Source: Phycisphaerae bacterium
GTDB taxonomy: Bacteria > Planctomycetota > Phycisphaerae > Sedimentisphaerales > SM23-30
Assembly (NCBI GenBank): GCA_016342495.1
Contig: JAEIOG010000011.1
Coordinates: forward strand, 4,330 to 68,329
Direction of reading: 5' to 3'
Length of the DNA stretch: 64,000 nucleotides
Part shown: piece after piece, positions 1 through 64,000 of the stretch
Position numbering within the stretch: the stretch's first letter is position 1
Layout: each line of letters begins with the position of its first letter
Notes under the pieces: generated by a model
The model's database searches: none
Told to the model about the DNA's origin: nothing
What the model saw: the letters and a program-made list of their open reading frames with translations, nothing else
Program-made: the position numbers and the translations under genes

Positions 1-2
1 TT

Positions 3-902
3 GGGACATTATTGGGTGATGAAACTCCTGCTGTTTATGGCCAGGTAGGCATTATTCCGGAAATGACCGATATTGAAGTGCAGATTCGATGGCCCGATAT
101 GGCCTCTGGCAGAACTTTTAATATTAAAGCTATGCGGGATAAAAAAATGAGTGCTTCATTAGTATATTCTGCGATTATAGGGGCCCTAAGCTATCGAGGT
201 GAGCTTTTTCCGGAAGTAACTCTTGAATACGAGGTCAAAGCCCAGTTTGATGGTGCCGCAGATATGGTATGCAAAGGTGTCGCCGACAGCACTTTTATTT
301 TAAGGAATGATATTTCTTCATCGATAGCGTTGATTTTGAATAATCCATTTAAGCCTGTCAAACTGGATAAGGTCGAAGTTAAAATCACCCTGATTAATAA
401 AAACTCAGGCGTTTCAATAGTATATGCTGATATTGATAAAACGCAATATGCTCCAGGTGAGACGGTCAGGACCAAGGTGAAATTAAAAGGAGACCGACAG
501 GGCGAAAAAGAATTTTCGGTCGAATTGAAACTTCCTGCTGATTTGCCTAATGGAAAATATAAAATTTCAATAGGCAATTCCGCTGGCTACCAACGAATGC
601 TTGATACTTATCAAAAAGCCCTTGATTCAGCTTTTGACCTGTCAGATATTACACAAGTTCTTAATCGCAGATTTGAGCTTAAACGGGATGATTTATATAT
701 TTCGATGGCTTTGCCTAAGCAGGGTTATACATTGAAGGATAAACAGCTGCCATCACTTCCGGCAAGCAAGGCGGCAATGCTTATGGATAGCCGACGTCAG
801 ATGCCTGTGGGTAAATATCAGGAAGTTATCGTAAACAGCATCCCGACAGATTTGCTGATTAAAGGATCGCTGGAATATGAAATAACGGTTAGTGATAAAT
901 AA
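3..902 (+). CDS. hypothetical protein, C-terminal part (5' end outside window)
   Basis: The reading frame is open from the window edge, with no stop between nt 3 and the listed TTG at 12. The sequence is beta-rich and has no motif I can name. A hairpin plus T-run follows it. Confidence 0.6.
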   Translation, partial: GTLLGDETPAVYGQVGIIPEMTDIEVQIRWPDMASGRTFNIKAMRDKKMSASLVYSAIIGALSYRGELFPEVTLEYEVKAQFDGAADMVCKGVADSTFILRNDISSSIALILNNPFKPVKLDKVEVKITLINKNSGVSIVYADIDKTQYAPGETVRTKVKLKGDRQGEKEFSVELKLPADLPNGKYKISIGNSAGYQRMLDTYQKALDSAFDLSDITQVLNRRFELKRDDLYISMALPKQGYTLKDKQLPSLPASKAAMLMDSRRQMPVGKYQEVIVNSIPTDLLIKGSLEYEITVSDK

Positions 903-904
903 AA

Positions 905-934
905 GGTCAGCCAAAAAAAATGGCCGACCTTTTA
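905..934 (+). terminator. rho-independent terminator
   Basis: The stem is GGTCAGCCA / TGGCCGACC (one mismatch) with an A7 loop, followed by TTTT. Confidence 0.7.
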
Positions 935-1143
935 TGGAGAGGGAAAGTTAACGATTCTCTGACCAGAAACATGCCAAAGCATCAGCTGTCAGCATGTTTG
1001 CTTGCTATCAAGGAGAATGAAATACTGTTTTTTTGTTATTTCTGTTCTTTTTTAATCTCTATATAAGTATAGCAGTCAAAAAACGAGTTGGGCAGAAAAA
1101 ATGAAAAAAATATGGCTTGCCTTTTTTCAAGGTATTGCCTGAT

Positions 1144-1152
1144 TGTTATAAT
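1144..1152 (+). promoter_or_regulatory. extended -10 promoter element (TGTTATAAT)
   Basis: This is a TGnTATAAT match 22 nt upstream of ATG 1175. Confidence 0.45.
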
Positions 1153-1174
1153 CGTTAGAATTGGAATTATAAAA

Positions 1175-1894
1175 ATGAAATCACACTCACTATTATTTAT
1201 GTTATTTTTATTCACCGGTTGTTTTTCTGTCTCAAAACCAATGCCAGAGCCTAAACAATTATCCCAGGAAGCTGTCGATGCTCAGCGGATGATAACGGTC
1301 AGTGAAACTACACTGGCACCGGTCTATGGCCCTTTGGCTCAGCAAATAGTTGATAATTATAATTTAGCGGATAATGAATCTATTGGCATCGATCTGGGCA
1401 GCGGTCCGGGATCGTTGATTATCGAATTATGTAAACGTACAAAAATGCACTGGGTTAATGCTGATATTAATCCCTGCTTTTTTGACTATTTTATGCAACT
1501 GGCCAGCAAAAATGGTTTTGATAATCGAGTTAGTTCCATCTATGCCGATGCCTGTGATTTGCCGTTTAAGGATAATTATGCCTCTGTTATTGTTTCGCGG
1601 GGTTCATATCATTTCTGGCCTGATAAGCCTAAAGCGTTTAGCGAAATTTACCGGGTATTAAAGCCCGGAGGGGTGGCTTTTATAGGCCGGGGATTTGCGA
1701 CGAATTTTCCGATTCCGGCAGCTAAAAAAATACGAAATGCTCAAAAGAAAATGAATTATGATATTGAGAAGGCAGTTGAACAGCTGCATGATATTATGAA
1801 ACAACTCGGTATTAAACAATATCGAATACGCGTGCCATTGACTGGCAAGGCTGATAAAATAAATTATGGCCTTTGGGTTGAGATTAGAAAATGA
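1175..1894 (+). CDS. class I SAM-dependent methyltransferase with lipoprotein-like N-terminus
   Basis: This is ORF 1088-1894; I prefer ATG 1175, which lies 22 nt after a TGTTATAAT extended -10. It has motif I IDLGSGPGS and VLKPGGVAFIG. The N-terminus MKSHSLLFMLFLFTGC resembles a lipobox signal. Confidence 0.75.
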   Translation: MKSHSLLFMLFLFTGCFSVSKPMPEPKQLSQEAVDAQRMITVSETTLAPVYGPLAQQIVDNYNLADNESIGIDLGSGPGSLIIELCKRTKMHWVNADINPCFFDYFMQLASKNGFDNRVSSIYADACDLPFKDNYASVIVSRGSYHFWPDKPKAFSEIYRVLKPGGVAFIGRGFATNFPIPAAKKIRNAQKKMNYDIEKAVEQLHDIMKQLGIKQYRIRVPLTGKADKINYGLWVEIRK

Positions 1895-1954
1895 GTGAGA
1901 TAGAGAGTAAGAGGCGGTGTCGCTTCGCGACGAGAATTATTATGGAATTATAAA

Positions 1955-2761
1955 ATGAATAAAAAGTATAAACTGGGTTTTTGTGGATTTGGCAAGATGG
2001 CTTCAGCTATTTTGAATTCAATTGTGTCGGCGGGTTTGATTTTGCCGGATGAGGTGTGTTTTTTCTCGCCACGATATGCTGATGGTTCGCTGTCAAATGA
2101 AACTGATTTTAACCTGGTAAAATCCAATGCCGAGGTTTTCGCAAATAGTGATATTGTGTTTCTTGGCTTTAAGCCCCAGAATTTTCCTGATGCTATCGAA
2201 GGTATCAAAGCCCATGATGAGCAGCTGGTTGTTTCGATTATGGCTGGTGTCAAGATCGCTGACATCGAAGCTCAAGTCGGCGGTCAGGTGGTTCGGGTTA
2301 TGCCTAATATTTGCTGCCTGGTGGGGCATTTAGCCGGAGCGATTACCTTTGGCCATAACGTTAGCGTCATGGGAGCGTTAGCTGTTCGAAATCTTATCGG
2401 TATTGGCGGTGTGGTTGTCGAAGTGTCAGAAGATGAACTGGAAGAAGCAACCGGTATCAGCGGTTCTGGTCCGGCATTTGTCGCTTATCTGGTTGAAAGT
2501 TTTATTCAGGCTGGAATAGCTGCGGGTATGGATCGTGAAATAGCAAAATCACTTACCTTAAAAACCTTTGCTGGCACTGCTGAGCTTTTGATGAAAACTG
2601 ATATTACCACTGGCCAGCTAATTGACATGGTGTCATCTCCAAATGGAACAACTGTTGCGGGACGCAGCGTTCTAGAGCCATCAGATGTCAGAGAAACATT
2701 AAAACAAACCATCGCTAAAGCAATTCAGCGCAGCAAAGAGTTAGGACAGAGAAATTGTTAG
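1955..2761 (+). CDS. proC: pyrroline-5-carboxylate reductase
   Basis: The 268-aa product has Rossmann GFCGFGKMASAI, FLGFKPQ, VRVMPN, GSGPAFV and SSPNGTTVAG, a full-length ProC pattern. Confidence 0.9.
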   Translation: MNKKYKLGFCGFGKMASAILNSIVSAGLILPDEVCFFSPRYADGSLSNETDFNLVKSNAEVFANSDIVFLGFKPQNFPDAIEGIKAHDEQLVVSIMAGVKIADIEAQVGGQVVRVMPNICCLVGHLAGAITFGHNVSVMGALAVRNLIGIGGVVVEVSEDELEEATGISGSGPAFVAYLVESFIQAGIAAGMDREIAKSLTLKTFAGTAELLMKTDITTGQLIDMVSSPNGTTVAGRSVLEPSDVRETLKQTIAKAIQRSKELGQRNC

Positions 2762-3624
2762 CATTTAGCGAAAATGAAATAATTGGTGTGATTAATATCC
2801 TCTGGTATATCGCGGGTATATCGATATTGATAGGGTGGTTTAAGTCTGGTGGCAATAAAAACGTTGGCCAGACAATTAGTCATAGCTTAGCCGATGAAGA
2901 TATGATAGCTGTCGTATTGGGGTTTTTGTTTGCGAGTTTTGCGATTGCTAAAATCTCTGGTGAAAACCCGGGTGTTAATAATTATATTGGGATGATAGTT
3001 GTCAAAATAGCTTTTTGTATAGCGGCATTGTTTTTTGTCGGGAAGAGATTTAAGGCAGGGCTGGTGGGTTTTGGCTTTGCCGGTCAAAAAATAATTCCCA
3101 CGGTATTGCAAACTATAAAGCATTTATTTGTGGTGTTGGCGGTAATGAACCTGGTTTTGACAGCTACTGTCGCCATTGCTGAAAAATTTGGTTTCCCCAT
3201 ACAGGAACATGCCGCACTGGATCAATTAAGAAATGCAGGGCCTGATCTTAAAATTGCGATGGTTTTTGCCATTGTGGTATTTACACCTTTGTTTGAAGAG
3301 ATACTTTTTCGAGGAATATTACAGAATTATATGATAAGCAGTGTCCGCAGGGCCAGGCAGACTTTATGTTCTTATAATAAAGATTTGGGGCTCTTCGTCG
3401 AAAACCATGTTGTTGACAGTTGGGTAGGTATAATTATAACTTCGGTTTTATTTGCGATAGTTCACGCAGATATTCAGCATTGGCCGGCTTTGATAGTCCT
3501 TAGTATGGGCTTTGGCTATTGCTATCAGAAAAATAGAAATATATGGTGTCCCATTTTGATGCATGCCTTGTTCAATGGCAGTGTAGTTGCTTTGAATTTG
3601 TTAAATGTTTCAGCGGGGAATTAA
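2755..3624 (+). CDS. CPBP family intramembrane glutamic endopeptidase (CAAX protease-like)
   Basis: This is a multi-pass membrane protein with the motifs EEILFRG, FAIVHA and HALFNG. The TTG start overlaps the proC stop by 7 nt, so the start is uncertain. Confidence 0.8.
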   Translation: MLAFSENEIIGVINILWYIAGISILIGWFKSGGNKNVGQTISHSLADEDMIAVVLGFLFASFAIAKISGENPGVNNYIGMIVVKIAFCIAALFFVGKRFKAGLVGFGFAGQKIIPTVLQTIKHLFVVLAVMNLVLTATVAIAEKFGFPIQEHAALDQLRNAGPDLKIAMVFAIVVFTPLFEEILFRGILQNYMISSVRRARQTLCSYNKDLGLFVENHVVDSWVGIIITSVLFAIVHADIQHWPALIVLSMGFGYCYQKNRNIWCPILMHALFNGSVVALNLLNVSAGN

Positions 3625-3641
3625 TTACAAGGAAATGAATA

Positions 3642-5201
3642 ATGAAAAACGGAATAATTCAACGTCGTGATTTCTTGAAGTTTTCAGCAGCATTAGGAAC
3701 TATGTGTCTTTCGGGATGTTCTGCTGCAAGTTTTTTAGCTAAGCCTGATAAAAAACCAAATATAATATTTATTTTAGCGGATGACCTAGGCTATGGCGAT
3801 GTTTCCTGTTGTAACCCGGGGTCAAAGATCAATACGGTTCATATGGATAAGATTGCCGCAGAAGGTATGCTTTTTACCGATGCTCATAGTGGTTCTGCGG
3901 TTTGTACGCCAACTCGATATGGCGTTTTGTCAGGCCGTTACAGTTGGCGAACTCATTTGCAAAATGGTGTCTTCTGGGGCTATCAGAAAGCCCTTATTAC
4001 TCCTGACAGGCTTAATGTTGCGTCGTTGCTGAAACAGAATGGCTACAATACCGGATGTGTCGGTAAATGGCATATTGGTTGGGATTGGGCCCTAAAAGAT
4101 GGTTATATGCCATTTGACCAGAAAGATGGACCTAAGCCTTCAGATGTCGATTTTACCAAACCTTTTACCAATGGCCCGACTGATATAGGTTTTGATTATT
4201 ATTATGGAATTCGGGCATCGCTGGATATGCATCCTTATACATTTATCGAAAATGATCATTGTGTCGAATTGCCAACCGAAAATAAGGCTTTGTATGGCAA
4301 TCGAAAAGGCCCGGCAGGTCCAAACTTTAAATTTATTGATGTTTTGCCCAGATTCACTGAAAAAGCAGTGGGTTTCATAGATCAGCAGGCAAAGCAGGAT
4401 GAGCCATTCTTTTTGTATCTGCCGCTTAATTCGCCACATACGCCAATTGCACCGTCGAAAGAATTCCAAGGCAAAAGCGGTATAGGTGATTATGGTGATT
4501 TTGTGTTGCAGACAGATGATACCATTGGCCAGATAACCGCTGCTCTTGATAGAAATGGTATAAACGATAATACCCTTATAATCGTTACCAGTGATAATGG
4601 CTGTTCACCAGCAGCAAATCTTAAAAATCTGACCAAACATGGGCATGACCCCAATTATATATATCGAGGCTATAAGGCGGATATTTATGATGGTGGTCAT
4701 CGTATACCATTTATCGCTCGCTGGCCCGGAAAGGTTAAAGCCAAAACCATCTGCGATGATACAATCTGTCTTACGAATCTGATTGCAACCTGTGCTGACA
4801 TTGTTGGAACGAAATTGCCTGACAATGCAGCAGAAGACAGCTTCAGCATTTTGCCCGACTTATTAGGCATAGCAACAGAGCCGACACATGAAGCGGTTGT
4901 ACATCATTCTATTAGTGGTGCATTTGCTATACGGCAAGGTAAGTGGAAACTGGAATTATGCCCAGGTTCTGGTGGCTGGTCTGCTCCGTTGCCAAATCAA
5001 GCGAAAAAGCAGGGTTTACCACCAATTCAGCTATATAACATAGAATCAGATACTGAAGAAAAGAATAATTTGTATCTTCAACATCCAGAAGTGGTAAATC
5101 GCCTGACCGATTTAATGCAAAAATATATAACCAATGGCCGCAGTCGCCCCGGTGTAATCGTTAAAAACGATACAGAGATTTTGTTTTATAAGAATAAGTG
5201 A
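3642..5201 (+). CDS. arylsulfatase-family sulfatase (Tat signal, lipobox)
   Basis: It has an RRDFLKF twin-arginine signal and a LSGC lipobox. DDLGYGD, the formylglycine signature CTPTRYGVLSGR and GKWH are present. Confidence 0.9.
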   Translation: MKNGIIQRRDFLKFSAALGTMCLSGCSAASFLAKPDKKPNIIFILADDLGYGDVSCCNPGSKINTVHMDKIAAEGMLFTDAHSGSAVCTPTRYGVLSGRYSWRTHLQNGVFWGYQKALITPDRLNVASLLKQNGYNTGCVGKWHIGWDWALKDGYMPFDQKDGPKPSDVDFTKPFTNGPTDIGFDYYYGIRASLDMHPYTFIENDHCVELPTENKALYGNRKGPAGPNFKFIDVLPRFTEKAVGFIDQQAKQDEPFFLYLPLNSPHTPIAPSKEFQGKSGIGDYGDFVLQTDDTIGQITAALDRNGINDNTLIIVTSDNGCSPAANLKNLTKHGHDPNYIYRGYKADIYDGGHRIPFIARWPGKVKAKTICDDTICLTNLIATCADIVGTKLPDNAAEDSFSILPDLLGIATEPTHEAVVHHSISGAFAIRQGKWKLELCPGSGGWSAPLPNQAKKQGLPPIQLYNIESDTEEKNNLYLQHPEVVNRLTDLMQKYITNGRSRPGVIVKNDTEILFYKNK

Positions 5202-5228
5202 TAACGCTATCTGTTACAGGGAAATATA

Positions 5229-5264
5229 AAAACGTGGCAAAAGCATTTTTTGTCACGTTTTTTT
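5229..5264 (+). terminator. rho-independent terminator
   Basis: The stem is AAAACGTGGCAAAA / TTTTGTCACGTTTT (one G:U pair), followed by a T-run, directly after the sulfatase gene. Confidence 0.75.
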
Positions 5265-6050
5265 ATGCGCGCAGATGGTTATCGGATGGTTTAAACCGTA
5301 AAAGCCGCAAATGCGGGTTATTGGCCATTAAGGTCGGCAATGTAGGATGTTTCTGCAGGCAGGGCAGATATTTGCGGGTTTGGCTATTCTAACGATTATT
5401 ACCTTGAAACTTTTTGTTTAAGTAGCGGGCTTTCGTGCTTTTTTAACTAAAAAACGGTATTTTCATTCATTAGTGTATATTTTGAAGATAGCACTTGGTC
5501 TGATTATTCAGTCTGGGCAATTCTTACTATACTAATAATGCTATGATTATTGGTCATTAGCTTATTTTCAGCCTGAAAATGCGGTTTTTCATATAAGTCA
5601 GTAAATCCTATTAGTTAATCAATAATTAGTACCGATAACTCTGAGGTTTTCAAATCAAAAACGCATTTACGTCCCATAATTAGAAGTGATGCAAAAAAAC
5701 AACAAAAATTTTCTCAAAAACATAATCGATACAATCGATACATTTACCCTAACTTAACAATCTTTAAGATTTTATACCTGTTTTTGCTACATGTTCGAGG
5801 GTTTGTGCAGTCTGTCCGGTTGAAAAGTTCGAAATCTACGTTTTCAGTATAGATAATGCAATTTTGCTAATTAAGCTGGGCCCATTGCACGTCGATATGT
5901 TTTGTGGAAAGAAAATAACGAACTGACCCCCATTAGATTTTCCGCTTTCATCATAACTGATGAAGATTAGGCAAGAGTAAATACTTTGAACTTTAGCCTG
6001 GAAAACTAAAAATATAATGATTGCTAATGCAATCGGAGGAGAAACTGCTG

Positions 6051-7745
6051 ATGAGCTACATGTTAGAATTATTAGGAAGAGGGCTGGACTCTACTTTGAT
6101 GTCATTAGTATTGCCTTATGCTGTACCATTGTCAGCCGACCAGGTTGAAATGCTGGAAGAGTCATTGGTTAATGACCCGGGTCACATAGCTAATTGTCTC
6201 AGGCTGGCAATACATTATGCCCAGGCTGGTGTTTCTGAAAAGGCGGAAAATTTATTTCACCGATTGCTGAAACAGCACCCCGATCATTTGGATGCTCATC
6301 TGGCGTGGGCTGCTATGCATGATTCCGCTGGCGATGTCGATAAGGCAATGCATAGACTTGAACAGATCAATGAAAAACAACAATATGACTCACGTGTGAT
6401 GTTTAGTGTTGGCTATTGCCATGAACGCAAAGGTCAAATAGATCAATCTTTGGAATGTTATGCTAAAGGACTATCTGGCAAACCTTATATGCGAAACATT
6501 CGTGAGCGTATTGCAGCGATTGAGTTGTATCGTGGTAATTACAGTAAAACTATCGAACAGCTCCATACATTGCTTAGAGATCATCCAGAAGATGTTTGGC
6601 TGTATCTTGTGCTTGGCCAGCTTTTGCTCCAAACCGAGCAATATGAAGAAGCAATCAATGTTTTTGAGAAATCATTGATGATTGAGCCTGATAACTTCGA
6701 TTCTCATGATGATAAAATTGACCAGCTTGCCCATGACGGTCAGCTGAGCCAGGCAATAGAATTATTAATGAAAAGAATTAATGATGAAAGAGGTAATTTT
6801 CCGGATTCATATATTCGACTTGGTGACTTATATAGCCAAATGAGTGATGATCAGGCGGCAGTCCAGCATTATCAACATGCTATGGAAATTCATCCAGGCA
6901 ACCTGGAAGCTACCGTTAAACTTGGTACCCAGCACATGCGTATGCAACGTTTTGTCGAGGCCGCTGCGATGTTCAGCAGTGCCGTTGAGATTAATGATCG
7001 GGTGATCGCTGCTTATGTTGGTCTGGGCGTCGCACAACAGCGTGCTGGTATGACAAAACTGGCAGAGGATACCTTTGATCTGGCTTCTGCTTTGGAACCT
7101 AATACAAATCTGTTGGCTGCTGAAATGAACCGCTTACAGATGAAGGTGACTGTCGCTCAAAATCAAAATTATGGTTATGAAGGCGATATCATGGATACGC
7201 CACAAAATGAAAAGGAATTCGAAGATTTACTTTCGATCCAGATAGCTCGCCACAAACGTGCCCTGCAGCGAAACCCGCGTCAGGCAGATACACATTACTA
7301 TTATGCTATTTTGCTAAAAGGCAAAGGTGATGTGCAAGAAGCGGCAATGCATCTGGTTAAAGCCTTGGAAATCAACCCTGCTTTTCAAAAAGCAGGGATA
7401 AAGCTTGGCCTGGCATTACGTGATATGGGTCAAAAAGATAAAGCCTTAGAACAGTTCAGGCAATCGATGGCCGTTGATGCTGAGCATTGCGAACTGCATT
7501 ACAAGCTGGGTTTGATGTATTGTGACCGGATTCAGTTTGCCTTGGCAGTAGAGCATTTTCAGGACAATGCCAGTGATGACCCGCAGGCAGATATTCATTC
7601 TAACCTGACATTGGCATTGCAGAATATGGCCTTAGTCGACAGGGCGGCGGCTTCCTGGCGTGCTATTTGTGAACTGGAACCTCAAAGTACAATGGCATTC
7701 CAGGCACAAAGAGCGATATGTACTGTTAAACCTTATATGATATGA
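6051..7745 (+). CDS. tetratricopeptide (TPR) repeat protein
   Basis: This is ORF 6021-7745; ATG 6051 lies 9 nt after GGAGGAG. It contains many 34-aa TPR-like units (A..Y...L...P....A...LG). Confidence 0.75.
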   Translation: MSYMLELLGRGLDSTLMSLVLPYAVPLSADQVEMLEESLVNDPGHIANCLRLAIHYAQAGVSEKAENLFHRLLKQHPDHLDAHLAWAAMHDSAGDVDKAMHRLEQINEKQQYDSRVMFSVGYCHERKGQIDQSLECYAKGLSGKPYMRNIRERIAAIELYRGNYSKTIEQLHTLLRDHPEDVWLYLVLGQLLLQTEQYEEAINVFEKSLMIEPDNFDSHDDKIDQLAHDGQLSQAIELLMKRINDERGNFPDSYIRLGDLYSQMSDDQAAVQHYQHAMEIHPGNLEATVKLGTQHMRMQRFVEAAAMFSSAVEINDRVIAAYVGLGVAQQRAGMTKLAEDTFDLASALEPNTNLLAAEMNRLQMKVTVAQNQNYGYEGDIMDTPQNEKEFEDLLSIQIARHKRALQRNPRQADTHYYYAILLKGKGDVQEAAMHLVKALEINPAFQKAGIKLGLALRDMGQKDKALEQFRQSMAVDAEHCELHYKLGLMYCDRIQFALAVEHFQDNASDDPQADIHSNLTLALQNMALVDRAAASWRAICELEPQSTMAFQAQRAICTVKPYMI

Positions 7746-7782
7746 TTTTTTGTACTCTTCATATCAGCAATATTTTTGTTGC

Positions 7783-7825
7783 AAGCCTGTTATTATCTGT
7801 TTATGATGATGTCAGGCTTTTTTTA
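7783..7825 (+). terminator. probable rho-independent terminator
   Basis: The stem is AAGCCTG / CAGGCTT with a large loop, followed by T7. Confidence 0.5.
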
Positions 7826-7855
7826 ACTCATTTTATTATAATAAAGGCGTAAAAA

Positions 7856-10429
7856 ATGTTCAAACGTATACTTGCAATTACTATTGCCACATTGGTTGCC
7901 CATACTGCTGTTTTTGCTTCTGCATCAGATGATGCTCAGTATTTTTATTCGCTGGCTCGAGACCAGTGGGTACCGGTGCAAATCCAAAGTCAGGCTGGTA
8001 TTGATATGAAAATGACTCCTGAACAGGCAAATAAACGCCTGGGAAGGGCTTGTTTGTACCTGGAGGTGGCTGCTGAGAAGGATCCTTCTAATCCTGCGAT
8101 TTGGCGTGATCTTTTCACTTTGTATTCTTCAGAAGCTATTGATGACCCTAATGCCGCTCGGGAAGCTTTGGTGAATTATGGCAAATTACAACCTGATGAT
8201 AATCAGCTTGTAAGACAATATATTGCCGATTGTTTAGAACAAAGAAAAAAGGCTGACGAAAAAATAGAATATTTGAAAGAAACCATAGAGGCCACTCAGA
8301 ATTATCCAGAAGTTCAATGTGAAGTTTATTTGATGATTGGCAATTCTATGAAAGAAATGGGAATGCTTAAAAATTCAGTAGATAATGATGGAAAAGATGT
8401 CTATGGCGAAGTCTATTATTATAAAAAGGCATTTGATCTTAATTCTTTTAACCCTGCAGTAATCACTGCTTTGTTGATGGTTTATCCTGAGGATATTAAT
8501 AGTCCTGAATTTTCAGCTAAGGACAGTTATGGTCAGGAAATAATTGTCCCGCAGAAGGAAGCTCTTGAAGCTTTTTATTATCGTTTATTACTTTTTAACA
8601 ATCCTGCTAATCCCACAGCTGCTATGAAATTGATTAATACACTTGTCGCTTATGATCAGCACGAAATAGCTTTGCGTTATTATAATCACGCTATCGGTCT
8701 TGCTTTTAGCCAGTTGCCAGAAGCGGTGGCTGATTTGTACTTGAAATACCAAATCAGCTGTTATTTGGAAGGTATGAACTTGCAGGACTTAATTGCTGAA
8801 ATGTCGCAGAAGGATAATAAGGATGAAATTGAAGTTTTGAAAGAAAACAGCAAGACATTAGCTGAGAACTCTATTGAAATTGCTGATATGCTGTTGAAAG
8901 CTAATCCAGATGATGTTATAGTTTTGGCTATAAAGGCTAAGGTATTAGCTCAGCTTGATAAGAAAGATGAAGAGAAAAAAATAAAAGATAAAATAGATTT
9001 GTTTGCGCAAAAATCTCTGCTTGCCGAGGACAAAGCTAAACAGTCATATATATATCAGGAGTTGACTAGGTATTATTGTTTTGCCAAACCTGATCCTGAA
9101 AAAGCAATGACTTTTGCGGAGGAAAGTTGCAAAATTGCTCCTTCGGCTGAAAATTATGAATTTTTGGCTTATGCCCAGATGCTTAAAGGTCTGGACAAAG
9201 ATGCGTTGACTATGGTAAAAGAAAAAAAACTGGACGAAAAATCCCCTGTTACCGCTTTGATTATTGCTGAAAATCATTGGAAAAATTCAAATCTTCAATC
9301 AGGTGTTGATGCATTGGCTAAAGTCCAGACCTGGGGTTTGCTTTTAGAACAGCGAGATCAATTGATGACAAAACTCCAGCCTGAAAATAAAGAGAATCAA
9401 AGTCAGGCTCTAGCTGCAGAAATGCAGTTAATTCTAGCTGGTAGTTTTGATGACCAGGAATTTGGTATGGCTTTTGAGCCGGAAAAATACATTCGATGTG
9501 CATTAAGCTTAAAAAAAACCAATCTTGTTTTTGGCCAACCAATAATGGCAGAAATATACATAAGCAATCTAAGCAGGACGACAATTACCTTGGGGCAAAA
9601 CTGTATGGTCAATCCAAATATACTTATCGTAGCCCATGCCGAGCCTGTTGCTGACCCCGGTCAGCAGGGTCGCAAACGAGATATTGATAAATACGCTATT
9701 GATGTCCCAGTTTGTTATCGCGGACTGGGATTTAGCCAGTTTCTTGGACCACGAGAAACCATCAAGATCGAAGAATGTTTAAGCATTGGCTTACTTAGAG
9801 AAGCAATGATGAAGTATCCCCAGCAGCGGTGGGAAGTGACTTTCCACGCTTATCTGGACCCGATTGAGTTGGAAGATGGCAAGTATGATGGCCTGATTAA
9901 ACAAATTCAACCCAAACCCGTCAAGCTTTCCCGGTCTGGCATAGCTGTTTCGAGCCAGAAAATGCAATATTATTATCGTTCATGTCAATCTGATTCGCCC
10001 AGAGAGCGTATCGATACTGCTGAGGTATTTGTCGGTTTATTAAAAGAGCAGAAACTCAGCCAAGAGCGTAAATTAAATTATCGTCCTTATAATATTGATT
10101 CAAAAAAAATTAAAGCATTGTTGGCCAAAAACCTGACTGATCCAGAGGCCAATGTCCGGGCAAGAACGTCTTTTGCTTTGGATAATGTGCCGATGGATGC
10201 CCAGCTGGTTGCCAAATTGGCCGCTTTACTGAAGGATGAGGATGCTTTGGTCCGTTTTGCCGCTTTAGATACCCTCAGTGGCGTTGCAGAGCTTTCTGCG
10301 GTTCTGGATTCGATGGCTACGGATGAATCTCCTGTTATAGCCCGTCTTGTCAGGTTGCTACAGGGCCAGCAATTGCCCGAAAAGTTAGAGACTTCTAACT
10401 CACAAGATCAGGAGAAAATTGAGAATTAA
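7856..10429 (+). CDS. secreted TPR/HEAT repeat protein
   Basis: The 857-aa product has a Sec signal (MFKRILAITIATLVAHTAVFASA) and helical repeats. The C-terminus carries HEAT-like units (DPEANVRARTSFAL, DEDALVRFAALDTL). Confidence 0.7.
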   Translation: MFKRILAITIATLVAHTAVFASASDDAQYFYSLARDQWVPVQIQSQAGIDMKMTPEQANKRLGRACLYLEVAAEKDPSNPAIWRDLFTLYSSEAIDDPNAAREALVNYGKLQPDDNQLVRQYIADCLEQRKKADEKIEYLKETIEATQNYPEVQCEVYLMIGNSMKEMGMLKNSVDNDGKDVYGEVYYYKKAFDLNSFNPAVITALLMVYPEDINSPEFSAKDSYGQEIIVPQKEALEAFYYRLLLFNNPANPTAAMKLINTLVAYDQHEIALRYYNHAIGLAFSQLPEAVADLYLKYQISCYLEGMNLQDLIAEMSQKDNKDEIEVLKENSKTLAENSIEIADMLLKANPDDVIVLAIKAKVLAQLDKKDEEKKIKDKIDLFAQKSLLAEDKAKQSYIYQELTRYYCFAKPDPEKAMTFAEESCKIAPSAENYEFLAYAQMLKGLDKDALTMVKEKKLDEKSPVTALIIAENHWKNSNLQSGVDALAKVQTWGLLLEQRDQLMTKLQPENKENQSQALAAEMQLILAGSFDDQEFGMAFEPEKYIRCALSLKKTNLVFGQPIMAEIYISNLSRTTITLGQNCMVNPNILIVAHAEPVADPGQQGRKRDIDKYAIDVPVCYRGLGFSQFLGPRETIKIEECLSIGLLREAMMKYPQQRWEVTFHAYLDPIELEDGKYDGLIKQIQPKPVKLSRSGIAVSSQKMQYYYRSCQSDSPRERIDTAEVFVGLLKEQKLSQERKLNYRPYNIDSKKIKALLAKNLTDPEANVRARTSFALDNVPMDAQLVAKLAALLKDEDALVRFAALDTLSGVAELSAVLDSMATDESPVIARLVRLLQGQQLPEKLETSNSQDQEKIEN

Positions 10430-10616
10430 TACCGATTTATGGCCTGTAATCAATGTTTTTAATTTTTTTTTTAATTTTTTAAAAACAATAATTGACATTT
10501 GTCCTGATTTAGGCTCTTAATTATGAAACTCTTTATCGTAAAGGAGTTTAACGAAAGCATAAATTTGTTTTCGTGAGTTATTTTAACAGTATTAATTTTT
10601 TAATTCTGGAGGCAAT

Positions 10617-10787
10617 ATGGTTGTTAATGTAGATACTGATAAATGTACCGGTTGTGGTGCTTGTGTTGATGTATGTCCTACTGATTCACTGGAAGTAGAA
10701 GGCGATGTAGTTGTCGTTAATGAAGACAATTGTATCGACTGTGGCGTTTGTGTTGATGAATGTCCTACACAGGCACTTGAAATGTAA
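10617..10787 (+). CDS. 2x[4Fe-4S] ferredoxin (56 aa)
   Basis: This gene is not in the ORF track because it is under 60 aa. GGAGG lies 5 nt before the ATG. My translation is MVVNVDTDKCTGCGACVDVCPTDSLEVEGDVVVVNEDNCIDCGVCVDECPTQALEM, which has two CxxCxxCxxxCP motifs. A strong terminator follows. Confidence 0.85.
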   Translation: MVVNVDTDKCTGCGACVDVCPTDSLEVEGDVVVVNEDNCIDCGVCVDECPTQALEM

Positions 10788-10808
10788 GTTTCAGACAAAC
10801 AAAAAAAA

Positions 10809-10844
10809 CGGCTTAGCGGGTGAACCAGCTAAGCCGTTTTTTTT
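10809..10844. terminator. bidirectional rho-independent terminator
   Basis: The stem CGGCTTAGC / GCTAAGCCG is flanked by A8 upstream and T8 downstream. It lies between the convergent ferredoxin and CotH genes. Confidence 0.85.
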
Positions 10845-10915
10845 GTAAAATTCAAGATAGAAGATTTTCTTACAATTCAGCAATGCTCTGATATTGCCAA
10901 GTTATTAGCATTTTG

Positions 10916-13900
10916 TTATAAGCCAGGACTGGGGTTTTCGGCCTGCCAGTTCACAATATCATTGCCATAAGTTTCATTGTCAATTCTTATTAATGCTTTG
11001 CCATTGCCATCGGCTTCAGTTGGCCAGGGGTCTTGACCAGTTGGATGTGAACCGTCGCTGTAAACAACTCGGTCGATACGAATATACTGTCTGATACCGG
11101 AATTATTAACATCGCCTGGCATAGAGAGTTGAATTTTTTCTCCAGCATTGCTGAGACTGCCATCGGTCCATTGATAAATCTGAGTGTTGTCTGGAGCGTC
11201 AAATTCACTATTAAAAGCAGTTAAATCCTTAACCAGTAGGATTTTCTCGCCGACAGCTATCGTTGTGTCTATTGGGAAATTAAATTCAATACCGCCATCA
11301 TCGCAAAACATCCATCCTTTATTGGCGAGACTATCATAAAGTGAGACCGGTTGGCTGGAAATATTTAACAGCTCGACATATTCAGCATCTTTATTACCCG
11401 CAGGGCCATACATGATTTCACTTATCACAACAGGTCCAACTTTTGGATAGGCGTTAGCTACTCCAGGGGTATTAGCACTCATCAGCACAAAATTATAGCT
11501 ATCGGTGCTGGCTTTATAATATCTTCCAAATGAAACATCTGTTGGCGAAGCTCCAAAATCTTCATCGATACGATAGCTGGTCAATTGCCCATCACTAGCT
11601 GAAGTTAAATAAACTGTTTCACCATTTTCGCTCAAGGCAAAGCTGGTGCCAAAATGAAGATGTTCATGAAATACGAGATAGCCATTAGCGGGGATAATCG
11701 TGCCATTAGAAATTTTATATTTTTTAAGCATTTCATCGGTTGAGTTATTATCACTTAAATACCAGCCGCCAATATTTATTGGGGTATTTGTTGTATTATA
11801 AAGTTCGATCCAGTCAGGTGATTGAGCATGCGAATGTGCCAGTATTTCACTGATGACAATTGCACCGGGTGCAGGAACAACACTATTGTCTTTAGCACCC
11901 GGCGAGCCGCCAACAATGCTGGAAGGTCGCCAGCTTGATTTTTCATTTAAGTCATTGTTAGCATTGGCATCTATTACTGATAATGAGAATCCATCGCCAT
12001 CGGTTACGTCAAACCAGCTATCGTTATATCCAAATTTTTGAATAGCAGTACCGATAGCATCTATTAGAGTGATTTTTTCACCAGAGTTGCTCAGGCTGCC
12101 GCTATATGTTCCGGCGATAATGCCATTAAAATCTATATAGGTATTATTGAATGTAGTAAGATCATTTGTGATAATGATATAGTCGTTGGGCTGTAAGTAC
12201 ATATCGCCGAAGGTGAAATCAATGCCATTGGTAAATTTAACCATATTGAGATTAATAGTTTCAATTCCAATATTAGTCAATTCGATAAATTCAGCTTCAG
12301 GTTCATTGGCGGGATGATACATAATTTCACTTATGCGTAGATTTTCAGCTACAGGGCCAACGGCAAAAGTTGCTTGATTGATCGCACTCCAGCTTTCATT
12401 GAATAACACTCTGGCTTTGACCTGAACAGAACTATCCATTAAAATTTGGGTTTCAGAACCGCTGCCATCGATTGTTGCGATCAATTCCAAGTCGAAGCTA
12501 ATATCACTGCTGCCATCATGCGTTTGATGGATTTCAACGGCAATGACATTTTCGCCATCGACAAGGTGACTAGGGTCGATATCGCTATCAAAATAAGTTG
12601 ATTCATCGGCACCGCCTACAACAAAATTGATGCCGGCATAGGTATCATAGCTGATTATACCATCAGGCATATTGTCGCGTCGTATTTCATTGCCATTTAG
12701 ATATAGAATCGCTCCATCATCTCTGCGTAGTTTTAACGCCAAAGCAATGATGTTATTTTTATTAGATACAGTGAATTTCTTGCGGAAATAAGTAGTGGCA
12801 TTTTTCTGTATTCCATCTGCAGTGCTAACATCTATGTAGCCTACAACCGTTGTTTCTGTGCCATCGCCATAACCAAGTTCGGCATTGCCTTGTTGCCAGT
12901 TATTGTCATTAAAGCTTAATTGCTGCCATGCGGTTCCCTGGTCGCTGCCATCATCGAGATATTTCCAGCTGGCTCCACGTGCTATGATTTCCTGTTGACT
13001 GTCAACGCCAGATTTATAGATCATAGCGTCAGGATTAATACCACCCTCAATTATCCGCGGGTCACTGCCATTTAAGGTATAATAAACAATTCCATTTTCA
13101 TCATTATCGGTCATAGTAAGCTTAAAACCATTTTCTACATTTCCGCCATGCTGGTTAAACACAGGGGCATCGATTTGTGGATAAAGACTTTTGTTTTTCA
13201 ATTGCCCCAAAAGAATTGATGTACGATTCTGTAAATATGAATTTTTAAGAAAGCCATTAACTTCAGCCCACCAGTGAGCTTTAGTGTAAGGATTATCGAC
13301 TCTATCGTTTCTTTGATCACCCCAACGAGCCGATTCTGCGATGATTGCCAAGTCGATTTCAGCAGCTCTGGACATTAATAGTTCCTGGGCTTTTTCAGTA
13401 GTCATGATCCCTTCATTAAATAGATAGATATGGGCCCGGTCAGCAAATTTTAAGCGATATTCGGCATTAGCCATCATCATCTGATGCAACCATTGCGGGT
13501 TGAATTTGTTTTGTGTATTACCCGCTGAAACTGTGATTGTGCGATCAATATTAGGGCTCAACATAGAATGTTCAGAATCATGGGCAAAGAATTGCCATCC
13601 TTGCCGAACCTGAGCGTTACGGTTGCGTACAGCATAAAAATTATTAGCACCAGTACCGCTTAATGTCACCGGGGCATCCTGATTGCCCGCATATAAAACT
13701 ACTAGCATATAATCGATTAAATTGTCAATATCAACATGAGCTTCTAATAGCGGGTTATCAATACCATCTGGGCCTTTGCCTTGAACTGCATAATATTTAG
13801 CATTGGTTTCAAAACCCTCCTGGGCTAAATTCCACAGTTCATTCCATTTATTGATCGTTCCATCGGTAGCGGCAACAGTATAGCTACCAGCTTCAACTTT

Positions 13901-15637
13901 GATGACATCATAGTCTTCGCTACGGCCACCAAAATAACTTGCGGCATAAGATGCTTCGCTCCGTTCCTGAGTTTGATATAGACCCCAATATTGGCCATTA
14001 ATATACAAATGGCAATAAATACTATGGGTCGAAGGCTGGCTTTGCTGGAGTTGTAAGTCACGAGAAAATACATCACGTACAAACGAATTTCTGCTACCGT
14101 CATTGCCCCAGTTGCTCCATGCATAATTTTGAGCGGTGCGTAAATCAATATTGTCAAATTCATTAACTTTACTATCCTCAAACATTGTATATTCAAGTTT
14201 TGTGTCGCCATATCCTCCCTTAAACAATAGTCGGAATGAATGTTTGGGATTGCTACCGGCCCTGCTATAGCCCCCGCGAATTCTAATGCCGCCATCAACC
14301 TGAAACCCTTTGGAACCGTCCGGATTGATCATTTCAACTGAAACAGGTCTTTCCCAATCTATGCCATCCTGATAAGCATTGACATATATGCCATAGCCGG
14401 AATTAAATAAATTGTCCAGATTAGTTACCAGAGAAATTGTTGGTATAGCTTTCATAGCTTCAATTATCAATGGTCCGTATTCACTGCTTTCAGTTATATC
14501 AGGATCCATGCCATAATTAAATACCTGTCCATTGATTGAACCTGATGGCCAACCGGCTGGTGCTACACCATTTGCGATTTGAGTAATTACATCATTTGGG
14601 AATATATAAGTTTGTGTGTCGGTATTTGAAGGCAGGAAGCCATCCTTAAATGCCCGGGCTCGAAGAACAGTTGTTCCGCTGATTTGCCCTATCTCAGCAT
14701 AGATTGTACCATTATCTTCTGTGGGCATACTCCCGTCAAGCGTATACTTTATTGTTGCTCCTTCAGTTGGGCATGTGATTTCTATATCAATGGGTTCATT
14801 GAAAAAACCACGATCAACACTGAAGCTTGTATCGCCAACCGCTCCATCAAAAATATCTGAATTTGGTGTATTGGGGGTTGCTGCTTTTAGGTAACCAATA
14901 CAGTCATTACTGCCAATTCCGTAGGAAATCATTCCATATTGCTTAGGATATTTAGCTTCATAAGCCCAGCTTATCGTTTGACCATCCGGCTTAACTAATG
15001 CCAGATATTGGCCTTTATCGCTAAGATTGAAATTTGTGTGATAAATACCACTATCATCTATAAATGGGTAATTATCAGGGAATTCTTCAAATGTCCTTTT
15101 TGTAGCGGCAAATGTTTGGAAGCCATCAGGATTAATGGTAATTTCGGGGATTTGCCATTTGGTCAGATTTTTCGGATCGTCAGTAAGATACCAACCGTGC
15201 AGATTTACAGCTTCTTGCGAATTTCTATTGTGCAATTCGAGCCAATCTGGATGAGTTGAGTCCCCATTAACGATGGTACTGTATTCTTGCTGGCTAACAA
15301 AAGGAATATAGCTGTTAAGCGTCATAAATTCATTTATCACAACACCATTGTCACTATTGAGCCAATTGTCGGCGATCAGGTAGTAATCACCCAGGTCAAC
15401 CTTACCATTTTGGTTAATATCAGCATTGTCAGGATTAATGCCCTGGGAAAGCCATTGTGCGGTTAATTTTTCCAGATCTTCCAGGTCTACAACGCCGTTG
15501 TAATTAACATCTCCATCAAGAGTTATGCAGGCCGGGGTATCATCAGCGAAAATTGAAGAATAAAAATTACTTGCCATTGTGATTAAGATAATAATGATGA
15601 AAAATTGAGTTTTGTCATAGGGAAATGATTTGAGCAT
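10916..15637 (-). CDS. giant secreted CotH-kinase-family protein with dockerin-like repeats and four lamin-tail domains
   Basis: This is ORF 10916-15682; ATG 15637 follows AAGGAAA. It has an N-terminal hydrophobic anchor and dockerin-like Ca-binding repeats (DVNYNGVVDLEDL, DINQNGKVDLGD). LTD motifs are present (DWLELHN..GWYLTD; DWIELYN..GWYLSD), as are chitobiase-C/Fn3-associated modules (ATIKYTLDGS, IVYYTLNGSDP). The CotH core is present (GGIRIRGGYSR..KHSFRLLFK, CHLYINGQYWGLYQTQER, FFAHDSEHS). Confidence 0.85.
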   Translation of the reverse strand: MLKSFPYDKTQFFIIIILITMASNFYSSIFADDTPACITLDGDVNYNGVVDLEDLEKLTAQWLSQGINPDNADINQNGKVDLGDYYLIADNWLNSDNGVVINEFMTLNSYIPFVSQQEYSTIVNGDSTHPDWLELHNRNSQEAVNLHGWYLTDDPKNLTKWQIPEITINPDGFQTFAATKRTFEEFPDNYPFIDDSGIYHTNFNLSDKGQYLALVKPDGQTISWAYEAKYPKQYGMISYGIGSNDCIGYLKAATPNTPNSDIFDGAVGDTSFSVDRGFFNEPIDIEITCPTEGATIKYTLDGSMPTEDNGTIYAEIGQISGTTVLRARAFKDGFLPSNTDTQTYIFPNDVITQIANGVAPAGWPSGSINGQVFNYGMDPDITESSEYGPLIIEAMKAIPTISLVTNLDNLFNSGYGIYVNAYQDGIDWERPVSVEMINPDGSKGFQVDGGIRIRGGYSRAGSNPKHSFRLLFKGGYGDTKLEYTMFEDSKVNEFDNIDLRTAQNYAWSNWGNDGSRNSFVRDVFSRDLQLQQSQPSTHSIYCHLYINGQYWGLYQTQERSEASYAASYFGGRSEDYDVIKVEAGSYTVAATDGTINKWNELWNLAQEGFETNAKYYAVQGKGPDGIDNPLLEAHVDIDNLIDYMLVVLYAGNQDAPVTLSGTGANNFYAVRNRNAQVRQGWQFFAHDSEHSMLSPNIDRTITVSAGNTQNKFNPQWLHQMMMANAEYRLKFADRAHIYLFNEGIMTTEKAQELLMSRAAEIDLAIIAESARWGDQRNDRVDNPYTKAHWWAEVNGFLKNSYLQNRTSILLGQLKNKSLYPQIDAPVFNQHGGNVENGFKLTMTDNDENGIVYYTLNGSDPRIIEGGINPDAMIYKSGVDSQQEIIARGASWKYLDDGSDQGTAWQQLSFNDNNWQQGNAELGYGDGTETTVVGYIDVSTADGIQKNATTYFRKKFTVSNKNNIIALALKLRRDDGAILYLNGNEIRRDNMPDGIISYDTYAGINFVVGGADESTYFDSDIDPSHLVDGENVIAVEIHQTHDGSSDISFDLELIATIDGSGSETQILMDSSVQVKARVLFNESWSAINQATFAVGPVAENLRISEIMYHPANEPEAEFIELTNIGIETINLNMVKFTNGIDFTFGDMYLQPNDYIIITNDLTTFNNTYIDFNGIIAGTYSGSLSNSGEKITLIDAIGTAIQKFGYNDSWFDVTDGDGFSLSVIDANANNDLNEKSSWRPSSIVGGSPGAKDNSVVPAPGAIVISEILAHSHAQSPDWIELYNTTNTPINIGGWYLSDNNSTDEMLKKYKISNGTIIPANGYLVFHEHLHFGTSFALSENGETVYLTSASDGQLTSYRIDEDFGASPTDVSFGRYYKASTDSYNFVLMSANTPGVANAYPKVGPVVISEIMYGPAGNKDAEYVELLNISSQPVSLYDSLANKGWMFCDDGGIEFNFPIDTTIAVGEKILLVKDLTAFNSEFDAPDNTQIYQWTDGSLSNAGEKIQLSMPGDVNNSGIRQYIRIDRVVYSDGSHPTGQDPWPTEADGNGKALIRIDNETYGNDIVNWQAENPSPGL

Positions 15638-15895
15638 TGTTATTTTCCTTTGCTTATGTATTAATGCTATAAACTTTGCCATATAATAATATGATTTATT
15701 TTCACTAAATTAGAGTAAAATGAGTAATAAACTCTATAATAAAATGCCATAAAGTGAGATTTTTCGAAAAAATAATGTTAAATATAACATTTACATACAA
15801 AAACGTACACGATTAAACATAAAAGCCTTGTGTTGGCATGTTTTTCTCTGTATTCTGTATATGGTATAGTGAGCTATATATAGAAGGAGTGGCTT

Positions 15896-16696
15896 ATGGC
15901 TGATAAAAAAAGTTATCAGGTACCGAATCTTGAGCGAGCATTAATCATCATGGAGTATCTTTTGGGCCACCCAGTTGGCCAGACTCTTAGCGAATTAGCT
16001 AAGGCGATCAAATCGCCAACTAATAGTGTTTTTCGCATTTGTAATACATTATTAATGTATGGTTATCTCAATCGCGATGAGCAAAGCAAGAGATTTACCC
16101 TGAGTCGCAAGCTATTTTCCTTAGCTTATAGCAGTGCCCATGAAACTTCACTTATGGAAAAATCCCTAGATGTTATGCGTGAGCTCCGCGACAAATTGCA
16201 TGAAACCGTAGTAATCAGCATTATCGACAAAGATAAGGGCCTGGTATTAGAACAGATTCCAGGTTTGCATCCTTTCCGATTCGTTTGTGACCCTGGCACT
16301 AGTCAGCCAATGCATGCCTCGGCATCTACTAAAGCTATCCTGGCTTTTATCCCGGAACTGCAAAGAAATATTATCATCAGCAGTATGGAAATGCCAAAAC
16401 TGACCGATAAAACCATTATCGATAGAGATCAATATCGCCAACATATCAAAACCGTTATTCAACAAGGTTATGCAATTGATCTGGATGAGGGCCTTGATGG
16501 GGTATGCTGTGTTGCCGCTCCTATATTAGATGCTCGCCAGATTGCTATTGCGGCTATTACGGTAACAGGTCCTACGACCAGGATGCTACCTGAACATTTG
16601 GAAGATATTGGCCATACAGTTAAAGAGTATACTTTTCGAATTTCTCAAAGAATGGGTTGTACTGCTGTGATAGCTGATGAGAAACATTTTGCCTGA
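15896..16696 (+). CDS. IclR family transcriptional regulator
   Basis: AAGGAG lies 7 nt before the ATG. It has an N-terminal wHTH (LERALIIMEYLL..QTLSELAKAIKSPTNSVFRICNTLL..GYL) and a C-terminal IclR effector-domain pattern. Confidence 0.85.
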   Translation: MADKKSYQVPNLERALIIMEYLLGHPVGQTLSELAKAIKSPTNSVFRICNTLLMYGYLNRDEQSKRFTLSRKLFSLAYSSAHETSLMEKSLDVMRELRDKLHETVVISIIDKDKGLVLEQIPGLHPFRFVCDPGTSQPMHASASTKAILAFIPELQRNIIISSMEMPKLTDKTIIDRDQYRQHIKTVIQQGYAIDLDEGLDGVCCVAAPILDARQIAIAAITVTGPTTRMLPEHLEDIGHTVKEYTFRISQRMGCTAVIADEKHFA

Positions 16697-16729
16697 AAAA
16701 GAACATGAAATATAAATGGAGTTAATGAA

Positions 16730-19700
16730 ATGTATTTTAAGAACCGAAGTCTTTCTATTGCTTTAATAGCAATATTTTCTATGCAGCTTGCTGGTTTGGT
16801 CAATGCTCAAACCAATAATGACTCATGGGCGAAAGATATGCTTGCTCAGCGAGCTAGTCTAAGTAAATCCCTTGGCTCTGATTTTAAACCGGTTATATCT
16901 TCAGTTCTAAAAGGTTCCATGGCCCCTGAGCATCTTATCGTTGATATCACAGGTCAGGATAAGATTTACCTCATCGCCAAAGGCGTTCCTAATTATAATT
17001 TTGCTCAATCCGTCTGGGGCCAGGCAATATTTAAGACCGCTGATGGTCAAATTGTAAAACTATGCGACCTCGATGCCGTATCAGCTAAGACAGGTTGGGG
17101 AAAATTACAGAAAAACACAAATGTTCAGAATAAACCATTGCAAATTGGTTCTAAAAAACTGGCCCATGGTATTTTTGCTCATGCCGATAGTGTCCTCTGT
17201 TATAAGTTGGATAAGAAATATGTTTCCTTTGAAGCTTATGTTGGTATTGAATCAGTCGCTGGCACTAATGGCGGGGCTCAGTTTACCGTCGACATCAAAC
17301 CTGACCCCGGGCAGGAAATTTCAAATGCTATCAATGCTATTAATAAAAAATATCCTGACAAAAAAAACCTTATTACTGCTTTAGGATCCAAATGGTTTGT
17401 TTCCCCTGATTCAACTGCAACCGAAAAGCAAGCTTACAAGCAATTGCAGGCAATCAGTGGCGATGATGGCAGCTTTACCAAAAGGTTTAATGCTTTGGCC
17501 AAAGCCAGCAGCAATGATCCTCGTTGGCTTTGCCTCCTGGCGGATATTCAGGCTAGAGTCGATCAGCTTCAGGCCATTGACAAACAGATAGACAATGTCA
17601 ATGTCCAGGCTTTGCAGCGGGCAATCGCTGATTTATCGAAGACTTTTCCGGATAAATATACCAAAGGTTCACAGTTTGCCAAACAGCTTGATGAATTATC
17701 TGTCAATGTCGACCAGATCAAAGCTGGTCTGAAAACCGGCGACACTGCTTCAATCAATAAAGCTCAACAACTTATCGATTTGCAGAAGGAAATCCTCTTT
17801 TCTAACCCTCTGTTGGATTTTGATAAGCTTATTCTGATTAAACGTAAAGGTATGGGTTTGTCGACCAACTGGACTAGTAACTCTGCTGTTCCACAGCGCG
17901 GTTATGACAGCGAAATTATCCAGATTTCGCTGAAGAATCTTCAGCTTGAGCCTGAGGTTATCTTCAAAGCGCCTGATACAGAAATCATCGCTGATATTGA
18001 TCTGCACTTCGATTGCGATAAAATGATGTTTTCCATGCCTGATAAACGCAGACTCTGGCAGGTCTGGGAAGTTAAAACCGATGGCACTGGTCTAAAGCAG
18101 GTCACTCCCGGCAAAGAAACCGATGTGCACAACTATGATGCCTGCTATTTGCCCGGCGGTAAGATTATTTTTAATTCCACCGCATCAATGGCATCGGTTC
18201 CCTGCATTACCGGCAGTCACAAAATATCCAACTTGTACACTATGGATCCCAAGGACCAAAAGATTCGCCAGCTTTGTTTCGATCAGGAGCATAACTGGAA
18301 CCCCACTGTGATGAATAATGGCAGGGTGATTTATACCCGCTGGGAATATACTGATACTCCTCACTCCAATAGCCGCCTGCTTTTCCATATGAACCCCGAT
18401 GGCACCAATCAGGTCGCCTACTATGGCAGTAACTCCTATTGGCCTAACTCTGTATTCTATACCAGGCCTATTCCCGATCATCCAACGATGGTTGTTGGTG
18501 TGGTTACTGGTCATCATGGCCAGGCTCAGCACGTGGGTGAGCTGCTTTTGTTTGATCCGACCAAAGGTCGTCACGAAGCCAAGGGAGTTGTTCAACGTAT
18601 CCCCGGTTATGGCAAACCCGTCGAACCGATTATCCGCGATCAGCTGGTAGCTGGCTCCTGGCCGCAGTTTGCCTTTCCTTTTCCGCTCAGTGATAAATAC
18701 TTTCTGGTCACAGCCAAGCTTAATCCGCAAGCCCAATGGGGTATTTATCTGGTTGATGTTTTCGATAATATGCAGTTGATAATCGATTCACCGGACTATT
18801 TTCTGGCTGAACCCGTCCCGCTGGTCAAACGGCCTGCACCGCCGGTTATCCCGGAAATGATAAACCCTGACAGTAAAGAGGCCAATGTCTTTATCGCTGA
18901 TATTTATGAAGGTCCCGGCTTAAAAGATATCCCCAAAGGCACAGTAAAGAAATTACGCCTGTTCAGTTATACCTATTCTTATGATGGGGTGGGTGGTTTA
19001 TATGGCAGTATTGGTATCGATGGCCCCTGGGACATGCGTCGAATCATCGGCACCGTCCCGGTCGAAGCTGATGGCTCGGCAATGTTTAAGATACCGGCTA
19101 ATACACCCATCGCTATCCAGCCTTTAGATGCCGATGGTAAGTCACTGGCCCTGATGCGCAGCTGGTTTGTCGGTATGCCCGGCGAGCTGGTCTCCTGTGT
19201 CGGCTGTCATGAGCCCCAGAACAGCACACCGACCCTGCATCGCAGTATAGCGATGCGAAAGAAGCCTGCCGAGATTCAAAGCTGGTATGGTCCGACCCGC
19301 AACTATGCCTTTGCCCGGGAGGTCCAGCCGGTGCTGGATAAATATTGTGCTGGCTGCCACGATGGGACTGACTCTGGCATGCCTTATCTCAAAGGTGACA
19401 AGATGCTGGCGGACTATCGGACGACCATGCATGGCCATGCCCCTAATGGCGGTCGTTATACGCAGGCCTATGCTGACTTATTCCCCTATGTCCGGGGCCC
19501 CGGTATCGAAAGTGATTATCATCTGCTGACCCCGATGGAGTTTCATGCCGATACCACTGAATTAATCCAGATGCTCAAGAAAGGTCATAACAATGTCAAG
19601 CTGGATAAAGAGGCCTGGGATCGTCTTTACACCTGGATTGATATGAATACCCCTTATCATGGCTCCTGGTCGACCATCGAAGGTAAGCGGATGCTGGCCA

Positions 19701-20719
19701 AAGAGAATCGTCGGGCCGAATTGCGTAAGCTTTATGCCAATGTCGATGAGAATCATGAAGTCTATCCACCGCTGCCGCCATCGGAAGAATTTGTGATGCC
19801 TAAGTTAACCGACAGTGATATCCATATCCCGCGGATCAAGTGTGATAACTGGCCCTTTGATGCCGCCACTGCCCAAAAGATGCAGGATAAAGCGCCTCGG
19901 ATCATTGATTTAGGCAATGGCATCCAGATGAAGCTGGTTTATATCCCTGCCGGTGAGTTTGTCATGGGCAGTTATACCGGTCATAAGGATGAAAGACCCG
20001 TTGGCATCACTGAAGTTGAAGGTTTCTGGATGGGCGAACTTGAAGTGACCAATGAAATGTATGCTCAGTTTGACCCCAGCCACGATAGCAAACAGGAAAC
20101 CCGCAATGGTTATCAGTTTGGCGTGCATGGCTACCCTGAAAATGCTCCCGGTCAGCCGGCAATCCGGCTATCGTGGGCCGAAGCGATGGATTTTTGCCAA
20201 TGGCTTAGTAAAAGAACCGGTAAAAACTTCTCCCTGCCCACAGAAACCCAGTGGGAATACGCATGTCGGGCCGGCAGCGACCAGGAATTCAGTTTCGGAG
20301 ACTTAAATACAGACTTTTCAGCCTATAGCAACCTAGCCGACGCCAAGATCAAGGAATTTGCCAACAATCCCTATGAGATTGATGCCCCCTATAAGAATCC
20401 GAGCAAATACGATGACTATATTCCCAAGGATGAACGCTTTAATGATGGTGCCAAGGTCACTATCGCCTCAGGCAGCTATAAAGCCAACCCATGGGGGCTC
20501 AAGGACATGCATGGCAATGCCGCTGAATGGACTCGTTCGCTGTATATGCCCTATACGACTGACCCGGCGGTGCGTGATAATATCAATGCCACCGGTCCCC
20601 GGGTCATCCGGGGCGGCTCCTGGCGTGATCGCCCCTGCCGGGCCACCAGCAGTTTTCGCCTGAGCTATGAACCTTATCACAAAGTCTTCAATGTCGGCTT
20701 CCGGGTGATAATGCAATAG
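16730..20719 (+). CDS. secreted multidomain protein: NPCBM-like module, TolB-like beta-propeller, hydrazine-synthase-alpha-like middle domain, two CXXCH motifs, C-terminal FGE-sulfatase (SUMF1-like) domain
   Basis: It has a Sec signal and an NPCBM-like segment (GWGKLQKN..HGIFAHADS..GAQFTVD). Propeller repeats are present (DGTGLKQVT, MNPDGTNQVAYYG). The heme-c motifs are CVGCHE and CAGCHD. The FGE domain shows FVMGS..DERP, LSWAEAMDFCQWLS, TETQWEYACRAG, MHGNAAEWT, IRGGSW and GFRV. Confidence 0.8.
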   Translation: MYFKNRSLSIALIAIFSMQLAGLVNAQTNNDSWAKDMLAQRASLSKSLGSDFKPVISSVLKGSMAPEHLIVDITGQDKIYLIAKGVPNYNFAQSVWGQAIFKTADGQIVKLCDLDAVSAKTGWGKLQKNTNVQNKPLQIGSKKLAHGIFAHADSVLCYKLDKKYVSFEAYVGIESVAGTNGGAQFTVDIKPDPGQEISNAINAINKKYPDKKNLITALGSKWFVSPDSTATEKQAYKQLQAISGDDGSFTKRFNALAKASSNDPRWLCLLADIQARVDQLQAIDKQIDNVNVQALQRAIADLSKTFPDKYTKGSQFAKQLDELSVNVDQIKAGLKTGDTASINKAQQLIDLQKEILFSNPLLDFDKLILIKRKGMGLSTNWTSNSAVPQRGYDSEIIQISLKNLQLEPEVIFKAPDTEIIADIDLHFDCDKMMFSMPDKRRLWQVWEVKTDGTGLKQVTPGKETDVHNYDACYLPGGKIIFNSTASMASVPCITGSHKISNLYTMDPKDQKIRQLCFDQEHNWNPTVMNNGRVIYTRWEYTDTPHSNSRLLFHMNPDGTNQVAYYGSNSYWPNSVFYTRPIPDHPTMVVGVVTGHHGQAQHVGELLLFDPTKGRHEAKGVVQRIPGYGKPVEPIIRDQLVAGSWPQFAFPFPLSDKYFLVTAKLNPQAQWGIYLVDVFDNMQLIIDSPDYFLAEPVPLVKRPAPPVIPEMINPDSKEANVFIADIYEGPGLKDIPKGTVKKLRLFSYTYSYDGVGGLYGSIGIDGPWDMRRIIGTVPVEADGSAMFKIPANTPIAIQPLDADGKSLALMRSWFVGMPGELVSCVGCHEPQNSTPTLHRSIAMRKKPAEIQSWYGPTRNYAFAREVQPVLDKYCAGCHDGTDSGMPYLKGDKMLADYRTTMHGHAPNGGRYTQAYADLFPYVRGPGIESDYHLLTPMEFHADTTELIQMLKKGHNNVKLDKEAWDRLYTWIDMNTPYHGSWSTIEGKRMLAKENRRAELRKLYANVDENHEVYPPLPPSEEFVMPKLTDSDIHIPRIKCDNWPFDAATAQKMQDKAPRIIDLGNGIQMKLVYIPAGEFVMGSYTGHKDERPVGITEVEGFWMGELEVTNEMYAQFDPSHDSKQETRNGYQFGVHGYPENAPGQPAIRLSWAEAMDFCQWLSKRTGKNFSLPTETQWEYACRAGSDQEFSFGDLNTDFSAYSNLADAKIKEFANNPYEIDAPYKNPSKYDDYIPKDERFNDGAKVTIASGSYKANPWGLKDMHGNAAEWTRSLYMPYTTDPAVRDNINATGPRVIRGGSWRDRPCRATSSFRLSYEPYHKVFNVGFRVIMQ

Positions 20720-20983
20720 CGAGGTGGCCTGCAAAGCGATCAGCAATTCCTGCTCATTGGCCGGTTTTCACCAGGCGAGCTGCGCCTTGATTGCCCGGCA
20801 GGGGAAATTATTGCCATAGCTGATTTGCCAAAGGTCCCGGCAGGGCAGTTGGGTTTTGATTATGCTTGCCGCAGTTTGCTGTTAAGCTTATAATAGTTTC
20901 TTTGAAACCGGCAAAACTGATAAAGGGCGATATTATGGCATATAGATTCAAGTACAAACCCATCAGGCACACTATTTTTCTTA

Positions 20984-22093
20984 TTATTGCCCCTGCTGGA
21001 GTTGGTCCGGTGTCATTTCCTTTAAGAGCAAATCGGTATAGTCTTTGAAACTGGCAACTTTTGTTAACTGTGCCACTTTGTCAGTCCAGAAACGGCCCTG
21101 AACCTTATCAACGTTAACTCCCCAGCCATTATTGTACATACAGCTCATACACAGCATGGCTCCGAGATTATCTTTTTGGGCCATAGGCAGATATATATCC
21201 GCCGCTTTTTTGAACCATTGATCAGAAATTGCCAGATCTTTATCCACGCATCGGCCTAGAAGATAACTTTGCCCTAATTTATACATCGCATTGGCATCTC
21301 CCTTATCAGCCAGCATGGTTAACTGGTCAATTTTTTGCTCATACCAGTAAATAGACCTGGCTTGGTCATCGGAGTTTGTGCCACCTTCGGCAAATATTAT
21401 CCCTAATGCATCCATTGCAAAGATATCTCCCTGTTTGGCCGCCTTTTCCAGCCAGACTATGGCCGGATTATTATCTGTTTTAAGTTCAATGCCATTGAAA
21501 TAATTATAGCCAAGGCAACGCATAGCATAAACATCACCAGATTGGGCAGCTTTGATGGTCCAACTCACATATAACTCTTCATTTTTGCTGGTACCCAGCC
21601 CCATAGTATAACATTCAGCCAGATACATCATCGCACGGGCATCACCGGGGTCAGGGGCTGCTTTGGATTGGAGATAGTCTTGTAAGTTTTTTGTGAAACA
21701 CTGGGCCATATTATCAGTTTCACATTTGTTAAGGATATCAAGTAAGACCGCAGAACCGCTGTCTCCTTTGTCGATGGCCTTTTGCAGCCATAGCCCGGCC
21801 TGTACCTTGTTGACCGGGATATCGACACCGGCGATATACATCGAAGCTAACCTGAAAATATAATAGCAGGCATCCGGATTGCCAGAATCAGCAGTTATTT
21901 CCACCATAACAATTTCTTTAAGCTGCGTTTGCGATATGCCCGGGGCAATAAGATTTTCCGATGGCTTGATAAGAGTAATCGCCGAGTCATTAATAACGGG
22001 CTTTTGAACTTCTTCTTCGCTGGTACAGCCCCAGATGCATAAACATGTCACAAAAAATGCGATGATAAAAACAGACTTTGATTTGCCGGGCAT
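20984..22093 (-). CDS. Sel1-like repeat (SLR) lipoprotein
   Basis: This is ORF 20984-22126; ATG 22093 lies 5 nt after GGAGAG. It has a lipobox (IWGC) and repeated A..WL.KAA.QGD..A...LG..Y units. Confidence 0.8.
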   Translation of the reverse strand: MPGKSKSVFIIAFFVTCLCIWGCTSEEEVQKPVINDSAITLIKPSENLIAPGISQTQLKEIVMVEITADSGNPDACYYIFRLASMYIAGVDIPVNKVQAGLWLQKAIDKGDSGSAVLLDILNKCETDNMAQCFTKNLQDYLQSKAAPDPGDARAMMYLAECYTMGLGTSKNEELYVSWTIKAAQSGDVYAMRCLGYNYFNGIELKTDNNPAIVWLEKAAKQGDIFAMDALGIIFAEGGTNSDDQARSIYWYEQKIDQLTMLADKGDANAMYKLGQSYLLGRCVDKDLAISDQWFKKAADIYLPMAQKDNLGAMLCMSCMYNNGWGVNVDKVQGRFWTDKVAQLTKVASFKDYTDLLLKEMTPDQLQQGQ

Positions 22094-22151
22094 AGCTTCT
22101 CTCCTGAATAAGGGTTTAATAAGCAAATCATTATAAATAATAGCATTGCCG

Positions 22152-22179
22152 TTGACAAGAAATAATCAGATAATATTAT
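22152..22179 (+). promoter_or_regulatory. sigma70-like promoter with no downstream plus-strand ORF
   Basis: The layout is TTGACA, a 16-nt spacer, then TATTAT. It points into heptamer-armed hairpin element A. Confidence 0.4.
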
Positions 22180-22316
22180 TCCAGACTCTACTGGGGCCCA
22201 GAGGTCGCTGAGAACAGGCATAAGTAAATCAATATAAGACAAAGTTGTCTGCAGATTGGCATAGCCAGCTTTACTAAGACACAGATAAGAGCTGCTTACC
22301 AGCAGCGAAGATATAG

Positions 22317-22475
22317 AACAGGCAGAAATAAGTTAAAAGTTAACAGTGAAAAGTGAAAAGTTGTGGTGTTCGCTAAGCGCTCACGCTATTTTAAATTAGC
22401 ATCGCGCAGCGATACCGCAACTTTTATGCTTCGCATCTCTACGAGACACTATTAGTTTTTCACTTTTAACTTAAG
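22317..22475 (+). repeat. heptamer-armed hairpin element A
   Basis: The left arm is AGTTAAA AGTTAAC AGTGAAA AGTGAAA. The GC-rich core hairpin spans 22360-22421 with a TTTTAAAT loop and two G:U pairs on the plus strand. The right arm is GTTTTTCACTTTTAACT. Confidence 0.7.
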
Positions 22476-22485
22476 CTGTTCTTTT

Positions 22486-23097
22486 TCAAAGAACAGCTGA
22501 CACGGTATTACTTGCCAGAGCCACACCAGCGGGGTTAGTCGCGGTGACAGTATATTCCAGTTGTACGCCGCGGGGTTGATTGGCCAGATAACAATCATTT
22601 GTGAAGCTGGTAGAGACCTGGGCCCACGGGCTAAATACTCCGGCACTGTCTTCGCTGCGGCGGGCGATGATGTAATTGGTCGCCTTACCGCCACTGGAAG
22701 GTTTATTCCATTTGAAGCTGATGTCCCCGGGTCCCTGAGTGACAGCGACAAAGTCTTCGACCTGTCCCGGCGGCAATAGCGGGCTCGGAGCCGACTTGGG
22801 AGCCCAGCCAATTTCATAGAGATTGTCCGGAGTTTCTAAGTTATCAACTTCGGCCTGCTTGAGATCGGCCTTAATGGTTTTGTTCAGGGTCGCCAGCTTT
22901 TCATTTTTGGTATTAACCGCCTGCCGATAGGTGGCCTTGGCGGTTTCCATTGCCGTAACGGCGGTCAGATACTCACTTTGAGCGGTGCTCAGCGGCAGCG
23001 GATCGACATTGGGGAAGTCCGCAGCGTGGGTTGCTAATCCGCTGATGATTTTGTTTGATAAGACAACAATGTCCGACTCATTCTTCGGATACTTCAT
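22486..23097 (-). CDS. fibronectin type III domain protein, function unknown
   Basis: The 203-aa product has no signal peptide. It has a helical N-terminal half and a C-terminal FN3-like fold (ISFKWNKP..ATNYIIARR..YTVTATN). Its G+C is visibly higher than that of its flanks. GGAG precedes the ATG. Confidence 0.6.
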   Translation of the reverse strand: MKYPKNESDIVVLSNKIISGLATHAADFPNVDPLPLSTAQSEYLTAVTAMETAKATYRQAVNTKNEKLATLNKTIKADLKQAEVDNLETPDNLYEIGWAPKSAPSPLLPPGQVEDFVAVTQGPGDISFKWNKPSSGGKATNYIIARRSEDSAGVFSPWAQVSTSFTNDCYLANQPRGVQLEYTVTATNPAGVALASNTVSAVL

Positions 23098-23160
23098 GGT
23101 AAAACTCCATTAAAAAAAAGTAAATTATATTCAATAGCAACCAAAGCTATTGTTTTAATT

Positions 23161-23290
23161 ACAGGCATAAGGGAACTGGCAAAAGATGTAAATGTGCCAA
23201 AGTATGAAAGCTGGCTTTGACACCTGTTGACTGTTCACTTTTAACTGTTAACTTACTTATGCCTTTTGCCTTATGCCTTCTGCCTTCTTA
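23161..23290 (-). repeat. heptamer-armed element B (inverted relative to A)
   Basis: The reverse complement reads GGCAGAA GGCATAA GGCAAAA GGCATAA GTAAGTT AACAGTT AAAAGTG AACAG. The partner arm ACAGGCATAAGGGAACTGGCAAAAG lies at 23161-23185. Confidence 0.7.
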
Positions 23291-23523
23291 AAGTTTGTCA
23301 ATCAAAGTTGTTTTGCTCTATAAAAATTATTGGCAGAAATCCCCGGCGACTTTGAACCGATCAGAAAAATAAATTTGATGCTTTGCCGCTGCCCCCAACC
23401 GCCTGGCCCACAACAATAACCATATCAATACTGAAAAAAGCGATTCAGCTAAAACTGGTAATCGATAAACAAATAAAAAAAAATCTGCTGACTAAAACAA
23501 TTTTCTAAAGAATAGTCCCATAA

Positions 23524-23728
23524 GCAGGTTGAACCTGCACCCAGCAGGCTGAGCCTGCACCCGACTTACATAAGAATCACTGGTTGGCAAGTGCCATCGG
23601 CGTCGTTGCCGCCTGCATCAGCCAGAACGTCGCAGGCCGAGGGAAAATATTGATAAGCGGGGGACCTATTTTGTAGAGAGTTTGCATGCAAACTCTCAGC
23701 ATCCGGCCAAATGGCAGTTGCCAGAGAC
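23524..23728 (-). repeat. R195 element copy 1 (diverged, inverted)
   Basis: It aligns with the copies at 26001 and 26293. The shared blocks are TGGCCGGATGCTGAGA, the 22-nt palindrome, TTTTCCCTCGGCCTGCGAC, CTTATGTAA and the GCAGGTTCAACCTGC hairpin. Confidence 0.75.
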
Positions 23729-23930
23729 AAAAGTTGATCGACTTAGGACAAAAGTGAATCGACTAGAGACAAAAGTCAGTCGACTAGAGACAGAAGTCGA
23801 TCGACTAATGACAAAAGTCAGTCGACTAGAGACAGAAGTCAGTCGACTTAAGACAAAAGTAAGTCGACTTGGGACATAAGTCAGTCGACTAGAGACAAAA
23901 GTGAATCGACTAATGACAATAGTCGCCTGG
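23726..23930 (+). repeat. 21-nt tandem repeat, about 9.7 copies
   Basis: The unit is GACAAAAGTNNNTCGACTANN, with boundaries at 23726, 23747, 23768, 23789, 23810, 23831, 23852, 23873, 23894 and 23915. Confidence 0.9.
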
Positions 23931-24070
23931 AAAAAGGCAGAAGAATCAGGGAAAAAGTAAAAAGTTTAAAGGAAAAAAGCGGTAGCGCTACGCGCTTCAT
24001 TTTAAATAAATCAATGAGCCGCAGGCGAACCCCGCTTTTTTCCTTTTTCCCTTTGCCTTTTTACTTTCCA
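23928..24070 (+). repeat. heptamer-armed hairpin element C
   Basis: The arms are GGAAAAAGGCAGAAG..GGGAAAAAGTAAAAAG..GGAAAAAAGCGG and CCGCTTTTTTCCTTTTTCCCTTTGCCTTTTTACTTTCC. The core is GCGGTAGCGCTACGCGC..TTTTAAAT.. Confidence 0.7.
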
Positions 24071-24100
24071 CGTCCCCCTTGAGCCTCAAACAAATTAATC

Positions 24101-24129
24101 TTGCCCTATAGTAGCCCGGCGATTATAAT
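24101..24129 (+). promoter_or_regulatory. promoter of LRR paralog 1
   Basis: The layout is TTGCCC, a 17-nt spacer, then TATAAT. The same layout is conserved upstream of paralog 2. Confidence 0.55.
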
Positions 24130-24186
24130 AGTTCCATCGGTGACAGATGATTTTTGAGCAATGAACCTGCAATGGAGAGCAAAAAC

Positions 24187-24909
24187 ATGACCAAACAAGT
24201 GAAATTCAGCATTTTATTGACCATAACAGCAACAATAATGCTCGCTTTAACCTGGAATGATATCAAAATACCCTCAACGGCGTTCGATACGCCAGAAGAA
24301 GCCTATGATAAAGCCCTTAGCGAGATTGAAAAGGCCAGAGATAACAAAGATGCCGAGCTTAGGCTTGAAGAAAAGGGCCTGAGCAAGCTACCGGCGGAGA
24401 TTGGTGAGCTTGCTGAACTTCAGGAACTGTATATTAATTTCAATATGTTATCTAGTTTACCGCCTCAGATCGGTAAGTTGACTGCATTGAAATGTCTTTT
24501 TGTGGATGGCAACTATCTGACTGATTTACCCAGGGAGATTGGTCAGCTTAGCAACCTTGAAAGCTTGTCTTTTGCCATGAATAGAATTACTTGCCTGCCA
24601 GAGGAAATCGGAAAGTTATCCAATCTTAAATGTTTATGGCTTAGTGATAATTATATCAATAGAATTTCCTATGAAATCAGCCAATTGAAAAATATTGTTT
24701 GCCTTGATCTTCGTCATAATAAAATCAAAACCCTGCCAAGCAGTATTACCGAAATGAATATGGAGATTCTCTGGGAAGCTGACGGGGTAGCTAAAGGCAT
24801 AAACCTCTATGGCAACCCGCTGGAAGAGCCATCGATTGAGATTGTCAAGCAGGGTAATGCCGCTATTAAGCAGTATTTTGAAGATAAGTCAGAAGGCAAA
24901 GGGCAATAG
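24187..24909 (+). CDS. membrane-anchored/secreted leucine-rich repeat (LRR) protein, paralog 1
   Basis: It has about 23-aa LRR units (LxxLPxEIGxLxxLxxLxLxxN). The ORF track starts at TTG 24154. ATG 24172 is possible, but ATG 24187 lies 9 nt after GGAG and is my choice. Confidence 0.8.
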   Translation: MTKQVKFSILLTITATIMLALTWNDIKIPSTAFDTPEEAYDKALSEIEKARDNKDAELRLEEKGLSKLPAEIGELAELQELYINFNMLSSLPPQIGKLTALKCLFVDGNYLTDLPREIGQLSNLESLSFAMNRITCLPEEIGKLSNLKCLWLSDNYINRISYEISQLKNIVCLDLRHNKIKTLPSSITEMNMEILWEADGVAKGINLYGNPLEEPSIEIVKQGNAAIKQYFEDKSEGKGQ

Positions 24910-25040
24910 GGGTAAGTTGACAGATAAAAAGCGGATGCTTTGGATATTAATTCATTAATAAACGCAAAAGTCGCAAACGACGCAAGGGAGATTGGGTTGG
25001 ATATTGTGATTGCTTTAGCGTCTTTAGCGTCTCTTGCGTT
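24889..25040 (+). repeat. heptamer/nonamer-armed element E
   Basis: The module CAGAAGGCAAAGGGCAATAGGGGTAAGTTGACAGATAAAAAGCGG is homologous to the reverse complement of B and overlaps the last codons of LRR1. The inverted nonamer arrays are ACGCAAAAG TCGCAAACG ACGCAAGGG and CTTTAGCGT CTTTAGCGT CTCTTGCGT. Confidence 0.6.
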
Positions 25041-25065
25041 GAAAATTATCATAAATATATTAATC

Positions 25066-25094
25066 TTGCACGCTGGCGGGGCGGGTTTTATAAT
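25066..25094 (+). promoter_or_regulatory. promoter of LRR paralog 2
   Basis: The layout is TTGCAC, a 17-nt spacer, then TATAAT. The downstream 5' UTR, including CATCGGTGA.(C/G)GATG, is conserved with paralog 1. Confidence 0.55.
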
Positions 25095-25151
25095 ATTTGC
25101 ATCGGTGAGCGATGGTTTGTAAGCAATTAACCCTCAATGGAGAGTGAAAAC

Positions 25152-25919
25152 ATGGTAAAGCGAGCAAGATACAGCGTTTTGGTGGCATTATTGGCAGTTT
25201 TGATGGTTGGTTTAACTTCCTGCAATGGCGGGAAAGTTGGCAAGCAGGCTACTCCGGCGGCAGAAACTGTCACAGAAACCGCCGGGATGACCGCCGAAGA
25301 GCAGGGGGCCTATGATAGAGTCTTCGCTATGATTATAAAGGCCAGAGATGAGCATGCCAGTCGTCTGATAATTAATGAAAAGCACCTAAGCAGGTTGCCA
25401 GAAGACATTGGTGCCCTTACTGAGCTTGCGGGATTATTTATTGGGGATACAAATATATCCACTTTGCCGCCGGAGATCGGTAAATTGGCTGCATTAGAGT
25501 CCCTTCTCATCAATAACAGCCCGCTAAAAGCCTTGCCGAGGGAAATCGGCCAGCTTGGCAGGCTTGATACTTTGATGGTTAGCAATTGTCAGCTGTTAAG
25601 TCTGCCGCCAGAGATCGGAAATTTGTCCAATCTACGTCATATGATACTTGACGAGAATAAAATATGCAGCCTGCCCCGACAAATCATCCAATTAACCAAG
25701 CTTAATAGTATTGATCTTCGCGAAAATCAATTTAAAACCCTGCCGAGCTGGATTACCGAAATGAATATGGATATTGCCTGCCAGGTTCGTTCGCATCCGC
25801 AACTCATCAACCTCCACGGCAACCCGCTGGAAGAGCCACCGATTGAGATTGTCAAGCAGGGTAATGCCGCTATTAAGCAGTATTTTGAGGATAAGGGTGA
25901 GGAAAAAAGCGAAAATTAA
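25152..25919 (+). CDS. membrane-anchored/secreted leucine-rich repeat (LRR) protein, paralog 2
   Basis: It has the same architecture as 24187-24909. The ORF track starts at ATG 25137, and ATG 25152 follows GGAGAG. The last 26 codons before the short C-terminal tail are nearly identical to paralog 1. Confidence 0.8.
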   Translation: MVKRARYSVLVALLAVLMVGLTSCNGGKVGKQATPAAETVTETAGMTAEEQGAYDRVFAMIIKARDEHASRLIINEKHLSRLPEDIGALTELAGLFIGDTNISTLPPEIGKLAALESLLINNSPLKALPREIGQLGRLDTLMVSNCQLLSLPPEIGNLSNLRHMILDENKICSLPRQIIQLTKLNSIDLRENQFKTLPSWITEMNMDIACQVRSHPQLINLHGNPLEEPPIEIVKQGNAAIKQYFEDKGEEKSEN

Positions 25920-25972
25920 TTGAGAATTGACAATTGAGAATTGACAATGGCCGGATCGCTTCCGCTTTCTGG
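25899..25972 (+). repeat. element F with 14-nt tandem repeat
   Basis: GAGGAAAAAAGCGAAAA shares GGAAAAAAGCG with element C and overlaps the last codons of LRR2. AATTGAGAATTGAC is repeated about 2.3 times (25918-25948). The partner arm is CGCTTCCGCTTTCTG. Confidence 0.6.
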
Positions 25973-26000
25973 GTTTGATGATATGTTGGAAGGCTTAACT

Positions 26001-26195
26001 CATTTGACCGTTGTCTCTGATGACTGACATCTGGCCGGATGCTGAGACGTTGCATGCAACGTCTCTACAAATGTGTCACGGGCGTATTGATCTTTTCCCT
26101 CGGCCTGCGACATCCAGTCTGATGCAGCGCCCAACGGAAGCGGGAGCACCCACCGACCATGATCCTTATGTAATTTGTGTGCAGGTTCAACCTGC
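26001..26195 (+). repeat. R195 element copy 2
   Basis: This is a direct repeat of 26293-26488 at about 95 % identity by hand count. The palindrome GAGACGTTGCATGCAACGTCTC lies at 26044-26065. Confidence 0.9.
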
Positions 26196-26292
26196 CGGGG
26201 GAAGGTTCAAGTTGGGAGGGGGGTTATTTATCCAGGGCGTTGCCCTGGGCTAAGTTATATTAGCCCTTCGGGCCGCCGGAACGTCTATGTGA

Positions 26293-26488
26293 CATTTGAC
26301 CGGAGTCTCTGGTGACTGACATCTGGCCGGATGCTGAGACGTTGCATGCAACGTCTCTACAAATGTGTCACGGGCGTATTGATCTTTTCCCTCGGCCTGC
26401 GACATCCAGTCTGATGCAGCGCCCAACGGAAGTAGGAGCACTCACCGACCAGTGACGCTTATGTAATTTGTGTGCAGGTTCAACCTGC
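26293..26488 (+). repeat. R195 element copy 3
   Basis: This is a direct repeat of 26001-26195. Its terminal hairpin GCAGGTTCAACCTGC is followed by a T-rich tract (TTTGGTTTTTTCTTT). Confidence 0.9.
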
Positions 26489-26532
26489 TTTGGTTTTTTC
26501 TTTGTGAAATTTGTGCAAATTGGGTGCGAATC

Positions 26533-26541
26533 TGCTATAAT
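26533..26541 (+). promoter_or_regulatory. extended -10 element (TGCTATAAT) of mnmG
   Basis: This TGnTATAAT ends 8 nt before the mnmG ATG, and no Shine-Dalgarno sequence lies between them. Confidence 0.4.
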
Positions 26542-26549
26542 CTCCGGTT

Positions 26550-28376
26550 ATGCGAAAAGAATATGATATAATTGTAGTTGGCGGCGGTCATGCCGGGGTC
26601 GAAGCGGCTTATGCCGCAGCTAAAACCGGCTTGCAGGTGGCCTTAGTAACCATGAACCGGGGTACCATCGCCCAGATGAGCTGTAATCCGGCCATCGGTG
26701 GGCTGGCCAAAGGCCAGATTGCCCGGGAAGTCGATGCCTTAGGCGGGGTAATGGGCCTGGCGATCGATGCTTCTGGCATCCAGTTCCGTATGCTCAATCG
26801 CCGCAAGGGCCCGGCAGTCTGGGCACCGCGGGCTCAGGCCGACAAACATGGCTATGAAAAGTTCGTGCAGGACTTTTTGGCCAGTGTCGATGGCTTGACG
26901 ATTATCGAGGATATGGCACTAGGCATAAGGCATAAGGCACAAGGCATAAGTAAGAGAATTACTGGCATTGAATGTCAAAAGTATGGCGTTTTACATGCTA
27001 AGGCAGTTGTGATTACCGCCGGGACATTTTTGCGGGGACTGATGCATATCGGCTCCGAGCAAATTCAAGGGGGCCGTTATGGCGAAGCAGCTTCCAATGC
27101 CCTTAGTCAATCTTTAATCGAAGCCGGCTTTGAGCTGGGCAGACTCAAGACGGGCACTCCGGCCCGGATCGATGCTGACACCATCAATTATGATAAGCTC
27201 GAGAGACAGCCCGGTGATGAAAAATGTGAGCCGTTCAGCTATCTCAATAAGGAAATCACCAATAAGCAGGTGGATTGCTGGATAACCTATACCAATGAAG
27301 GCACACATGCCCTGATTCGGGACAATCTGGACCGTAGCCCGATGTATAATGACCAGATACAAAGCACCGGGCCCCGCTATTGCCCCAGTATCGAAACCAA
27401 GATTGTCCGCTTTAGTGATAAGGACCGCCACCAGATCTTTTTAGAACCTGAAGGACTCGATACTAACTGGGTTTATTGCAATGGGATATCCAATTCTCTG
27501 CCGATTGACCTGCAGGATAAGCTGATCGCCAGTATCGAAGGTTTACAGCAGGCCAAAATTCTCCGTTATGCCTATGCTATTGAATATGACTATGTCCCTC
27601 CGACCCAGATACGGGCGACTCTGGAAAGTAAGCTCATCGATGGACTGTTCTTGGCCGGTCAGATCAATGGAACCAGCGGTTATGAAGAAGCTGCCGGACA
27701 GGGTCTTGTCGCCGGGGTCAATGCCACCGCCTTTATCAAGGGCACCGAGCCGCTGATCCTCGGACGCGATGCCGCTTATATCGGGGTTATGATCGATGAC
27801 TTAGTTACCAAAGGCGTAGATGAACCTTATAGAATGTTTACCAGCCGGGCGGAGTATCGTTTATTGCTACGGGCTGACAATGCCGATGAACGTCTGACCT
27901 CTCTGGCATTTGACTATGGTATTATTGAAGACCAGCGTTGGGATGTGTTCGAAGCTAAGCAAAGGCAAAAGCAGGAAATCACAGATTATCTGCATAATAA
28001 TAAACTCGATGGCCAGGATTTAACCTTATTGCTGCGTCAGCAGGATCATGACTTGCCCTGGCTGCTGGAAAGCTGCCCGGAGCTGGCCGCTAAGGGATAT
28101 GATCATTATGCTCTGGAGTCTGTGGTCTGCGATATGCGCTATGTGGGCTATGTGCAAAAGCAGCTTAAGCTCATCGAGAAGTTTCGCAAGAATGAAAATG
28201 TCAGACTGCCGCGGGATTTGGACTATCACAAAATCAGTCAATTGCGTTATGAAGCCCGGGAAAAGCTTAATTATGTCCAGCCAGCCAATCTCGGTCAGGC
28301 AAGTCGGGTTAGCGGGATCAATCCAGCCGATATTACCGTGCTGATGATATATCTGAAAAAGCTTGGCAAAGCATAA
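26550..28376 (+). CDS. mnmG: tRNA uridine-5-carboxymethylaminomethyl(34) synthesis enzyme MnmG (GidA)
   Basis: The 608-aa product has DIIVVGGGHAGVEAA, MSCNPAIGG.AKG, GPRYCPSIE, QINGTSGYEEAA and TSRAEYRLLLR, and is collinear with MnmG over its full length. Confidence 0.95.
   Translation: MRKEYDIIVVGGGHAGVEAAYAAAKTGLQVALVTMNRGTIAQMSCNPAIGGLAKGQIAREVDALGGVMGLAIDASGIQFRMLNRRKGPAVWAPRAQADKHGYEKFVQDFLASVDGLTIIEDMALGIRHKAQGISKRITGIECQKYGVLHAKAVVITAGTFLRGLMHIGSEQIQGGRYGEAASNALSQSLIEAGFELGRLKTGTPARIDADTINYDKLERQPGDEKCEPFSYLNKEITNKQVDCWITYTNEGTHALIRDNLDRSPMYNDQIQSTGPRYCPSIETKIVRFSDKDRHQIFLEPEGLDTNWVYCNGISNSLPIDLQDKLIASIEGLQQAKILRYAYAIEYDYVPPTQIRATLESKLIDGLFLAGQINGTSGYEEAAGQGLVAGVNATAFIKGTEPLILGRDAAYIGVMIDDLVTKGVDEPYRMFTSRAEYRLLLRADNADERLTSLAFDYGIIEDQRWDVFEAKQRQKQEITDYLHNNKLDGQDLTLLLRQQDHDLPWLLESCPELAAKGYDHYALESVVCDMRYVGYVQKQLKLIEKFRKNENVRLPRDLDYHKISQLRYEAREKLNYVQPANLGQASRVSGINPADITVLMIYLKKLGKA
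26922..26954 (+). repeat. heptamer-repeat module embedded in the mnmG coding sequence
   Basis: GGCATAAGGCATAAGGCACAAGGCATAAGTAAG matches the reverse complement of 23252-23284 at 31 of 33 positions. Confidence 0.85.
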
Positions 28377-28451
28377 ATTATCTGTTATAATCCCATTTGA
28401 GTTTGCGGTGGGGAGGTTTCATTAATAAATGGATTTATTTGAAAGGATTAG

Positions 28452-28943
28452 ATGATGGATAATGAGCAATATTCAGTTGAACCCGATGATAATGGCGCTG
28501 CTGGCGATAAAAGCATTCATGCAAATGGCGCTAGTAGCGAGCCAATCGACACTGATAAACCGGTTTCAGCCGATAATCGGAAATGGGCCTTGTTTTGTCA
28601 TCTTATTGCACTGCCGGCGATGTTTGTTCCCTTTGGTAATTTCGCCGGGCCGATGTTTATCTGGCAGCTTAAGCGGGAAAAATCAGATTATATCGATCAG
28701 CAGGGGCGTAAAGCGGTTAATTTCCAGCTTACAATGCTGCTGATTGCCGGCTGTTTATATACTATCGGGGTACTGGGGCTGCTTTTTGGAGAAGGGGACT
28801 GTATGAGCTTCTGCATGTCAGCAGTTTTATTGCTGGCGGTTTTCGATGCGATAGCTGTTATCTTAGCTACGATGGAAGTTCATAAAGGTAAAGACTATGC
28901 TTATCTGTTTTCGATTGAGTTTTTTAAGCATAAATCAGATTGA
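28452..28943 (+). CDS. DUF4870-like small membrane protein
   Basis: The 163-aa product shows the pattern KWALFCHL..GPMFIWQLKREKSDYIDQQGRKAVNFQLT, followed by TM helices. Confidence 0.6.
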   Translation: MMDNEQYSVEPDDNGAAGDKSIHANGASSEPIDTDKPVSADNRKWALFCHLIALPAMFVPFGNFAGPMFIWQLKREKSDYIDQQGRKAVNFQLTMLLIAGCLYTIGVLGLLFGEGDCMSFCMSAVLLLAVFDAIAVILATMEVHKGKDYAYLFSIEFFKHKSD

Positions 28944-29054
28944 ACCGCCGCTGGGTGATGACTGTCCCTGATAATTCAGTAGACCTTGCCGCTGGTATCA
29001 GCTACAATGGCCATGAATTGATGTGAATTGAGGGCATGAAGCCCAGAGAGAGAT

Positions 29055-30374
29055 ATGCCACACAGAAATAGAAAAAATATTGATACCATAGGTCGCCTGG
29101 GTCGCAAGGTTAAGAACCTCCATGGCGGCTTAAGCAGTATCCATGAAACTACCCGACTGCTGACCAGCCCGATGGATTTACCTCAGGTACTGGAAATGGT
29201 CGTACGCACCGTTACTGATTCCATGAACTTAAAGGCTGCCGGCCTGCGTTTGCTGGATGAAGAAACCGGTCAACTGGTGTTAAAGGCTACTTATGGTCTC
29301 AGCGATGAATATAAGAACAAAGGCGAAGTTACCGCCACTGAAAGTACCCTTAATCGCAAGGCATTACATGGCCAGGCGGTGATAGTCGATGATATGCGCA
29401 CTGACCCGAATTTTAAGAAGCATCATAAAGCTATTCTGAATGAAGGTATTGTTTCCAGTTTGAGTATTGGCCTGATGTACCGCGATAAAGGTATTGGTAT
29501 CCTGCGGTTGTATAGTGCCAATCACCGGGCTTTTTCCGAGGATAATATCAATCTGGCTCGCACGATTGCTTCCCAGTCGGCGGCGGCGATTGTCAATGCC
29601 CGTTTGTATCGAGATGCTCTGGAAGCCGAAAGGCTTACCGAGCAGATGAAAACTGCCGCTGAAGTTCAGCGTCATTTATTGCCTTTGAATTGTCCGACAA
29701 TCCCCGATGTTGACATTGCCGGTCGTTATGTGCCTTGTCACGAGTTGGGTGGCGACATATATGATTATATTGCCTTGGAAAATGACCGGGTGATGTTTGT
29801 CATTGGCGATATTATGGGCAAAGGTTTGCCAGCGGCCCTGACTATGGCTTCGCTGCGAGCGACGATCCGCGCTTATGCCGATGCCGCTGATACTTTTGAA
29901 GATTTTATCCATAAAGTCAATAAGATGTTTTATCGGGATACCGAAGGGGCCGAGTTTGCCACGCTGTTTTGTGGTATGTTGGGTTCTGGCTGTTCCAAAG
30001 ATAAAAAGTATTGCCACATGACCTATTGCAATTGTGGCCATGAACCACCAATATTGTTGCGCGGCGACCACACTATTGATTTAAATGATGGCGGTATGGT
30101 TCTGGGTATCGACCCGGATAATAAATATGATATCGGCACAATTCAGCTGGAAAAGGGTGATATGATTGTCATGTACACTGATGGCTTAGCTGATGCGTGT
30201 AACTTCAACCGTGAACGCTTTGGGCGGGAGCGGATTATTGAAGCCATCAAAAGTTCCAGTGATATGACCGCTAATCAGGCAGTTAAAAATATTCTATGGC
30301 TGATGCGCAAATTTACCGGCCTGACCCGTCGGGTAGATGATACCGCACTGGTTGTTATTAAGTTGCCAGAGTGA
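29055..30374 (+). CDS. GAF domain-containing PP2C (SpoIIE/RsbU-type) serine phosphatase
   Basis: It has an N-terminal GAF domain (LRLLDEETGQLVLKATYGLS). The PPM motifs are GGDIYDY, GDIMGKG, MYTDGL and DDTALVVIK. Confidence 0.85.
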   Translation: MPHRNRKNIDTIGRLGRKVKNLHGGLSSIHETTRLLTSPMDLPQVLEMVVRTVTDSMNLKAAGLRLLDEETGQLVLKATYGLSDEYKNKGEVTATESTLNRKALHGQAVIVDDMRTDPNFKKHHKAILNEGIVSSLSIGLMYRDKGIGILRLYSANHRAFSEDNINLARTIASQSAAAIVNARLYRDALEAERLTEQMKTAAEVQRHLLPLNCPTIPDVDIAGRYVPCHELGGDIYDYIALENDRVMFVIGDIMGKGLPAALTMASLRATIRAYADAADTFEDFIHKVNKMFYRDTEGAEFATLFCGMLGSGCSKDKKYCHMTYCNCGHEPPILLRGDHTIDLNDGGMVLGIDPDNKYDIGTIQLEKGDMIVMYTDGLADACNFNRERFGRERIIEAIKSSSDMTANQAVKNILWLMRKFTGLTRRVDDTALVVIKLPE

Positions 30375-30381
30375 TGAGGTT

Positions 30382-30852
30382 TTATTTCTCGGGTTTATAA
30401 TAGCGAAAGAAATCGCCTTTGATGTCGATTACCGGGGTGTTATCGAAAGCATCTATTTTATCGATTTCTATTATATTATCTTTGATTGAAAGGATTTTAC
30501 ATTCAGAGATTGCTATAAGGTTGGGCCGAACCGGCGAATGGGTGCCAAAAACTCCGGTTAGCGGATTATCTTTATTGCCGCGAGGATGAACCTGCAGGAT
30601 TGCACGTTTTTCAGGGGTATCATTCTTATCGAACCAGTAAACAACAATTAGATGCTTTTGCTTGTCCAGCCCTAAAAGGCCTTTGGCATACTGCTTGTCT
30701 AGAACGATCATGGTTTTTTCACCTTGGCGTATGACCTTGCCAATGGGGTAAATATTGAAGGCCGGTTTTTGATTGGGCTGGTCCTGCTTGGTCATACATC
30801 CTCCTGCGAACATAAAAGTAATCATGGCTATCATTAAGCAAAAGTATTTCAT
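30382..30852 (-). CDS. TsaA/TrmO-like (UPF0066) domain protein with lipoprotein signal
   Basis: This is ORF 30382-30864; I prefer the start MKYFCLMIAMITFMFAGGC. The TsaA-like beta-barrel pattern is present: IGKVIR, HLIVVYWFD, HPRGN..LTGVFGTHSPVRPN and DNTPVIDIK. Confidence 0.7.
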   Translation of the reverse strand: MKYFCLMIAMITFMFAGGCMTKQDQPNQKPAFNIYPIGKVIRQGEKTMIVLDKQYAKGLLGLDKQKHLIVVYWFDKNDTPEKRAILQVHPRGNKDNPLTGVFGTHSPVRPNLIAISECKILSIKDNIIEIDKIDAFDNTPVIDIKGDFFRYYKPEK

Positions 30853-31127
30853 TACTAAACCCATCTTGAATTTGCAGATTAATAATATAGTAAAACACTT
30901 TCATACTATAGCATGGCAAACTGGACAATTCAACTGGTTATATTGGTTTATATTAAGCGGAAAATGAATTTTCTTTGAAATAATTTGGTTTAATGCCTAT
31001 GATTTTATCTGATAGCAGGGAATGTATCATGCAGACAAGACATAAATAGCTAGCTTTGGCAAACCATTATCCGGGCGGATTAAAGCCTGGGATTCTCATG
31101 CGATTTGATAGATGAAGGAAATATTAT

Positions 31128-33716
31128 ATGAAACTTGTACGAAAAAGATTATTTATACTGGCATTAGCTACTATTTCTTTTGGTATTAGTGCTGTTAATG
31201 CCAACCAGAGTAAATTACTGAAAGCTCCGTCACTTGTGCCCGGTGCAGCTCAGGCTTATCTGAAAGCCGATGTGTTGACACTGGAAAATCGAGTTATTTC
31301 AGCTGCATGGAGCATTGCCGATAAACATCTCAGGCCCGTTTCTATTAATGATATTTCACAGGAGCAGTGCAGTGTTTTCAGAATTGCTACAGGCAAACCT
31401 GTGTCAAAGCCTATTGAAGGTGAGCTTTATCTTGGAATGCGTCTTGAAAACAATGCCGTTAAAGTGATGATTTCCGCTGATGGCAAGAGCTGGCAAAATT
31501 TTCATACTTTTACGATTCAGGATCGCAGTAGCGTTGCAGCTAAAGTTCGTCTGGGGAAAATGGATACCAAAGGCGGCAATAGCGACTATGGATCTGCCGG
31601 GGCTGATGGTGTTTGTAGCCTGAGCGATTTTAAGGTGTATGGTGAAGGTGCTGTTTTGATTCATGAAGAGTTTAATACTGCATTGGACAAAGATAGGTGG
31701 CAGATTAATCTGTCGAAAAAACCAAATAGTGCAATTTCTGCTATGGCTGGTAAACTGGAAATTAAATCCGGAGCTAACTGTGCCAATAATATTGAACTCG
31801 ACTTGCCTGAGGGCTGGAGTTTGGTTTCCTGTAAAATATCAAAGGGAACCGATGCCGGTATGTCATGGGGGCCCGGTATGGCTTTACTCTGGGATGATGG
31901 TCATTTTGTTTCATGCAGTATGCGTGACAATAAAACACTTAATATTATAACTAAAGATGGCGAGAAGATTACTTCATTTTCTCTTAATCCTAAGCCTGAT
32001 TATAATTTGCATTCCGAGACATTTAATGTTATTGGCAAGCCTGAAATTATTGCAATAGCCAGAGAGCAAGCAGGAATAAAAGTTAAAGGAAAAGCGATAC
32101 TTGTGAATCTAAAAGATAAAACTTCCGGAATCAAAGTTAGCTGGAAAGCATTACTTTGGGACGATGCTCACTATATTCGTCAGGAGTTTGCTTTTGTGAG
32201 TGCCACCGATGATATTGCTGTTAATGGCCTTGAACTACAGCATTGCCGTATCGGTTACGCTGAGCAGATAGGAATTGTACCAGGTAGTCCGGTAGCCTCC
32301 AGTGACATTTTTGCAGGGGTTGAAATGCCGGTTGCATCGAATACAGCGGATGCGTTCGGGGATATTCGATGCGGCTTTGGTTGTAATTTGACATTGACAT
32401 CAAAAGTTCCAATTTGTTTTAATACAGTTCTTGGCGTTTATGCTAAAGGACAATTACGTCGATCATTTCTGGCTTATATCGAAGCTGAACGTGCCCGGTT
32501 ATCTAAACCATTTTTACATTATAATTGTTGGTATGATCTTGGTTTTAATGTTAATGCCAAAGATATAATTGAAGTAGCCGATGAATTTCAGAAAAATCTT
32601 GCCAAACCCTTTGGCCTTGAAATTGATTCTTATCTTGCCGATGATGGCTGGGATGATTTTGGTGTTGGGCTTTGGTCGATAAATCTTAAGAAGTTTCCGG
32701 GTGGATTTGAACCATTGCAAAAAGAACTGGAAAAAAGAAATTCCAAACTTGGTATATGGATATCACCACTGGGTGGCTACGGGGGTGCCAATGAGCGGAC
32801 GCAATTTGCCAAAAATATGGGTTTGATTAAAGGCGATAAGCTGGATCTTTCTGAACCGGGGTATTTCAAATGGTTTAATGATAAATGTTCAAGTTTAGTG
32901 AAAGATAATGGTGTTAATTATTTCAAGTGGGACCGGGCTGGTTCTGGCGTTAGTCCGCACTTTATGGCTTTGCTCAATGTTGCCCATAATTTACGAAAGC
33001 TCAAAGAAGATGTTTATGTAAATGTAACAGTGGGCACCTGGCCATCGCCATTCTGGCTGAATCATGTAGATTGCACCTGGCGGGATGGAACAGGCGATGT
33101 GGCCTGGTCTGGCAAAGGTGATAATCGTCAGCAATGGATTACTTTCAGGGATCAGTCATGCTATCAGGCAACCGTTGTGAAAGCCCCGCTATACCCTTTG
33201 AATTCTTTGATGCATCATGGGATTGTGCACGGACGACATTTTCAGGCCGCTCGAGTTTCTGAAGCTGGGGCGGATTTGAAAGAAGAAGCCAGATCATATT
33301 TTGGTGCAGGGCCGACCTTGCAGGAACTGTACCTGACACCATCGATGATGACAGCTGAAGGGTGGAGTCAAGTAGGCCAGGCGGCAAAATGGGCACATGC
33401 AAATGCGGATGTTTTGGTAGATAGCCATTGGATTGGTGGGGATCCGTCAAAACTTCAGCCCTATGGCTATGCTTCATGGTCACCTAGAAAGGGAACGATA
33501 ACCTTGCGTAACCCAGATGATAAGCCTCAACCAATCGCTATTGATATAGAAAAGGTGTTTGAATTGCCAATTGAGGCTCCAAGGAAATATCTGATTAAAA
33601 ACGCTTATCCAGACCAGAAAGCTGATGAGGTGGTTTTAACAGCAGGTAAGGATTATATTTTAGAATTAAAACCCTTTGAAGTTTTGGTATTTGATGCGTT
33701 GCCTGTTAAACCATAG
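31128..33716 (+). CDS. secreted glycoside hydrolase, clan GH-D (GH36/alpha-galactosidase-like) with N-terminal beta-sandwich modules
   Basis: It has a Sec signal. The TIM-barrel motifs are in GH36 order: YNCWYD, YLADDGWDDF, KFPGGFEPL, LGIWISP and YFKWDRAG. Confidence 0.6.
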   Translation: MKLVRKRLFILALATISFGISAVNANQSKLLKAPSLVPGAAQAYLKADVLTLENRVISAAWSIADKHLRPVSINDISQEQCSVFRIATGKPVSKPIEGELYLGMRLENNAVKVMISADGKSWQNFHTFTIQDRSSVAAKVRLGKMDTKGGNSDYGSAGADGVCSLSDFKVYGEGAVLIHEEFNTALDKDRWQINLSKKPNSAISAMAGKLEIKSGANCANNIELDLPEGWSLVSCKISKGTDAGMSWGPGMALLWDDGHFVSCSMRDNKTLNIITKDGEKITSFSLNPKPDYNLHSETFNVIGKPEIIAIAREQAGIKVKGKAILVNLKDKTSGIKVSWKALLWDDAHYIRQEFAFVSATDDIAVNGLELQHCRIGYAEQIGIVPGSPVASSDIFAGVEMPVASNTADAFGDIRCGFGCNLTLTSKVPICFNTVLGVYAKGQLRRSFLAYIEAERARLSKPFLHYNCWYDLGFNVNAKDIIEVADEFQKNLAKPFGLEIDSYLADDGWDDFGVGLWSINLKKFPGGFEPLQKELEKRNSKLGIWISPLGGYGGANERTQFAKNMGLIKGDKLDLSEPGYFKWFNDKCSSLVKDNGVNYFKWDRAGSGVSPHFMALLNVAHNLRKLKEDVYVNVTVGTWPSPFWLNHVDCTWRDGTGDVAWSGKGDNRQQWITFRDQSCYQATVVKAPLYPLNSLMHHGIVHGRHFQAARVSEAGADLKEEARSYFGAGPTLQELYLTPSMMTAEGWSQVGQAAKWAHANADVLVDSHWIGGDPSKLQPYGYASWSPRKGTITLRNPDDKPQPIAIDIEKVFELPIEAPRKYLIKNAYPDQKADEVVLTAGKDYILELKPFEVLVFDALPVKP

Positions 33717-33728
33717 CTGGGAAGTGGG

Positions 33729-34739
33729 CTAACCATTGCGATATTGACTAGGTGTTACGCCCGCAAACCTTTTAAAAACTGTAGCGAAATATTGGCTAGA
33801 TTCAAATCCACAAGTGAAAGCTATGTCAGTTATGCTTAAATTAAGTTGGTTTTGTAACATTTTTTTGGCTTTTTCAACCCGACAATGAGCTAAAAAGTCC
33901 GAAGGTGTCATATTTGTGATTAATTTACAATAGTGGGCAAAACGGCTTCGGCCTAAATTGCAGTGTTTAGCCATCGAAGCTAAGGTCCAGGGATAATCGA
34001 TGTGTTTGGGCAGGGCATTAAGGAACATTTCGACAGATCGGCGGGTAGAAGTCAGGTGACTATCGAGTTTGATATTTTTCTGTTGCAGGATTTCATACAA
34101 TTCCAGAAACAGTTGGTTGATGTATAACTGCATTCTGGACTGGACTGATTCGGGGTTATCAGTTTCATAGCAGGCGGCAAAACTTTCAAAGCAATTTTCG
34201 ATATTTTGATTACCTTTCCAGACGGGTTGTTCGTTATGGCTAAGTAATTCGGTAAGACGTGTGAGGTCATGGGGGGCTAGGGTAAGCCAATCAGGCCAAT
34301 GCCATTGCTCATTGGGTCTGCGGACATCCAGATCGATAATGAGCCAATGCATTCGAGAAGCGCCAATTAAAGGTGAACCTACCTGATGGGGCTGCCAGGG
34401 CCGAGTGACAGTTAAATCCCCACTTTGGAGCTGATAAAGTTCGCCATCGACTGTGAAATCCAATTTTCCCCGGGAAAGGTAGCCCAGCTCTATGCCTTCA
34501 TTACGATGTTCGTCAAGTCCCCATTTTTGATCAGTTTTGGCATCCCAGACATTCGAAACGCAAAGTTCGGGCATCATTGCCGGAGGTAGTTTTTGGCCGG
34601 GATAGCAACCGCGGGCAAACCCAGTTAAGTCAAGTTCACCTCTGCTGGCAGCTGCTTTAAGGGCTTCGCAGGTATCGGCTCGATAGGTTATTGTACCATT
34701 GTAAAATATTGCAGGTTCAGGTTTTATATTCTTTTTCAT
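33729..34739 (-). CDS. AraC family transcriptional regulator (cupin sensor + HTH)
   Basis: This is ORF 33729-34751; ATG 34739 lies 5 nt after GGAGGTGA. The C-terminal AraC HTH is present (LASMAKHCNLGRSRFAHYCK..TPSDFL, DIAFTCGFESSQYFATVFKRFAGVTPSQYR). Confidence 0.85.
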   Translation of the reverse strand: MKKNIKPEPAIFYNGTITYRADTCEALKAAASRGELDLTGFARGCYPGQKLPPAMMPELCVSNVWDAKTDQKWGLDEHRNEGIELGYLSRGKLDFTVDGELYQLQSGDLTVTRPWQPHQVGSPLIGASRMHWLIIDLDVRRPNEQWHWPDWLTLAPHDLTRLTELLSHNEQPVWKGNQNIENCFESFAACYETDNPESVQSRMQLYINQLFLELYEILQQKNIKLDSHLTSTRRSVEMFLNALPKHIDYPWTLASMAKHCNLGRSRFAHYCKLITNMTPSDFLAHCRVEKAKKMLQNQLNLSITDIAFTCGFESSQYFATVFKRFAGVTPSQYRNG

Positions 34740-35033
34740 ACTCACCTCCACTAGAATTTATATTTATTATAGCAATATACCCTTGTATAAGGGAAGTATA
34801 AAATATACCACTGGCTAATTTTAGTAGATTAATAAGTAATTCTAGATTATTTTTATTGAAATAATGGTAACAAGTGTCAATAATTTGGCTAGAGTGTATC
34901 TTTAACAGGGAAAATTCTCTTTGTTTGAAGATTATTCTCTAAAAAACTTTTAAAATGAAATAAAATGTTAGCCTGAAACCATTTATGTGGAAATATAAAT
35001 ACATGTTCCTTAGAATTTGCGAAAGGTAAAGTG

Positions 35034-36206
35034 ATGGCAAAATTTCGAAAGCTTAAGATGGCAATGGTAGGTGGTGGTCCTGGTGCGTTTATTGGCGATG
35101 TGCATCGAAAAGCAGCAAGAATGGATGGCGGCATTGAAATTGTCGCCGGCGCATTTGATATAAATCCTGAAAAATCTCAGCAAATGGGCCGTGAGCTGTG
35201 TATTGCTCCGGAAAGAACCTATAATGATTATAAATCGATGCTTAAAGGTGAATTAGCATTACCCGAGCAAGACCGCGTTGATTTTATCTCTGTTTGTACT
35301 CCCAATAACTGGCATTTCCCTATCGCTCGTGATATTCTTCAGGCTGGTTTCCATGTAATGTGTGAAAAACCTATGACATTGAATGTCAAAGAAGCTAAAG
35401 AATTGAAGAAAATTGTCGCAAAATCGGGTAAAGTTTTTGGTTTGATGCACAATTATACTGGTTATCCGATGATCAAACTGGCTCGTGATATGATAGCCAA
35501 GGGTGAATTTGGTAAAATTCGCAAAGTTGTAGTGCAATATCCTCAGGGTTGGCTTGCTACGCCATTGGAGAAAACTGGACAACAGCAGGCTGCCTGGCGC
35601 ACTGATCCTAAACAAAGCGGCGGGGCCGGCTGTATGGGTGATATTGGTACTCATTGCGAAAATCTGGCTGAATACGTTACTGGTTTGAAAATAACTGAAA
35701 TTTGTGCCGAATTAACTACTTTTGTACCCGGAAGAGCGTTAGATGATGATGGCAATTGTATTTTGAAGTTTGATAATGGTGCCAAAGGCCTGCTTCATGC
35801 CAGCCAAATATCCGTAGGTGAAGAAAATAACCTGGCAATCTGGGTTTATGGAGAGAAAAAAGGATTAGAATGGCGTCAGGAAGATCCTAATTACCTGAAA
35901 GTCAAGGTTATGGACGGTCCTGAACAGGTTTGGAAACGTGGTAATGCTTATGTTGGAGCCAAATCACCAGCAGCAGCTCGTGCTACTCGGCTTCCAAGTG
36001 GTCATCCTGAGGCATTTTTTGAGGCCTTTGCTAATACATACTGTAATTTTACGGATACTATCCGAGCGGTTGATGCTGGCAAGAAGCCAACAAAGCTAAT
36101 GCTGGATTTCCCAAATGTGGATGATGGTCTGCGTGGTATGCTCTTTATTGAAACGGTACTAGCGAGCAATAAAAGCAAACAAAAGTGGACATCCTTTAAG
36201 AAATAA
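35034..36206 (+). CDS. Gfo/Idh/MocA family oxidoreductase (cytoplasmic)
   Basis: It has Rossmann KMAMVGGGPGAFIG and VMCEKP, and no signal peptide. Confidence 0.85.
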   Translation: MAKFRKLKMAMVGGGPGAFIGDVHRKAARMDGGIEIVAGAFDINPEKSQQMGRELCIAPERTYNDYKSMLKGELALPEQDRVDFISVCTPNNWHFPIARDILQAGFHVMCEKPMTLNVKEAKELKKIVAKSGKVFGLMHNYTGYPMIKLARDMIAKGEFGKIRKVVVQYPQGWLATPLEKTGQQQAAWRTDPKQSGGAGCMGDIGTHCENLAEYVTGLKITEICAELTTFVPGRALDDDGNCILKFDNGAKGLLHASQISVGEENNLAIWVYGEKKGLEWRQEDPNYLKVKVMDGPEQVWKRGNAYVGAKSPAAARATRLPSGHPEAFFEAFANTYCNFTDTIRAVDAGKKPTKLMLDFPNVDDGLRGMLFIETVLASNKSKQKWTSFKK

Positions 36207-36366
36207 GATGATTAATGCCGTTATCGTTGTTTCTAATGTTTGACATTTTGCATTTGTACAATATAATAAAAGTCTCCCTGCAAGAAAAGGCAACCTGTAA
36301 TGTTAAATGGCTTAGCCAAAATTAGAGGTTTCCAAAATTATTACTACTTATCTAGAGGTATGAAGA

Positions 36367-37779
36367 ATGAGTAATCGTAGAGATTTTCTGAAAAGCATGA
36401 CTTTTGCATTGGGGACAGCAACAGTTTTGGGTGGCTGTAGTATGGCTAAGGCTTCGCGAAGCAAGCCGGGCTTTAATATGTCAGGATATTGTGCGCCTAA
36501 AATTCCAACTGTTAGAATAGGTTTTATTGGTCTGGGTATGAGAGGCCCTGGAGCGGTTTCCCGTATGACACATATCGAAGGTGTTGAAATTGCCGCTATT
36601 TGTGACAAACGCAAACAATGCACTGATAAAGTTGAAAAAATGCTGGCTAATAGTGGTTTTCCAAAACCAGCGGTTTATACTGGTAGCGAAGATGCATGGA
36701 AAGAAATGTGTCAGCGTGATGACCTGGACTTAATTTATATCGCAACACCATGGCATATGCATACACCAATGGCGGTTTATGCAATGGAACAAGGCAAGCA
36801 TGCCGCTAGCGAAGTTCCTGTGGCAACAACTATGGAAGAATGCTGGCAGTTGGTAGAAACTTCTGAAAAAACCAAAAAACATTGTGTTATTCTGGAAAAC
36901 TGCTGTTATGATTTCTTTGAAATGCTAACATTAAATATGGTGCGTCAGGGCATGTTTGGTGAAGTAATTCATGGAGAAGGGGCTTATATTCATAATCTGG
37001 TGGGTTTGAATTTCAATAAAAATGGTTATGCTGATATGTGGCGTTTGAACCACAATGCCAAACGCAACGGTAACCTTTACCCGACCCATGGTCTCGGCCC
37101 GGTTTGTCAGTGCATGGATATTAATCGTGGCGATAAGATGGAATATCTGACATCTATGGCCAGTGCTGACTTCACTATGAATGCTGAAGCTACCAAACGT
37201 GCTGAAACGGATGATTTTTACAAGCCTTATATCGGTAAGCCATATCGAGGCAATATGAATACTACATTAGTTAAGACCAATAAAGGTAGAACTATCATGA
37301 TTCAGCATGATGTAAGTTCGCCAAGGCCATATTCTCGTATCCATTTGGTGTCAGGTACTAAAGCTTTTGCACAGAAATGGCCTAAGACTCATATCGCATT
37401 GGGCCATAGTGCGGTTTCTGATGAGAAGCTACAAGAACTGTATGATACATATTCACCTGAAATCGTAACAAAGATTGGTGAGATGGCCAAAAAAGTTGGC
37501 GGTCATGGTGGGATGGACTTCCTGATGGATTGGTCGATGATTAATTCATTGCGCAATGGATTGCCTGTTGATATGGATTGTTATGATGCTGCTTTATGGT
37601 CATGTATTACTCCATTGTCAATTGAGTCGATTGCAAACCGTTCAAATTCGGTTAAGGTTCCAGACTTTACCCGCGGCAATTGGAAGACCAATAAGCCTGT
37701 GGCTTTAGAACTGAAAACTATCAATGGTGTTCGTGGAATCAAAAAAGCTGATGCTTCAGGTCAGCTAAAAGTTGAATAA
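36367..37779 (+). CDS. GH109-like NAD-dependent glycosidase (alpha-N-acetylgalactosaminidase family), Tat/lipobox exported
   Basis: The signal is RRDFLKS..LGGC. As far as I recall the GH109 sequence, this one is collinear with it: VRIGFIGLGMRG, TPWHMH, EVPVATTMEECW, ILENCCY, MVRQGMFGE, NGNLYPTHGLGP, GGHGGMDF and PDFTRGNWK. Confidence 0.8.
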   Translation: MSNRRDFLKSMTFALGTATVLGGCSMAKASRSKPGFNMSGYCAPKIPTVRIGFIGLGMRGPGAVSRMTHIEGVEIAAICDKRKQCTDKVEKMLANSGFPKPAVYTGSEDAWKEMCQRDDLDLIYIATPWHMHTPMAVYAMEQGKHAASEVPVATTMEECWQLVETSEKTKKHCVILENCCYDFFEMLTLNMVRQGMFGEVIHGEGAYIHNLVGLNFNKNGYADMWRLNHNAKRNGNLYPTHGLGPVCQCMDINRGDKMEYLTSMASADFTMNAEATKRAETDDFYKPYIGKPYRGNMNTTLVKTNKGRTIMIQHDVSSPRPYSRIHLVSGTKAFAQKWPKTHIALGHSAVSDEKLQELYDTYSPEIVTKIGEMAKKVGGHGGMDFLMDWSMINSLRNGLPVDMDCYDAALWSCITPLSIESIANRSNSVKVPDFTRGNWKTNKPVALELKTINGVRGIKKADASGQLKVE

Positions 37780-37791
37780 TTAGTTATAAAA

Positions 37792-37828
37792 AATAGAACG
37801 CGAGTATCATGCTGGCGTTCTATTTTCA
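37792..37828 (+). terminator. rho-independent terminator
   Basis: The stem is AATAGAACGC / GCGTTCTATT followed by TTTT, after the GH109-like gene. Confidence 0.75.
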
Positions 37829-37862
37829 AATAAAATAAAAAAGTTTTTCCAGGAGAATAAAA

Positions 37863-38861
37863 ATGGCAAGACCAGTGACATTATTTACCGGGCAATGGGC
37901 AGATATGCCTTTGGAAGATTTAGCTAAGTTGGCATCGGATATGGGCTATGATGGACTTGAACTGGCATGTTGGGGTGACCACATGGATGTTTTCAAGGCT
38001 GCTACTGATTTGGATTATTGCAAGAAACAGCTTGGAATCCTGGAAAAAAATAATTTGCAATGTTTTGCTATCAGTAATCATCTGGCAGGCCAGTTGGTTT
38101 GTGATTTGAACAATGACAGCCGCAGTGATTGTTTTGCCCCGGCAGAACTTGCCGGAAACGCCGAAGGTAAACGCAAGTGGGCCGTTGAATCAATGGTCAA
38201 TACCGCAAAAGCAGCTAAGAATTTAGGTCTTAAAGTTGCCAATGGTTTTACCGGGTCATCTATCTGGCATATGCTTTACAGCTTTCCGCCAGTATCAAGC
38301 GATATGATTGAAGAAGGCTTCCAGTATTTTGCGAAGATGTGGAATCCTATTTTGGATGTGTTTGATGATTGTGGTGTGAAGTTCGCATTAGAAGTTCATC
38401 CAACAGAAATAGCATTTGATATTGTTACTACAAAACGCGCTTTGGAAGCAATTAAACATCGCCCGGCATTTGGCTTTAATTTTGATCCTAGTCATTTATA
38501 TTGGCAGATGGTTGATCCGGCATTATTTATTGAAGAATTTGATGATCGTATTTATCATGTTCATATGAAAGATGCTGCGTTGCAAACCAATGGTTTTAGG
38601 GGGATTCTGGCATCCCATCTGAATTTTGGCGAAAAAGACCGTGGGTGGGATTTCCGCAGTCTGGGCCGAGGTGGCGTTGATTTTGAAGAAATTATTCGTG
38701 CATTAAATCATGCTGGTTATGATGGTCCACTTTCAGTCGAATGGGAAGATTGCGGTATGGAAAGAGTGCATGGTGCGACAGAAGCCTGCGAATTTGTTCG
38801 TTCGGTAGACTTTCAGCCATCAAATGTTGTTTTTGATGAAGCATTTGACGACAAAAAATAA
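37863..38861 (+). CDS. sugar phosphate isomerase/epimerase (xylose isomerase-like TIM barrel)
   Basis: AGGAG lies 8 nt before the ATG. The 332-aa product shows YDGLELACWGDH, ALEVHP, FNFDPSH and SVEWED, the typical pattern of AP-endonuclease-2/xylose-isomerase-like barrels. Confidence 0.8.
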   Translation: MARPVTLFTGQWADMPLEDLAKLASDMGYDGLELACWGDHMDVFKAATDLDYCKKQLGILEKNNLQCFAISNHLAGQLVCDLNNDSRSDCFAPAELAGNAEGKRKWAVESMVNTAKAAKNLGLKVANGFTGSSIWHMLYSFPPVSSDMIEEGFQYFAKMWNPILDVFDDCGVKFALEVHPTEIAFDIVTTKRALEAIKHRPAFGFNFDPSHLYWQMVDPALFIEEFDDRIYHVHMKDAALQTNGFRGILASHLNFGEKDRGWDFRSLGRGGVDFEEIIRALNHAGYDGPLSVEWEDCGMERVHGATEACEFVRSVDFQPSNVVFDEAFDDKK

Positions 38862-38897
38862 TGCATTAATTACTCAAACTGACTGATAGTCTGTTTG

Positions 38898-39105
38898 AGA
38901 GTGAAAAACTAAAAGTGAAAAGTGAAATGTTGCGGTATTTACCTGCGGTAAATGATAATTTCAAATAATACTGAAGTCTTTACTGAAAATATATTTATAG
39001 ATGATTTTCGGTCAGTTTGAATTGATCATGTCTATAACATTTTCTGTGCTCTGTGGGTAGAGAAAAGCCGCCCAGCAGGTTTTTTTGCATTTTCTACTTT
39101 TGATG
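38898..39105 (+). repeat. heptamer-armed element D
   Basis: AGTGAAAAGTGAAATGTTGCGGTATT matches element A (AGTGAAAAGTGAAAAGTTGTGGTGTT) at 23 of 26 positions. The distal arm is GCATTTTCTACTTTTGATG. A 10-nt inverted repeat encloses part of it: TCAAACTGAC at 38876 and GTCAGTTTGA at 39011. Confidence 0.6.
39051..39086 (+). terminator. rho-independent terminator
   Basis: The stem is CTGTGGG / CCCAGCAG (7 bp, 1-nt bulge) followed by T7. It closes the 300-nt non-coding tract after 38861. Confidence 0.65.
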
Positions 39106-39164
39106 TATCCATCATTATAATTATATAGGTAAGATTTTATAATTTATTTGAGAGCAGTAATACC

Positions 39165-40475
39165 ATGACTAAAAACAATCCAAATCGCAGAAGTTTTTTG
39201 AAATCAAGTGCTTTGGGGATGGGGGCTTGTTTGTTTCCTGGCATAATTCCCTCTACTGTATTAGGGCGTGACGGTGCGGTTGCTCCCAGTAATAAAATCG
39301 GCATTGGCTGTGTTGGAATGGGTATGATGGGGCCAGGCAATATGGGACAATTCCTGAATATGGATGATGTTCAGGTTGTTGGTGTTGCTGACATAGACAA
39401 AAATGCTTTGGCTGGTGGTTTAAATCAGGTAAAAGGCAGATATGGCCAGGCCTGCCAGAGTTATCACGAATATCGAGAGATGTTTGCCCGCAAAGATATT
39501 GATGCGGTGATGCTGGCTGTGCCGGACCACTGGCATGCGATTGCTGCGATAGATGCGGCCAAGGCGGGTCTGGATATTTACGGTGAAAAACCACTTTCGC
39601 ATACCTTTGAAGAAGGTCTGGCGATGTGCAAGGCAGTCGAACGTTATGGTCGTATCTGGCAGACAGGCAGTTGGCAGCGTAGTGAATCGAATTTTCGTAT
39701 CGGTGCTGAGCTTGTTCGGAATGGCCGTATCGGAAAACTTCAGAATGTTGAAGTTGGCTTGCCAAGTGGCTATGGCTTATTTGGCGGTTCTTCTGATACA
39801 ACAGTTATGGAAGCACCTGCAACATTAGATTATGATCGCTGGTTAGGGCCGGCACCTTATATGCCATATAGTCCAGCGAGAGTTCATCGAGTCTGGCGTT
39901 GGAATTATGATTATGGCGGGGGCCAACTTATGGACTGGGTAGGGCATCATGTTGATATCGCTCATTGGGGTATGGGTATGGATGAAAGCGGGCCGGTTGA
40001 AGTTTATGGAACTGGTGATTTTTCAGAAACAACTAAAGTTTGGAATGCCGCCTCAAAATATAATGTAACAGCCAAATATGCAAATGGTGTAGTTTTACAT
40101 ATTGCCGATTCGACACAAACTCCTATGGGAACCAAATGGATAGGTGATCAGGGCTGGATTTACGTAGATCGCGGTAATGTAATCCGTTCCAGCAATTCAG
40201 AAATACTCAAAGAAACTGTTGGTGCTGGTGAAATTAAATTGTACGACAGCAAAAATCACTGGCGTAACTTTATTGATTGCATCAAAACCCGGCAAGCGAC
40301 AATTACACCCTGTCAGACTGCGCATCGATCGGCAACGGTTGGGCATCTTGGTCTTATCTCAATTAAGCTTGGTGGAAGAAAGATTAAGTTCGACCCTGTC
40401 GCTCAAAAGATTATTGGTGATTTTACCGCTAGGCGTATGCTGGGCACATCAATGCGTAGCCCATGGAAAATCTAA
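39165..40475 (+). CDS. Tat-exported Gfo/Idh/MocA family oxidoreductase (tandem paralog A)
   Basis: It has an RRSFLKSSALGMGA Tat signal, Rossmann IGIGCVGMGMMG, and PDHWHA..YGEKP. Confidence 0.85.
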   Translation: MTKNNPNRRSFLKSSALGMGACLFPGIIPSTVLGRDGAVAPSNKIGIGCVGMGMMGPGNMGQFLNMDDVQVVGVADIDKNALAGGLNQVKGRYGQACQSYHEYREMFARKDIDAVMLAVPDHWHAIAAIDAAKAGLDIYGEKPLSHTFEEGLAMCKAVERYGRIWQTGSWQRSESNFRIGAELVRNGRIGKLQNVEVGLPSGYGLFGGSSDTTVMEAPATLDYDRWLGPAPYMPYSPARVHRVWRWNYDYGGGQLMDWVGHHVDIAHWGMGMDESGPVEVYGTGDFSETTKVWNAASKYNVTAKYANGVVLHIADSTQTPMGTKWIGDQGWIYVDRGNVIRSSNSEILKETVGAGEIKLYDSKNHWRNFIDCIKTRQATITPCQTAHRSATVGHLGLISIKLGGRKIKFDPVAQKIIGDFTARRMLGTSMRSPWKI

Positions 40476-40489
40476 TTGAAAGTTTACTT

Positions 40490-41803
40490 ATGGAAAATAA
40501 TAATTTAAATCGTAGAAAATTCTTAAAGAGCGCTGCTTCGATTGGCTTTGGAGCTTGCGTGTTTCCGGCAATTATTCCAGCTGGTGCTTTAGGTATGAAC
40601 GGTGATGTTGCACCCAGTAATAAAATAATCATGGGTTGCGCCGGTATGGGAGGAATGGGATCAGCCAATACCAATAATTTTCTGGGATTTAATGATGTTC
40701 AAGTTGTAGCTGTTTGTGATGTAGATAAAAATCATCTGGAATCAGGAAAGAATTTAGTAAAACGCAAATATGGCAAAGAATGCGACGGCTATCATGATTA
40801 CCGTGATATGATCGCAAGAAAAGATATTGATGCGGTGATGTTTGCATTGCCAGACCATTGGCATGCTGTTGCGGCAATTGATGCGGCCAAAGCTGGAAAA
40901 GATTTGTACAGCGAAAAGCCCATATCACATACTTTTAATGAAGGTATAGCGATTTGTGATGCAATTAAGCGTTATGATCGTATCTGGCAGACGGGCAGTT
41001 GGCAACGAAGTCAATCAAATTTCAGGATTGGTGCTGAGCTTGTACGCAATAATCGAATTGGTAAGGTTCATACGACAGAAGTCGGTTTACCTTCGGGCCC
41101 TGACAAGAATCGAACTGCACCAGAGGAATTTATTATACAAAAGCCACCAGCTCAGTTGGATTATGATCGATGGCTTGGCCCGGCATTAGATAGTCCTTAC
41201 TGTCCAGCCCGTGTACATAACAATTGGCGTTGGAATTATGATTATGGCGGGGGGCAAATGCTGGATTGGATCGGCCATCATGGCGATATCGCCCATTGGG
41301 GATTGGGTTTTGAACATACCGGCCCGGTTGAGGTAGAAGGTGTTGGCAGTTTTCCCGCCAGCGGTGAAATTTGGAATACGGCCACTGAATACCGTATTGT
41401 TGCAAAATATGCCAATGGTATGAATATGATAATCGCTGATACTACACATATTCCAATGGGAACCAAATGGATAGGTGACAGGGGCTGGATATTTGTTGAT
41501 CGAGGTGGGGTGCTCCGCGCCAGTGATCCTGAAATTCTTAAACAGACAGTTGGACCTGATGAAATCAAGCTGTATAAATCAACTGATCACCCTCGTAATT
41601 TTATTGATTGTGTCAGAACACGTCAGCAGACAATTGCCCCATGTGATATAGCTCATCGATCAACAACACCTGGGCACCTGGGTTTGATCGCAATGAAGCT
41701 AGGCCGTAAAATCAAGTTTAACCCAGAAACTCAGAAAATCATAAATGATTCTACTGCGTCATCTATGCTTGGCTATACTATGCGTGCTCCATGGAGTATC
41801 TAA
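40490..41803 (+). CDS. Tat-exported Gfo/Idh/MocA family oxidoreductase (tandem paralog B)
   Basis: This is ORF 40463-41803; ATG 40490 gives MENNNLNRRKFLKSAAS. It is collinear with, and highly similar to, 39165-40475. Confidence 0.85.
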   Translation: MENNNLNRRKFLKSAASIGFGACVFPAIIPAGALGMNGDVAPSNKIIMGCAGMGGMGSANTNNFLGFNDVQVVAVCDVDKNHLESGKNLVKRKYGKECDGYHDYRDMIARKDIDAVMFALPDHWHAVAAIDAAKAGKDLYSEKPISHTFNEGIAICDAIKRYDRIWQTGSWQRSQSNFRIGAELVRNNRIGKVHTTEVGLPSGPDKNRTAPEEFIIQKPPAQLDYDRWLGPALDSPYCPARVHNNWRWNYDYGGGQMLDWIGHHGDIAHWGLGFEHTGPVEVEGVGSFPASGEIWNTATEYRIVAKYANGMNMIIADTTHIPMGTKWIGDRGWIFVDRGGVLRASDPEILKQTVGPDEIKLYKSTDHPRNFIDCVRTRQQTIAPCDIAHRSTTPGHLGLIAMKLGRKIKFNPETQKIINDSTASSMLGYTMRAPWSI

Positions 41804-41850
41804 ACCTAAATTCAGTTAAATAATCATGTTTATTAAAACAGGTGTAAAAA

Positions 41851-44800
41851 ATGAATAAAATAACAAAAATAATTTTAATATTGGCTTTTATCTTTACTAC
41901 TAATTCTATTGCAAATGCAGCGGTGTCAGCAGATGAACTGGCAAAAATACAAAAAGCTGCCCCGGCTAAAGCTCCAGCTAAGCCTGCTACAGCGCGCAAA
42001 CTGCTTATTTTTAGTAAATGTAATGGCTATCGGCATGGGTCTATACCATATGTGACCGCTGCTATCGAAATAATGGGAAAGAAAACCGGTGCTTATACCA
42101 CCGCGGTATCAGAAGACATGAATGTTTTTGCGCCTGAATATCTCAATGGCTATGATGCGGTATGTTTCAATAATACAACAATGCTTACATTTACTCCTTC
42201 ACAGCGTCAGGCCTTGATGAGTTTTGTTAAAGGTGGTAAAGGTATTGTTGGTATTCACGCAGCTACCGATAATTTTTATAAATGGCCAGAAGCAGCCGAA
42301 ATGATGGGTGGGACATTTGATGGGCATCCATGGGTATCAAATGGCACATGGGCAGTGCAAATTGAAGATGGAAGCCATCCATTGATGAAGAGTTTTGCTG
42401 GTAAAGATTTTAAGATAACTGAAGAAATTTATCGCACTAAACCAATGAATTTACGCGAGAACAATCGTGTGCTGATGGGGCTTGATTTTGGCGATAAAGC
42501 AACAGCTACAGCCAACGGTGTTCGCGAAAGTGATGTTGATGTGCCTATCAGCTGGTTACGTGATTATCACAAGGGTAGGGTTTTTTATTGCGGTATTGGC
42601 CATAATAAACAACATCTTTGGAATCCCGCGATTTTAGGACACTACTTAGCGGGTATACAGTTTGCTTTTGGCGATCTGGAAGCTTCTACAGAACCTATCA
42701 GCCTGGGACAAGCAGAGATTAAGAGATTTAATGTAATTCTTGATAATGTTAAAAGCTATAAGTATGGCGATGATGACAAACAGCTACGAAAGCTTGAACG
42801 TGACGTTATGACAGAAACTGATCCGGCTAAGCTTGTTGTTATGGTTAAAGGATTGAACGATTTTGTGGTTTCAGATGCAACCCTGGCTTCCAAACAAATG
42901 GCTTGCCGTCTGTTAAGTGTTGTTGGTAAGGAATCTTCGGTTAACCCCCTTGTTTCTCTGTTAGCAGATGATAAAACCGCTGGGATGGCTTTGTATGCCT
43001 TGGGAACAATCGAGGGTTTAGCGGTTGATGAAGCTTTAAGAAATGCATTGCCTAAAGTAAAAGCTGAAGTTCAGATTGGCATTATAAATGTAATTGGCCA
43101 ACGCAAGGATTCTTATGCGGTCGAAGCTTTGACTAAAGCTATTGGACAAGGCAAAGAAGAGACGGTGTTGGCTGGAATAAATGCTTTAGGGCATATAGCT
43201 GATCATCAGGCAGCTAAAGTTTTAAATCAATTTATCGTAGATAATTCTGATCCAAAAATTAAAGCCGCAGCTTATGATGCCTTGTTGCGTTGCGCGGAAA
43301 GTTTTGCGGCTAATGATACCGATGCCGCTAGTAAAGCATATCGCTTAATTTATGAGACCGCAGGTTCGGATTATTTACGGGCAGCTGGTCTAAATGGTTT
43401 GCTTAGCTGTTCGGGTGAGAAAGCTGGTAAACTGGTTGTAGAAGTGTTGAAGTCAGGCGATCAAGCAATGGCAATTGCTGTGTTGGGCCAGGTGCGTAAG
43501 TCTTCTTCTGTTAAACAACTGAAATCTTATGTGGCTTTGATGCCAGAATTGCAAAGTGCAGTTCGAGCTCAGCTTTTATCGGCTTTAGCTGAAACCAAGG
43601 ATCCTACAGTGTTACCTGCGATCATTGCGGCTATTGCTGATCCTGACCAGCGGGTTCGGCTAACAGCGATAGCGGTTTTGCCAAATGTAGGTGGTGTCGA
43701 AGAAATCAAGCTTTTGCTTGATAAAACTATAAATGGTTCTCGCGAAGAACAGGCTGCCGCTCGAGAGAGCTTGAAAAGATTACGTGGCAAAAAAGTTGAT
43801 GCCGCTATGTTGGCAATGCTGGATAATGCTGAGGCGGCGGTTAAAATAGAATTAATCACAGCGATTAGCTCACGCGGATTGTCAGGTGATCTGGTTATGT
43901 TGCCTTTGATAAAGATTGCTGCAACTGAAGCCAGTTCGAAAGTGCGTCAGGAAGCATTGAAAGCTTTGCCGGGCTTTGTCAAGGCAAAAGATTTTACTGC
44001 ATTAGTACAGTTGATTTTAATATTAGAAAATGATCGTGATCGTTCATTAGCTATTAACGTAGCCGAGGCCGCATATAGATGTGGCGATGTTGATATGGCG
44101 ATTGTTAAGAAAAGCCTTGCTGTTGAAGATGTTGCGAAAAAAGTTTCGATAATCGAACTTGCTGGCAAACTTTCGGCGGCAAATTGTCTTGAAGAACTTG
44201 CTGAAATATTAAAATCAGATAATCCGGTTCTCAAGACCGCAGTTATTAAAGCATTGTCGCAATGGCAGTCGGATGAACCAATTATGTCTTTATATGAAAT
44301 TGCAAAAAATTCTCAAGTGCGGAAAGATAAAGTATTGGCCTTTCGTGGTTTTGTGAAACTAATTGGGCAGAATTCCAATCGTCCAGGTGAAGTTTCGGCC
44401 AAGTATTGTCGAGATGGGATGGCTATTGCCGAGACAGCAACTGACAAACGTCAGGTGATCGCAGCGATAGGTCAATGTCCGGCATGGGAAACCTTTACGC
44501 TTGCTTATGAATATATTCAAAGTGCTGATCTGGCTAATGATGCCGCAGCGGTTACGGTTTCTATCGGTCAAAAAGTCGCTGGTTATAACCCATCCCAAGT
44601 TCGAGAAGTAATTCAAAGTATTATTGGTAATTCCAATATAGCTGATAATATCAAAAATGAAGGCAAAGAAATCCTGAAAAAAATTGCAGCAAATGAAGCT
44701 TTTATTACCGATTGGAAAGTCTCGGGGCCATATCAGATGGCTGGTAAGGATTATGCGGCATTATTTGATATTGCATTTGCTCCGGAAAAAAATGAAGCTG

Positions 44801-45177
44801 TTGCCTGGAAAAATCTATCAGCAGCAAACAGAGGTCAAAAAGCAATTAATTTACTTAAGGAATACAACGGGGAAAGTTGTGTTATGTATTTGGCTACTTC
44901 AATTTATGTTGACAGCGAGCAAACGGCTAAAGTTAATTTTGGTAGTGACGATGGTGCAAAAGTGTGGATAAATAAACAGAATGTATTTGGCATAAATGCA
45001 TCGAGAGCTCATACACATGGTGTTGATAAATTTGATATTAAGCTTAATAAAGGCTGGAATACTATATTGGCTAAAATAACTCAAGGCGCAGGCGATTGGG
45101 CTTTGAGTATGGAAATTAGAGATTTAAGTGGCAAACCTGTCAAGGGTATGCGCATTGACCCGAGCAGAATTAAATAA
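41851..45177 (+). CDS. secreted ThuA-like domain / HEAT-repeat / C-terminal beta-sandwich fusion protein
   Basis: It has a Sec signal. The ThuA pattern is present (LLIFSKCNGYRHGSIP, GIHAATD, GGTFDGHPW, VFYCGIGHN). About 600 aa of HEAT/PBS-lyase-like repeats follow, then a C-terminal beta-rich domain. Confidence 0.75.
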   Translation: MNKITKIILILAFIFTTNSIANAAVSADELAKIQKAAPAKAPAKPATARKLLIFSKCNGYRHGSIPYVTAAIEIMGKKTGAYTTAVSEDMNVFAPEYLNGYDAVCFNNTTMLTFTPSQRQALMSFVKGGKGIVGIHAATDNFYKWPEAAEMMGGTFDGHPWVSNGTWAVQIEDGSHPLMKSFAGKDFKITEEIYRTKPMNLRENNRVLMGLDFGDKATATANGVRESDVDVPISWLRDYHKGRVFYCGIGHNKQHLWNPAILGHYLAGIQFAFGDLEASTEPISLGQAEIKRFNVILDNVKSYKYGDDDKQLRKLERDVMTETDPAKLVVMVKGLNDFVVSDATLASKQMACRLLSVVGKESSVNPLVSLLADDKTAGMALYALGTIEGLAVDEALRNALPKVKAEVQIGIINVIGQRKDSYAVEALTKAIGQGKEETVLAGINALGHIADHQAAKVLNQFIVDNSDPKIKAAAYDALLRCAESFAANDTDAASKAYRLIYETAGSDYLRAAGLNGLLSCSGEKAGKLVVEVLKSGDQAMAIAVLGQVRKSSSVKQLKSYVALMPELQSAVRAQLLSALAETKDPTVLPAIIAAIADPDQRVRLTAIAVLPNVGGVEEIKLLLDKTINGSREEQAAARESLKRLRGKKVDAAMLAMLDNAEAAVKIELITAISSRGLSGDLVMLPLIKIAATEASSKVRQEALKALPGFVKAKDFTALVQLILILENDRDRSLAINVAEAAYRCGDVDMAIVKKSLAVEDVAKKVSIIELAGKLSAANCLEELAEILKSDNPVLKTAVIKALSQWQSDEPIMSLYEIAKNSQVRKDKVLAFRGFVKLIGQNSNRPGEVSAKYCRDGMAIAETATDKRQVIAAIGQCPAWETFTLAYEYIQSADLANDAAAVTVSIGQKVAGYNPSQVREVIQSIIGNSNIADNIKNEGKEILKKIAANEAFITDWKVSGPYQMAGKDYAALFDIAFAPEKNEAVAWKNLSAANRGQKAINLLKEYNGESCVMYLATSIYVDSEQTAKVNFGSDDGAKVWINKQNVFGINASRAHTHGVDKFDIKLNKGWNTILAKITQGAGDWALSMEIRDLSGKPVKGMRIDPSRIK

Positions 45178-45198
45178 CTTTTATTTAGGAAAATTATA

Positions 45199-46536
45199 AT
45201 GGCAAATAAAAACTTAACTAGACGAGATTTCCTTGCTGGCTCTTTGGCGGCAACGGCTTTTATGTATGTACCCAAACATGTTTTGGGTGGCCCTGGCATT
45301 ACTGCACCGAGTGATAAACTTAATATCGCAGCTATTGGTGCTGGCGGCAGGGCAGGTTCAAATATTGTTGGCGCTGGTAAGGGTAATAATATTGTTGCAT
45401 TATGCGATGTAGATCTTAATCGTGCAAAAGACATGTGGGGTAGATACCCGAATGCAGCAAAGTTTAGAGATTTCCGCGTTATGCTGGATAAACAGAAAGA
45501 TATTGACGCGGTTATTGTATCGACACCTGACCACATGCATGCCTATGCGGCACTGTCAGCGATAAAAATGGGCAAGCATGTCTATTGCGAAAAACCTTTG
45601 ACTCATACAATTCAAGAAGCTCGTATATTAACTGAACAGGCAAGAAAATATAAAGTCGCTACCCAGATGGGTAATCAAGGTCATAGCGGCTCTGGTATCA
45701 GAAGAGTTTCCGAATGGGTCAAATCTGGTGTTATCGGTAAAATCAAAGAAGTTCGTTGTTGGACTGACAGGCCAAATAATTGGTGGCCACAGGGTATGGA
45801 TAAATTCCCTGCTGAAGCTCAGCCTGTTCCATCAACTTTAGAATGGGATATGTGGCTTGGTACCGCTGCCTGGCGTGAGTATAATGCGGCTTATTTGCCA
45901 TTTATCTGGCGTGGCTGGTGGGATTTCGGCACTGGTTCTCTAGGTGATATGGGTTGCCATATTATGGATATTCCATTTACCGCTCTGGGTTTGAAAGCAC
46001 CGATTAGCGTTGAAGCTGATACTGGCAAATTCTCAGCAGTCAGCCCGCCACTGGAATCTACAATTAAATATGAATTTATGGTTGACGGTAATAAAGTCCC
46101 GTTTACCTGGTATGATGGCGGAAGATTGCCTGAAAGACCAAAAATGGTACCAAAAGATGCCAAACTCGGTGATGGGTGTGGATCGATGATTATCGGTGAA
46201 GATGCCGTTATCGTAGCTGGTACTTATGGTGGTGGAGCCTGGGTTTATCCTGAAGCTAAAATGGATGAGATTAAGAAAGTGCCCAAGAGCACTCCAAACT
46301 CACCTGGTCATTATGAAGAATGGATAGCTGCCTGTAAGGGTGGGGCAAAAGCTGGTTCTAATTTTGATGTTTCCGGTGCCCTTACCGAAACGGTATTGCT
46401 GGGCAATGTCGCTATGCTTGCCAAACAGAAAATCCTTTGGGATAGTAAAAATCTTAAAGTTACCAATAGCGCAGAAGCTAACAAACTGATTTCCAAAACC
46501 TATCGTAAAGGCTGGGATATTAAAGATTTACTGTAA
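45199..46536 (+). CDS. Tat-exported Gfo/Idh/MocA family oxidoreductase
   Basis: It has an RRDFLAGSLAATA Tat signal, Rossmann IAAIGAGGRAG, and TPDHMHA..YCEKP. Confidence 0.85.
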   Translation: MANKNLTRRDFLAGSLAATAFMYVPKHVLGGPGITAPSDKLNIAAIGAGGRAGSNIVGAGKGNNIVALCDVDLNRAKDMWGRYPNAAKFRDFRVMLDKQKDIDAVIVSTPDHMHAYAALSAIKMGKHVYCEKPLTHTIQEARILTEQARKYKVATQMGNQGHSGSGIRRVSEWVKSGVIGKIKEVRCWTDRPNNWWPQGMDKFPAEAQPVPSTLEWDMWLGTAAWREYNAAYLPFIWRGWWDFGTGSLGDMGCHIMDIPFTALGLKAPISVEADTGKFSAVSPPLESTIKYEFMVDGNKVPFTWYDGGRLPERPKMVPKDAKLGDGCGSMIIGEDAVIVAGTYGGGAWVYPEAKMDEIKKVPKSTPNSPGHYEEWIAACKGGAKAGSNFDVSGALTETVLLGNVAMLAKQKILWDSKNLKVTNSAEANKLISKTYRKGWDIKDLL

Positions 46537-46591
46537 TCTTACCCTGTTGGTAGCGACAGGAATTTAAAGTTTTATAATTATAGGAGTTATT

Positions 46592-47875
46592 ATGAAAACA
46601 GCAGTTAGAGCACAATTGTCTACTATGATGTTTGTAGAGTTTTTTGTCTGGGGTGCCTGGACGGTAATTTTAGTAACCTATCTGATGTCTGGCATGGGCT
46701 TTAGTGGCAAGCAGGTAGGGGCCGCTTATGGTACTGCCGCTATTGCTTCGATGATTTCTCCATTTTTCGTGGGGATGTTCGCCGATAGATTCTTCTCGGC
46801 TCAAAAACTATTAGCCTTTTTGCATTTACTGGGCGGGGCCCTGTTGATTTTTGTTATTCCAAAAGCTACCACTTGGGGTGCTTTCTATGGGGCTTTGTTG
46901 GCTTATATGCTTACTTATATGCCAACGCTGGCTTTGACCAATACCATAGCTTTAAAACAAATGCAGGATCCGGAAAAGGAATTCCCCCCGATTCGCCTGT
47001 TTGGTACATTGGGCTGGATTGCTGTGGGTTTTCTGGTGGGTTATATGTATTTAAGTGGCGATGGTAGCCTGAAAATGGTATTTGGCAAGGTAGAGGCCGG
47101 TAGCGATCTGGTTGAAGTGGCCCAAACTGCCATACCATTTAAGATGGCTGGTATTGGAGCAATTATTCTGGGATTGTTCAGCTTTATGTTGCCGAATACT
47201 CCGCCACAATCAGCTGGCCAGAAGATTACCGCCAGAGATATTTTAGGATTGGATGCTTTGAATCTGTTCAAGGATAAATCCTTTACTGTTTTTGCCATTT
47301 GTTCAATGCTTATTTGTATTCCTTTGGCTTTCTATTATAATTTTACTAATCAGTTTTTAGGTGATGCTGGTATGTTGAATGCCCCGGCTAAAATGACATT
47401 TGGCCAGATGTCTGAGGTATTCTTTATGCTCGTTATGCCGTTCTTCTTCAAACGCCTGGGCGTTAAGAAAATGTTGCTGGTTGGTATGATTTTCTGGACA
47501 GCACGTTATTTGTGTTTCTCTTTTGGCTATAGTCAGCAGGCCCTTATCCTATTGTATCTGGGTATTATTTTCCACGGTATCTGCTATGACTTTTTCTTTG
47601 TTACCGGTCAGATTTATATCGATCAAAAGGCTCCAGATCATCTGCGTGGCAGTGCCCAGGGGCTGATAGCCTTTATTACTCTTGGCGTAGGTATGTTTAT
47701 TGGTGCCAATGTTTCTGGCATGATCGTAGATAATTATACAACTACAGTTGACGGGGTAGTTAAGCAGGATTGGGGCACTATCTGGATGATTCCCGCAGCG
47801 ATGGCGGCAGTGGTGGCAATAATCTTTGCTCTATTCTTTAAAGATGACAAGAAAACTGCTGAAGTTACAGATTAA
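46592..47875 (+). CDS. MFS transporter, nucleoside:H+ symporter (NupG/XapB-like) family
   Basis: AGGAG lies 6 nt before the ATG. The product has about 12 TM helices. The N-terminus LSTMMFVEFFVWGAWTVILVTYL resembles the NupG family signature. Confidence 0.7.
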   Translation: MKTAVRAQLSTMMFVEFFVWGAWTVILVTYLMSGMGFSGKQVGAAYGTAAIASMISPFFVGMFADRFFSAQKLLAFLHLLGGALLIFVIPKATTWGAFYGALLAYMLTYMPTLALTNTIALKQMQDPEKEFPPIRLFGTLGWIAVGFLVGYMYLSGDGSLKMVFGKVEAGSDLVEVAQTAIPFKMAGIGAIILGLFSFMLPNTPPQSAGQKITARDILGLDALNLFKDKSFTVFAICSMLICIPLAFYYNFTNQFLGDAGMLNAPAKMTFGQMSEVFFMLVMPFFFKRLGVKKMLLVGMIFWTARYLCFSFGYSQQALILLYLGIIFHGICYDFFFVTGQIYIDQKAPDHLRGSAQGLIAFITLGVGMFIGANVSGMIVDNYTTTVDGVVKQDWGTIWMIPAAMAAVVAIIFALFFKDDKKTAEVTD

Positions 47876-47888
47876 CAATTATTTTAAT

Positions 47889-47919
47889 GCCCTTGGGGTT
47901 TTCTCCAGGGGCTTATTTT
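47889..47919 (+). terminator. probable rho-independent terminator
   Basis: The stem is GCCCTTGG / CCAGGGGC (one G:U pair) followed by TTATTTT, after the MFS transporter gene. Confidence 0.55.
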
Positions 47920-47928
47920 GGAGATATT

Positions 47929-48795
47929 ATGAAATATTTAGTTTATAGTTTTTTGATAGGTTTGGTATTTGTTTTTAGTGGATGTTGTGGCGAAAAATGC
48001 TGTGGATGCAAGAGTCAGGCTGCGCCTGCCAAAGTAACCGATGGCTGGAAAATGGCTGTGCAGGGTTGGACTTTCAATCGTTTCACCTTATTCGAAGCTA
48101 TTGAAAATGTTGACAAATTAGGTTTAGACTATATTGAATGTTATCCGGGCCAAAAGCTATCTCCAGATAGTGATGTTCGATTCACCTACAATGTATCGGC
48201 TGAAGTCAAACAGCAGGTCAAAGACAAGCTGGCCCAACATAATGTTAAACTGGTTAATTTTGGTGTATTTGGCTTTCCCAAAGAACGTGAAAAATGTGTA
48301 GAAGTATTTGAATTTGCCAAAGAAATGGGTATTGAAACTATTGTTTCAGAACCTAAAACCGATCAGTTGGCTATGCTGGACGAATTAGCTCAGCAATATA
48401 AAATTAATATTGCTATCCATAATCATCCGCAGCCATCGTTTTACTGGAATCCTGATACCGTGTTGAAAGCTTTGGAAGGCCGCAGTAAATATATGGGGGC
48501 TTGCGGTGATGTTGGTCATTGGATGCGTAGTGGTGTTAATCCTGTAGAAGCTGTTCAAAAGCTTAAAGGCAAAATTATCAGCTTCCATTTCAAAGACTTA
48601 AATGAATTTGGAAACAAAGGTGCCCATGATATGCCATGGGGTACTGGTGTTGGCAATGCAACCGCTGTTTTAGATGAAATCAAAAAACAGGGTTTTCAAG
48701 GTGTTTTCACTGCTGAATATGAATACAACTGGGATAATTCTATGCCGGAATTAGCCCAATGTGTGGCATTCTTTAAGGCTTATCAGAATAATTGA
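47929..48795 (+). CDS. exported sugar phosphate isomerase/epimerase (xylose isomerase-like TIM barrel), lipoprotein
   Basis: This is ORF 47887-48795. The upstream extension overlaps a terminator hairpin, and ATG 47929 follows GGAG. It has a lipobox (FSGC) and the barrel motifs LGLDYIECYPGQ, AIHNHP, GDVGHW and TAEYEY. Confidence 0.75.
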   Translation: MKYLVYSFLIGLVFVFSGCCGEKCCGCKSQAAPAKVTDGWKMAVQGWTFNRFTLFEAIENVDKLGLDYIECYPGQKLSPDSDVRFTYNVSAEVKQQVKDKLAQHNVKLVNFGVFGFPKEREKCVEVFEFAKEMGIETIVSEPKTDQLAMLDELAQQYKINIAIHNHPQPSFYWNPDTVLKALEGRSKYMGACGDVGHWMRSGVNPVEAVQKLKGKIISFHFKDLNEFGNKGAHDMPWGTGVGNATAVLDEIKKQGFQGVFTAEYEYNWDNSMPELAQCVAFFKAYQNN

Positions 48796-48817
48796 TAATA
48801 AACAATTAATAATCAGG

Positions 48818-48849
48818 AAGGCATGCTGTTTTACGGGCATGCCTTTTTT
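48818..48849 (+). terminator. rho-independent terminator
   Basis: The stem is AAGGCATGC / GCATGCCTT followed by a T-run. Confidence 0.75.
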
Positions 48850-48864
48850 AATTCAGAGGTATAT

Positions 48865-50280
48865 ATGGATAGAAGAAACTTTCTAAAAGGTATGGGCGTG
48901 ATGGCGGTATCTTTTGCCGTCCCAGGTTGCAGTAATGCCGGCTTCAGCAAGCAAAATAAAAGACCAAACATTATTTTATGCATGACTGATGACCAGGGCT
49001 GGGGTGATACCGGCTATAATGGCAATCAATATGTCAAAACTCCCAATCTTGACCTGATGGCAAAGACCGGCGTGCGTTTTGATCGGTTTTATTCAGCCGC
49101 TCCGGTGTGTTCACCTACCCGCGGAAGTTGCATAACTGGCCGCCATCCATATCGTTATGGTATTTTCTTTGCCAATGCTGGCCATATGAAAAAAGAAGAG
49201 ATGACTTTAGCAGAAGTGCTGAAACCCTTGGGATATACAACTGGACATTTTGGTAAATGGCACATGGGAACTTTAACTACCAAGATTAAAGATGCCAATA
49301 GAGGTAAACCTGGTGATGCTTCGCATTATAGTCCGCCCTGGGAAAATGGGTTTGATACCTGCTTTTCTACTGAATCGAAGGTTCCTACTTATGACCCGAT
49401 GAAAAACCCTGAAGAACCTGAAAAACCTTATGGCACATATTATTGGCAGGGGCCAGACCAGATGGTCAAAGAAAACCTTGATGGCGATGACAGCCGTATT
49501 ATTATGGACAGGGCGATTCCCTTTATGCAAAAGGCTGCCAAAAATAATCAGCCATTCTTTATGGTTATTTGGTTCCACAGCCCGCACTTGCCAGTTGTCG
49601 CAGGGGCCCAATATCATCAAATGTATAAGGATTTACCTGAACATGGGCGTAATTTCTTTGGCTGTATCACCGCGATGGATAAACAAATGGGGCGGCTACG
49701 GACTGAACTGGAAAATTCAGACGTTGCCAACGATACCATGCTGTTTTTCTGTAGTGATAATGGTCCCGAAGGTAAAAAATATGATCTGGAAAACGCTGCT
49801 GGCTCAGCTAAAAATCTCAGAGGCCGTAAGCGTTCACTATATGAAGGTGGAATACGCGTTCCGGGTATAATGCTTTGGCCAGCAAAGATTAGTTCTTCAA
49901 TGATTATCGACACGCCTTGTGGAACAGTTGATTATTTCCCCACTGTTATGGATGCTCTTGGATATACATTGAATAACGATCCCGGCCCTATTGATGGACA
50001 ATCACTATTACCTTTTATCTATGGCAAAACCAAGTTAAGAACGGCACCTTTATGCTTTCAATCGCAAAAGCAGTTGGCTTTGACTGATAATCGGTTGAAG
50101 CTATACAGTAAAGATGGCGGTAAAACCTATGAACTTTATGATATAGTCAAAGACCCTGCTGAAGCTACCGATATCTCAGCCGATTTTCCTGAAGAAAAGG
50201 CCCGGTATATTCAGCAATTAAACCAATGGCAACAATCTTGTAAAGCTTCTTTGGATGGCCGAGACTATCTTGAACAATAA
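48865..50280 (+). CDS. sulfatase (Tat signal, lipobox)
   Basis: This is ORF 48823-50280. Its extension overlaps the terminator at 48818-48849, and ATG 48865 gives MDRRNFLKG..PGCS. DDQGWGD, the signature CSPTRGSCITGR and GKWH are present. Confidence 0.9.
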   Translation: MDRRNFLKGMGVMAVSFAVPGCSNAGFSKQNKRPNIILCMTDDQGWGDTGYNGNQYVKTPNLDLMAKTGVRFDRFYSAAPVCSPTRGSCITGRHPYRYGIFFANAGHMKKEEMTLAEVLKPLGYTTGHFGKWHMGTLTTKIKDANRGKPGDASHYSPPWENGFDTCFSTESKVPTYDPMKNPEEPEKPYGTYYWQGPDQMVKENLDGDDSRIIMDRAIPFMQKAAKNNQPFFMVIWFHSPHLPVVAGAQYHQMYKDLPEHGRNFFGCITAMDKQMGRLRTELENSDVANDTMLFFCSDNGPEGKKYDLENAAGSAKNLRGRKRSLYEGGIRVPGIMLWPAKISSSMIIDTPCGTVDYFPTVMDALGYTLNNDPGPIDGQSLLPFIYGKTKLRTAPLCFQSQKQLALTDNRLKLYSKDGGKTYELYDIVKDPAEATDISADFPEEKARYIQQLNQWQQSCKASLDGRDYLEQ

Positions 50281-50367
50281 TTAATAGCTTGTCCCATAAT
50301 ATTAATCTGCTATGATATTTCATGCTAGATGATGTAAAGTGCATCTGGCATGATTTTTCTATAAGTT

Positions 50368-51873
50368 ATGGTGTTTATGGCTGAATTAGTTGCAAAAATT
50401 AAATCTGGAAGCTTCTGGCTGATAATTCGATTTATCCTGGCATCTCTGGTGGGTCTGGTTACTATGCCTATGATAACTAGAGGACTGACAGTCAAGCAAT
50501 ATGGCATATATAGCATGCTTTTTAGTTTGATGTTCTATGTTGCCACGCTGTCTTCACTGGGTATCAATGACGTTTTTCAGCGATTCATTCCAGATGCTTA
50601 TCAGAAAAAAGATTATGGTTTTATAAAAAATATCGTTTTTAAAGGTTTGTTTATCAGACTTTTCTCCGCTACGGTATTTATTTTAATGCTTATCTTTTTT
50701 TCCAAAGAAATTGGTTCCATGCTTGGAGTTGCGGGCTGGGAGGAATATTTTTCTTATTTCAGTATAGGTATTATTTTTTTTCTGGGTTATTTACTGTTCG
50801 TGATTGTTTTTCAGGGTATTTTTTTACAGAAATATTCTGCTATTGTTGCTATTGCTTCTTTACTGGTCAGATTCTTGGCACTGTGCGTGATTTTTGCGAT
50901 GGGGTTTAAGTTACTGGCTCTCATTATTGTGGAAATAGCTATTTGGATTTTGAGTTTCACTTTAGCTTTATATTTTTATCAGCATAAATTTGTCAAACCG
51001 ATAGGCCTGGTTGAAAAAACAAAAATCCCACTCCGTCGGTTGCTTAGCTATAGTGGCTATTCAGCGTTCAATGAGGCTGGCCATGTAGTATTCAGTTCGG
51101 CTACTGATTTGCTGGTTATAGGTATTTTTCTTGACCCTTTTAAAGCTGGGATATATGGCTTTTGCTGCAAAATAGCGGATTATTTCTGGAAGTTTTTACC
51201 TACCGGAATTCTTTGGGAGATGATCGTTCCGGTTTTCTTTTCCCGTCATGCAAAATCAAAATGTAATAAGGAATTGAATATCATGTTCAATTTCCTGGTT
51301 AAGACGGATTTGTTTTTCACTTTACCATTGGCCCTTACAGTTTTTATTCTAGGCCAGGAAATAATCCAGATTGTATTCGGTGAAAAATATTTATCCGCTT
51401 ATCCGGTTCTTTGTGTTGTAACAAGCTTTTTTGTAGTCAGCACTATCCAGAGTCCAATAGGCAATGTTTTAAGAGCAGTTGAAAAAATGAACGTGGTTTT
51501 TCATTCTCAGTTTTTTGCGATATTAAATCTTGTAGGTGATATTCTGGTAGTCAATAAATATGGCATAATTGGTATTGCCTGGGTTACTTCAATTTCGATT
51601 CTGGGCAAAAATTTATATTGTTTTTATTTTGCTCGAAAAGCCGTAGATTTAAAAGTTGATATTGCCCCTTTGTTGAAAATTGTCACGAACGGATTGGTCG
51701 TTGGTGTGCTGTTTTGGACATTGAAAAGTCATACGCAAGGCCCGATATCCTTGGCGATTATAGTGGTATCCGGTGTTTTGATATATTTGCTGTTAAGCTA
51801 TTTTAATAACTTCTTTGACAAAACTGAAAAAGAATTCTTACTGAAAGTTCTGCCAGTTAAACTTTGGCGATAA
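50368..51873 (+). CDS. polysaccharide/oligosaccharide flippase (MOP/Wzx-like)
   Basis: The 501-aa product has about 12-14 TM helices, and the gene is very A+T-rich. The topology and length are typical of Wzx-type flippases. Confidence 0.65.
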   Translation: MVFMAELVAKIKSGSFWLIIRFILASLVGLVTMPMITRGLTVKQYGIYSMLFSLMFYVATLSSLGINDVFQRFIPDAYQKKDYGFIKNIVFKGLFIRLFSATVFILMLIFFSKEIGSMLGVAGWEEYFSYFSIGIIFFLGYLLFVIVFQGIFLQKYSAIVAIASLLVRFLALCVIFAMGFKLLALIIVEIAIWILSFTLALYFYQHKFVKPIGLVEKTKIPLRRLLSYSGYSAFNEAGHVVFSSATDLLVIGIFLDPFKAGIYGFCCKIADYFWKFLPTGILWEMIVPVFFSRHAKSKCNKELNIMFNFLVKTDLFFTLPLALTVFILGQEIIQIVFGEKYLSAYPVLCVVTSFFVVSTIQSPIGNVLRAVEKMNVVFHSQFFAILNLVGDILVVNKYGIIGIAWVTSISILGKNLYCFYFARKAVDLKVDIAPLLKIVTNGLVVGVLFWTLKSHTQGPISLAIIVVSGVLIYLLLSYFNNFFDKTEKEFLLKVLPVKLWR

Positions 51874-51904
51874 TATTATAATTGCATTTTACAGGAGTGA
51901 TATA

Positions 51905-53146
51905 ATGGAAACTTTAAAAGTTGGTTTTATTGGTTCGGGTTTTATTGCCAGGTTTCTTGCTACCGCTTTTCAACACGTTCGTGGCATTGAACTTGTTGGC
52001 GTATTAAAACGTAGCACTTCCGAGGATATTTCAGCATTTGCTCGTCAGATTGGGGTTGGAGAATGTAAAGTGTATTCGACGATTAAAGAGTTGTGTCAGA
52101 ATTGTGATACTGTTGCTATCCTTTCTCCCAATTATGCCCGACTGGAAACGGTTCAGGAAATAGTCGATATTGTTAAAAGTGGAGTTGAGCTTAAGGGGCT
52201 GATATGTGAAAAACCATTGGGGAGAACGGTAGCTGAAGCAACAAAACTTGTCGAACTGGCCGAAGAGATACAGCTACCTACGGCCTACATGGAAAATCAG
52301 ATACATATGAAGGTTGTCAAAAATGCGATCATTCAAACTGCTCGTGTCCAGGAATTAATGGGGCCTTTAACTATGGTTCGCAGCAGCGAAGAACACGCCG
52401 GTCCGCATAATCCATGGTTCTGGGACCCTACGAAACAGGGCGGCGGTGCCCTTAGTGATCTTGCTTGCCATAGTATCGCTGTTAGTTGGTTTATGCTGAC
52501 GCCAACGGGTAAGCCATTGGACTATCTCAAACCAGTTTCGGTTAATGCTGAAACAGCATTGTTGAAATGGGGCTCCGGGATTTATCGTGACCAATTGCGT
52601 GAAAAAATGGGTATTGACTATGCAAAAACTCCGGCTGAAGATTTTGCCACAGGTATGGTAACTTTTAAAAATCCTGAAACGGGTTTTCTAAGTAAAGCCC
52701 AATTTACTAATTCCTGGATGTATGACAAGCAAGGTCTGCGAATATTAATGGAAGCTCTTGGCCCTGGCTATGCATTTGAAATCAATTCGTTAAAGTCTCC
52801 GTTGGAAGTTTTTATCGCAGATTCTGCGGCGGATGCTTTGGCTGATGCCGAAACTGCATTGGAAAAGGCGACTTCTTCGCGGGGCCTTATCCCGGTTCAG
52901 CCAAATGAAGCTGACCTTTTTGGTTATACAGATGAATTTGTTGAAGTTCGGGATGCTTTTCTTGCTGGCAGAGATGCTTTACTGAATTGGCGATATGGCC
53001 TTGAAATAACTAAATTATGTCAGGCCGCCTATATGTCAGCTGAAAGAAGATGTACTATTGACCTTACTGATGTGAATATTCAAAAAGAACTTGAATCCTA
53101 TACCTCACTGATCGCTCAAGGGAGAGGCGCCGAAGTTTTGTATTAA
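51905..53146 (+). CDS. Gfo/Idh/MocA family oxidoreductase (cytoplasmic)
   Basis: AGGAG lies 7 nt before the ATG. It has Rossmann KVGFIGSGFIAR and ICEKP. Confidence 0.8.
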   Translation: METLKVGFIGSGFIARFLATAFQHVRGIELVGVLKRSTSEDISAFARQIGVGECKVYSTIKELCQNCDTVAILSPNYARLETVQEIVDIVKSGVELKGLICEKPLGRTVAEATKLVELAEEIQLPTAYMENQIHMKVVKNAIIQTARVQELMGPLTMVRSSEEHAGPHNPWFWDPTKQGGGALSDLACHSIAVSWFMLTPTGKPLDYLKPVSVNAETALLKWGSGIYRDQLREKMGIDYAKTPAEDFATGMVTFKNPETGFLSKAQFTNSWMYDKQGLRILMEALGPGYAFEINSLKSPLEVFIADSAADALADAETALEKATSSRGLIPVQPNEADLFGYTDEFVEVRDAFLAGRDALLNWRYGLEITKLCQAAYMSAERRCTIDLTDVNIQKELESYTSLIAQGRGAEVLY

Positions 53147-53178
53147 AATTATCAGGTGGCTGTTAAGCAGCAATGGTA

Positions 53179-54861
53179 TTACTTGACGCTAACGGCTGCT
53201 TCGGTGGTCCAGCGGCCATCTGGGTTAACCCACAGCATGCCGGTATTACTGAAAAATTCCAGCCGGGCAATTGCATATGCTACAGCTGTTTTGGTGAGGT
53301 CATTATGGCTTTCGATATAATCTTCCTGGGCATCTAATACATCGCGAGTATTGGCCCGATTGACTTTTAAAAGTTTTTGCGTATTATTAAATCTTTCTAG
53401 GGCTAGAACTGTGCTTTGTTTTAGAATTGGTAAAAGGGTTTTGCTCTCTTGCATATTTCTCAAGGAATCCTGGACATCAAATTTGATTTGTTCAGTTATA
53501 ATCTGGTGACTGCGTTGGCGCTGAGCCAGGTTAATCAGCGAGCGTTTATAAGTATATTTTTCCTGTTTTCTATCTATAGGCAGGTCCAGCTTAAGAAAAA
53601 CTTCGTAATTCTGGGCTGTTTTAGTCAGTCCTCCCGGTTCGGCTCCAAAAGTGAGGGATTCACTGTCTGAGGCAAATGCCCCGGTGATAGATAAATCTGT
53701 TTTTAAGGCATCGCCTGCAACATAAACCTTGCGGTGAGCATCGATAACCTGGTCGCTGGCATTAATAAGGTCCAGTCTTTGATTCAAGGCGTATTCAATA
53801 GCTTTTTCGTTGGTCATGGGTAAATCAGCGGGTTCACTTGCGTTTAATATTTCAAGTTCAGCATAATCCAGCGTAATTTCCTGAACTTGCGGGATCAATA
53901 GACGTAATTTGAATTCGTCCAGCATTTGCTCATATTCTTTTTGGGTCTGAACTAAGTTATTCTGGGCTTCATTTTTATCCTGAATCGCTTGCTGAAGTTC
54001 ATGTTTAGGAAGTCGTCCATACTGTGATAATATTTTTGAGTTCGATAAGAAATTTTCCAGTAATTCAAGATTTAGCTTTGCAGTTGTCAGTTCGTCCTGC
54101 TTTTGTAATAATAAATAATAATCAGTTGTGACAGATACGATAAATTCTTTGCGGAACTGGTTGAAATCTCGCACTGCATACAGCGTATCTCGCTGAGCCT
54201 GTGTGAGCTTTTCCAGCACTACAACTCGATCTGCCCCACGAAGCAAAGGTTGAGTTATCACAGCTGAGAAAATAGAATTAGCTCCGCTTTTGATATCGCC
54301 GGTTAGTACATTGAGATATGTGCTTTGTATCGCGGTATTAAAAACTGCTCCGGTTGCCAATAGTTTTTCAAAACCATTTTCAGAATCAGCTCTTAGTGCA
54401 TTATCGTTGCGTCTTTGCCCTTGATAGCCAGCATCTGTGGTGCTAAAAGGGATCATTTCATAGAAATATTCTACTTTTTTTTGATCCAGGGCGGTAATGA
54501 AAAGCATTTCCCGGGAGGCATTGTATTCATTGCTTCTCTCAATAGCCAACTTGACAGCGTCAACTAATTTAAGCGGATTGGCATTGTCAATTGCGACGGC
54601 CTGGCAAGCTTTATTACGCTTAGCTGGAATAATACCTTTTTTGTCGTCATCAGTCAGATATTCTGAAATTTTATAATCTGCTAAACTGCCGTAGCTGTCT
54701 GACCAGTTTGATTCAATAATAGAGTTGACATCTTGATCTAAATCGTCTGAAAGTTTTGCTCCGGGCTTGCTACAGCCAACGGCAAACAGGCAGGAATAGA
54801 AGATTAACATCAGAATTTGATTTATTCTGCAAGATTTATTTGTGATATGCATTGTAGGCAT
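53179..54861 (-). CDS. TolC-family outer membrane efflux lipoprotein
   Basis: It has a lipobox (FAVGC) and the two-repeat alpha/beta OMF pattern. Its ATG overlaps the stop of the upstream adaptor gene (TAATG). Confidence 0.8.
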   Translation of the reverse strand: MPTMHITNKSCRINQILMLIFYSCLFAVGCSKPGAKLSDDLDQDVNSIIESNWSDSYGSLADYKISEYLTDDDKKGIIPAKRNKACQAVAIDNANPLKLVDAVKLAIERSNEYNASREMLFITALDQKKVEYFYEMIPFSTTDAGYQGQRRNDNALRADSENGFEKLLATGAVFNTAIQSTYLNVLTGDIKSGANSIFSAVITQPLLRGADRVVVLEKLTQAQRDTLYAVRDFNQFRKEFIVSVTTDYYLLLQKQDELTTAKLNLELLENFLSNSKILSQYGRLPKHELQQAIQDKNEAQNNLVQTQKEYEQMLDEFKLRLLIPQVQEITLDYAELEILNASEPADLPMTNEKAIEYALNQRLDLINASDQVIDAHRKVYVAGDALKTDLSITGAFASDSESLTFGAEPGGLTKTAQNYEVFLKLDLPIDRKQEKYTYKRSLINLAQRQRSHQIITEQIKFDVQDSLRNMQESKTLLPILKQSTVLALERFNNTQKLLKVNRANTRDVLDAQEDYIESHNDLTKTAVAYAIARLEFFSNTGMLWVNPDGRWTTEAAVSVK

Positions 54862-56027
54862 TATTTGATCCCGCGTATTCCAACAACTTCATCAGGAGTC
54901 AATCCCATAATATCACCGTTAACAGGGATAATCGCGGGCCAACCCCATTTGGGCATTGTCGGACTGTCCCACATATGTTCGGGCAACAATTCTATTGCTG
55001 GACTAAGTGATTCTATTCTGGAGGCAAATATAATTCTGGGCTCTGTAGTTTTGATAACTTCAACAAGCATATCTTTTTTAACAATACCGAGTTGACCCTG
55101 ATTAAGCCAAAGCTTGACCTGATCCGGTGTTGTCGCTGTTATTTCAAAAATAGCATCGTTTTTTGCTACTGTTTGAGCATTGTCGGGGCGATGGTAGATT
55201 TTACTGATAATTCCATCAAATGGTGCGACAATCGCAATTACAGTTTCAGGAAGCAAAAGTTCAGCAATTTTCTTTTGCTGAAGGTCAATCGCTTTTTTCA
55301 ATGGCTCCAACAGCTCAGTTGAGAATTCTGTAAAACTGGAATTAAAACTATTCGCTCTTTGTTTAAGTGTTTCCAGTTGTTTTTGAGCAGCGAAAAGCAT
55401 TTTTTCGTTGCCTTCAATTTTTTTGGCAAGTGTTTCATATTGAACTTGTGCTTTTTGTACTTCATATTCTTCAATAGCTTTTTGAGCAAAAAGCTCAGCC
55501 AACGTATCTTTTTCCAGTTGGAGATCTTTCAGTAGAATCTTATCTGGTTCCAGCTCGGTCTGGATTTCAATGACATCTATTCTTGCTTTTTCAGTTTCAA
55601 GTAGAAGCTGCCAATAGCGATATTGCAAATCCTGCTTATGTTTTTGGTTTTCTAAGTTGAGTTTCTGTTCGGTGGCAATGAGGTCTGCGCGAATCTTTTC
55701 GAGTTCAGCTGTGGCTGTATTTTTTTTAAGTTCGAGCATAGCCATATCATATCTTTGGTCAACATTATTCTGAACATTGAGATAGGCTAATACCTGGTCT
55801 TTTTGAACATATTGATATTCTTTGATTGCTAGTTGCTGGCTATTGTGAGTATTGATTAAAACGCCAGTATCAACAGCTTTAATAACACATTTTTCGCCTT
55901 GGGCCATTCCTACCTGCTGGAAGCTTGCCGCCTGATGTGAATACAAAAGAACAACTGCTCCAAGAGCTGTAATCCATACAACAATAGGAAGAAAGCTGAT
56001 ATGTAATTTTCCTTTATGGTGATTCAT
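54861..56027 (-). CDS. HlyD/EmrA-type periplasmic adaptor (membrane fusion protein)
   Basis: It has a single N-terminal TM helix, a coiled coil of about 150 aa, and a C-terminal beta-barrel (IVAPFDGIIS). Confidence 0.8.
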   Translation of the reverse strand: MNHHKGKLHISFLPIVVWITALGAVVLLYSHQAASFQQVGMAQGEKCVIKAVDTGVLINTHNSQQLAIKEYQYVQKDQVLAYLNVQNNVDQRYDMAMLELKKNTATAELEKIRADLIATEQKLNLENQKHKQDLQYRYWQLLLETEKARIDVIEIQTELEPDKILLKDLQLEKDTLAELFAQKAIEEYEVQKAQVQYETLAKKIEGNEKMLFAAQKQLETLKQRANSFNSSFTEFSTELLEPLKKAIDLQQKKIAELLLPETVIAIVAPFDGIISKIYHRPDNAQTVAKNDAIFEITATTPDQVKLWLNQGQLGIVKKDMLVEVIKTTEPRIIFASRIESLSPAIELLPEHMWDSPTMPKWGWPAIIPVNGDIMGLTPDEVVGIRGIK

Positions 56028-56039
56028 ATGTATATCCGT

Positions 56040-56741
56040 TTACATTTCCAGAAGTTGTTCCTGCATTGTCAAGCTCAGATGCGATATGTCCTGAATATCT
56101 TGAATTTGGGAAATCATCTGTTCATTTTTGGTAGAATTCTTAACCAGCACCTGATAAGCATAATCGGTTTTGTTGGGGTCACTGGGATTGCTATTTGATG
56201 AAATAAGTGTGAAATTTCTGCAGAAGCGTTTTAGGGTGGAATGCATCGGGTGGTTGCTGTCCAGATGCGTTGCTGAAGTAAAGCTTATAAAACCATTGGA
56301 AGGGTACCGCATGCCAAAATCAGAAATATGCATATAGACAAATACCAGGCATAAGAAAAATGTGCCTATACATGCGATCCCATATTTTCCGGTACCGCAA
56401 GCCATGCCTATTACCAGAGCGCAAAATAGAAATGCGATATCACGGGTATTTTTAATGATATTTCGGAATCTAATAATGGATAAGCCACCCATTAATCCAA
56501 CCGCAACCACGAAGCTGCCAGAGATGATTGGCATTATAAGTGAAACAACCATTGTAATGACAATCAGTGATTGTACAAATGATTTTGAATATGACAACCC
56601 ATTATGGGTATAGCTGTATATCCATGCCAAGGCCTGACTCAGAACAAAAGCTAATAGCAAAGAGTGCAACACAGCCCATACTTCAAGGCTGGTGCCTATG
56701 CCGTTATTGTTGTTTATAATATTCCAAATTTTGTCTATCAT
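56040..56741 (-). CDS. DUF4956 domain membrane protein
   Basis: It has 4-5 TM helices and the DUF4956 hallmark GLSIIRFRNIIKNTRDIAFLF. It ends 12 nt before the adaptor gene. Confidence 0.8.
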   Translation of the reverse strand: MIDKIWNIINNNNGIGTSLEVWAVLHSLLLAFVLSQALAWIYSYTHNGLSYSKSFVQSLIVITMVVSLIMPIISGSFVVAVGLMGGLSIIRFRNIIKNTRDIAFLFCALVIGMACGTGKYGIACIGTFFLCLVFVYMHISDFGMRYPSNGFISFTSATHLDSNHPMHSTLKRFCRNFTLISSNSNPSDPNKTDYAYQVLVKNSTKNEQMISQIQDIQDISHLSLTMQEQLLEM

Positions 56742-57025
56742 AGTTTACGTTCTAAAAAAATTAAATGAAATCTATAAATCAAAAGGCGTTCTATATTGCA
56801 TGCCTAAATCTGTTTGTTTTTAGTATGTGTTAGGGCTGGTCATCATGCAGGTAAGTTGCTTAACTCTAATTAAATTTCTGTTAATCGTGGAATCAGTAAA
56901 GAAAAAGAGTTTTCTATTAAAGATATACCACAATCCAGCAAATATTCGCATTTTTTGTTAAAAACTTTTAAAAGCCAATATGCTGAAAATTATTCACTTT
57001 ATGTATTATATCAACACTTCCTGGT

Positions 57026-57898
57026 TTAGTTTACCCAGGAATATGCAGGTAAAGTTCTCACCGAGCTGCAATACTTGGACATTGATGAAATATTCAAGTT
57101 AAACATTCGCACCATATTGCTAAGCCAGGAAGGGTAATTGGATGTAAATTTGATTTCAAGTACAACAAAGTTAGCTTTGACATCCTGCCAACCGGGTCCG
57201 TTTATTTTTATGATCGGCTCATTGGTCATTTGGCACGATAAACATCGATCAAAAGTTATTCTGACACGATTTTTTGCAGTGCTTTCATAAGCCTCACGTT
57301 TATATTTAACTAAAGCTATTGGCTTTGCATGTAACAATTTATAATAAGTGAGAAATTGTCTCAAATCGGTATCATCATGATCGGCGATAATAGGTGGTAT
57401 TACATTGTCCACCAAAAATGGTTTTAAGTCATTGCGATGTGCTTTATAGCGACTTTTGCAAATAACTTCTCCGAGCCTGCGTTTTACTTCAAAAAATATC
57501 GGCGATTCTGGATCATCGCTGTAGGCTCGTACACGAAGCTTATAGCGATTGCATTTGCCATCCATTGTTTCATTAAACAACGTGAGTTGGCTGGAGTCAA
57601 AATACACACTAGAAATATAATATTGATGATCAGGCTGAGCGACTGAATACTTGTCCAATGGGATGATGGGCCTTAGATATTCGGTAAGCAACTGGGCTTG
57701 AAGTTCACTAATTCGATATTTGAGCTCATATCTTTGTGACAGGAAGCTGTCATCCTGCTCAATCTTTTCAGTCTGCTGTATGGCCAAGACTTGCGGTGCC
57801 TTGACTACAGAGACCTGAGTGGAGTGGCTTATTTTTTTTCGAGGTATGGTCTTCATTGCTGTTTTTACCGATTGCCAACTGGTATAACAGCTATGCAT
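57026..57898 (-). CDS. VTC domain (polyphosphate polymerase/CYTH-like tunnel) protein
   Basis: The VTC pattern is present: RYELKYRI, SVYFDS, YKLRVRAY, FFEVKRR, KYKREAY, VRITFDR, VVLEIKF and a C-terminal SKY. The start is uncertain (alternative ATG at 57856). Confidence 0.85.
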   Translation of the reverse strand: MHSCYTSWQSVKTAMKTIPRKKISHSTQVSVVKAPQVLAIQQTEKIEQDDSFLSQRYELKYRISELQAQLLTEYLRPIIPLDKYSVAQPDHQYYISSVYFDSSQLTLFNETMDGKCNRYKLRVRAYSDDPESPIFFEVKRRLGEVICKSRYKAHRNDLKPFLVDNVIPPIIADHDDTDLRQFLTYYKLLHAKPIALVKYKREAYESTAKNRVRITFDRCLSCQMTNEPIIKINGPGWQDVKANFVVLEIKFTSNYPSWLSNMVRMFNLNISSMSKYCSSVRTLPAYSWVN

Positions 57899-58365
57899 CG
57901 GTATGCTCCTTACTTCGCTTTTAGCATTACTGGGGAAAAATGCTAAATTTGTATTCGCTCGTTTCTCCTATAATATCACTACATTATTAGACGCTATATT
58001 TTTCTATGCCCTGTGGTTAATATATTTTTATCTTTTTGGAGTTTCTTCCGCAGGTTTTACTTTTTGTAACGATACTACATTTATTATTTTAACACATTTC
58101 TAATATAACTCAAGTTTTTTTCCAAACAATCTTCGGATTGAAACCGTTGTTTTGTTCTTTTATTAAGATATAACTCTATATTTGGCAAAATCTAACTATA
58201 TTGCCATCTATTTAGTATAACTTTACCTATTTTGTCTTAAATTCTTGAATTTAGCTGGTTTTTGTGTTATACTTATTATCAGCAAACTGTAGAAAGTAAT
58301 GGAGAAGGCATTAGATGCGACCTCAACTGGTCGTTATTATACTATTTTATCTGGAGGAAATTGTA

Positions 58366-60048
58366 GTGAAATTCACTTTTTTTACATTAATTTTAGCATT
58401 TTTGCTCGCATTTTCGAGTATTTCTGCTGCTGATCAATCTCCTGATATTAATGGAGATGGGATTGTCAATATCTATGATCTGCAACTTATGGTGAATCAA
58501 TGGCTGAATTCCGGTTCTGCGGATATTGATGGCAGTGGCAAAGTCAATTTACTGGATTTCAAAACTATCAACCAGTCATGGATGCAAATTGTTGGTTTAT
58601 CCGCCCAGCAGAAATTTCTTCGCATCTCTGAAATAATGTATAATCCTCAAGCCGGTGATCTTGATGGCGATGAATATGAATTTCTGGAGCTGGTCAATAT
58701 CGGCACTTCACCTTTAAATCTTAACGGCGCAGCTTTTACCTTTGGAATTGATATTGCTTTTGGCGACTTGACTATCCCAGCTGGAAGTCATGGCTTAATT
58801 GTTAAAAACCCAACGGCTTTTGCCGATAGGTATGGCTTAGGCTATGATATCTTGGGTACTTATACTGGTTCATTAAGTAATGGTGGAGAAGGCATTACTC
58901 TGGTTGATTCTAATGGTTCTATTATTGTAGATTTTATCTATCAGGACAGCTGGTATGATGCAACGGATGGCAATGGTTTTTCTCTTGTTGTTGCCGATGA
59001 AAATTCCAGCAATGACCTTGGTCTTGTTAGTAGTTGGCGGGTTTCTTATGCTCTTTGGGGTTCTCCAGGGGCTACAGACATTGGCGGTGTTGCAATTCCT
59101 GATGGCGCAATTATTATAAATGAAGTTATGGCTCATTCTGATGATTCAAATCCAGACTGGATTGAACTTTATAATACAACAGATCAGCCAATTAATATTA
59201 GTGGCTGGTTTTTAAGTGATTCGGAAACTGATCTCACTAAGTTTGAAATAGCCCAAGGAACAGTAGTTAACGCCCATGCTTATAAAGTTTTTACAGAAAC
59301 CGCTCACTTTAACAAAAACTCCAATCCTGGTGCTCATACACCATTTGCCCTTAGTGAAAATGGCGAAACCGTTGTTCTTTCTTCTGGTCTTAATGGTGTA
59401 GTTACTGCCTATAGTGAAAAACAGGATTTTGGCCCTTCACTTAAAAATGTTTCTATTGGAACTTATACCACCAGTGCCGGGAAAATTGAGTTTGTCCAAT
59501 TAAGCACCCCTACAATAGCTTCAAGTAATTCCTCTCCGAAAGTTGGTCCCATTATTATTTCTGAGATTATGTATAACTCTGATAAGGATGATGATGCGGA
59601 ATATATAGAGCTTAAAAATATTTCATCAAGTTCGGTAACATTGTTTGATAGTGAAGTTTCCTTGCCATGGAAATTTATCGATAGTGGCGGCATAGACTTT
59701 TCATTCCCTAACAATACCACAATACCAGCTGGTGGAGCAATTATTGTAGCCAAAGATGTTGCTATCTTTAATTCTAATTATAATACTCCAACTGGAACCG
59801 TTGTGCTTGGCTGGGTTGATGGTGGTCTTAGTAATAAGGGTGAAAAGATCAAGTTGATTCAGCCTGGAGATATCGATAAGGATGGTATAAGGCAATATGT
59901 TGACGTGGATGTTATTGATTATGGTGATTCTTCGCCATGGCCCGAAGGTGCTGATGGTGATGGCAAGGCTCTGGGACGTGTTAGCAATCAGTATTTTGGT
60001 GATGACCCGGCCAGTTGGCAAGACATCATTCCTAGTCCCGGTCAGTAA
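58366..60048 (+). CDS. secreted dockerin-like + triple lamin-tail-domain (LTD) protein, paralog of the CotH giant protein termini
   Basis: This is ORF 58315-60048. GTG 58366 lies 8 nt after GGAGG and yields the signal peptide (M)KFTFFTLILAFLLAFSSISA. It has the repeats DINGDGIVNIYDL and DIDGSGKVNLLDF, and three LTDs (ISEIMY..EFLELVN, DWIELYN..GWFLSD, ISEIMY..EYIELKN). Confidence 0.8.
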   Translation: MKFTFFTLILAFLLAFSSISAADQSPDINGDGIVNIYDLQLMVNQWLNSGSADIDGSGKVNLLDFKTINQSWMQIVGLSAQQKFLRISEIMYNPQAGDLDGDEYEFLELVNIGTSPLNLNGAAFTFGIDIAFGDLTIPAGSHGLIVKNPTAFADRYGLGYDILGTYTGSLSNGGEGITLVDSNGSIIVDFIYQDSWYDATDGNGFSLVVADENSSNDLGLVSSWRVSYALWGSPGATDIGGVAIPDGAIIINEVMAHSDDSNPDWIELYNTTDQPINISGWFLSDSETDLTKFEIAQGTVVNAHAYKVFTETAHFNKNSNPGAHTPFALSENGETVVLSSGLNGVVTAYSEKQDFGPSLKNVSIGTYTTSAGKIEFVQLSTPTIASSNSSPKVGPIIISEIMYNSDKDDDAEYIELKNISSSSVTLFDSEVSLPWKFIDSGGIDFSFPNNTTIPAGGAIIVAKDVAIFNSNYNTPTGTVVLGWVDGGLSNKGEKIKLIQPGDIDKDGIRQYVDVDVIDYGDSSPWPEGADGDGKALGRVSNQYFGDDPASWQDIIPSPGQ

Positions 60049-60124
60049 TACAAATGATTTCAGGGAACCTCTAAAAATTAATTTTCTACTACGAAAATAA
60101 TTATTAGAGATACCCTTTAATAAT

Positions 60125-60163
60125 AAAAGGCCACTATAGCATGAAACTATAGTGGCCTTTTTA
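60125..60163. terminator. bidirectional rho-independent terminator
   Basis: The stem is AAAAGGCCACTATAG / CTATAGTGGCCTTTT (about 14-15 bp), between the convergent LTD and typA genes. Confidence 0.85.
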
Positions 60164-60185
60164 TTTGCATAAACTATTAAATTGA

Positions 60186-62072
60186 TCAACTTGATTTATT
60201 AGAATCTTCAGTTGCATTGCGAGCACTTCTTGCTGCTCTGCGCCGGTCACTTTCGATAAGCAGTCTTTTACGCATTCGTAGTGAGCTTGGTGTGACTTCT
60301 ACCAGCTCATCATCTTGAATATATTCCAGTGAAGCTTCCAGAGAAAGGATACGTGGTGGGCGAACTCTGGCGGCATCATCTTTGCCTGAAGAACGTACAT
60401 TTGTCAACTGCTTTGGTCTTGCAACATTAGCGCCGATGTCACCATCTTTACAATGTTCTCCGACAACCTGTCCTTCGTAAACCTGGTCACCAGCTTTGAC
60501 AAAGAAAACTCCCCGGTCATAGAGTCCGTCTAAGGCATAGGCTGTTACCTGGCCAGTCTGAGTTGCGATTATAACACCATTTTGGCGGCCTGGTATTGTT
60601 CCTCGAATTGGCTCATATCGTTCAAATGTATGATGCATAATTGCCCGGCCCTGTGTGGCATTAAGCATACGAGCATGCAAGCCAAACAGCCCGCGTGATG
60701 GAATCATGAACTCCATGTGAACATAGCCACCTGCTCCACATTTCGATTCCATACGTATCATTTCTGTGCGGCGTTCACCTAATAAGCTCATTACAGAATT
60801 CTGGCAATCTATTGGGCAATCGACAACCAGTAATTCGATAGGTTCCTGCCTACGGCCATCAACAACACGGATAATAACTTCCGGTTTGCCTACGCAAAGC
60901 TCAAAGCCTTCACGTCGCAAATTTTCCAGCAGTACACCGATATGCATAAGTCCGCGGCCCGATACCTTGAATTCTTCTGGTGTTCTGCCGGGCTCAACTC
61001 TCAAAGCAACATTATGTTGTAATTCTTTGTCAAGACGATCTTTGATTTGACGACTGGTAACCGAATCGCCTTCTTTGCCCCCAAAAGGTCCATCGTTGAC
61101 ACGGAAGGTTGTGTGCATTGTTGGCTCATCAACTGCAATAACTGGCAACGCCGATGGCTTGTCTGCACAGGCAATTGTATTTCCGATATCGATTGGGTCA
61201 AGACCAGAAATTGCGCAGATGTCGCCCGCTTGGACATCAAGAGTTTTTATCTTGCCCAGACCCTGGAATTGCTGGATTTGCATGATTTTTTGCTGAGTAT
61301 GTAAACCGTTTCGGTCAATAATAGTAACTGGTTGTCCTTCAATCATTTTTCCTGAAAAGACGCGTCCAATAGCGATTTTTCCTACATAGTCAGAATATGC
61401 AAGTGAGGTGACTAGCATTTGTAAAGGTGCTTCAGTATCGCCTGCTGGATGCGGAACATGATTTACAATGGCTTCAAAAACTGGCCGCAGATTAGCGTTT
61501 GGTTTGCTAAGGTCTGTCGTAGCCCAGCCATCACGTGCTGATGCGAAAATAATAGGAAAATCCAAAGCTTCATCGCTGGCATTCAGCTGAACCAGCAGGT
61601 CAAAAACTTCATTCACTACATCATCTGGTCTGGCATCGGGGCGGTCGGCTTTGTTGACAACGATAATTGGCTTGAGATTGTTTTCGAGAGCTTTACCCAT
61701 TACGAATCTGGTCTGGGGCATTGGCCCTTCAAAGGCATCTACTACCAGAATCACGCCATCTGCCATTTTTAACACACGTTCGACTTCACCGCCAAAGTCC
61801 GCATGGCCAGGGGTGTCGATAATGTTAATTTTGAATATGTCGCCTTCTTTGTTGGCGTATTGTACTGCGCAGTTTTTACTCAAAATGGTAATACCGCGTT
61901 CTCGTTCCTGAGGGTCAGAATCCATAATTAAATTATGCTGACCCCCGGCCAGCTTATCCAGTTCGGCATTTCTGAACATGCCAGACTGGTATAATAGTTG
62001 GTCGACCAGAGTGGTCTTGCCATGATCGACGTGGGCGATAATAGCAACATTACGTAGAGTTTTTATGTACAT
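60186..62072 (-). CDS. typA: translational GTPase TypA/BipA
   Basis: It has AIIAHVDHGKTTL, DTPGHADFGGEVER and NKADR, and the domain order is collinear with BipA. Confidence 0.95.
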   Translation of the reverse strand: MYIKTLRNVAIIAHVDHGKTTLVDQLLYQSGMFRNAELDKLAGGQHNLIMDSDPQERERGITILSKNCAVQYANKEGDIFKINIIDTPGHADFGGEVERVLKMADGVILVVDAFEGPMPQTRFVMGKALENNLKPIIVVNKADRPDARPDDVVNEVFDLLVQLNASDEALDFPIIFASARDGWATTDLSKPNANLRPVFEAIVNHVPHPAGDTEAPLQMLVTSLAYSDYVGKIAIGRVFSGKMIEGQPVTIIDRNGLHTQQKIMQIQQFQGLGKIKTLDVQAGDICAISGLDPIDIGNTIACADKPSALPVIAVDEPTMHTTFRVNDGPFGGKEGDSVTSRQIKDRLDKELQHNVALRVEPGRTPEEFKVSGRGLMHIGVLLENLRREGFELCVGKPEVIIRVVDGRRQEPIELLVVDCPIDCQNSVMSLLGERRTEMIRMESKCGAGGYVHMEFMIPSRGLFGLHARMLNATQGRAIMHHTFERYEPIRGTIPGRQNGVIIATQTGQVTAYALDGLYDRGVFFVKAGDQVYEGQVVGEHCKDGDIGANVARPKQLTNVRSSGKDDAARVRPPRILSLEASLEYIQDDELVEVTPSSLRMRKRLLIESDRRRAARSARNATEDSNKSS

Positions 62073-62358
62073 TCATTGGCCTTTTTATATAAGGGGTGTA
62101 AATCCGGGGCTTGCTACAAAGTGGCAAACAGACCATTATAACACAATAAACCAGCAAAGTCAATACGCCAAAAAATATAGATTCTTCCAGGCTTTAAAGC
62201 ATGAATTGTCTCATGTATTTTGCAATGGTGGTTGTGTTGTAATGTCGACCATCAAGCATCGCATCTGGTTAATAATGGTTTTGGGGTGGGTCGAGTTTGC
62301 CGAAGGCTATCGTTTATGGGGGAACTATTTGTAAGCGTTGTATTGGTAAAGACTTATC

Positions 62359-63216
62359 TTACTCGTAAATGCTGAAGAATATGATGTCATAAACGCAATG
62401 CGACCCGGCAGCGATGCCAAAGCCTCGAATTTTAAAGATATAAGCAAAATACAGACCGGCTGTGACTCTGAAAAGGAATCCGCTGATACGTATTGGATTT
62501 GTCTGATAAAAGCTCCATCCGCCATCGGCATCGGTGCGAACCCCGATATAATGATAAACTGCAAATAGTACAGATGAAAGAACTGCGGCTAAAATTATTG
62601 AAAGTAATGCTGGTCTTTTCAGCACATCTTCAAAAAGCATAATCAGAATACCCATCACAATTAAGCGAAAAATCAGTTCTTCATATATTCCTGCTCCGAT
62701 ACTGGTGACAATGTCACTGATAGCCATTTGAATAGCCGTTTTGCCTTCCACAGCTGCTAATAGCCAGGAAGAGTCAAACATATTCCGTAAAATCGTTTCC
62801 AGTAATGCCCCGATTAAAAACAATGGCATGGCCCAGATTATGCTTTCAAGAGCCATTCCACCTAGCCATCGGGGTTTTATTTTCCAATCATGATTACTGC
62901 TGAGTTGCCAGCACAAAAGCACAATTACCACCACAAAACCCGGGAAAGCCTTAGCCAATGAGGGCTTCATTCCAATATGTAAGGCAAAGTCGATCAGCCA
63001 GGAGAATGCGGTAATTCGCACCTTGTAATCGCTAAGCGAATCGGTAAACATAATCCCCAGTTCATAGACAAGTACCAAAGGTAAAAGAAATGCCAGCCCA
63101 TACAAAGGCCGCCGGGTTACTTCTGGGTAAGCTCCCGGTGCATCGTTAAAAAAGCTCAGTGGGCCATGGCCGTTTTTAGCTTCTTTTTTGGTTTTTTTAC
63201 TGGTTTTCTTAGCCAT
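62359..63216 (-). CDS. CPBP family intramembrane glutamic endopeptidase
   Basis: This is a multi-pass membrane protein with YEELIFR, FAVYHY and HCVYD motifs. Confidence 0.75.
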   Translation of the reverse strand: MAKKTSKKTKKEAKNGHGPLSFFNDAPGAYPEVTRRPLYGLAFLLPLVLVYELGIMFTDSLSDYKVRITAFSWLIDFALHIGMKPSLAKAFPGFVVVIVLLCWQLSSNHDWKIKPRWLGGMALESIIWAMPLFLIGALLETILRNMFDSSWLLAAVEGKTAIQMAISDIVTSIGAGIYEELIFRLIVMGILIMLFEDVLKRPALLSIILAAVLSSVLFAVYHYIGVRTDADGGWSFYQTNPIRISGFLFRVTAGLYFAYIFKIRGFGIAAGSHCVYDIIFFSIYE

Positions 63217-63310
63217 ATATTACTGTAAATCCTGATATGCCACTAATTTAGCAACAAATGCTCAAAATTGCAAGCAGTTATGGTATTAAGCAGGGCTAAA
63301 TGTTACTATA

Positions 63311-64000
63311 TCATGGATTATTAATCCAGGGTGATGTTTTTGTGAAGTTATCGAAAATTATTTGTAGGTCATTGTGGTCTACTGTACAATCAAAATTCAG
63401 GTCATATTGATAAAAGAATTTTTCTGAAGCACAATTGGCAAAATCCGGGTTATCGATAGCAGAAAAAACTTCTGCATAATCAATAATATTGACGATGCCA
63501 TCGTTGTTAACATCACCAGACAACTGGTCGCCAGTAAATTCATTATAGTCTGCTATATAGCTCAAAGCAAAATTCTCTTGCCCGACATTGACAGCATCAC
63601 CATCAAGAACGGTTACCGTTAAAGAAACTTTCTGGTCCTGGATTTCATTATGATAATATATATGCTGAAGATTATCATTAATGCTGAGCGAGACATCTAA
63701 AGGCGCTGATTTATCCATTATCCCCTGATCGTTGACCGCCCAAAGCGTTAACATTAATATTGTCCCAGCTATTTCCTGATGGCTTCTATCATCGGTGAAA
63801 TGTTTATTCCAGCAAAGCGTTGCGGTAAAGTTTTGACCTAGCTGTAGTGGTGTATCAAAAATATAGTTTTTTTCAAATTTACCTTGTTTCCTGTCTAAAT
63901 ATAATGTGTCAATATCCCAGCCAATTGGTTCATTTAATCCGTCAGGTTTGTACTTTCCGGCATGCAAAATATCCAAAGCCCGTGAAACATCCAACAGTCC
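63311..64000 (-). CDS. dockerin-like repeat protein, C-terminal part (N-terminus outside window)
   Basis: The frame stays open to the window end. The C-terminus carries GDVNNDGIVNIIDYAEVF and DLNFDCTVDHNDLQIIF Ca-binding repeats. Confidence 0.6.
   Translation of the reverse strand, partial: GLLDVSRALDILHAGKYKPDGLNEPIGWDIDTLYLDRKQGKFEKNYIFDTPLQLGQNFTATLCWNKHFTDDRSHQEIAGTILMLTLWAVNDQGIMDKSAPLDVSLSINDNLQHIYYHNEIQDQKVSLTVTVLDGDAVNVGQENFALSYIADYNEFTGDQLSGDVNNDGIVNIIDYAEVFSAIDNPDFANCASEKFFYQYDLNFDCTVDHNDLQIIFDNFTKTSPWINNP

Follow-up and report, generated by a model that had tools for sequence, protein, structure and literature searches.

The closest described relatives of the repeat reported here are the double-foot, GTAG-tagged REPs and their REPtrons, which make up TnpA_REP subclass 2.4, or Bertels group 4. 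According to the excerpts of Quentin et al. (2018, PMC6006769) on which we draw, the transposases of subclass 2.4 are about 194 aa long, carry the motifs NH[IFV]H, WQ and YIxNNP, and are scattered across phyla, together with double-foot REPs that may be inserted in frame in the gene. The BIMEs of E. coli, in turn, combine Y, Z1 and Z2 REPs and conserved linkers in mosaics (PMC2817692, PMC3733652). Here we followed up three copies of a ~195-nt element in the window (the whole stretch of 64,000 nt of Phycisphaerae bacterium DNA that was analysed). We consider it probable, at roughly 0.8, that these copies constitute a BIME-like mosaic of hairpin modules and conserved linkers, in which the 22-nt palindrome (HP1) is a REP with a RAYT gene on contig C29, the terminal hairpin (HPt) is a second family, and pairs of elements with their tails pointing outward delimit duplicated or mobilised islands.

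Re-alignment agrees with the original prediction as to the three copies (Table 1), of which copies 2 and 3 are direct repeats about 95% identical and copy 1 is inverted and diverged. Copies 2 and 3, lying 97 nt apart, share 96% identity in one stretch of 159 nt and 94% in another of 36 nt, with a single 1-nt indel, and copy 1 is ~77% identical to copy 3. The perfect palindromes were found as described at 26044-26065 and 26336-26357, as was the doubly compensated version at 23676-23697. Equally present were the second terminal hairpin of copy 1, whose two HPt stems are different alleles with compensatory changes, and the T-rich tract that follows the hairpin of copy 3, the only window copy resembling an intrinsic terminator. 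The element was also correctly called non-coding, 1-nt indels between copies being frequent.

Table 1. Coordinates of the mosaic elements, their hairpins and the enclosed LRR island in the window.
Feature	Position	Strand	Remarks
Copy 1, ~195-nt mosaic element	23524..23728	-	nhmmer 251 bits
Copy 2, mosaic element	26001..26195	+	nhmmer 263 bits
Copy 3, mosaic element	26293..26488	+	nhmmer 253 bits
HP1 REP of copy 1	23673..23696	+	GTAG tag, then 20-nt hairpin; rare GTTTG stem allele
HP1 REP of copy 2	26045..26068	- (GTAG strand)	CGTTG stem allele
HP1 REP of copy 3	26337..26360	-	CGTTG allele
Two tandem HPt of copy 1	23524..23562	-	Hairpins at 23524-23538 and 23544-23558; each with GGGT tag, 6-bp stem and TCA loop
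HPt of copy 2	26177..26195	+	GTGT tag; no T-tract after it
HPt of copy 3	26470..26498	+	GTGT tag; hairpin 26474-26488, then T-rich tract
21-nt tandem repeat array, inner flank of copy 1	23723..23974	no strand	
LRR protein gene 1, island cargo	24154..24909	+	Start probably ATG at 24187
LRR protein gene 2, island cargo	25137..25919	+	
Spacer module between copies 2 and 3	26231..26275	+	Two small hairpins
Whole LRR island	23524..26488	no strand	Bounded by tails-out inverted mosaic elements

Within the island, copy 1 forms the left terminus with its tail of terminal hairpins turned outward, copy 2 begins 73 nt past the stop codon of the second LRR gene, and copy 3, directly upstream of the mnmG promoter, forms the right terminus. 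The island is colinear with a paralogous island on contig C55, the homology extending from 23523 to 26487 and hence ending at the outer hairpins; the two islands are flanked by different genes. The array of 21-nt units occupies the same position in the C55 island, and the copy-spacer-copy arrangement was found again on contigs C55 and C35. One marine-sediment DNA run contained a strain ~94-95% identical, of which one contig joins the end of copy 3 to mnmG; no presence/absence polymorphism of the copies was seen in that run, no RNA run was listed as containing the organism, and an exact-protein look-up returned no record of identical MnmG and LRR2 in other assemblies.

Collection of the genomic copies by nhmmer, proposed as a check, yielded 89 matches in the same genome, more than expected by chance. 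Approximately 29 of them are near full length and approximately 60 are partial, the latter comprising isolated 3' halves, palindromes on their own and head-to-tail arrays. Nearly every copy is intergenic; most lie at gene 3' ends, some upstream of genes or between divergent genes, and the modules are found singly or in arrays, facing either way relative to genes. The alignment of the 29 copies revealed conserved linkers between the hairpins, and the tags within one element are opposite, that of HP1 on the minus strand and that of HPt on the plus strand. The element further contains an internal duplication of ~35 nt and a middle module with two alleles and hybrid forms, and in two variant copies the REP of another REPtron (C147) stands in the position of HP1. 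It is this joining of oppositely oriented hairpin repeats by conserved linkers, in several combinations, that makes the element BIME-like. BLAST did not detect the element in 30 relatives; the pattern of its 3' module occurs at 56 sites in this genome and gave one chance-level match in 400 genomes of the class and none in metagenome contigs. The orientation of the 3' module had no association with local GC skew. The family is dispersed, non-coding and lineage-specific, and is most probably selfish repeat DNA of this marine Phycisphaerae bacterium and not a new regulatory RNA.

HP1 is a canonical GTAG-tagged double-foot REP. The genome contains 82 copies on more than 60 contigs, and GTAG abuts the stem in 78 of the 82, on one strand or, in 13 copies, on both. 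More than 50 copies are singletons in unique flanks, 9 of 101 tagged sides fall inside crude gene calls, and 32% of the copies lie between convergent genes, compared with 13% of the intergenic length. The palindrome mostly stands by itself, next to the 3' ends of genes that are unrelated, and roughly one REP in three belongs to the larger, fixed 195-nt mosaic. The foot GTAGAGA is fixed, stem pairing is required (of 9 pairs, 98% paired overall, 4 show double changes) and the sequence of the inner stem can vary freely; the loop variants GGTG and GGCG break the DNA dyad and keep the hairpin. The compensatory versions of the palindrome, among which CAAGG is the commonest (63 copies; CGTTG, 14), are a handful of discrete recombining REP alleles rather than continuous covariation. 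The commonest allele is present, letter-identical and in multiple copies, in genomes of at least nine phyla, and a literature search returned no paper with the palindrome sequence.

The RAYT homologue in this genome is a 198-aa ORF at C29:18581-19177, which was missed at the Pfam threshold and located only via foreign HP1 loci. Homologues of L155, a 192-aa Y1 protein with HP1 in frame, stand at 11 of 118 such loci, with HP1 within the gene in seven and ~70-200 nt away in the rest; the C29 protein is 45% identical to L155 (E 3e-50). Three copies of HP1 flank the C29 gene: an inverted one 99 nt upstream and two 37-nt units in direct orientation, one abutting the start and one ~30 nt downstream. 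The allele that brackets the gene, CGTTG, is that of window copies 2 and 3; it is a minority allele and differs from the commonest. The C29 protein displays the motifs NHVH, WQ and YILNNP; it scores 17.3 bits on Pfam Y1_Tnp (cut-off 23), and L155 scores 63.1 bits on NCBIfam NF047646 (cut-off 80), both models appearing to be built on other subclasses. Since C29 falls below curated cut-offs, its placement in subclass 2.4 is based on the motifs and on its homology with the genes linked to HP1 at foreign loci. Judged by sequence, the C29 protein is the predicted cognate TnpA_REP/RAYT of HP1, in subclass 2.4, with cleavage and rejoining at HP1 as its putative activity. The six Y1 genes detected by Pfam were rejected as the cognate, since a different repeat of its own flanks each of them and the 195-nt element is beside none.

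HPt is a second tagged hairpin family, restricted to this lineage among the genomes searched. In its 83 copies a 6-bp stem closes a TCA loop, and the tag is GTGT or GGGT instead of the canonical GT[AG]G; all six pairs are 100% paired, three of them with double changes. No RAYT gene was found beside HPt, and HPt was not detected in five foreign genomes containing HP1.

The preferred reading can be put in terms of a mechanism. The HP1 hairpin, formed in single-stranded DNA, would be the recognition element of the predicted C29 transposase, and the mosaic may have spread and been reshuffled by way of single-strand cleavage and joining directed by the hairpins. Exchange among copies, by recombination or gene conversion, may also have reshuffled it, and the tails-out islands would behave as duplicated or mobilised units. 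The copies may in addition serve as mRNA 3' structures, with copy 3 probably terminating the LRR transcript ahead of the mnmG promoter.

The association with LRR genes deserves separate consideration. Full-length copies lie within 750 nt of diverged LRR genes in 17 of 29 cases. REPs and BIMEs are not known for such an association, which finds no explanation in the mosaic-repeat model. Among neighbouring opposite-strand pairs, nine are tails-out and one is tails-in, and the tails-out pairs delimit islands of 1.8-4 kb with LRR, TPR or unknown genes. The island in the window has inverted terminal elements around passenger genes and a second site, with homology that stops at the termini. One may conceive, tentatively and as an unlikely extension, that the mosaics are the working ends of transposase-less cassettes, and that an HUH/RAYT-type enzyme acting in trans excises and re-inserts the 2-4 kb islands of LRR, TPR or other repeat proteins, a "domesticated" REP system thereby shuffling and diversifying a surface-protein family. 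Because the mosaic termini are hairpins, HUH-type single-strand rather than DDE chemistry would be indicated. No target duplication was seen at island ends, nor any transposition event or target-site signature. Nor was an empty site seen in a comparison with 20 diverged, non-syntenic relatives, in which orthologues of the C55-flanking genes reach just 37-49% identity and have other neighbours. Conserved ends with fast-diverging gene bodies are the picture that belongs to such cassettes.

A further possibility, which we regard as improbable, is that the element represents a structured small RNA or 3'-UTR family, transcribed with or after the LRR genes, whose hairpins are selected in RNA for their part in stability, termination or regulation. 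The nine full-length copies that follow an LRR gene all share its strand, three of them beginning 53-73 nt after the stop, and 29 of 46 3' modules have a co-oriented upstream gene; copies are, however, also found upstream of genes, between divergent genes, in tandem and in isolation, and copy 1 has no co-oriented gene upstream. The terminator-like hairpin and T-tract of copy 3 would fit an RNA, but at least four T within 10 nt follow only 9 of the 83 terminal hairpins, that of copy 3 included, and the family as a whole does not consist of terminators. REPs of other bacteria stabilise upstream mRNA, as excerpts of PMC6006769 state, and the RNA fold of the element has z = -2.3, yet the DNA fold is at least as significant (z = -2.8). 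Moreover, an Rfam scan of 22500-27500 at E up to 1 placed no family on the 195-nt element. The original prediction had taken covariation as a sign of selection on structure and had proposed a structured RNA or protein-binding module. The compensatory changes themselves are real in HP1 and HPt, and they are confined to these two short hairpins, DNA palindromes that fold equally on both strands, where they take the form of discrete alleles; no further helix has convincing covariation, and the long-range helices given by RNAalifold were rejected as invariant or broken in module variants. Most likely, then, the covariation reflects selection for hairpins in single-stranded DNA and not a structured RNA, and a GTAG-tagged REP with its RAYT gene is a better reading than either proposed module.

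It is very unlikely that the repeats are passive and immobile in themselves, conserved flanks that segmental duplication carried along with the LRR genes. The LRR islands do form paralogous pairs with near-identical 5' regions, and tandem LRR duplications and fusions are common. Nevertheless, 12 of the 29 full-length copies, and the majority of the partial ones, lie away from LRR genes, and the element is 82-100% identical where the adjacent LRR 3' ends are unrelated (gene-end identity 26-48%), which makes it independent of the adjacent genes. Between the window and C55 islands, furthermore, the flanks are 79-89% similar in nucleotides and the coding bodies 65-70%, the reverse of what passive divergence predicts. 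That the palindrome serves a dimeric regulator as its operator in double-stranded DNA, with the 195-nt element acting as a regulatory module of LRR and FN3-like gene families, is scarcely credible in spite of the perfect dyad symmetry of most copies and the strong association of full-length elements with LRR paralogues, for most of the palindromes are solo and beside unrelated genes, the loop variants lose the dyad, the inner-stem alleles differ at 4-5 positions per half-site, intolerable for a sequence-specific regulator, and the same palindrome is multi-copy in many phyla and physically linked to a RAYT gene.

Read as a REP mosaic, the element should be annotated as REP/BIME-type repeat DNA, and it illustrates that compensatory changes in a repeated palindrome are not evidence of a regulatory RNA when a GTAG foot and a RAYT gene are present. 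Two features go beyond the routine. One is a single REP that is letter-identical across so many phyla and often sits in frame within the gene of its own transposase; this suggests that REP and gene move as one self-seeding unit. The other is a REP built into a larger mosaic that brackets LRR/TPR islands, with ends more conserved than the coding bodies. If hairpin ends do mobilise islands, REP systems would have a novel means of moving cargo and diversifying surface-protein families.

Among known systems, diversity-generating retroelements were set aside on reading, as copies 2 and 3 do not differ specifically at adenines, and so were integron attC sites and CRISPR, whose spacing and architecture do not fit, and IS200/IS605 ends and TnpB/IscB guide RNAs, no such gene having been noticed beside any copy. 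A MITE would likewise be non-autonomous, but it was rejected because no terminal inverted repeats between element ends and no target-site duplications were seen, either in the alignment of the 29 copies with flanks or in the window flanks as read; of the refuting outcome named in the original prediction, fragments of a known IS or MITE, the membership in a known mobile-repeat class thus applies and the terminal signatures do not. In MICs and composite transposons, pairs of inverted elements bracket passenger genes without a transposase, as in the LRR island. The island resembles them also in having a paralogous counterpart elsewhere with homology ending at the termini, its mobility being putative.

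The 45-nt spacer module spans the whole model of Rfam RF01687, Acido-Lenti-1 (Weinberg et al. 2010, PMC2864571), with its two hairpins and linker; at 26.1 bits, however, it is below the gathering score of 37, it concerns the spacer and not the 195-nt element, and it is here a mosaic module of ~7 copies. With E. coli BIMEs and the REP clusters and REPINs of Pseudomonas and Xanthomonas (PMC2817692, PMC3733652), the element has in common the oppositely tagged hairpins, conserved linker motifs, several alleles per module, module mixing, tandem amplification and intergenic location. It differs in that only HP1 is a canonical REP, the tag of HPt being non-canonical, and in its longer unit, its internal duplication and its strong tie to one gene family. 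Compared with subclass 2.4 as given in the excerpts of PMC6006769, the REPs flanking the RAYT gene are of a minority allele, about a third of all REPs are within a fixed mosaic, and HP1 is outside the RAYT gene in this genome, and those excerpts make no mention of one REP being letter-identical in at least nine phyla. Otherwise the two have in common a GTAG foot, often with CTAC at the other foot, multi-copy extragenic REPs enriched at gene 3' ends, and a ~190-aa HUH/Y1 gene with the three motifs, flanked by its own REP; in other phyla HP1 lies in frame inside the gene, as has been published for subclass 2.4.

We conclude that we are dealing with mosaic repeat DNA of the REP/BIME type rather than with a structured RNA, and that its 22-nt palindrome (HP1) belongs to a published subclass of REPs and REP-associated tyrosine transposases (RAYTs, TnpA_REP). 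The three copies in the window were found as the original prediction had described them: reading of the window together with a repeat finder placed the two direct copies 97 nt apart with a single 1-nt indel between them (96% identity over 159 nt and 94% over 36 nt by the repeat finder), and showed copy 1 to be inverted and diverged, with a doubled terminal hairpin (HPt). The same reading recovered the perfect 22-nt palindromes of copies 2 and 3 and the doubly compensated version in copy 1, and the T-rich tract 3' of copy 3 was present and flagged by the terminator scan. The sequencing runs holding the organism comprised one DNA run from marine sediment, with a strain about 94-95% identical, and no RNA run; one contig of that strain links the end of copy 3 to mnmG.

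Collecting the genomic copies by BLAST and nhmmer, as had been proposed, revealed a dispersed family of 89 matches in the source genome (5.4 Mb in 221 contigs, the window lying on C133), about 29 of them near full length and the remainder lone 3' halves, isolated palindromes or head-to-tail arrays; the true number is probably higher, since contig ends hold many of the copies. Virtually every copy is intergenic. BLAST found no element in 30 relatives, and a specific pattern for the 3' module, present at 56 sites in the source genome, gave one chance-level match, with a mismatch, in 400 genomes of the class and no match in JGI metagenome contigs.

From the alignment of full-length copies with their flanks, the element reads as a unit of about 35 nt, HP1, a linker, a second, related unit of about 35 nt, a middle module that occurs as two alleles and as hybrids, a conserved box containing …CTTATGTAA…, and one or two terminal hairpins, at which the homology among copies stops. 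The upstream flanks are further repeated modules, namely a spacer weakly resembling Acido-Lenti-1, a 21-nt tandem array and the REP of another REPtron (a RAYT gene with its flanking REPs). The genome has about seven copies of the spacer, each of them one module of the repeat mosaic, a hint that in some lineages the Rfam Acido-Lenti-1 motif may have arisen from repeats.

Coordinates of the features discussed, in the window and on other contigs of the source genome
Feature	Location	Remark
Element copy 1	window 23524-23728	inverted
Element copy 2	window 26001-26195	direct
Element copy 3	window 26293-26488	direct
Palindrome, copy 1	window 23676-23697	doubly compensated
Palindromes, copies 2 and 3	window 26044-26065, 26336-26357	perfect
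Spacer between copies 2 and 3	window 26231-26275	whole Rfam Acido-Lenti-1 model, 26.1 bits (gathering score 37)
21-nt tandem array	window 23723-23974	ten units, each with GTCGAC; inner side of copy 1
Island segments shared with C55	window 23523-24880, 25939-26487	79% (left), 89% (right) identity
LRR genes	window 24154-24909, 25137-25919
Last ~90 nt of the LRR genes	window 24798-24888, 25805-25895	95% identity to each other
Weak fibronectin-III protein	window 22486-23097 (-)	203 aa
Hairpin arms of purine-rich or heptamer words	window 23952-24062, 23252-23286 / 26921-26954	one within mnmG
Head-to-tail array of the element	C11:13029-13601
RAYT-like gene 1	C147:4737-5354
RAYT-like gene 2	C139:55627-56184
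RAYT-like gene 3	C120:3114-3695
RAYT-like gene 4	C197:467-1141
RAYT-like gene 5	C114:174-731
RAYT-like gene 6	C42:19127-19711
L155 homologue	C29:18581-19177	45% identity, E 3e-50

The original prediction had taken compensatory changes as selection on structure, and this stood for the two hairpins. Using RNAalifold on 24 copies, pair counts and slid-partner controls, we found the nine pairs of the HP1 stem 98% paired, with both-side changes in four, and the six pairs of the HPt stem 100% paired, with both-side changes in three; every other proposed helix either did not vary, paired poorly or was disrupted in module variants, and none covaried convincingly. The variation is discrete, with three main stems for each hairpin, and the folds of single copies beat those of shuffled sequences by no more than a modest margin (z = -2.3 as RNA, -2.8 as DNA). 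The reading as a structured RNA was given up, the covariation being limited to two hairpins and the palindrome being a member of the REP/RAYT subclass. In HP1, the loop variants GGTG and GGCG abolish the DNA dyad and leave the hairpin intact, which argues for a hairpin in single strands and against a dimer site on duplex DNA. By analogy with the published biochemistry of the family, from which the recognition step is drawn, the compensatory changes would reflect the need for a hairpin read by a HUH transposase in single-stranded DNA.

HPt has 83 copies in the source genome, all with a TCA loop, three stem alleles of about equal frequency, a tag (GTGT or GGGT) on the 5' side of the stem in 72 and the conserved box ahead of it in 46; a T-run follows on the 3' side in only 9. 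HP1 forms 82 hairpins, with GTAG directly against the stem in 78 (65 on one strand, 13 on both), and more than 50 of the 82 are singletons in unique flanks. It is enriched between convergent genes, where 32% of copies lie against 13% of the intergenic length, and underrepresented between divergent ones. The GTAG-tagged strand is more often the locally C-rich strand (57 versus 32 tagged sides, double-foot copies included), a bias that the 3' module lacks and that may be confounded by gene orientation.

Outside this genome, the exact 24-mer of tag and commonest HP1 allele occurs in more than 118 stretches of species-representative genomes, the matches listed including Bacteroidota, Desulfobacterota, Gamma-, Beta- and Alphaproteobacteria, Deinococcota, Cyanobacteria, Ignavibacteriota, Cloacimonadota, WOR-3 and Planctomycetota, cultured isolates among them. 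Its foreign occurrences are for the most part a 28-nt double-foot palindrome flanked by unique sequence, and complete genomes carry between 5 and 72 copies; in many foreign genomes, arms built from short tandem words also bear HP1 at their tip. This double-foot REP (GTAG foot, stem of the CAAGG allele, CTAC foot) is letter-identical in at least nine phyla, was printed in no paper found in the literature searched, and has its CAAGG allele in 63 copies in the source genome. Among 24 relatives searched, tagged HP1 was represented by five copies in one (G004) and a single non-pairing pattern match in another (G001). Five foreign genomes with HP1 yielded no HPt, and tagged HP1 is patchy in the family; HP1 is thus shared and probably acquired, while the mosaic is home-grown.

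The element also keeps company with leucine-rich repeat (LRR) genes: of the 29 full-length copies, 17 have one of 19 LRR paralogues within 750 nt, as do only 1.5% of intergenic positions (binomial P about 4e-24 when copies are counted and 3e-12 when loci are, the copies not being independent), and those downstream of LRR genes are all on the gene's strand. A passive passenger is an untenable description, since the element stays 82-100% identical even where the adjacent gene ends are unrelated. Neighbouring opposite-strand pairs face HPt-outward in nine cases and inward in one, a count that overstates independence because several islands are paralogous to one another. Between the members of these pairs lie LRR genes, two TPR genes (C11) or two unknown 208-aa genes (C125), and no transposase was found there. 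The window island is colinear with one on C55, which lies between glycosyltransferase and transporter genes, unlike that of the window, and has the 21-nt array in the same position; from the matching segments, homology begins and ends at the outer hairpins, the LRR bodies being only 65-70% identical. Such a layout is what a cassette duplicated or moved by its ends would show; no empty site was obtained, the relatives examined being too distant.

The LRR paralogues (the two in the window and those on C55, C33, C35, C125, C23, C213 and C167) show a mosaic conservation of their own, with promoter, 5' UTR and first codons near identical within pairs, bodies of only 40-57% protein identity and tandem fusions up to 1404 aa, which suggests that the ends undergo gene conversion or that the bodies are under diversifying selection. 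The weak fibronectin-III protein belongs to an 11-member paralogous family whose members often have the mosaic, whole or partial, next to them (C11, C218, C180, C13, C80).

Pfam detected six Y1 genes, each with its own, different flanking repeats, so that the source genome holds several REPtrons; the six RAYT-like genes tabulated, each with its own repeat family, indicate at least four besides that of HP1. The REP of the C147 gene, a GTAG foot with the stem GACAAGCA, has the GTAG-GACAAG start in common with HP1 and replaces it, at the same position, in two variant mosaic copies (C167, C218). The partner of HP1 came from the foreign locus L155, where the 28-mer, translating as VETRHALSL in one frame, is embedded in frame in a Y1-like gene of 192 aa and of RAYT subclass 2.4; such embedding would let repeat and gene spread jointly. 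Homologues of the L155 protein occur at 11 of the 118 foreign loci listed, with HP1 inside the gene in seven and within about 70-200 nt of it in the others. Two direct 37-nt HP1 units bracket the single homologue in the source genome, on C29, and a third HP1 lies upstream in inverted orientation; all three are of the CGTTG allele, as in window copies 2 and 3. The HMM score of the C29 protein, like that of the L155 protein, falls below the curated cut-off, which is why the first scan missed it.

We regard the cassette-like LRR islands and the letter-identical REP common to several phyla as mildly interesting. For TnpA_REP subclass 2.4, Quentin et al. 2018 (PMC6006769) described double-foot REPs, in-frame REP insertions and a scatter across phyla, and the HP1 system agrees with it in all three respects, as does the C29 protein in its length and its motifs NHVH, WQ and YILNNP.

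What the first reader, a model, noticed from the sequence alone, without database searches (positions are those of the whole stretch)
33729..50280. Large exported oxidoreductase, TIM-barrel lyase, ThuA and sulfatase locus consistent with NAD-dependent oxidation-elimination glycan breakdown
An AraC regulator is divergent from a run of 11 plus-strand genes up to the second sulfatase.

**Gene content**
- Five Gfo/Idh/MocA oxidoreductases. Four have Tat signals, and one of those is clearly GH109-like.
- Two xylose-isomerase-like TIM-barrel proteins, one of them a lipoprotein.
- A ThuA-HEAT fusion.
- A NupG-type MFS transporter.
- A Tat-exported sulfatase. A GH36-like enzyme lies just upstream at 31128-33716.

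**Established knowledge**
- GH109 and GH4 enzymes cleave glycosides by transient NAD-dependent oxidation and elimination.
- ThuA/ThuB act via 3-keto-disaccharides.
- Recently described bacterial pathways use a Gfo/Idh/MocA glycoside 3-dehydrogenase plus xylose-isomerase-like lyases to break O- and C-glycosides without classical hydrolases.

**Inference.** This locus is a periplasmic version of such a pathway, aimed at a sulfated, GalNAc/Gal-containing glycan. The number of Tat-exported, cofactor-loaded dehydrogenases is striking.
Basis: partly seen in the sequence, partly recalled or inferred. Interest (0 to 1): 0.6.

Follow-up and report, generated by a model that had tools for sequence, protein, structure and literature searches.

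The report
Oxidative sugar-chain cleavage gene cluster
This marine planctomycete gene cluster most likely cuts sugar linkages by first oxidising the sugar and then eliminating the bond, a route recently described in gut bacteria, here built around an unstudied scaffold protein and split between the periplasm and the cytoplasm.

Summary
The described genes are there (10 plus-strand ORFs, not 11). The oxidation-elimination reading is supported. ORF 45199-46536 aligns over its full length with the solved glycoside 3-dehydrogenase AL3 (E 8e-100) and keeps all six of its ligand residues. ORF 37863-38861 is a homologue of the Agrobacterium 2-hydroxy-3-keto-glucal hydratase (E 2e-50).

A core recurs in 22 related loci: cytoplasmic Gfo, cytoplasmic TIM barrel, Tat-Gfo of a second type, ThuA-HEAT, BT2158-type Tat-Gfo and lipoprotein TIM barrel. 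There it often carries DUF1080 (the known 3-keto-glycoside lyase/hydratase), sometimes fused to the TIM barrel or to ThuA. It also often carries a third Gfo type with a seven-haem cytochrome c.

GH109, the NupG-type transporter, the sulfatase and the GH36-like gene are in 0 of those 22 loci. The proposed sulfated GalNAc/Gal target therefore rests only on accessory genes of this genome.

A complex model supports docking of the second-type Gfo on the ThuA domain (0.63; best control 0.01). A periplasmic form of the pathway is already known from Bacteroides, so this is a new variant of a known kind.

Earlier notes of this scan report related Tat-Gfo/HEAT/DUF1080 and Gfo/cytochrome modules on other DNA.

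The parts
33729..34751 (-). AraC-family regulator (cupin sensor + HTH), divergent from the operon
   Evidence: Pfam HTH_18/HTH_AraC/Cupin_2. Orthologues of 60-66% identity lie divergent next to the GfoCyt-TIMcyt pair in 8 of 20 relatives' loci.
35031..36206 (+). GfoCyt: cytoplasmic Gfo/Idh/MocA oxidoreductase, inferred NAD(P)H 3-keto-sugar reductase
   Evidence: No leader; the Rossmann motif sits at the N-terminus. PDB 3v5n 1e-111 and 7d5m 7e-77. The best NCBIfam match is levoglucosan dehydrogenase, 123 bits against a cut-off of 650. 57-76% identical copies lie next to TIMcyt in 19 of 20 relatives' loci.
36367..37779 (+). GH109-like NAD-dependent glycosidase, Tat motif plus lipobox; accessory to the core
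   Evidence: PF21252 156 bits. PDB 6t2b 1e-100 and 2ixa 3e-70 over the full length. Absent from all 49 fetched related loci.
37863..38861 (+). TIMcyt: cytoplasmic xylose-isomerase-like TIM barrel, inferred 2-hydroxy-3-keto-glycal hydratase
   Evidence: PDB 8ro4 '2-hydroxy-3-keto-glucal hydratase' 2.2e-50 (residues 8-326) and 2zds 3.5e-118. A match of 59-82% identity is present in 28 of 40 relatives, single in 27 of them. A 56% identical homologue ends a GH3-GMC-TIM-Gfo-TIM operon in Deinococcus aetherius.
39165..40475 (+). GfoTatA: Tat-exported Gfo of a second, uncharacterised subfamily
   Evidence: PF19051 over its full length. 29% identical to the BT2158-type over the full length; the catalytic Asp/His are kept but the AL3 Gln/Arg/Trp are not. 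Only the N-terminal half matches a solved structure.
40463..41803 (+). GfoTatB: tandem paralogue of GfoTatA (65% identity), predicted partner of the ThuA domain
   Evidence: In 20 related loci a gene of this type lies directly upstream of ThuA. Complex model 0.63 against a best control of 0.01.
41851..45177 (+). Exported ThuA (residues about 50-272) + HEAT repeats (about 320-925) + PA14-like beta-sandwich (925-1108)
   Evidence: Pfam ThuA 157.7 bits and HEAT_2. The C-terminal model has pLDDT 85, and its best Foldseek hits are PA14 carbohydrate-binding domains, E 2e-5 to 5e-5, TM 0.4-0.5. There is no CxxCH motif.
45199..46536 (+). Gfo2158: Tat-exported BT2158/AL3-type glycoside 3-dehydrogenase
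   Evidence: NCBIfam BT_2158_fam 461.6 bits, residues 7-437, against a cut-off of 750. PDB 8tdf 7.8e-100. Q160, R191, W196, D250, H254 and Y343 align with AL3 Q161, R192, W195, D248, H252 and Y349.
46592..47875 (+). NupG-type MFS transporter; accessory, inferred importer of the cleaved keto-sugar or glycal
   Evidence: PF03825 388.6 bits; TIGR00889 381 bits against a cut-off of 446. Absent from all 49 related loci.
47887..48795 (+). TIMlipo: lipoprotein TIM barrel, inferred metal-dependent 3-keto-glycoside 1,2-lyase (likely start at the Met of MKYLV, about 47929)
   Evidence: PF01261. PDB 3p6l 2e-74, uncharacterised. E, H-N-H, D-x-G-H, H-x-K and E-x-E are invariant in 11 sequences. Fused to DUF1080 in L037, L041, L045, L046, L064 and L073. 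Among characterised folds the best Foldseek hits are the isomerase Art22 (2e-13) and then DgpB (3e-13), but the ranking is not discriminating.
48823..50280 (+). S1 sulfatase with DRRNFL motif and lipobox; accessory
   Evidence: PF00884 182.8 bits. CSPTR at residue 96. The best full-length solved relatives are S1_19 kappa/iota-carrageenan sulfatases, 6prm 2e-46. Absent from the 22 core loci.
31128..33716 (+). GH36-like exported protein upstream; membership of the unit doubtful
   Evidence: Melibiase 38.6 bits over residues 459-547 only. PDB E-values of 4e-5 or worse. Absent from all related loci.

Best explanation
The locus is an AraC-controlled, two-compartment version of the stepwise oxidative (3-keto) route of glycoside cleavage.

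**Periplasm**
- The Tat-exported BT2158/AL3-type enzyme (45199-46536), carrying bound NAD, oxidises C3 of the non-reducing-end sugar. Homology and pocket are shown; activity is inferred.
- The lipoprotein TIM barrel (47887-48795) then eliminates the aglycone to give a 2-hydroxy-3-keto-glycal. This is inferred from fusions and gene position.
- A second dehydrogenase unit is formed by GfoTatA/B docked on the ThuA head of a long HEAT protein. The PA14-like end of that protein probably holds the glycan. This rests on a model and on synteny.

**Transport and cytoplasm**
- The locus has no DUF1080 hydratase. The glycal or keto-sugar is therefore probably imported by the NupG-type MFS.
- It is then hydrated by TIMcyt (37863-38861, an AtHYD homologue) and reduced by GfoCyt (35031-36206). 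The order and the substrates are inferred.

**Accessory genes and redox balance**
- GH109 and the sulfatase are additions specific to this genome that would trim caps off the substrate.
- The periplasmic NADH may be re-oxidised by the keto-sugar product, as in Bacteroides.
- Alternatively it may be re-oxidised by the Gfo/seven-haem cytochrome module, which sits in relatives' cassettes and on contig C33 of this genome.
For: **Homology to characterised enzymes**
- Gfo2158 against AL3: E 7.8e-100 over the full length, with 6 of 6 ligand residues kept (the residues are named).
- The NCBIfam best hit is glycoside 3-dehydrogenase.
- TIMcyt against 8ro4, the hydratase: 2.2e-50. Bitter et al. give AtHYD plus a Gfo reductase as the last two steps.
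- A 56% identical TIMcyt homologue closes a GH3-GMC-TIM-Gfo-TIM operon in Deinococcus.

**Synteny.** 22 loci hold GfoTat + ThuA + HEAT: 14 of 29 loci found through ThuA-HEAT, and 8 of 20 found through TIMcyt. Of these 22:
- 18 hold TIMcyt;
- 14 hold the BT2158 type;
- 14 hold DUF1080;
- 10 hold TIMlipo;
- 12 hold the third Gfo type;
- 9 hold the seven-haem cytochrome (many loci are cut by contig ends).

**Fusions.** TIMlipo-DUF1080 in 6 loci; ThuA-DUF1080 twice in L037.

**Complex model, GfoTatB with ThuA**
- Score 0.63 (runs 0.63, 0.00, 0.64); best of 3 controls 0.01.
- The mark was reached by 116 of 157 solved complexes and 2 of 215 mismatched pairs.
- Partner pLDDT at least 86; run agreement at least 0%; my own alignments were used.

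**Further context**
- A ThuA protein lies directly next to a GfoTatB-like gene in a Bacteroidota plasmid as well.
- Gene gaps from GfoTatA to the sulfatase are -13 to 55 nt.
Against: - No enzyme here was assayed, and no RNA data exist.
- Gfo2158 scores 461.6 bits, below the NCBIfam equivalog cut-off of 750.
- TIMlipo is not detectably similar by phmmer to any characterised lyase. Its solved relatives are unstudied structural-genomics proteins, and the Foldseek ranking after them is generic for TIM barrels.
- GfoCyt is only 27% identical to the Gfo beside the TIMcyt homologue in Arthrobacter and does not match the Deinococcus one. It has no BT2159-family hit. Its reductase role is therefore by position only.
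- The locus lacks DUF1080, which is the efficient hydratase in the published system. 10 of 20 relatives keep GfoCyt-TIMcyt without any cassette nearby, so the cytoplasmic pair may serve another input.
- One of three complex runs scored 0.00.
- The MFS, GH109 and sulfatase are unique to this locus, so their link to the core is shown only by spacing.
- A 303-nt gap with a hairpin separates TIMcyt from GfoTatA.
Confidence: 0.6

Rival explanations
1. A purely periplasmic, redox-neutral Bacteroides-type pathway. The Tat-Gfo enzymes, the lipoprotein TIM barrel and ThuA-HEAT do all the steps outside the cytoplasm. The cytoplasmic Gfo-TIM pair is an independent, merely adjacent sugar-salvage unit.
For: In the published system the exported dehydrogenase is recycled by reducing 3-keto-glucose, and the cytosolic Gfo is dispensable in vitro. 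AL/BT1-type TIM lyases also hydrate slowly. GfoCyt-TIMcyt stands alone in 10 of 20 relatives' loci. A 303-nt gap and a hairpin separate the two halves.
Against: TIMcyt lies in 18 of the 22 core loci, mostly directly upstream of the exported genes and on the same strand. TIMcyt is a homologue of a keto-glycal hydratase. This locus has no DUF1080 but has a transporter inside the exported block.
Confidence: 0.17
2. A cluster for oxidising free monosaccharides or inositols (GFOR/IolG-like dehydrogenases with IolE-like dehydratases), not for cleaving glycosides.
For: All Gfo genes give weak IolG, xylose-dehydrogenase and GFOR matches, and both TIM barrels give weak IolE matches. Exported NAD(P)-loaded GFOR is a precedent.
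Against: IolG scores are 37-80 bits against a cut-off of 355, and IolE scores are 24-44 bits against 290. The glycoside 3-dehydrogenase family scores 461 bits. The AL3 glycoside pocket is kept. DUF1080 fusions and neighbours are seen in 14 of 22 core loci. GH9, GH29, GH78 and GH95 genes lie beside related cassettes.
Confidence: 0.08
3. A mosaic with no shared substrate. The conserved core works on common gluco- or manno-configured oligosaccharides. GH109, the sulfatase, the MFS and the GH36-like gene are unrelated insertions.
For: These four genes are in 0 of 22 core loci. The genome has about 71 sulfatase-like places. Other genes are also found inserted between GfoCyt and TIMcyt: a BT2158-type Gfo in L062, and an FAD oxidoreductase plus an SSF transporter in L076.
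Against: They lie on the same strand with gaps of 11-160 nt. The MFS sits inside the exported block, between Gfo2158 and TIMlipo.
Confidence: 0.15

Closest known systems
BT2156-BT2160 of Bacteroides thetaiotaomicron and AL1-AL5 of Alistipes. Sources: Liu et al. 2021, PMC8121099, passages read; Nasseri et al., bioRxiv 10.1101/2024.03.25.586180, whole text read. The journal version was not held.
   Same: A Tat-exported Gfo with bound NAD oxidises C3, an exported or lipoprotein metal-dependent TIM barrel acts as lyase, and a cytosolic Gfo sits alongside. The dehydrogenase here is a full-length homologue with the same six pocket residues.
   Different: - There is no DUF1080 in this locus.
- The TIM barrel belongs to another subfamily.
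- The cytosolic Gfo is not BT2159-like.
- An AraC regulator replaces the SusR-family regulator BT2160 (DUF6377 protein AL5 in Alistipes).
- Added parts: a second Tat-Gfo subfamily, ThuA-HEAT-PA14-like, a cytoplasmic hydratase homologue, an MFS, GH109 and a sulfatase.
- Relatives add a seven-haem cytochrome.
The Agrobacterium tumefaciens GlycDH-AtOGE-AtHYD-Gfo operon. Source: Bitter et al. 2023, PMC10628242, section 7 and passages read. PDB 8RO4.
   Same: The sequence oxidation, beta-elimination, hydration of 2-hydroxy-3-keto-glucal, then reduction by a Gfo enzyme. TIMcyt is a homologue of AtHYD (2.2e-50) and is likewise paired with a Gfo.
   Different: The oxidase there is an FAD-dependent GMC enzyme, not a Gfo. 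The GfoCyt subfamily differs from the Gfo partners seen next to TIMcyt homologues elsewhere.
ThuA/ThuB of rhizobia, which form 3-keto-disaccharides. Known to me only as cited in Liu et al. 2021 and from recall.
   Same: A ThuA-domain protein is encoded next to a Gfo/Idh/MocA dehydrogenase. Here the pair is also predicted to bind.
   Different: - The ThuA here is exported and fused to HEAT repeats and a PA14-like domain.
- GfoTatB has no rhizobial plasmid match at E <= 1e-20, although 21 Sinorhizobium/Rhizobium plasmids hold ThuA matches. It is therefore probably not ThuB's orthologue.
- ThuB itself was not compared.
GH109 alpha-N-acetylgalactosaminidases (PDB 2IXA, 6T2B)
   Same: 36367-37779 has the GH109 C-terminal domain and full-length similarity to both solved structures.
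   Different: Catalytic residues and specificity were not tested. The gene is an insertion unique to this locus.
DgpA/DgpB-C C-glycoside deglycosidases
   Same: A Gfo 3-dehydrogenase works with a TIM-barrel lyase. DgpB is, after the isomerase Art22, the second-best characterised Foldseek hit of TIMlipo (3e-13).
   Different: No DgpC-like small subunit was seen. The similarity is at generic TIM-barrel level.

Membership tests
BT2158/AL3-type glycoside 3-dehydrogenase (NCBIfam NF058561) | Score at or above the curated equivalog cut-off (750 bits) | tested here: not met
   461.6 bits, residues 7-437 on model positions 1-444 of 487. It is a homologue, not an equivalog.
BT2158/AL3-type glycoside 3-dehydrogenase (NCBIfam NF058561) | Full-length fold-level alignment with the solved enzyme, and the six residues that bind NAD and the glycoside (AL3 Q161, R192, W195, D248, H252, Y349) | tested here: met
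   8tdf 7.8e-100 over residues 33-443. Q160, R191, W196, D250, H254 and Y343 align (residues; chain offset 29 worked out from the printed alignment).
BT2158/AL3-type glycoside 3-dehydrogenase (NCBIfam NF058561) | Tat export with bound cofactor | tested here: inconclusive
   A TRRDFL motif is read at residue 7. No predictor was run and no cofactor data exist.
BT2156-2160/AL1-5 type cluster | DUF1080 (PF06439) lyase/hydratase in the cluster | tested here: not met
   None on the window's contig C133, and 16 elsewhere in the genome. Present in 14 of 22 related core loci.
BT2156-2160/AL1-5 type cluster | AL1/BT1-type TIM-barrel 3-keto-beta-glucoside lyase | tested here: inconclusive
   TIMlipo is an exported PF01261 barrel with invariant metal-type residues. 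However, phmmer finds only 3p6l, 4kw2, 3lmz and 3wqo among solved chains. I could not confirm that AL1/BT1 chains are in the copy searched.
BT2156-2160/AL1-5 type cluster | BT2159-type cytosolic Gfo (NF058563) | tested here: not met
   GfoCyt gives no NF058563 match at E <= 0.001.
2-hydroxy-3-keto-glucal hydratase (AtHYD, PDB 8RO4) | Sequence homology over the whole barrel | tested here: met
   2.2e-50, residues 8-326 against 14-332.
2-hydroxy-3-keto-glucal hydratase (AtHYD, PDB 8RO4) | Metal centre and catalytic residues | not tested
GH109 | Rossmann domain plus GH109 C-terminal domain, and full-length similarity to characterised members | tested here: met
   PF01408 54.8 bits and PF21252 156.3 bits. 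6t2b 1.1e-100 and 2ixa 3.2e-70.
GH109 | Catalytic residues; alpha-GalNAc specificity | not tested
   No residue list from a source read here. CAZy/dbCAN was not available.
ThuA (PF06283) | Domain match above the gathering score | tested here: met
   157.7 bits against a cut-off of 33.4, residues 50-272.
ThuAB-type dehydrogenase pair | Gfo partner orthologous to rhizobial ThuB | tested here: inconclusive
   No rhizobial plasmid match for GfoTatB at E <= 1e-20. ThuB itself was not fetched.
S1 formylglycine sulfatase | PF00884 domain and C-x-P-x-R motif | tested here: met
   182.8 bits. CSPTR at residue 96. The SulfAtlas subfamily was not assignable with these tools.

The most novel reading that the evidence does not exclude
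In Phycisphaerae and their allies the oxidative glycoside-cleavage route has become a scaffolded pathway linked to respiration. The proposal has three parts:
- Exported NAD-loaded Gfo dehydrogenases dock on a ThuA head carried by a HEAT arm with a glycan-binding PA14-like end.
- Their reducing equivalents pass to a seven-haem cytochrome c rather than back to the keto-sugar.
- The keto-glycal is imported and finished by a cytoplasmic hydratase and reductase.

Glycoside cleavage would then yield energy, and ThuA would at last have a defined role as the docking subunit.
Probability: 0.3. Interest if true: 0.75.

Novelty: new variant of a known kind. Interest (0 to 1): 0.55.

Why it matters
Marine planctomycetes are major degraders of algal and sediment glycans, and they carry dozens of unexplained 'Gfo/Idh/MocA', 'ThuA', 'sugar phosphate isomerase' and 'DUF1080' genes.

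This locus and its 22 relatives tie those families into one cassette built on the 3-keto chemistry described in gut bacteria in 2021-2024. The work also yields three testable points:
- ThuA may be the docking partner of a second class of exported dehydrogenase.
- The exported NAD-loaded enzymes may be re-oxidised through a seven-haem cytochrome.
- The pathway can be split across the inner membrane.

If these hold, carbohydrate budgets inferred from CAZyme counts alone miss a whole route of glycan breakdown in these organisms.

Tried and rejected
- **Expression.** No RNA holder was listed for the locus. One DNA run labelled marine sediment metagenome holds 0.59 of the sampled words.
- **Rfam.** No family reached its gathering score in 30000-54000.
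- **Promoter and terminator scans.** Neither was above shuffles: 58 promoter-like sites against a mean of 52.5, and 13 terminator-like sites against 18.2.
- **Literature.**
  - The journal version of Nasseri et al. was not held.
  - A six-term search found 0 papers.
  - The ThuA/ThuB search gave no mechanistic paper.
  - The DUF1080/ThuA/Planctomycetota search listed no paper on such a cassette among the 25 shown of 1,091.
- **ThuB comparison.** A comparison with rhizobial ThuB was not achieved. The Bradyrhizobium ThuA neighbourhood had no Gfo gene, and Sinorhizobium records were not among the 60 rows listed.
- **ESM Atlas.** For the C-terminal domain it returned only unnamed Planctomycetota clusters.
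- **Foldseek for TIMlipo.** After three unstudied Parabacteroides proteins it ranks Art22, DgpB, epimerases and xylose isomerases at similar E-values, so it does not settle the function.
- **Rejected readings.**
  - Inositol catabolism: scores far below the cut-offs.
  - Levoglucosan use: GfoCyt scores 123 bits against a cut-off of 650.
  - C-glycoside cleavage: no DgpC-like gene was seen.
- **Not done.** The GH36-like protein, the MOP flippase and the sixth Gfo were not studied further. No tree against characterised enzymes was built, because solved-structure sequences cannot be exported. NCBIfam and PDB scores were used instead.

Full report
**1. What is there**

The window has about 41% G+C across the locus. 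ORF calling and Pfam give an AraC regulator at 33729-34751 (-). It is divergent from ten + strand genes between 35031 and 50280. In order these are:
- GfoCyt
- a GH109-like gene
- TIMcyt
- GfoTatA
- GfoTatB
- a 1108-aa ThuA-HEAT protein
- Gfo2158
- a NupG-type MFS
- TIMlipo
- a sulfatase

Leaders were read from the translations only:
- Twin-arginine motifs are on the GH109-like gene, GfoTatA, GfoTatB, Gfo2158 and the sulfatase.
- Lipoboxes are on the GH109-like gene, TIMlipo and the sulfatase.
- A Sec leader is on ThuA-HEAT.
- GfoCyt and TIMcyt have none.

Six of the genome's 31 PF01408 matches lie in this 18-kb stretch of a 5.42 Mb assembly.

**2. What the parts are**

*Gfo2158*
- It scores 461.6 bits on NCBIfam 'glycoside 3-dehydrogenase' (BT_2158_fam). 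This is below the equivalog cut-off of 750 but covers the full length.
- It aligns with the solved enzyme 8tdf/8tdh at 7.8e-100.
- Nasseri et al. (bioRxiv, whole text read) name six residues of the AL3 pocket. From the printed alignment the chain numbering is offset by 29, and all six are kept here: Q160, R191, W196, D250, H254, Y343.

*GfoTatA and GfoTatB*
- They are 65% identical to each other.
- They are 29-30% identical to Gfo2158 over the full length. They keep the Asp/His pair but not the Gln/Arg/Trp.
- No solved structure matches their C-terminal half.

*TIMcyt and GfoCyt*
- TIMcyt matches 8ro4, deposited as 2-hydroxy-3-keto-glucal hydratase, at 2.2e-50.
- Bitter et al. 2023 (PMC10628242, section 7 and passages) place that enzyme and a Gfo reductase at the end of the Agrobacterium oxidation-elimination-hydration-reduction operon.
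- GfoCyt's nearest solved relatives are unstudied.

*Other genes*
- TIMlipo's nearest solved relatives are three unstudied Parabacteroides proteins.
- The GH109-like protein matches both solved GH109 enzymes over the full length.
- The sulfatase has the CSPTR motif. Its best full-length relatives are S1_19 carrageenan sulfatases, at 2e-46.

**3. The conserved core**

*How the loci were found*
- A scan of species genomes with ThuA-HEAT returned 29 loci.
- A search of 40 relatives with TIMcyt found a match of 59-82% identity in 28; 27 of these genomes have one match and one has two. I fetched 20 of these 28.

*What they hold*
- tblastn with all the window's proteins shows one recurring order: GfoCyt - TIMcyt - one to five GfoTatA/B-type genes - ThuA(-HEAT) - one to five BT2158-type genes - TIMlipo.
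- Twenty-two loci hold GfoTat + ThuA + HEAT: 14 of 29 and 8 of 20.

| Gene or family | Present in how many of the 22 core loci |
|---|---|
| TIMcyt | 18 |
| GfoCyt | 12 |
| BT2158 type | 14 |
| DUF1080 | 14 |
| TIMlipo | 10 |
| Third Tat-Gfo type | 12 |
| Seven-haem cytochrome c | 9 |
| AraC | 6 (all in the family-level set) |
| GH109 | 0 |
| NupG-MFS | 0 |
| Sulfatase | 0 |
| GH36-like | 0 |

Many loci end at contig edges, so these presences are lower bounds.

*Neighbours by Pfam*
- A DUF1080 gene lies between ThuA-HEAT and the BT2158-type genes.
- TIMlipo is fused to DUF1080 in six loci.
- ThuA is fused to DUF1080 twice in L037.
- DUF6807 genes lie upstream.
- Downstream lie a third Gfo type, a cytochrome with seven CxxCH motifs and a cytochrome-b-like membrane protein.

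*In the window's own genome*
- The cassette is single-copy and has no DUF1080, although 16 matches lie elsewhere.
- The third-type Gfo pair, a seven-haem cytochrome and ApbE sit on contig C33.
- A BT2158-type Gfo with DUF1080 sits on C113.

**4. ThuA-HEAT**
- In 20 of the 37 loci with a ThuA match, the ORF directly upstream of ThuA is a GfoTatA/B-type gene.
- The complex model of GfoTatB (46-446) with the ThuA domain (45-300), made with my own alignments, scored 0.63 (runs 0.63, 0.00, 0.64). The best of three controls scored 0.01.
- The mark was reached by 116 of 157 solved complexes and 2 of 215 mismatched pairs. Partner pLDDT was at least 86 and run agreement at least 0%. This supports binding but does not show it.
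- The only solved ThuA-like chain found is an unstudied single protein.
- The last 184 residues have no Pfam family and match only unnamed planctomycete clusters in the Atlas.
- They fold with pLDDT 85 as a beta-sandwich. Its best Foldseek hits are PA14 carbohydrate-binding domains, at E about 2e-5 to 5e-5 and TM 0.4-0.5. This is a moderate match.
- A red-alga-associated Bacteroidota plasmid also has a ThuA protein directly upstream of a GfoTatB-like gene, 38.6% identical.
- GfoTatB has no rhizobial plasmid match at E <= 1e-20. The likeness to ThuAB is therefore by analogy.

**5. Reading**
- *Shown:* the homologies, the pocket conservation, the synteny and the fusions.
- *Inferred:* every activity, the order of steps, import by the MFS, and the redox path.
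- The most economical model is the published 3-keto route, with two differences: its last two steps are moved to the cytoplasm, and it has a second dehydrogenase unit mounted on ThuA-HEAT.
The BT2158-type pocket is that of an enzyme that rejects galactosides.
- Against the model:
  - The scores are below the curated cut-offs.
  - TIMlipo and GfoCyt are assigned by context only.
  - GfoCyt-TIMcyt occurs without the cassette in 10 of 20 relatives' loci.
  - One complex run failed.
  - There are no expression data.

**6. Novelty**
- The chemistry and a periplasmic form of the pathway are published.
- I found no paper on this ThuA-HEAT cassette in the searches.
- Earlier notes of this scan, read after my own analysis, report related modules on other genomes: Tat-Gfo with a HEAT/DUF1080/ThuA partner, and Gfo with a heptahaem cytochrome.

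Noticed in passing
window 36240-36267: A perfect TTGACA-16-TATAAT lies between GfoCyt and the inserted GH109-like gene. The scan as a whole was not above shuffles.
   Followed up: no
window 34774-34818: A 17-nt direct repeat, two copies 28 nt apart, lies in the AraC-GfoCyt intergenic region. These may be AraC half-sites or may be chance.
   Followed up: no
window 38862-39164: The 303-nt gap after TIMcyt holds a hairpin with 12-nt arms (38873-38899) and a run of seven T near 39075. The locus may be two transcripts.
   Followed up: no
window 50368-53146: A MOP-family flippase and a signal-less sixth Gfo continue the + strand run. G+C drops to 0.359 at 50001-52000. This is probably a separate polysaccharide-synthesis unit.
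   Followed up: no
L082 (own genome, contig C33) 4848-14561: Two Tat-Gfo of the third type lie with a 748-aa cytochrome c that has seven CxxCH motifs, two F5/8-type-C proteins, a PMT_2 protein and ApbE. In relatives this module is part of the cassette.
   Followed up: partly
L083 (own genome, contig C113) 826-8836: Dak1/Dak2, a TIM barrel, a fucose-isomerase-like gene, a BT2158-type Gfo, DUF1080 and a GH51-like gene lie in one run. This is a second 3-keto-type unit of the classical dehydrogenase + DUF1080 kind.
   Followed up: no
whole own genome: There are about 71 sulfatase-like tblastn places in 5.42 Mb, several in tandem arrays.
   Followed up: no
L031, L032, L036, L046 versus L037, L063, L064, L066, L073: ThuA and the HEAT arm are separate adjacent ORFs in some loci and one fused ORF in others and here. 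In L037 the fusion also carries DUF5077 and DUF1080.
   Followed up: partly
L076 1117-4764; L062 3422-4912: The spot between GfoCyt and TIMcyt, where GH109 sits here, holds other inserted genes in relatives: an FAD oxidoreductase plus an SSF transporter, or a BT2158-type Gfo.
   Followed up: partly
L041, L045, L046 upstream of TIMcyt: DUF6807 proteins, some fused to DUF1080, precede the cassette. Their function is unknown.
   Followed up: no
window 31128-33716: This is an 862-aa exported protein with only a short Melibiase-like stretch. Three paralogues (29-43% identity over the C-terminal half) lie elsewhere in the genome.
   Followed up: no

Follow-up and report, generated by a model that had tools for sequence, protein, structure and literature searches.

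The window analysed here, a 64,000-nucleotide stretch of a Phycisphaerae genome, contains four minus-strand genes, encoding a VTC-domain protein, a DUF4956 protein, a periplasmic adaptor (MFP) and a TolC-family outer-membrane factor (OMF). All four open reading frames were found where the initial annotation had placed them, and the domain assignments agree with Pfam profile searches (Table 1). The motifs named for the VTC protein (RYELKY, YFDS, KLRVRAY, FFEVKRR, RITFDR, VVLEIKF and SKY) and for the DUF4956 protein (GLSIIRFRN..TRDIAFLF) are each present in the translations. As described earlier, 12 nt lie between the DUF4956 and adaptor genes, the adaptor and OMF genes overlap in a TAATG stop-start sequence, and the OMF is a lipoprotein; its lipobox is AVGC, with Cys30. 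The gap reported between the VTC and DUF4956 genes is likewise real; however, it is peculiar to this genome, as spacing at this junction exceeds 100 nt in only two loci of the family. No terminator-like sites and no enrichment of promoter-like sites were found within this spacer, and an Rfam search of it gave no match.

Table 1. Features of the cassette and of its CotH/LTD neighbourhood in the window
Feature	Coordinates	Strand	Length	Domains and remarks
VTC-domain protein	57026..57898	-	290 aa	Pfam VTC PF09359, E = 1.8e-39
Spacer between VTC and DUF4956 genes	56742..57025		284 nt	AT-rich; family outlier
DUF4956 inner-membrane protein	56040..56741	-	233 aa	Pfam PF16316, 6.8e-15
Membrane-anchored periplasmic adaptor (MFP, EmrA/HlyD-type)	54861..56027	-	388 aa	Pfam HlyD_3 PF13437, 9.5e-07
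TolC-family outer-membrane factor (OMF), lipoprotein	53179..54861	-	560 aa	Pfam OEP PF02321, 9.1e-20, two stretches
Secreted dockerin and three-LTD protein	58315..60048	+ (divergent)	577 aa	Pfam LTD 3.5e-41 (3 stretches), Dockerin_1 1.2e-06
Giant protein	10916..15682	-	1588 aa	Pfam: dockerin, CHB_HEX_C_1/Fn3_assoc, CotH kinase, four LTD

The conservation of the cassette was studied in 80 species-level genomes, searched from DUF4956. Wherever there is room upstream of DUF4956, the VTC gene is found there (74/74 loci); the MFP gene lies downstream in 73/73 loci, and a TolC-like OMF gene follows in 56 of 65; median spacers at the VTC, MFP and OMF junctions are −1, 7 and 21 nt, respectively. A reciprocal search from the MFP yielded 38 metagenomic loci, and DUF4956 is upstream in all 33 that have upstream room, while 18 generic MFPs have neither VTC nor DUF4956 nearby. 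The adjacency of DUF4956 and MFP, first noted in the window, is thus near-obligate in both directions. The VTC-DUF4956-MFP triad also persists in a second clade of DUF4956, at about 34% identity. Altogether, more than 100 Phycisphaerae loci carry an operon of VTC, DUF4956 and adaptor, usually with an outer-membrane channel. Since the four genes recur in constant order and orientation amid otherwise unrelated flanks, their adjacency is not due to chance.

An unbiased clustering of flanking ORFs in the 80 genomes returned only VTC, DUF4956, MFP and OMF as ubiquitous families near the cassette, and no transporter, pel or other polysaccharide-synthesis, pseudopilin or secretion ATPase family recurs there. 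The inner-membrane MFS, ABC or RND transporter that defines tripartite exporters is absent from all 112 loci, which bears out the earlier remark that a canonical pump is missing. One minor qualification applies to the window: its opposite strand encodes a Wzx-type flippase (50368–51873) and an MFS nucleoside:H+ symporter (46592–47875), at distances of 1.3 kb and 5.3 kb, respectively, from the OMF gene. Next to the cassettes of other genomes, neither of these transporter families is recurrent.

The invariant core consists of VTC, DUF4956 and MFP, and the outer-membrane partner varies. In the 112 loci, this partner is TolC-like in 88, a secretin in 12, both in one and absent or unknown in 11. 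The secretins are of the GspD type; their replacement of the TolC-like gene (~10% of loci) is spread over two or more separate lineages of the MFP. This exchange, together with the locus carrying both, argues that the conserved trait is transit across the outer membrane. The OMF profile matches E. coli TolC in the PDB over about 300 residues (4.5e-07), and the lipobox cysteine is kept in at least 49 of 62 homologs.

The VTC protein is soluble, and its Pfam match, to VTC only, spans model positions 1–234 of 235, with neither an SPX nor a TM domain. The best match of its profile in the PDB is the Vtc4 catalytic domain (3g3q, 4e-09), which outranks Vtc2/3 and CYTH cyclases; among the fold matches, a CYTH "putative adenylate cyclase" comes directly behind VTC. 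Alignment of the VTC family with fungal Vtc4 by hhalign gave 96.9–97.5%. The AF2 model of the protein is poor (pLDDT 52), and the Foldseek result is partly circular because the alignment used for this model contained Vtc4. The initial annotation made its proposal dependent on the catalytic tunnel residues, and all nine residues listed as necessary for polyphosphate (polyP) synthesis by Vtc4 (bioRxiv 10.1101/2023.01.27.525886) are kept: K60 (Vtc4 K200), R122 (R264), R124 (R266), K139 (K281), Y199 (Y359), R201 (R361), E248 (E426), S274 (S457) and K275 (K458). They are invariant in 29/29 family members, including K275, a position occupied by Ile or Leu in the inactive Vtc2/Vtc3. Judged by its sequence, the protein belongs with the Vtc4-type (polyP polymerase) triphosphate-tunnel enzymes; its catalytic apparatus is conserved and its polymerase activity presumed.

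The AF2 model of DUF4956 (pLDDT 75) contains helices at residues 21–139, followed by a beta-alpha-beta-beta-alpha-beta domain at 148–226 for which Foldseek found ACT-like matches only. The protein is thus modelled as about five TM helices with a C-terminal cytoplasmic ACT-like domain and almost no periplasmic domain. No sequence relative was found in the PDB, and the membrane domain matched no solved channel or pump either in the PDB profile search or with Foldseek. The only recognisable relatives, all sub-threshold, are MgtC/SapB/YhiD proteins (Pfam MgtC 5.5e-4; NCBIfam PRK09977 3.5e-5); many DUF4956 homologs are named "YhiD" by JGI. Conservation is strongest in two loops rich in hydroxyl and arginine/lysine residues that are predicted to face the cytoplasm; an invariant basic motif, R91-F-R93-x3-K97-x2-R100-D101, lies on the same predicted face. 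We propose DUF4956 as the membrane partner of VTC or as a conduit. As a monomer of 4–5 TM helices cannot form a pore, the putative channel role requires an oligomer.

The adaptor features an N-terminal TM helix, a split lipoyl domain, an alpha-hairpin of about 180 residues, a beta-barrel and a conserved C-terminal motif of the RLWxNPxxPxWGRP type. Its profile matches EmrA (4tko, 8e-15), LipC (1.6e-11), MacA, MexJ and HlyD in the PDB, the nearest being EmrA, LipC and MacA. The family alignment has just four invariant positions, and two of these, P14 and W18, lie in the TM anchor. The long hairpin fits an inner-membrane partner almost devoid of periplasmic parts, as predicted by the DUF4956 model.

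The association of VTC/DUF4956 with CotH named in the initial annotation proved to be real: secreted CotH-kinase/LTD giants are frequent neighbours and belong to the functional neighbourhood of the cassette. About 30 of the 80 genomes encode an LTD/CotH protein no more than 7 kb from the cassette, mostly co-directionally, and Sec-type signal peptides and dockerins indicate that these proteins are extracytoplasmic. The 577-aa LTD protein of the window, which begins with a signal-peptide-like segment, is part of this neighbourhood. The 1588-aa giant has the architecture of those directly flanking the cassette in L027, L050, L055, L057, L061 and L087, and is likely a functional partner displaced by about 40 kb in this genome.

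Taken as a whole, the operon is a strong candidate, on sequence grounds, for a polyP synthesis-and-export machine. Of the earlier proposal that the four proteins form a polyP exporter, the domains, the adjacency, the lack of a pump and the catalytic residues were borne out, while polyP as the product, a conduit role for DUF4956 and the export step are what we infer from them. The soluble VTC protein would polymerise the ATP gamma-phosphate into a growing polyP chain and hand it to a DUF4956 oligomer, whose ACT-like domain might serve as the docking site for VTC or as a ligand sensor. The EmrA/HlyD-type adaptor would contact DUF4956 via its conserved TM helix and bridge the periplasm to the TolC-like lipoprotein channel, or to the secretin in some lineages, where the linear polymer would exit. 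A pump would not be needed, since extrusion could be driven by the growth of the chain, as it is in synthase-dependent exopolysaccharide systems and the eukaryotic VTC complex. We give an even chance to the reading that this envelope-spanning system makes polyP on the inner side of the cytoplasmic membrane and extrudes the polymer from the cell. Speculatively, exported polyP may be a polyanion of the cell surface or matrix, or serve the secreted dockerin-anchored CotH-kinase/LTD proteins as phosphoryl donor or binding partner.

Several observations count against polyP synthesis and export: the 284-nt spacer parts VTC from the other three genes in this genome, about 10% of the loci have no adjacent outer-membrane channel, the AF2 model of VTC is weak, the homologous DUF4956 and CotH genes of Streptococcus intermedius influence Pel levels and aggregation, no channel-like fold was detected for DUF4956, and its MgtC/SapB/YhiD relatives are not transporters; MgtC proteins are regulators (PMC12345266). 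DUF4956 could be only an MgtC-like anchor or regulator of a polyP-making VTC, its ACT-like domain sensing a ligand to control VTC or phosphate/energy homeostasis. The polymer would then stay in the cytoplasm or at the membrane, and the MFP and channel would export another cargo linked to polyP metabolism, for example a small molecule or counter-cations, along a path not yet visible. The remote similarity to MgtC regulators, the ACT-like domain and the lack of a channel-like fold suit this explanation, but we regard it as unlikely: this MFP subfamily never occurs without DUF4956 (33/33; 73/73), the ~7-nt spacers suggest a stoichiometric complex, no other recurrent inner-membrane protein could feed the MFP, and replacement of TolC by a wide secretin is hard to explain with a small-molecule substrate. 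Alternatively, VTC may be a tunnel-fold phosphohydrolase (of NTP, triphosphate or polyP) that replaces the missing ATPase and energises export of an unspecified cargo through DUF4956, MFP and OMF. The tunnel-enzyme superfamily does include triphosphatases and cyclases, CYTH is the next fold match, and the system has no other energy-coupling component; however, VTC and not CYTH is the best family match, Vtc4 ranks above every other tunnel enzyme, and the complete Vtc4 polymerase set is invariant, including K458, the sole residue differing in inactive paralogues. Such a role seems quite improbable.

A cassette that serves to secrete the CotH/LTD giants or to assemble them at the surface, with VTC and DUF4956 as accessories, has hardly any credibility, even though giants adjoin it in about 30/80 genomes, a secretin variant exists and secretins normally pass folded proteins. 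The giants bear N-terminal Sec-type rather than T1SS-type signals, most loci lack them, the one in this window is 40 kb away, a TolC-type duct does not let a folded protein of 1,500 aa through, and no pseudopilin or secretion ATPase is recurrent. A slim chance is left to a module that modifies or regulates exopolysaccharide, e.g., by supplying phosphoryl groups for extracellular CotH phosphorylation, with polyP as an intermediate. Loss of the DUF4956-like or CotH gene in Streptococcus intermedius lowers Pel and aggregation (PMC12345266), a phenotype implying that the module output may be regulatory or modify another polymer; the Gram-positive trio is contiguous with pel operons (PMC7112168), and CotH/LTD neighbours are present here. 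Against this, no pel or other polysaccharide-synthesis family recurs by the cassette in the 80 genomes, and a phosphoryl carrier must still be exported, so this option largely overlaps with polyP export and does not replace it.

The cassette shares the catalytic tunnel domain and its nine polymerase residues with the eukaryotic VTC complex (Vtc4/Vtc3/Vtc1; 3g3q, 7ytj, 8i6v), along with the proposed logic of cytoplasmic-face synthesis coupled to passage through a membrane partner. Unlike that complex, the VTC protein here lacks the SPX sensor and a fused TM domain, and the partner is a separate protein, DUF4956, with no detectable similarity to the chains of the solved complexes, membrane subunits included; it is unrelated to the Vtc1-type channel. 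The proposed destination is the outside of a two-membrane cell and not the vacuole lumen. With tripartite exporters (EmrAB-TolC, MacAB-TolC, HlyBD-TolC, LipBCD), the cassette has in common a TM-anchored adaptor with a long alpha-hairpin, lipoyl and beta-barrel domains, a TolC-family partner and a tight operon; however, the transporter is absent from 112/112 loci, a tunnel-fold polymerase and DUF4956 stand in its place, the outer-membrane partner can be a secretin, and all scores against NCBIfam MFP and TolC subfamilies are far under the cut-offs. In the alginate (Alg8/Alg44/AlgK/AlgE), cellulose (Bcs) and PNAG (Pga) systems, polymerisation drives the chain out along a dedicated path through periplasm and outer membrane, with no separate pump, and the periplasmic domain of Alg44 is MFP-like. 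The concept is shared, whereas the polymer here would be inorganic, a soluble tunnel enzyme takes the place of a membrane glycosyltransferase, and a TolC-like protein or a secretin that of a beta-barrel porin with its TPR scaffold. DUF4956 is built like MgtC/SapB/YhiD proteins, with a cytoplasmic ACT-like domain after a small membrane domain of several helices, but scores well under the cut-offs of both families and has its own invariant RFRxxxKDxRD signature; we know of no link of MgtC to VTC, MFPs or outer-membrane channels.

No published description of the VTC-DUF4956-MFP-OMF architecture was found; the literature contains just the CotH-VTC-DUF4956 trio at Gram-positive pel loci (PMC7112168; S. 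intermedius SIR_1592-1594, PMC12345266), in which the CotH kinase is also secreted. The MgtC-like TM domain and ACT domain predicted for SIR_1592 (PMC12345266) agree with our DUF4956 model. In contrast to this trio, the module described here occurs in a diderm host, away from pel loci, and has acquired an MFP and an outer-membrane channel of its own; its CotH carries fused LTD and dockerin modules and does not always lie next to it. A 2025 study (PMC12345266) reports finding the trio at Pel loci only, and the Phycisphaerae cassette family is a case outside them.

All four co-directional minus-strand open reading frames proposed as one cassette in the initial annotation were recovered at unchanged coordinates. 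In the order of transcription they encode a VTC-domain protein, a DUF4956 protein, an EmrA/HlyD-type periplasmic adaptor (MFP) and a TolC-like outer-membrane lipoprotein (OMF). Each product exceeds the Pfam gathering score of its domain: 136.1 bits versus 23 for VTC (model positions 1-234 of 235), 55.6 versus 30.6 for DUF4956, 30 versus 22.2 for HlyD_3 and 71.7 versus 22 for OEP, the last in two stretches. The 12-nt spacer between the DUF4956 and MFP genes, the TAATG overlap of the MFP stop and OMF start and the 284-nt gap between the VTC and DUF4956 genes are likewise as first described.

Coordinates of the cassette genes, their neighbours and variant loci (L-numbers are cassette-bearing loci of other genomes)
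Feature	Sequence	Position	Strand or orientation	Match
VTC gene	window	57026-57898	(-)	Pfam PF09359, E=1.8e-39, full-length match
DUF4956 gene	window	56040-56741	(-)	Pfam PF16316, E=6.8e-15
MFP gene	window	54861-56027	(-)	Pfam HlyD_3, E=9.5e-07
OMF gene	window	53179-54861	(-)	Pfam OEP, E=9.1e-20, two repeats
VTC/DUF4956 gap	window	56742-57025		
MFP C-terminal motif	window	54861-55000		
Dockerin-LTDx3 gene	window	58315-60048	divergent, next to VTC	Pfam
Dockerin + CHB_HEX_C_1/Fn3_assoc + CotH kinase + LTD x4, 1588 aa	window	10916-15682	(-)	Pfam
1329-aa multidomain protein	window	16730-20719	(+)	
Tandem secretin genes	L123	7293-10824		
TPR-fused secretin	L080	8109-10397		
HlyD-family/VTC frame	L088	4962-6956		
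Two-VTC order	L128	3897-6837		
Split VTC	L045	6016-6928		
Split VTC and MFP	L090	6312-8938		
~371-aa downstream family, example	L055	10573-11682		
DUF3616 protein	L032	13401-14540		
DUF3616 protein	L072	10954-12090		

The source is a planctomycete of the Phycisphaerae type: the nearest DUF4956 homologs are 55-60% identical and belong to Sedimentisphaerales, Anaerohalosphaeraceae and Phycisphaerae bins. Three DUF4956 homologs on long contigs keep the order VTC-DUF4956-MFP (~380 aa)-OMF (~550 aa) within wholly different flanks. The genome survey, with one genome per species, found close relatives of DUF4956 in 246 genomes; 80 loci were retrieved. Where the contig left room, VTC lies immediately upstream of DUF4956 in 74/74 of these loci, MFP immediately downstream in 73/73, and a TolC-like OMF comes next after MFP in 56/65. 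The median spacers are -1, 7 and 21 nt for VTC-DUF4956, DUF4956-MFP and MFP-OMF, respectively. The AT-rich VTC/DUF4956 gap of the window is an outlier in the family, with a spacing above 100 nt at only 2 surveyed loci. No terminator-like hairpin, Rfam match or ORF was found in it, promoter-like sites were not enriched over a scanned region that includes it, and it may represent an insertion or an internal promoter region.

A reciprocal metagenome pattern scan was seeded with a subset of the MFP alignment, the full alignment being too diverse. It returned 38 MFP-family members, whose loci were screened for cassette families only; DUF4956 is upstream in all 33 with upstream room, and VTC is also there wherever the contig reaches far enough. 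The adjacency of DUF4956 and MFP noticed in the window is thus conserved at every genome and MFP-seeded locus with room, within mostly Planctomycetota. Eighteen generic MFPs found with the same patterns have neither VTC nor DUF4956 alongside, and their profile scores are 1e-7 to 1e-24 versus 1e-70 or better for family members. A second DUF4956 clade, ~34% identical and again mostly from Planctomycetota, keeps the VTC-DUF4956-MFP triad in the orders CotH/LTD-VTC-DUF4956-MFP, CotH-VTC-DUF4956-MFP-LTD and VTC-DUF4956-MFP-OMF, or as MFP-VTC-DUF4956. A profile search for distant DUF4956 relatives also led mostly to Planctomycetota.

An unbiased all-against-all clustering of the ORFs (120 aa or longer) in the 80 fetched loci gave only four ubiquitous families, namely DUF4956 (80 loci), VTC (79), MFP (77) and OMF (62). 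Behind these ranked antisense shadow ORFs, then large secreted proteins with CotH-kinase and LTD domains (CotH/LTD giants) in 31 loci and a secretin in 9. Transporter families, whether ABC, RND, MFS or other, did not recur in these 80 loci, which upholds the earlier remark that the cluster has no canonical pump in or beside it; the cassette is not accompanied by the ABC, RND or MFS transporter found beside MFP/OMF genes in canonical tripartite efflux and type I secretion. At the surveyed loci the linkage of VTC, DUF4956 and MFP is obligate and without a conserved pump, although a pump from another part of the genome may serve MFP and OMF. Chance adjacency is ruled out by the genome survey, the ORF clustering and the reciprocal MFP scan. 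The flippase and the nucleoside symporter of the window were also rejected as partner pumps, neither being a conserved cassette neighbour.

Where the TolC-like gene is missing, MFP usually has beside it a secretin of the GspD type, in which Pfam recognises STN, Secretin_N and Secretin domains (1e-42 to 1e-46). Among 112 VTC-DUF4956-MFP loci, pooled from collections not de-replicated between them, 88 carry a TolC-like gene, 12 a secretin, 1 both (L080) and 11 none or an unknown channel. A rough neighbour-joining tree without support values places the MFPs that go with secretins in two or more well-separated groups. Other type II secretion families did not recur near the cassette in the clustering of 80 loci: the secretin is present, and pseudopilins, the GspE ATPase and the GspF platform are not recurrent. 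That one VTC-DUF4956-MFP core is served by two outer-membrane channels of unrelated type is independent evidence that the conserved feature is passage across the outer membrane. Few cargoes would fit both a TolC duct and a secretin, and a thin linear polymer is among them. The exchange of TolC and secretin also represents an unusual natural experiment on adaptor-channel pairing. Two tandem secretin genes lie beside the L123 cassette; in L080 the secretin gene is an insert that separates DUF4956 from MFP, and the locus has a TolC-like fragment as well.

The best PDB matches of the VTC family profile are catalytic Vtc4 (3g3q, 4.2e-09), the yeast polymerase of inorganic polyphosphate (polyP), and then its inactive paralogues Vtc2 and Vtc3; phmmer with the single VTC sequence gave no relevant PDB match. 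Synthesis of polyP needs Vtc4 residues K200, R264, R266, K281, Y359, R361, E426 (Mn2+), S457 and K458, the last being the sole position that differs in Vtc2/Vtc3, where it is Ile or Leu (Liu et al., bioRxiv 10.1101/2023.01.27.525886). In the hmmsearch alignment, R264, R266, K281, Y359 and R361 correspond to R122, R124, K139, Y199 and R201 of the window protein. Short N- and C-terminal sub-profiles yielded chance matches only, and fungal Vtc4 sequences with hhalign were used instead. This placed E426 (and K428) at E248 (and K250) with 96.9%, and in global mode, with 97.5%, R196 and K200 at R56 and K60 and S457 and K458 at S274 and K275; the K200 and S457/K458 assignments come from the global alignment together with motif spacing. 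On proper alignment, all nine Vtc4 residues of the catalytic tunnel are matched in the protein that the initial annotation had assigned to VTC with a list of motifs. All mapped tunnel residues are invariant in 29/29 family members, and K275 sits in an invariant S-K-Y motif. As judged from these alignments, the polymerase site is intact.

The VTC protein (290 aa) has a VTC domain only by Pfam and is a cytoplasmic enzyme, because it is without an SPX domain, TM segment or signal peptide. Its AF2 model is poor (pLDDT 52); Foldseek ranked VTC tunnel domains as the top 13 matches, followed by a CYTH cyclase. This supports the assignment only weakly and in part circularly, Vtc4 sequences having been part of the input alignment. 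The eukaryotic catalytic subunit has an N-terminal SPX domain and a C-terminal three-helix TM domain, whereas the window protein has neither. The eukaryotic complex also has a Vtc1-type channel, whereas DUF4956 has no sequence or fold match to VTC complexes in the PDB.

All 877 DUF4956 homologs collected are annotated as PF16316, and the superfamily comprises 6,287 representative clusters (50% identity) at E<=1e-3. The AF2 model (pLDDT 75) has helices at 21-45, 53-73, 77-91, 99-116 and 120-139 and a beta-alpha-beta-beta-alpha-beta domain at residues 148-226. Only this C-terminal domain found relatives with Foldseek, weakly, among ACT-type regulatory domains (RelA/SpoT ACT, IlvN, NikR; E ~2e-3); the membrane part has no PDB relative by sequence profile or Foldseek. 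DUF4956 has the MgtC family plan of a TM domain with an ACT-like domain and remains below the thresholds of that family (PF02308, 20.7 versus 31.4 bits; PRK09977 of NCBIfam, 23.5 versus 214). An MgtC-like TM domain with an intracellular ACT domain was independently predicted for the streptococcal homolog SIR_1592 (PMC12345266). The acidic N-terminus of the family and its basic cluster R91-F-R93-x3-K97-x2-R100-D101 fit an N-out/C-in topology. With this predicted orientation, the cytoplasmic face would hold the two segments of highest conservation, T-H-x-G-L-S-Y-S-K-S and R-F-R-x-x-x-K-D-T-R-D, and almost no residues would lie in the periplasm. The RFR...KDxRD signature is kept in relatives at only 25-35% identity.

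The MFP profile aligns over 284 positions to Aquifex EmrA (4tko, 8e-15) with the arrangement lipoyl, hairpin, lipoyl, beta-barrel; the T1SS adaptor LipC, then MacA, MexJ and HlyD, follow among PDB matches. The OMF is a distant TolC relative (2xmn, 4.5e-07) whose lipobox cysteine is conserved in the family. NCBIfam subfamily cut-offs were not reached by MFP (RND_mfp, 35.8 versus 94.9; type_I_hlyD, 18.5 versus 208.65), and the OMF falls outside TIGR01844 (44.8 versus 225.15), which makes both transport components divergent within their superfamilies. MFP has an N-terminal TM anchor and a hairpin of ~180 residues between the lipoyl halves, which is the long-hairpin type that partners inner-membrane proteins without periplasmic domains. 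Only four MFP positions are invariant in the family; two of them, P14 and W18, lie in the TM anchor and suggest that MFP makes a specific contact within the membrane. Past the beta-barrel, the family also conserves RLWxNPxxPxWGRPxxIxIP...GExVGIRGL (residues ~350-388), a C-terminal motif that has to our knowledge no recognised counterpart in classical adaptors.

The neighbourhood with CotH genes mentioned in the initial annotation was borne out: CotH/LTD giants flank the cassette in about 30/80 genomes. Besides the CotH-kinase domain they have four or five LTD domains, CHB_HEX_C_1/Fn3_assoc modules and, in some, a dockerin. Their Sec-type signal peptides make these partners extracytoplasmic and rule them out as T1SS-type cargo. 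The 1588-aa protein of the window has the architecture of the cassette-flanking giants of other genomes and is encoded 40 kb away. It shares a C-terminal ending, YGND..NW....PSPG, with the dockerin-LTDx3 product and with proteins of L027, L050, L055, L057, L061 and L087; it may serve in sorting or anchoring, or may merely be how the last LTD domain ends.

The best-supported reading of the gene content is polymerisation-coupled polyP export, to which we assign an even chance. At the membrane, VTC would use ATP to lengthen a polyP chain, which would cross the inner membrane through a DUF4956 oligomer, and the adaptor with its TolC-like or secretin channel would take it out of the cell, with chain growth as the force for export. 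Here we infer the product, the oligomerisation and pore formation of DUF4956, the protein contacts and the extracellular role. Two points count most against it: the sole recognisable relatives of DUF4956, the MgtC proteins, are regulators, and a channel-like fold is not detectable. DUF4956 might itself be a regulator, a rival to which its ACT-like domain and its sub-threshold MgtC scores both pertain.

In a second rival, VTC would serve as an energising hydrolase; its tunnel holds the full set of Vtc4 synthesis residues, including the lysine replaced in the inactive paralogues. Secretion of the CotH/LTD proteins is another, and their genes accompany a part of the cassettes and encode Sec signals. 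Polysaccharide modification is the remaining rival. Gram-positive pel operons have a trio of CotH, VTC and DUF4956 as an accessory module (PMC7112168), and deletion of the DUF4956-like or CotH gene of S. intermedius leads to less Pel and less aggregation (PMC12345266). Polymerisation-coupled export could in turn define an unrecognised secretion class, pump-less and polymerase-driven, in which a Vtc4-type enzyme and an oligomeric DUF4956 channel would feed polyP directly into an adaptor/TolC or adaptor/secretin duct; this broader proposal is somewhat less probable than the export itself.

In bacteria, PPK1 and PPK2 are regarded as the enzymes that make polyP. A 2023 review mapped VTC domains across eukaryotes only, and no link of VTC or DUF4956 to MFP, TolC or secretin was found in the searched full-text literature, where DUF4956 occurs in only five papers. 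The components are of known kinds, and their combination, undescribed in that literature, would be a tripartite-style duct with a tunnel-fold polymerase and a DUF4956 protein as its inner-membrane engine. Some bacteria are reported to secrete polyP or build it up outside the cell, and host cells are affected; no export route for it was found in the searched literature. If the export reading is true, diderm bacteria have a dedicated route for surface or surrounding polyP, possibly serving secreted CotH kinases, and the cassette is the first MFP/OMF system powered by a polymerase instead of a pump and parallels in bacteria the 'synthesise and translocate' principle of the eukaryotic VTC complex. 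The DUF4956 superfamily and the VTC proteins of bacteria would then have a function, the Pel-linked trio of Gram-positive pathogens included, and there would be a mechanistic lead on the CotH-VTC-DUF4956 genes in Pel-dependent streptococcal aggregation. Demonstrated polyP export would merit a new secretion-system class. With its four genes, its known catalytic residues and a product that can be measured, the operon puts the hypothesis within reach of a direct test.

Several loci depart from the common arrangement. In the divergent L088, HlyD-family and VTC parts share one open frame with no stop between them, split by the gene caller into 362 aa and 259 aa; MFP and VTC may be fused here, or the frame may be an artefact of read-through. 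The likewise divergent L128 has the order VTC-DUF4956-VTC-MFP with weak profile scores and may contain a duplicated or decaying VTC gene. VTC is split into two or three ORFs in L045 and L090, as is MFP in L090, probably through long-read assembly frameshift errors and not as pseudogenes. A ~371-aa family directly follows OMF in 8 genomes (L020, L030, L042, L055, L059, L071, L076, L078); a scanned 369-aa member had no Pfam match, and a longer 470-aa member had sub-threshold Ig-like matches only. This family and the DUF3616 proteins near two secretin-variant cassettes may be further accessory components. In another diderm phylum, the DUF4956 gene of B. thetaiotaomicron BT3498-BT3499 adjoins a DUF2490 gene, a possible parallel DUF4956 partner; both genes are in a listed iron stimulon (PMC10434189). 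Elsewhere in the window, the 1329-aa protein unites NPCBM, a hydrazine-synthase alpha middle domain, a cytochrome c motif and an FGE-sulfatase domain in an unusual combination, and GC content rises locally to ~0.50 over its gene versus ~0.40 elsewhere.
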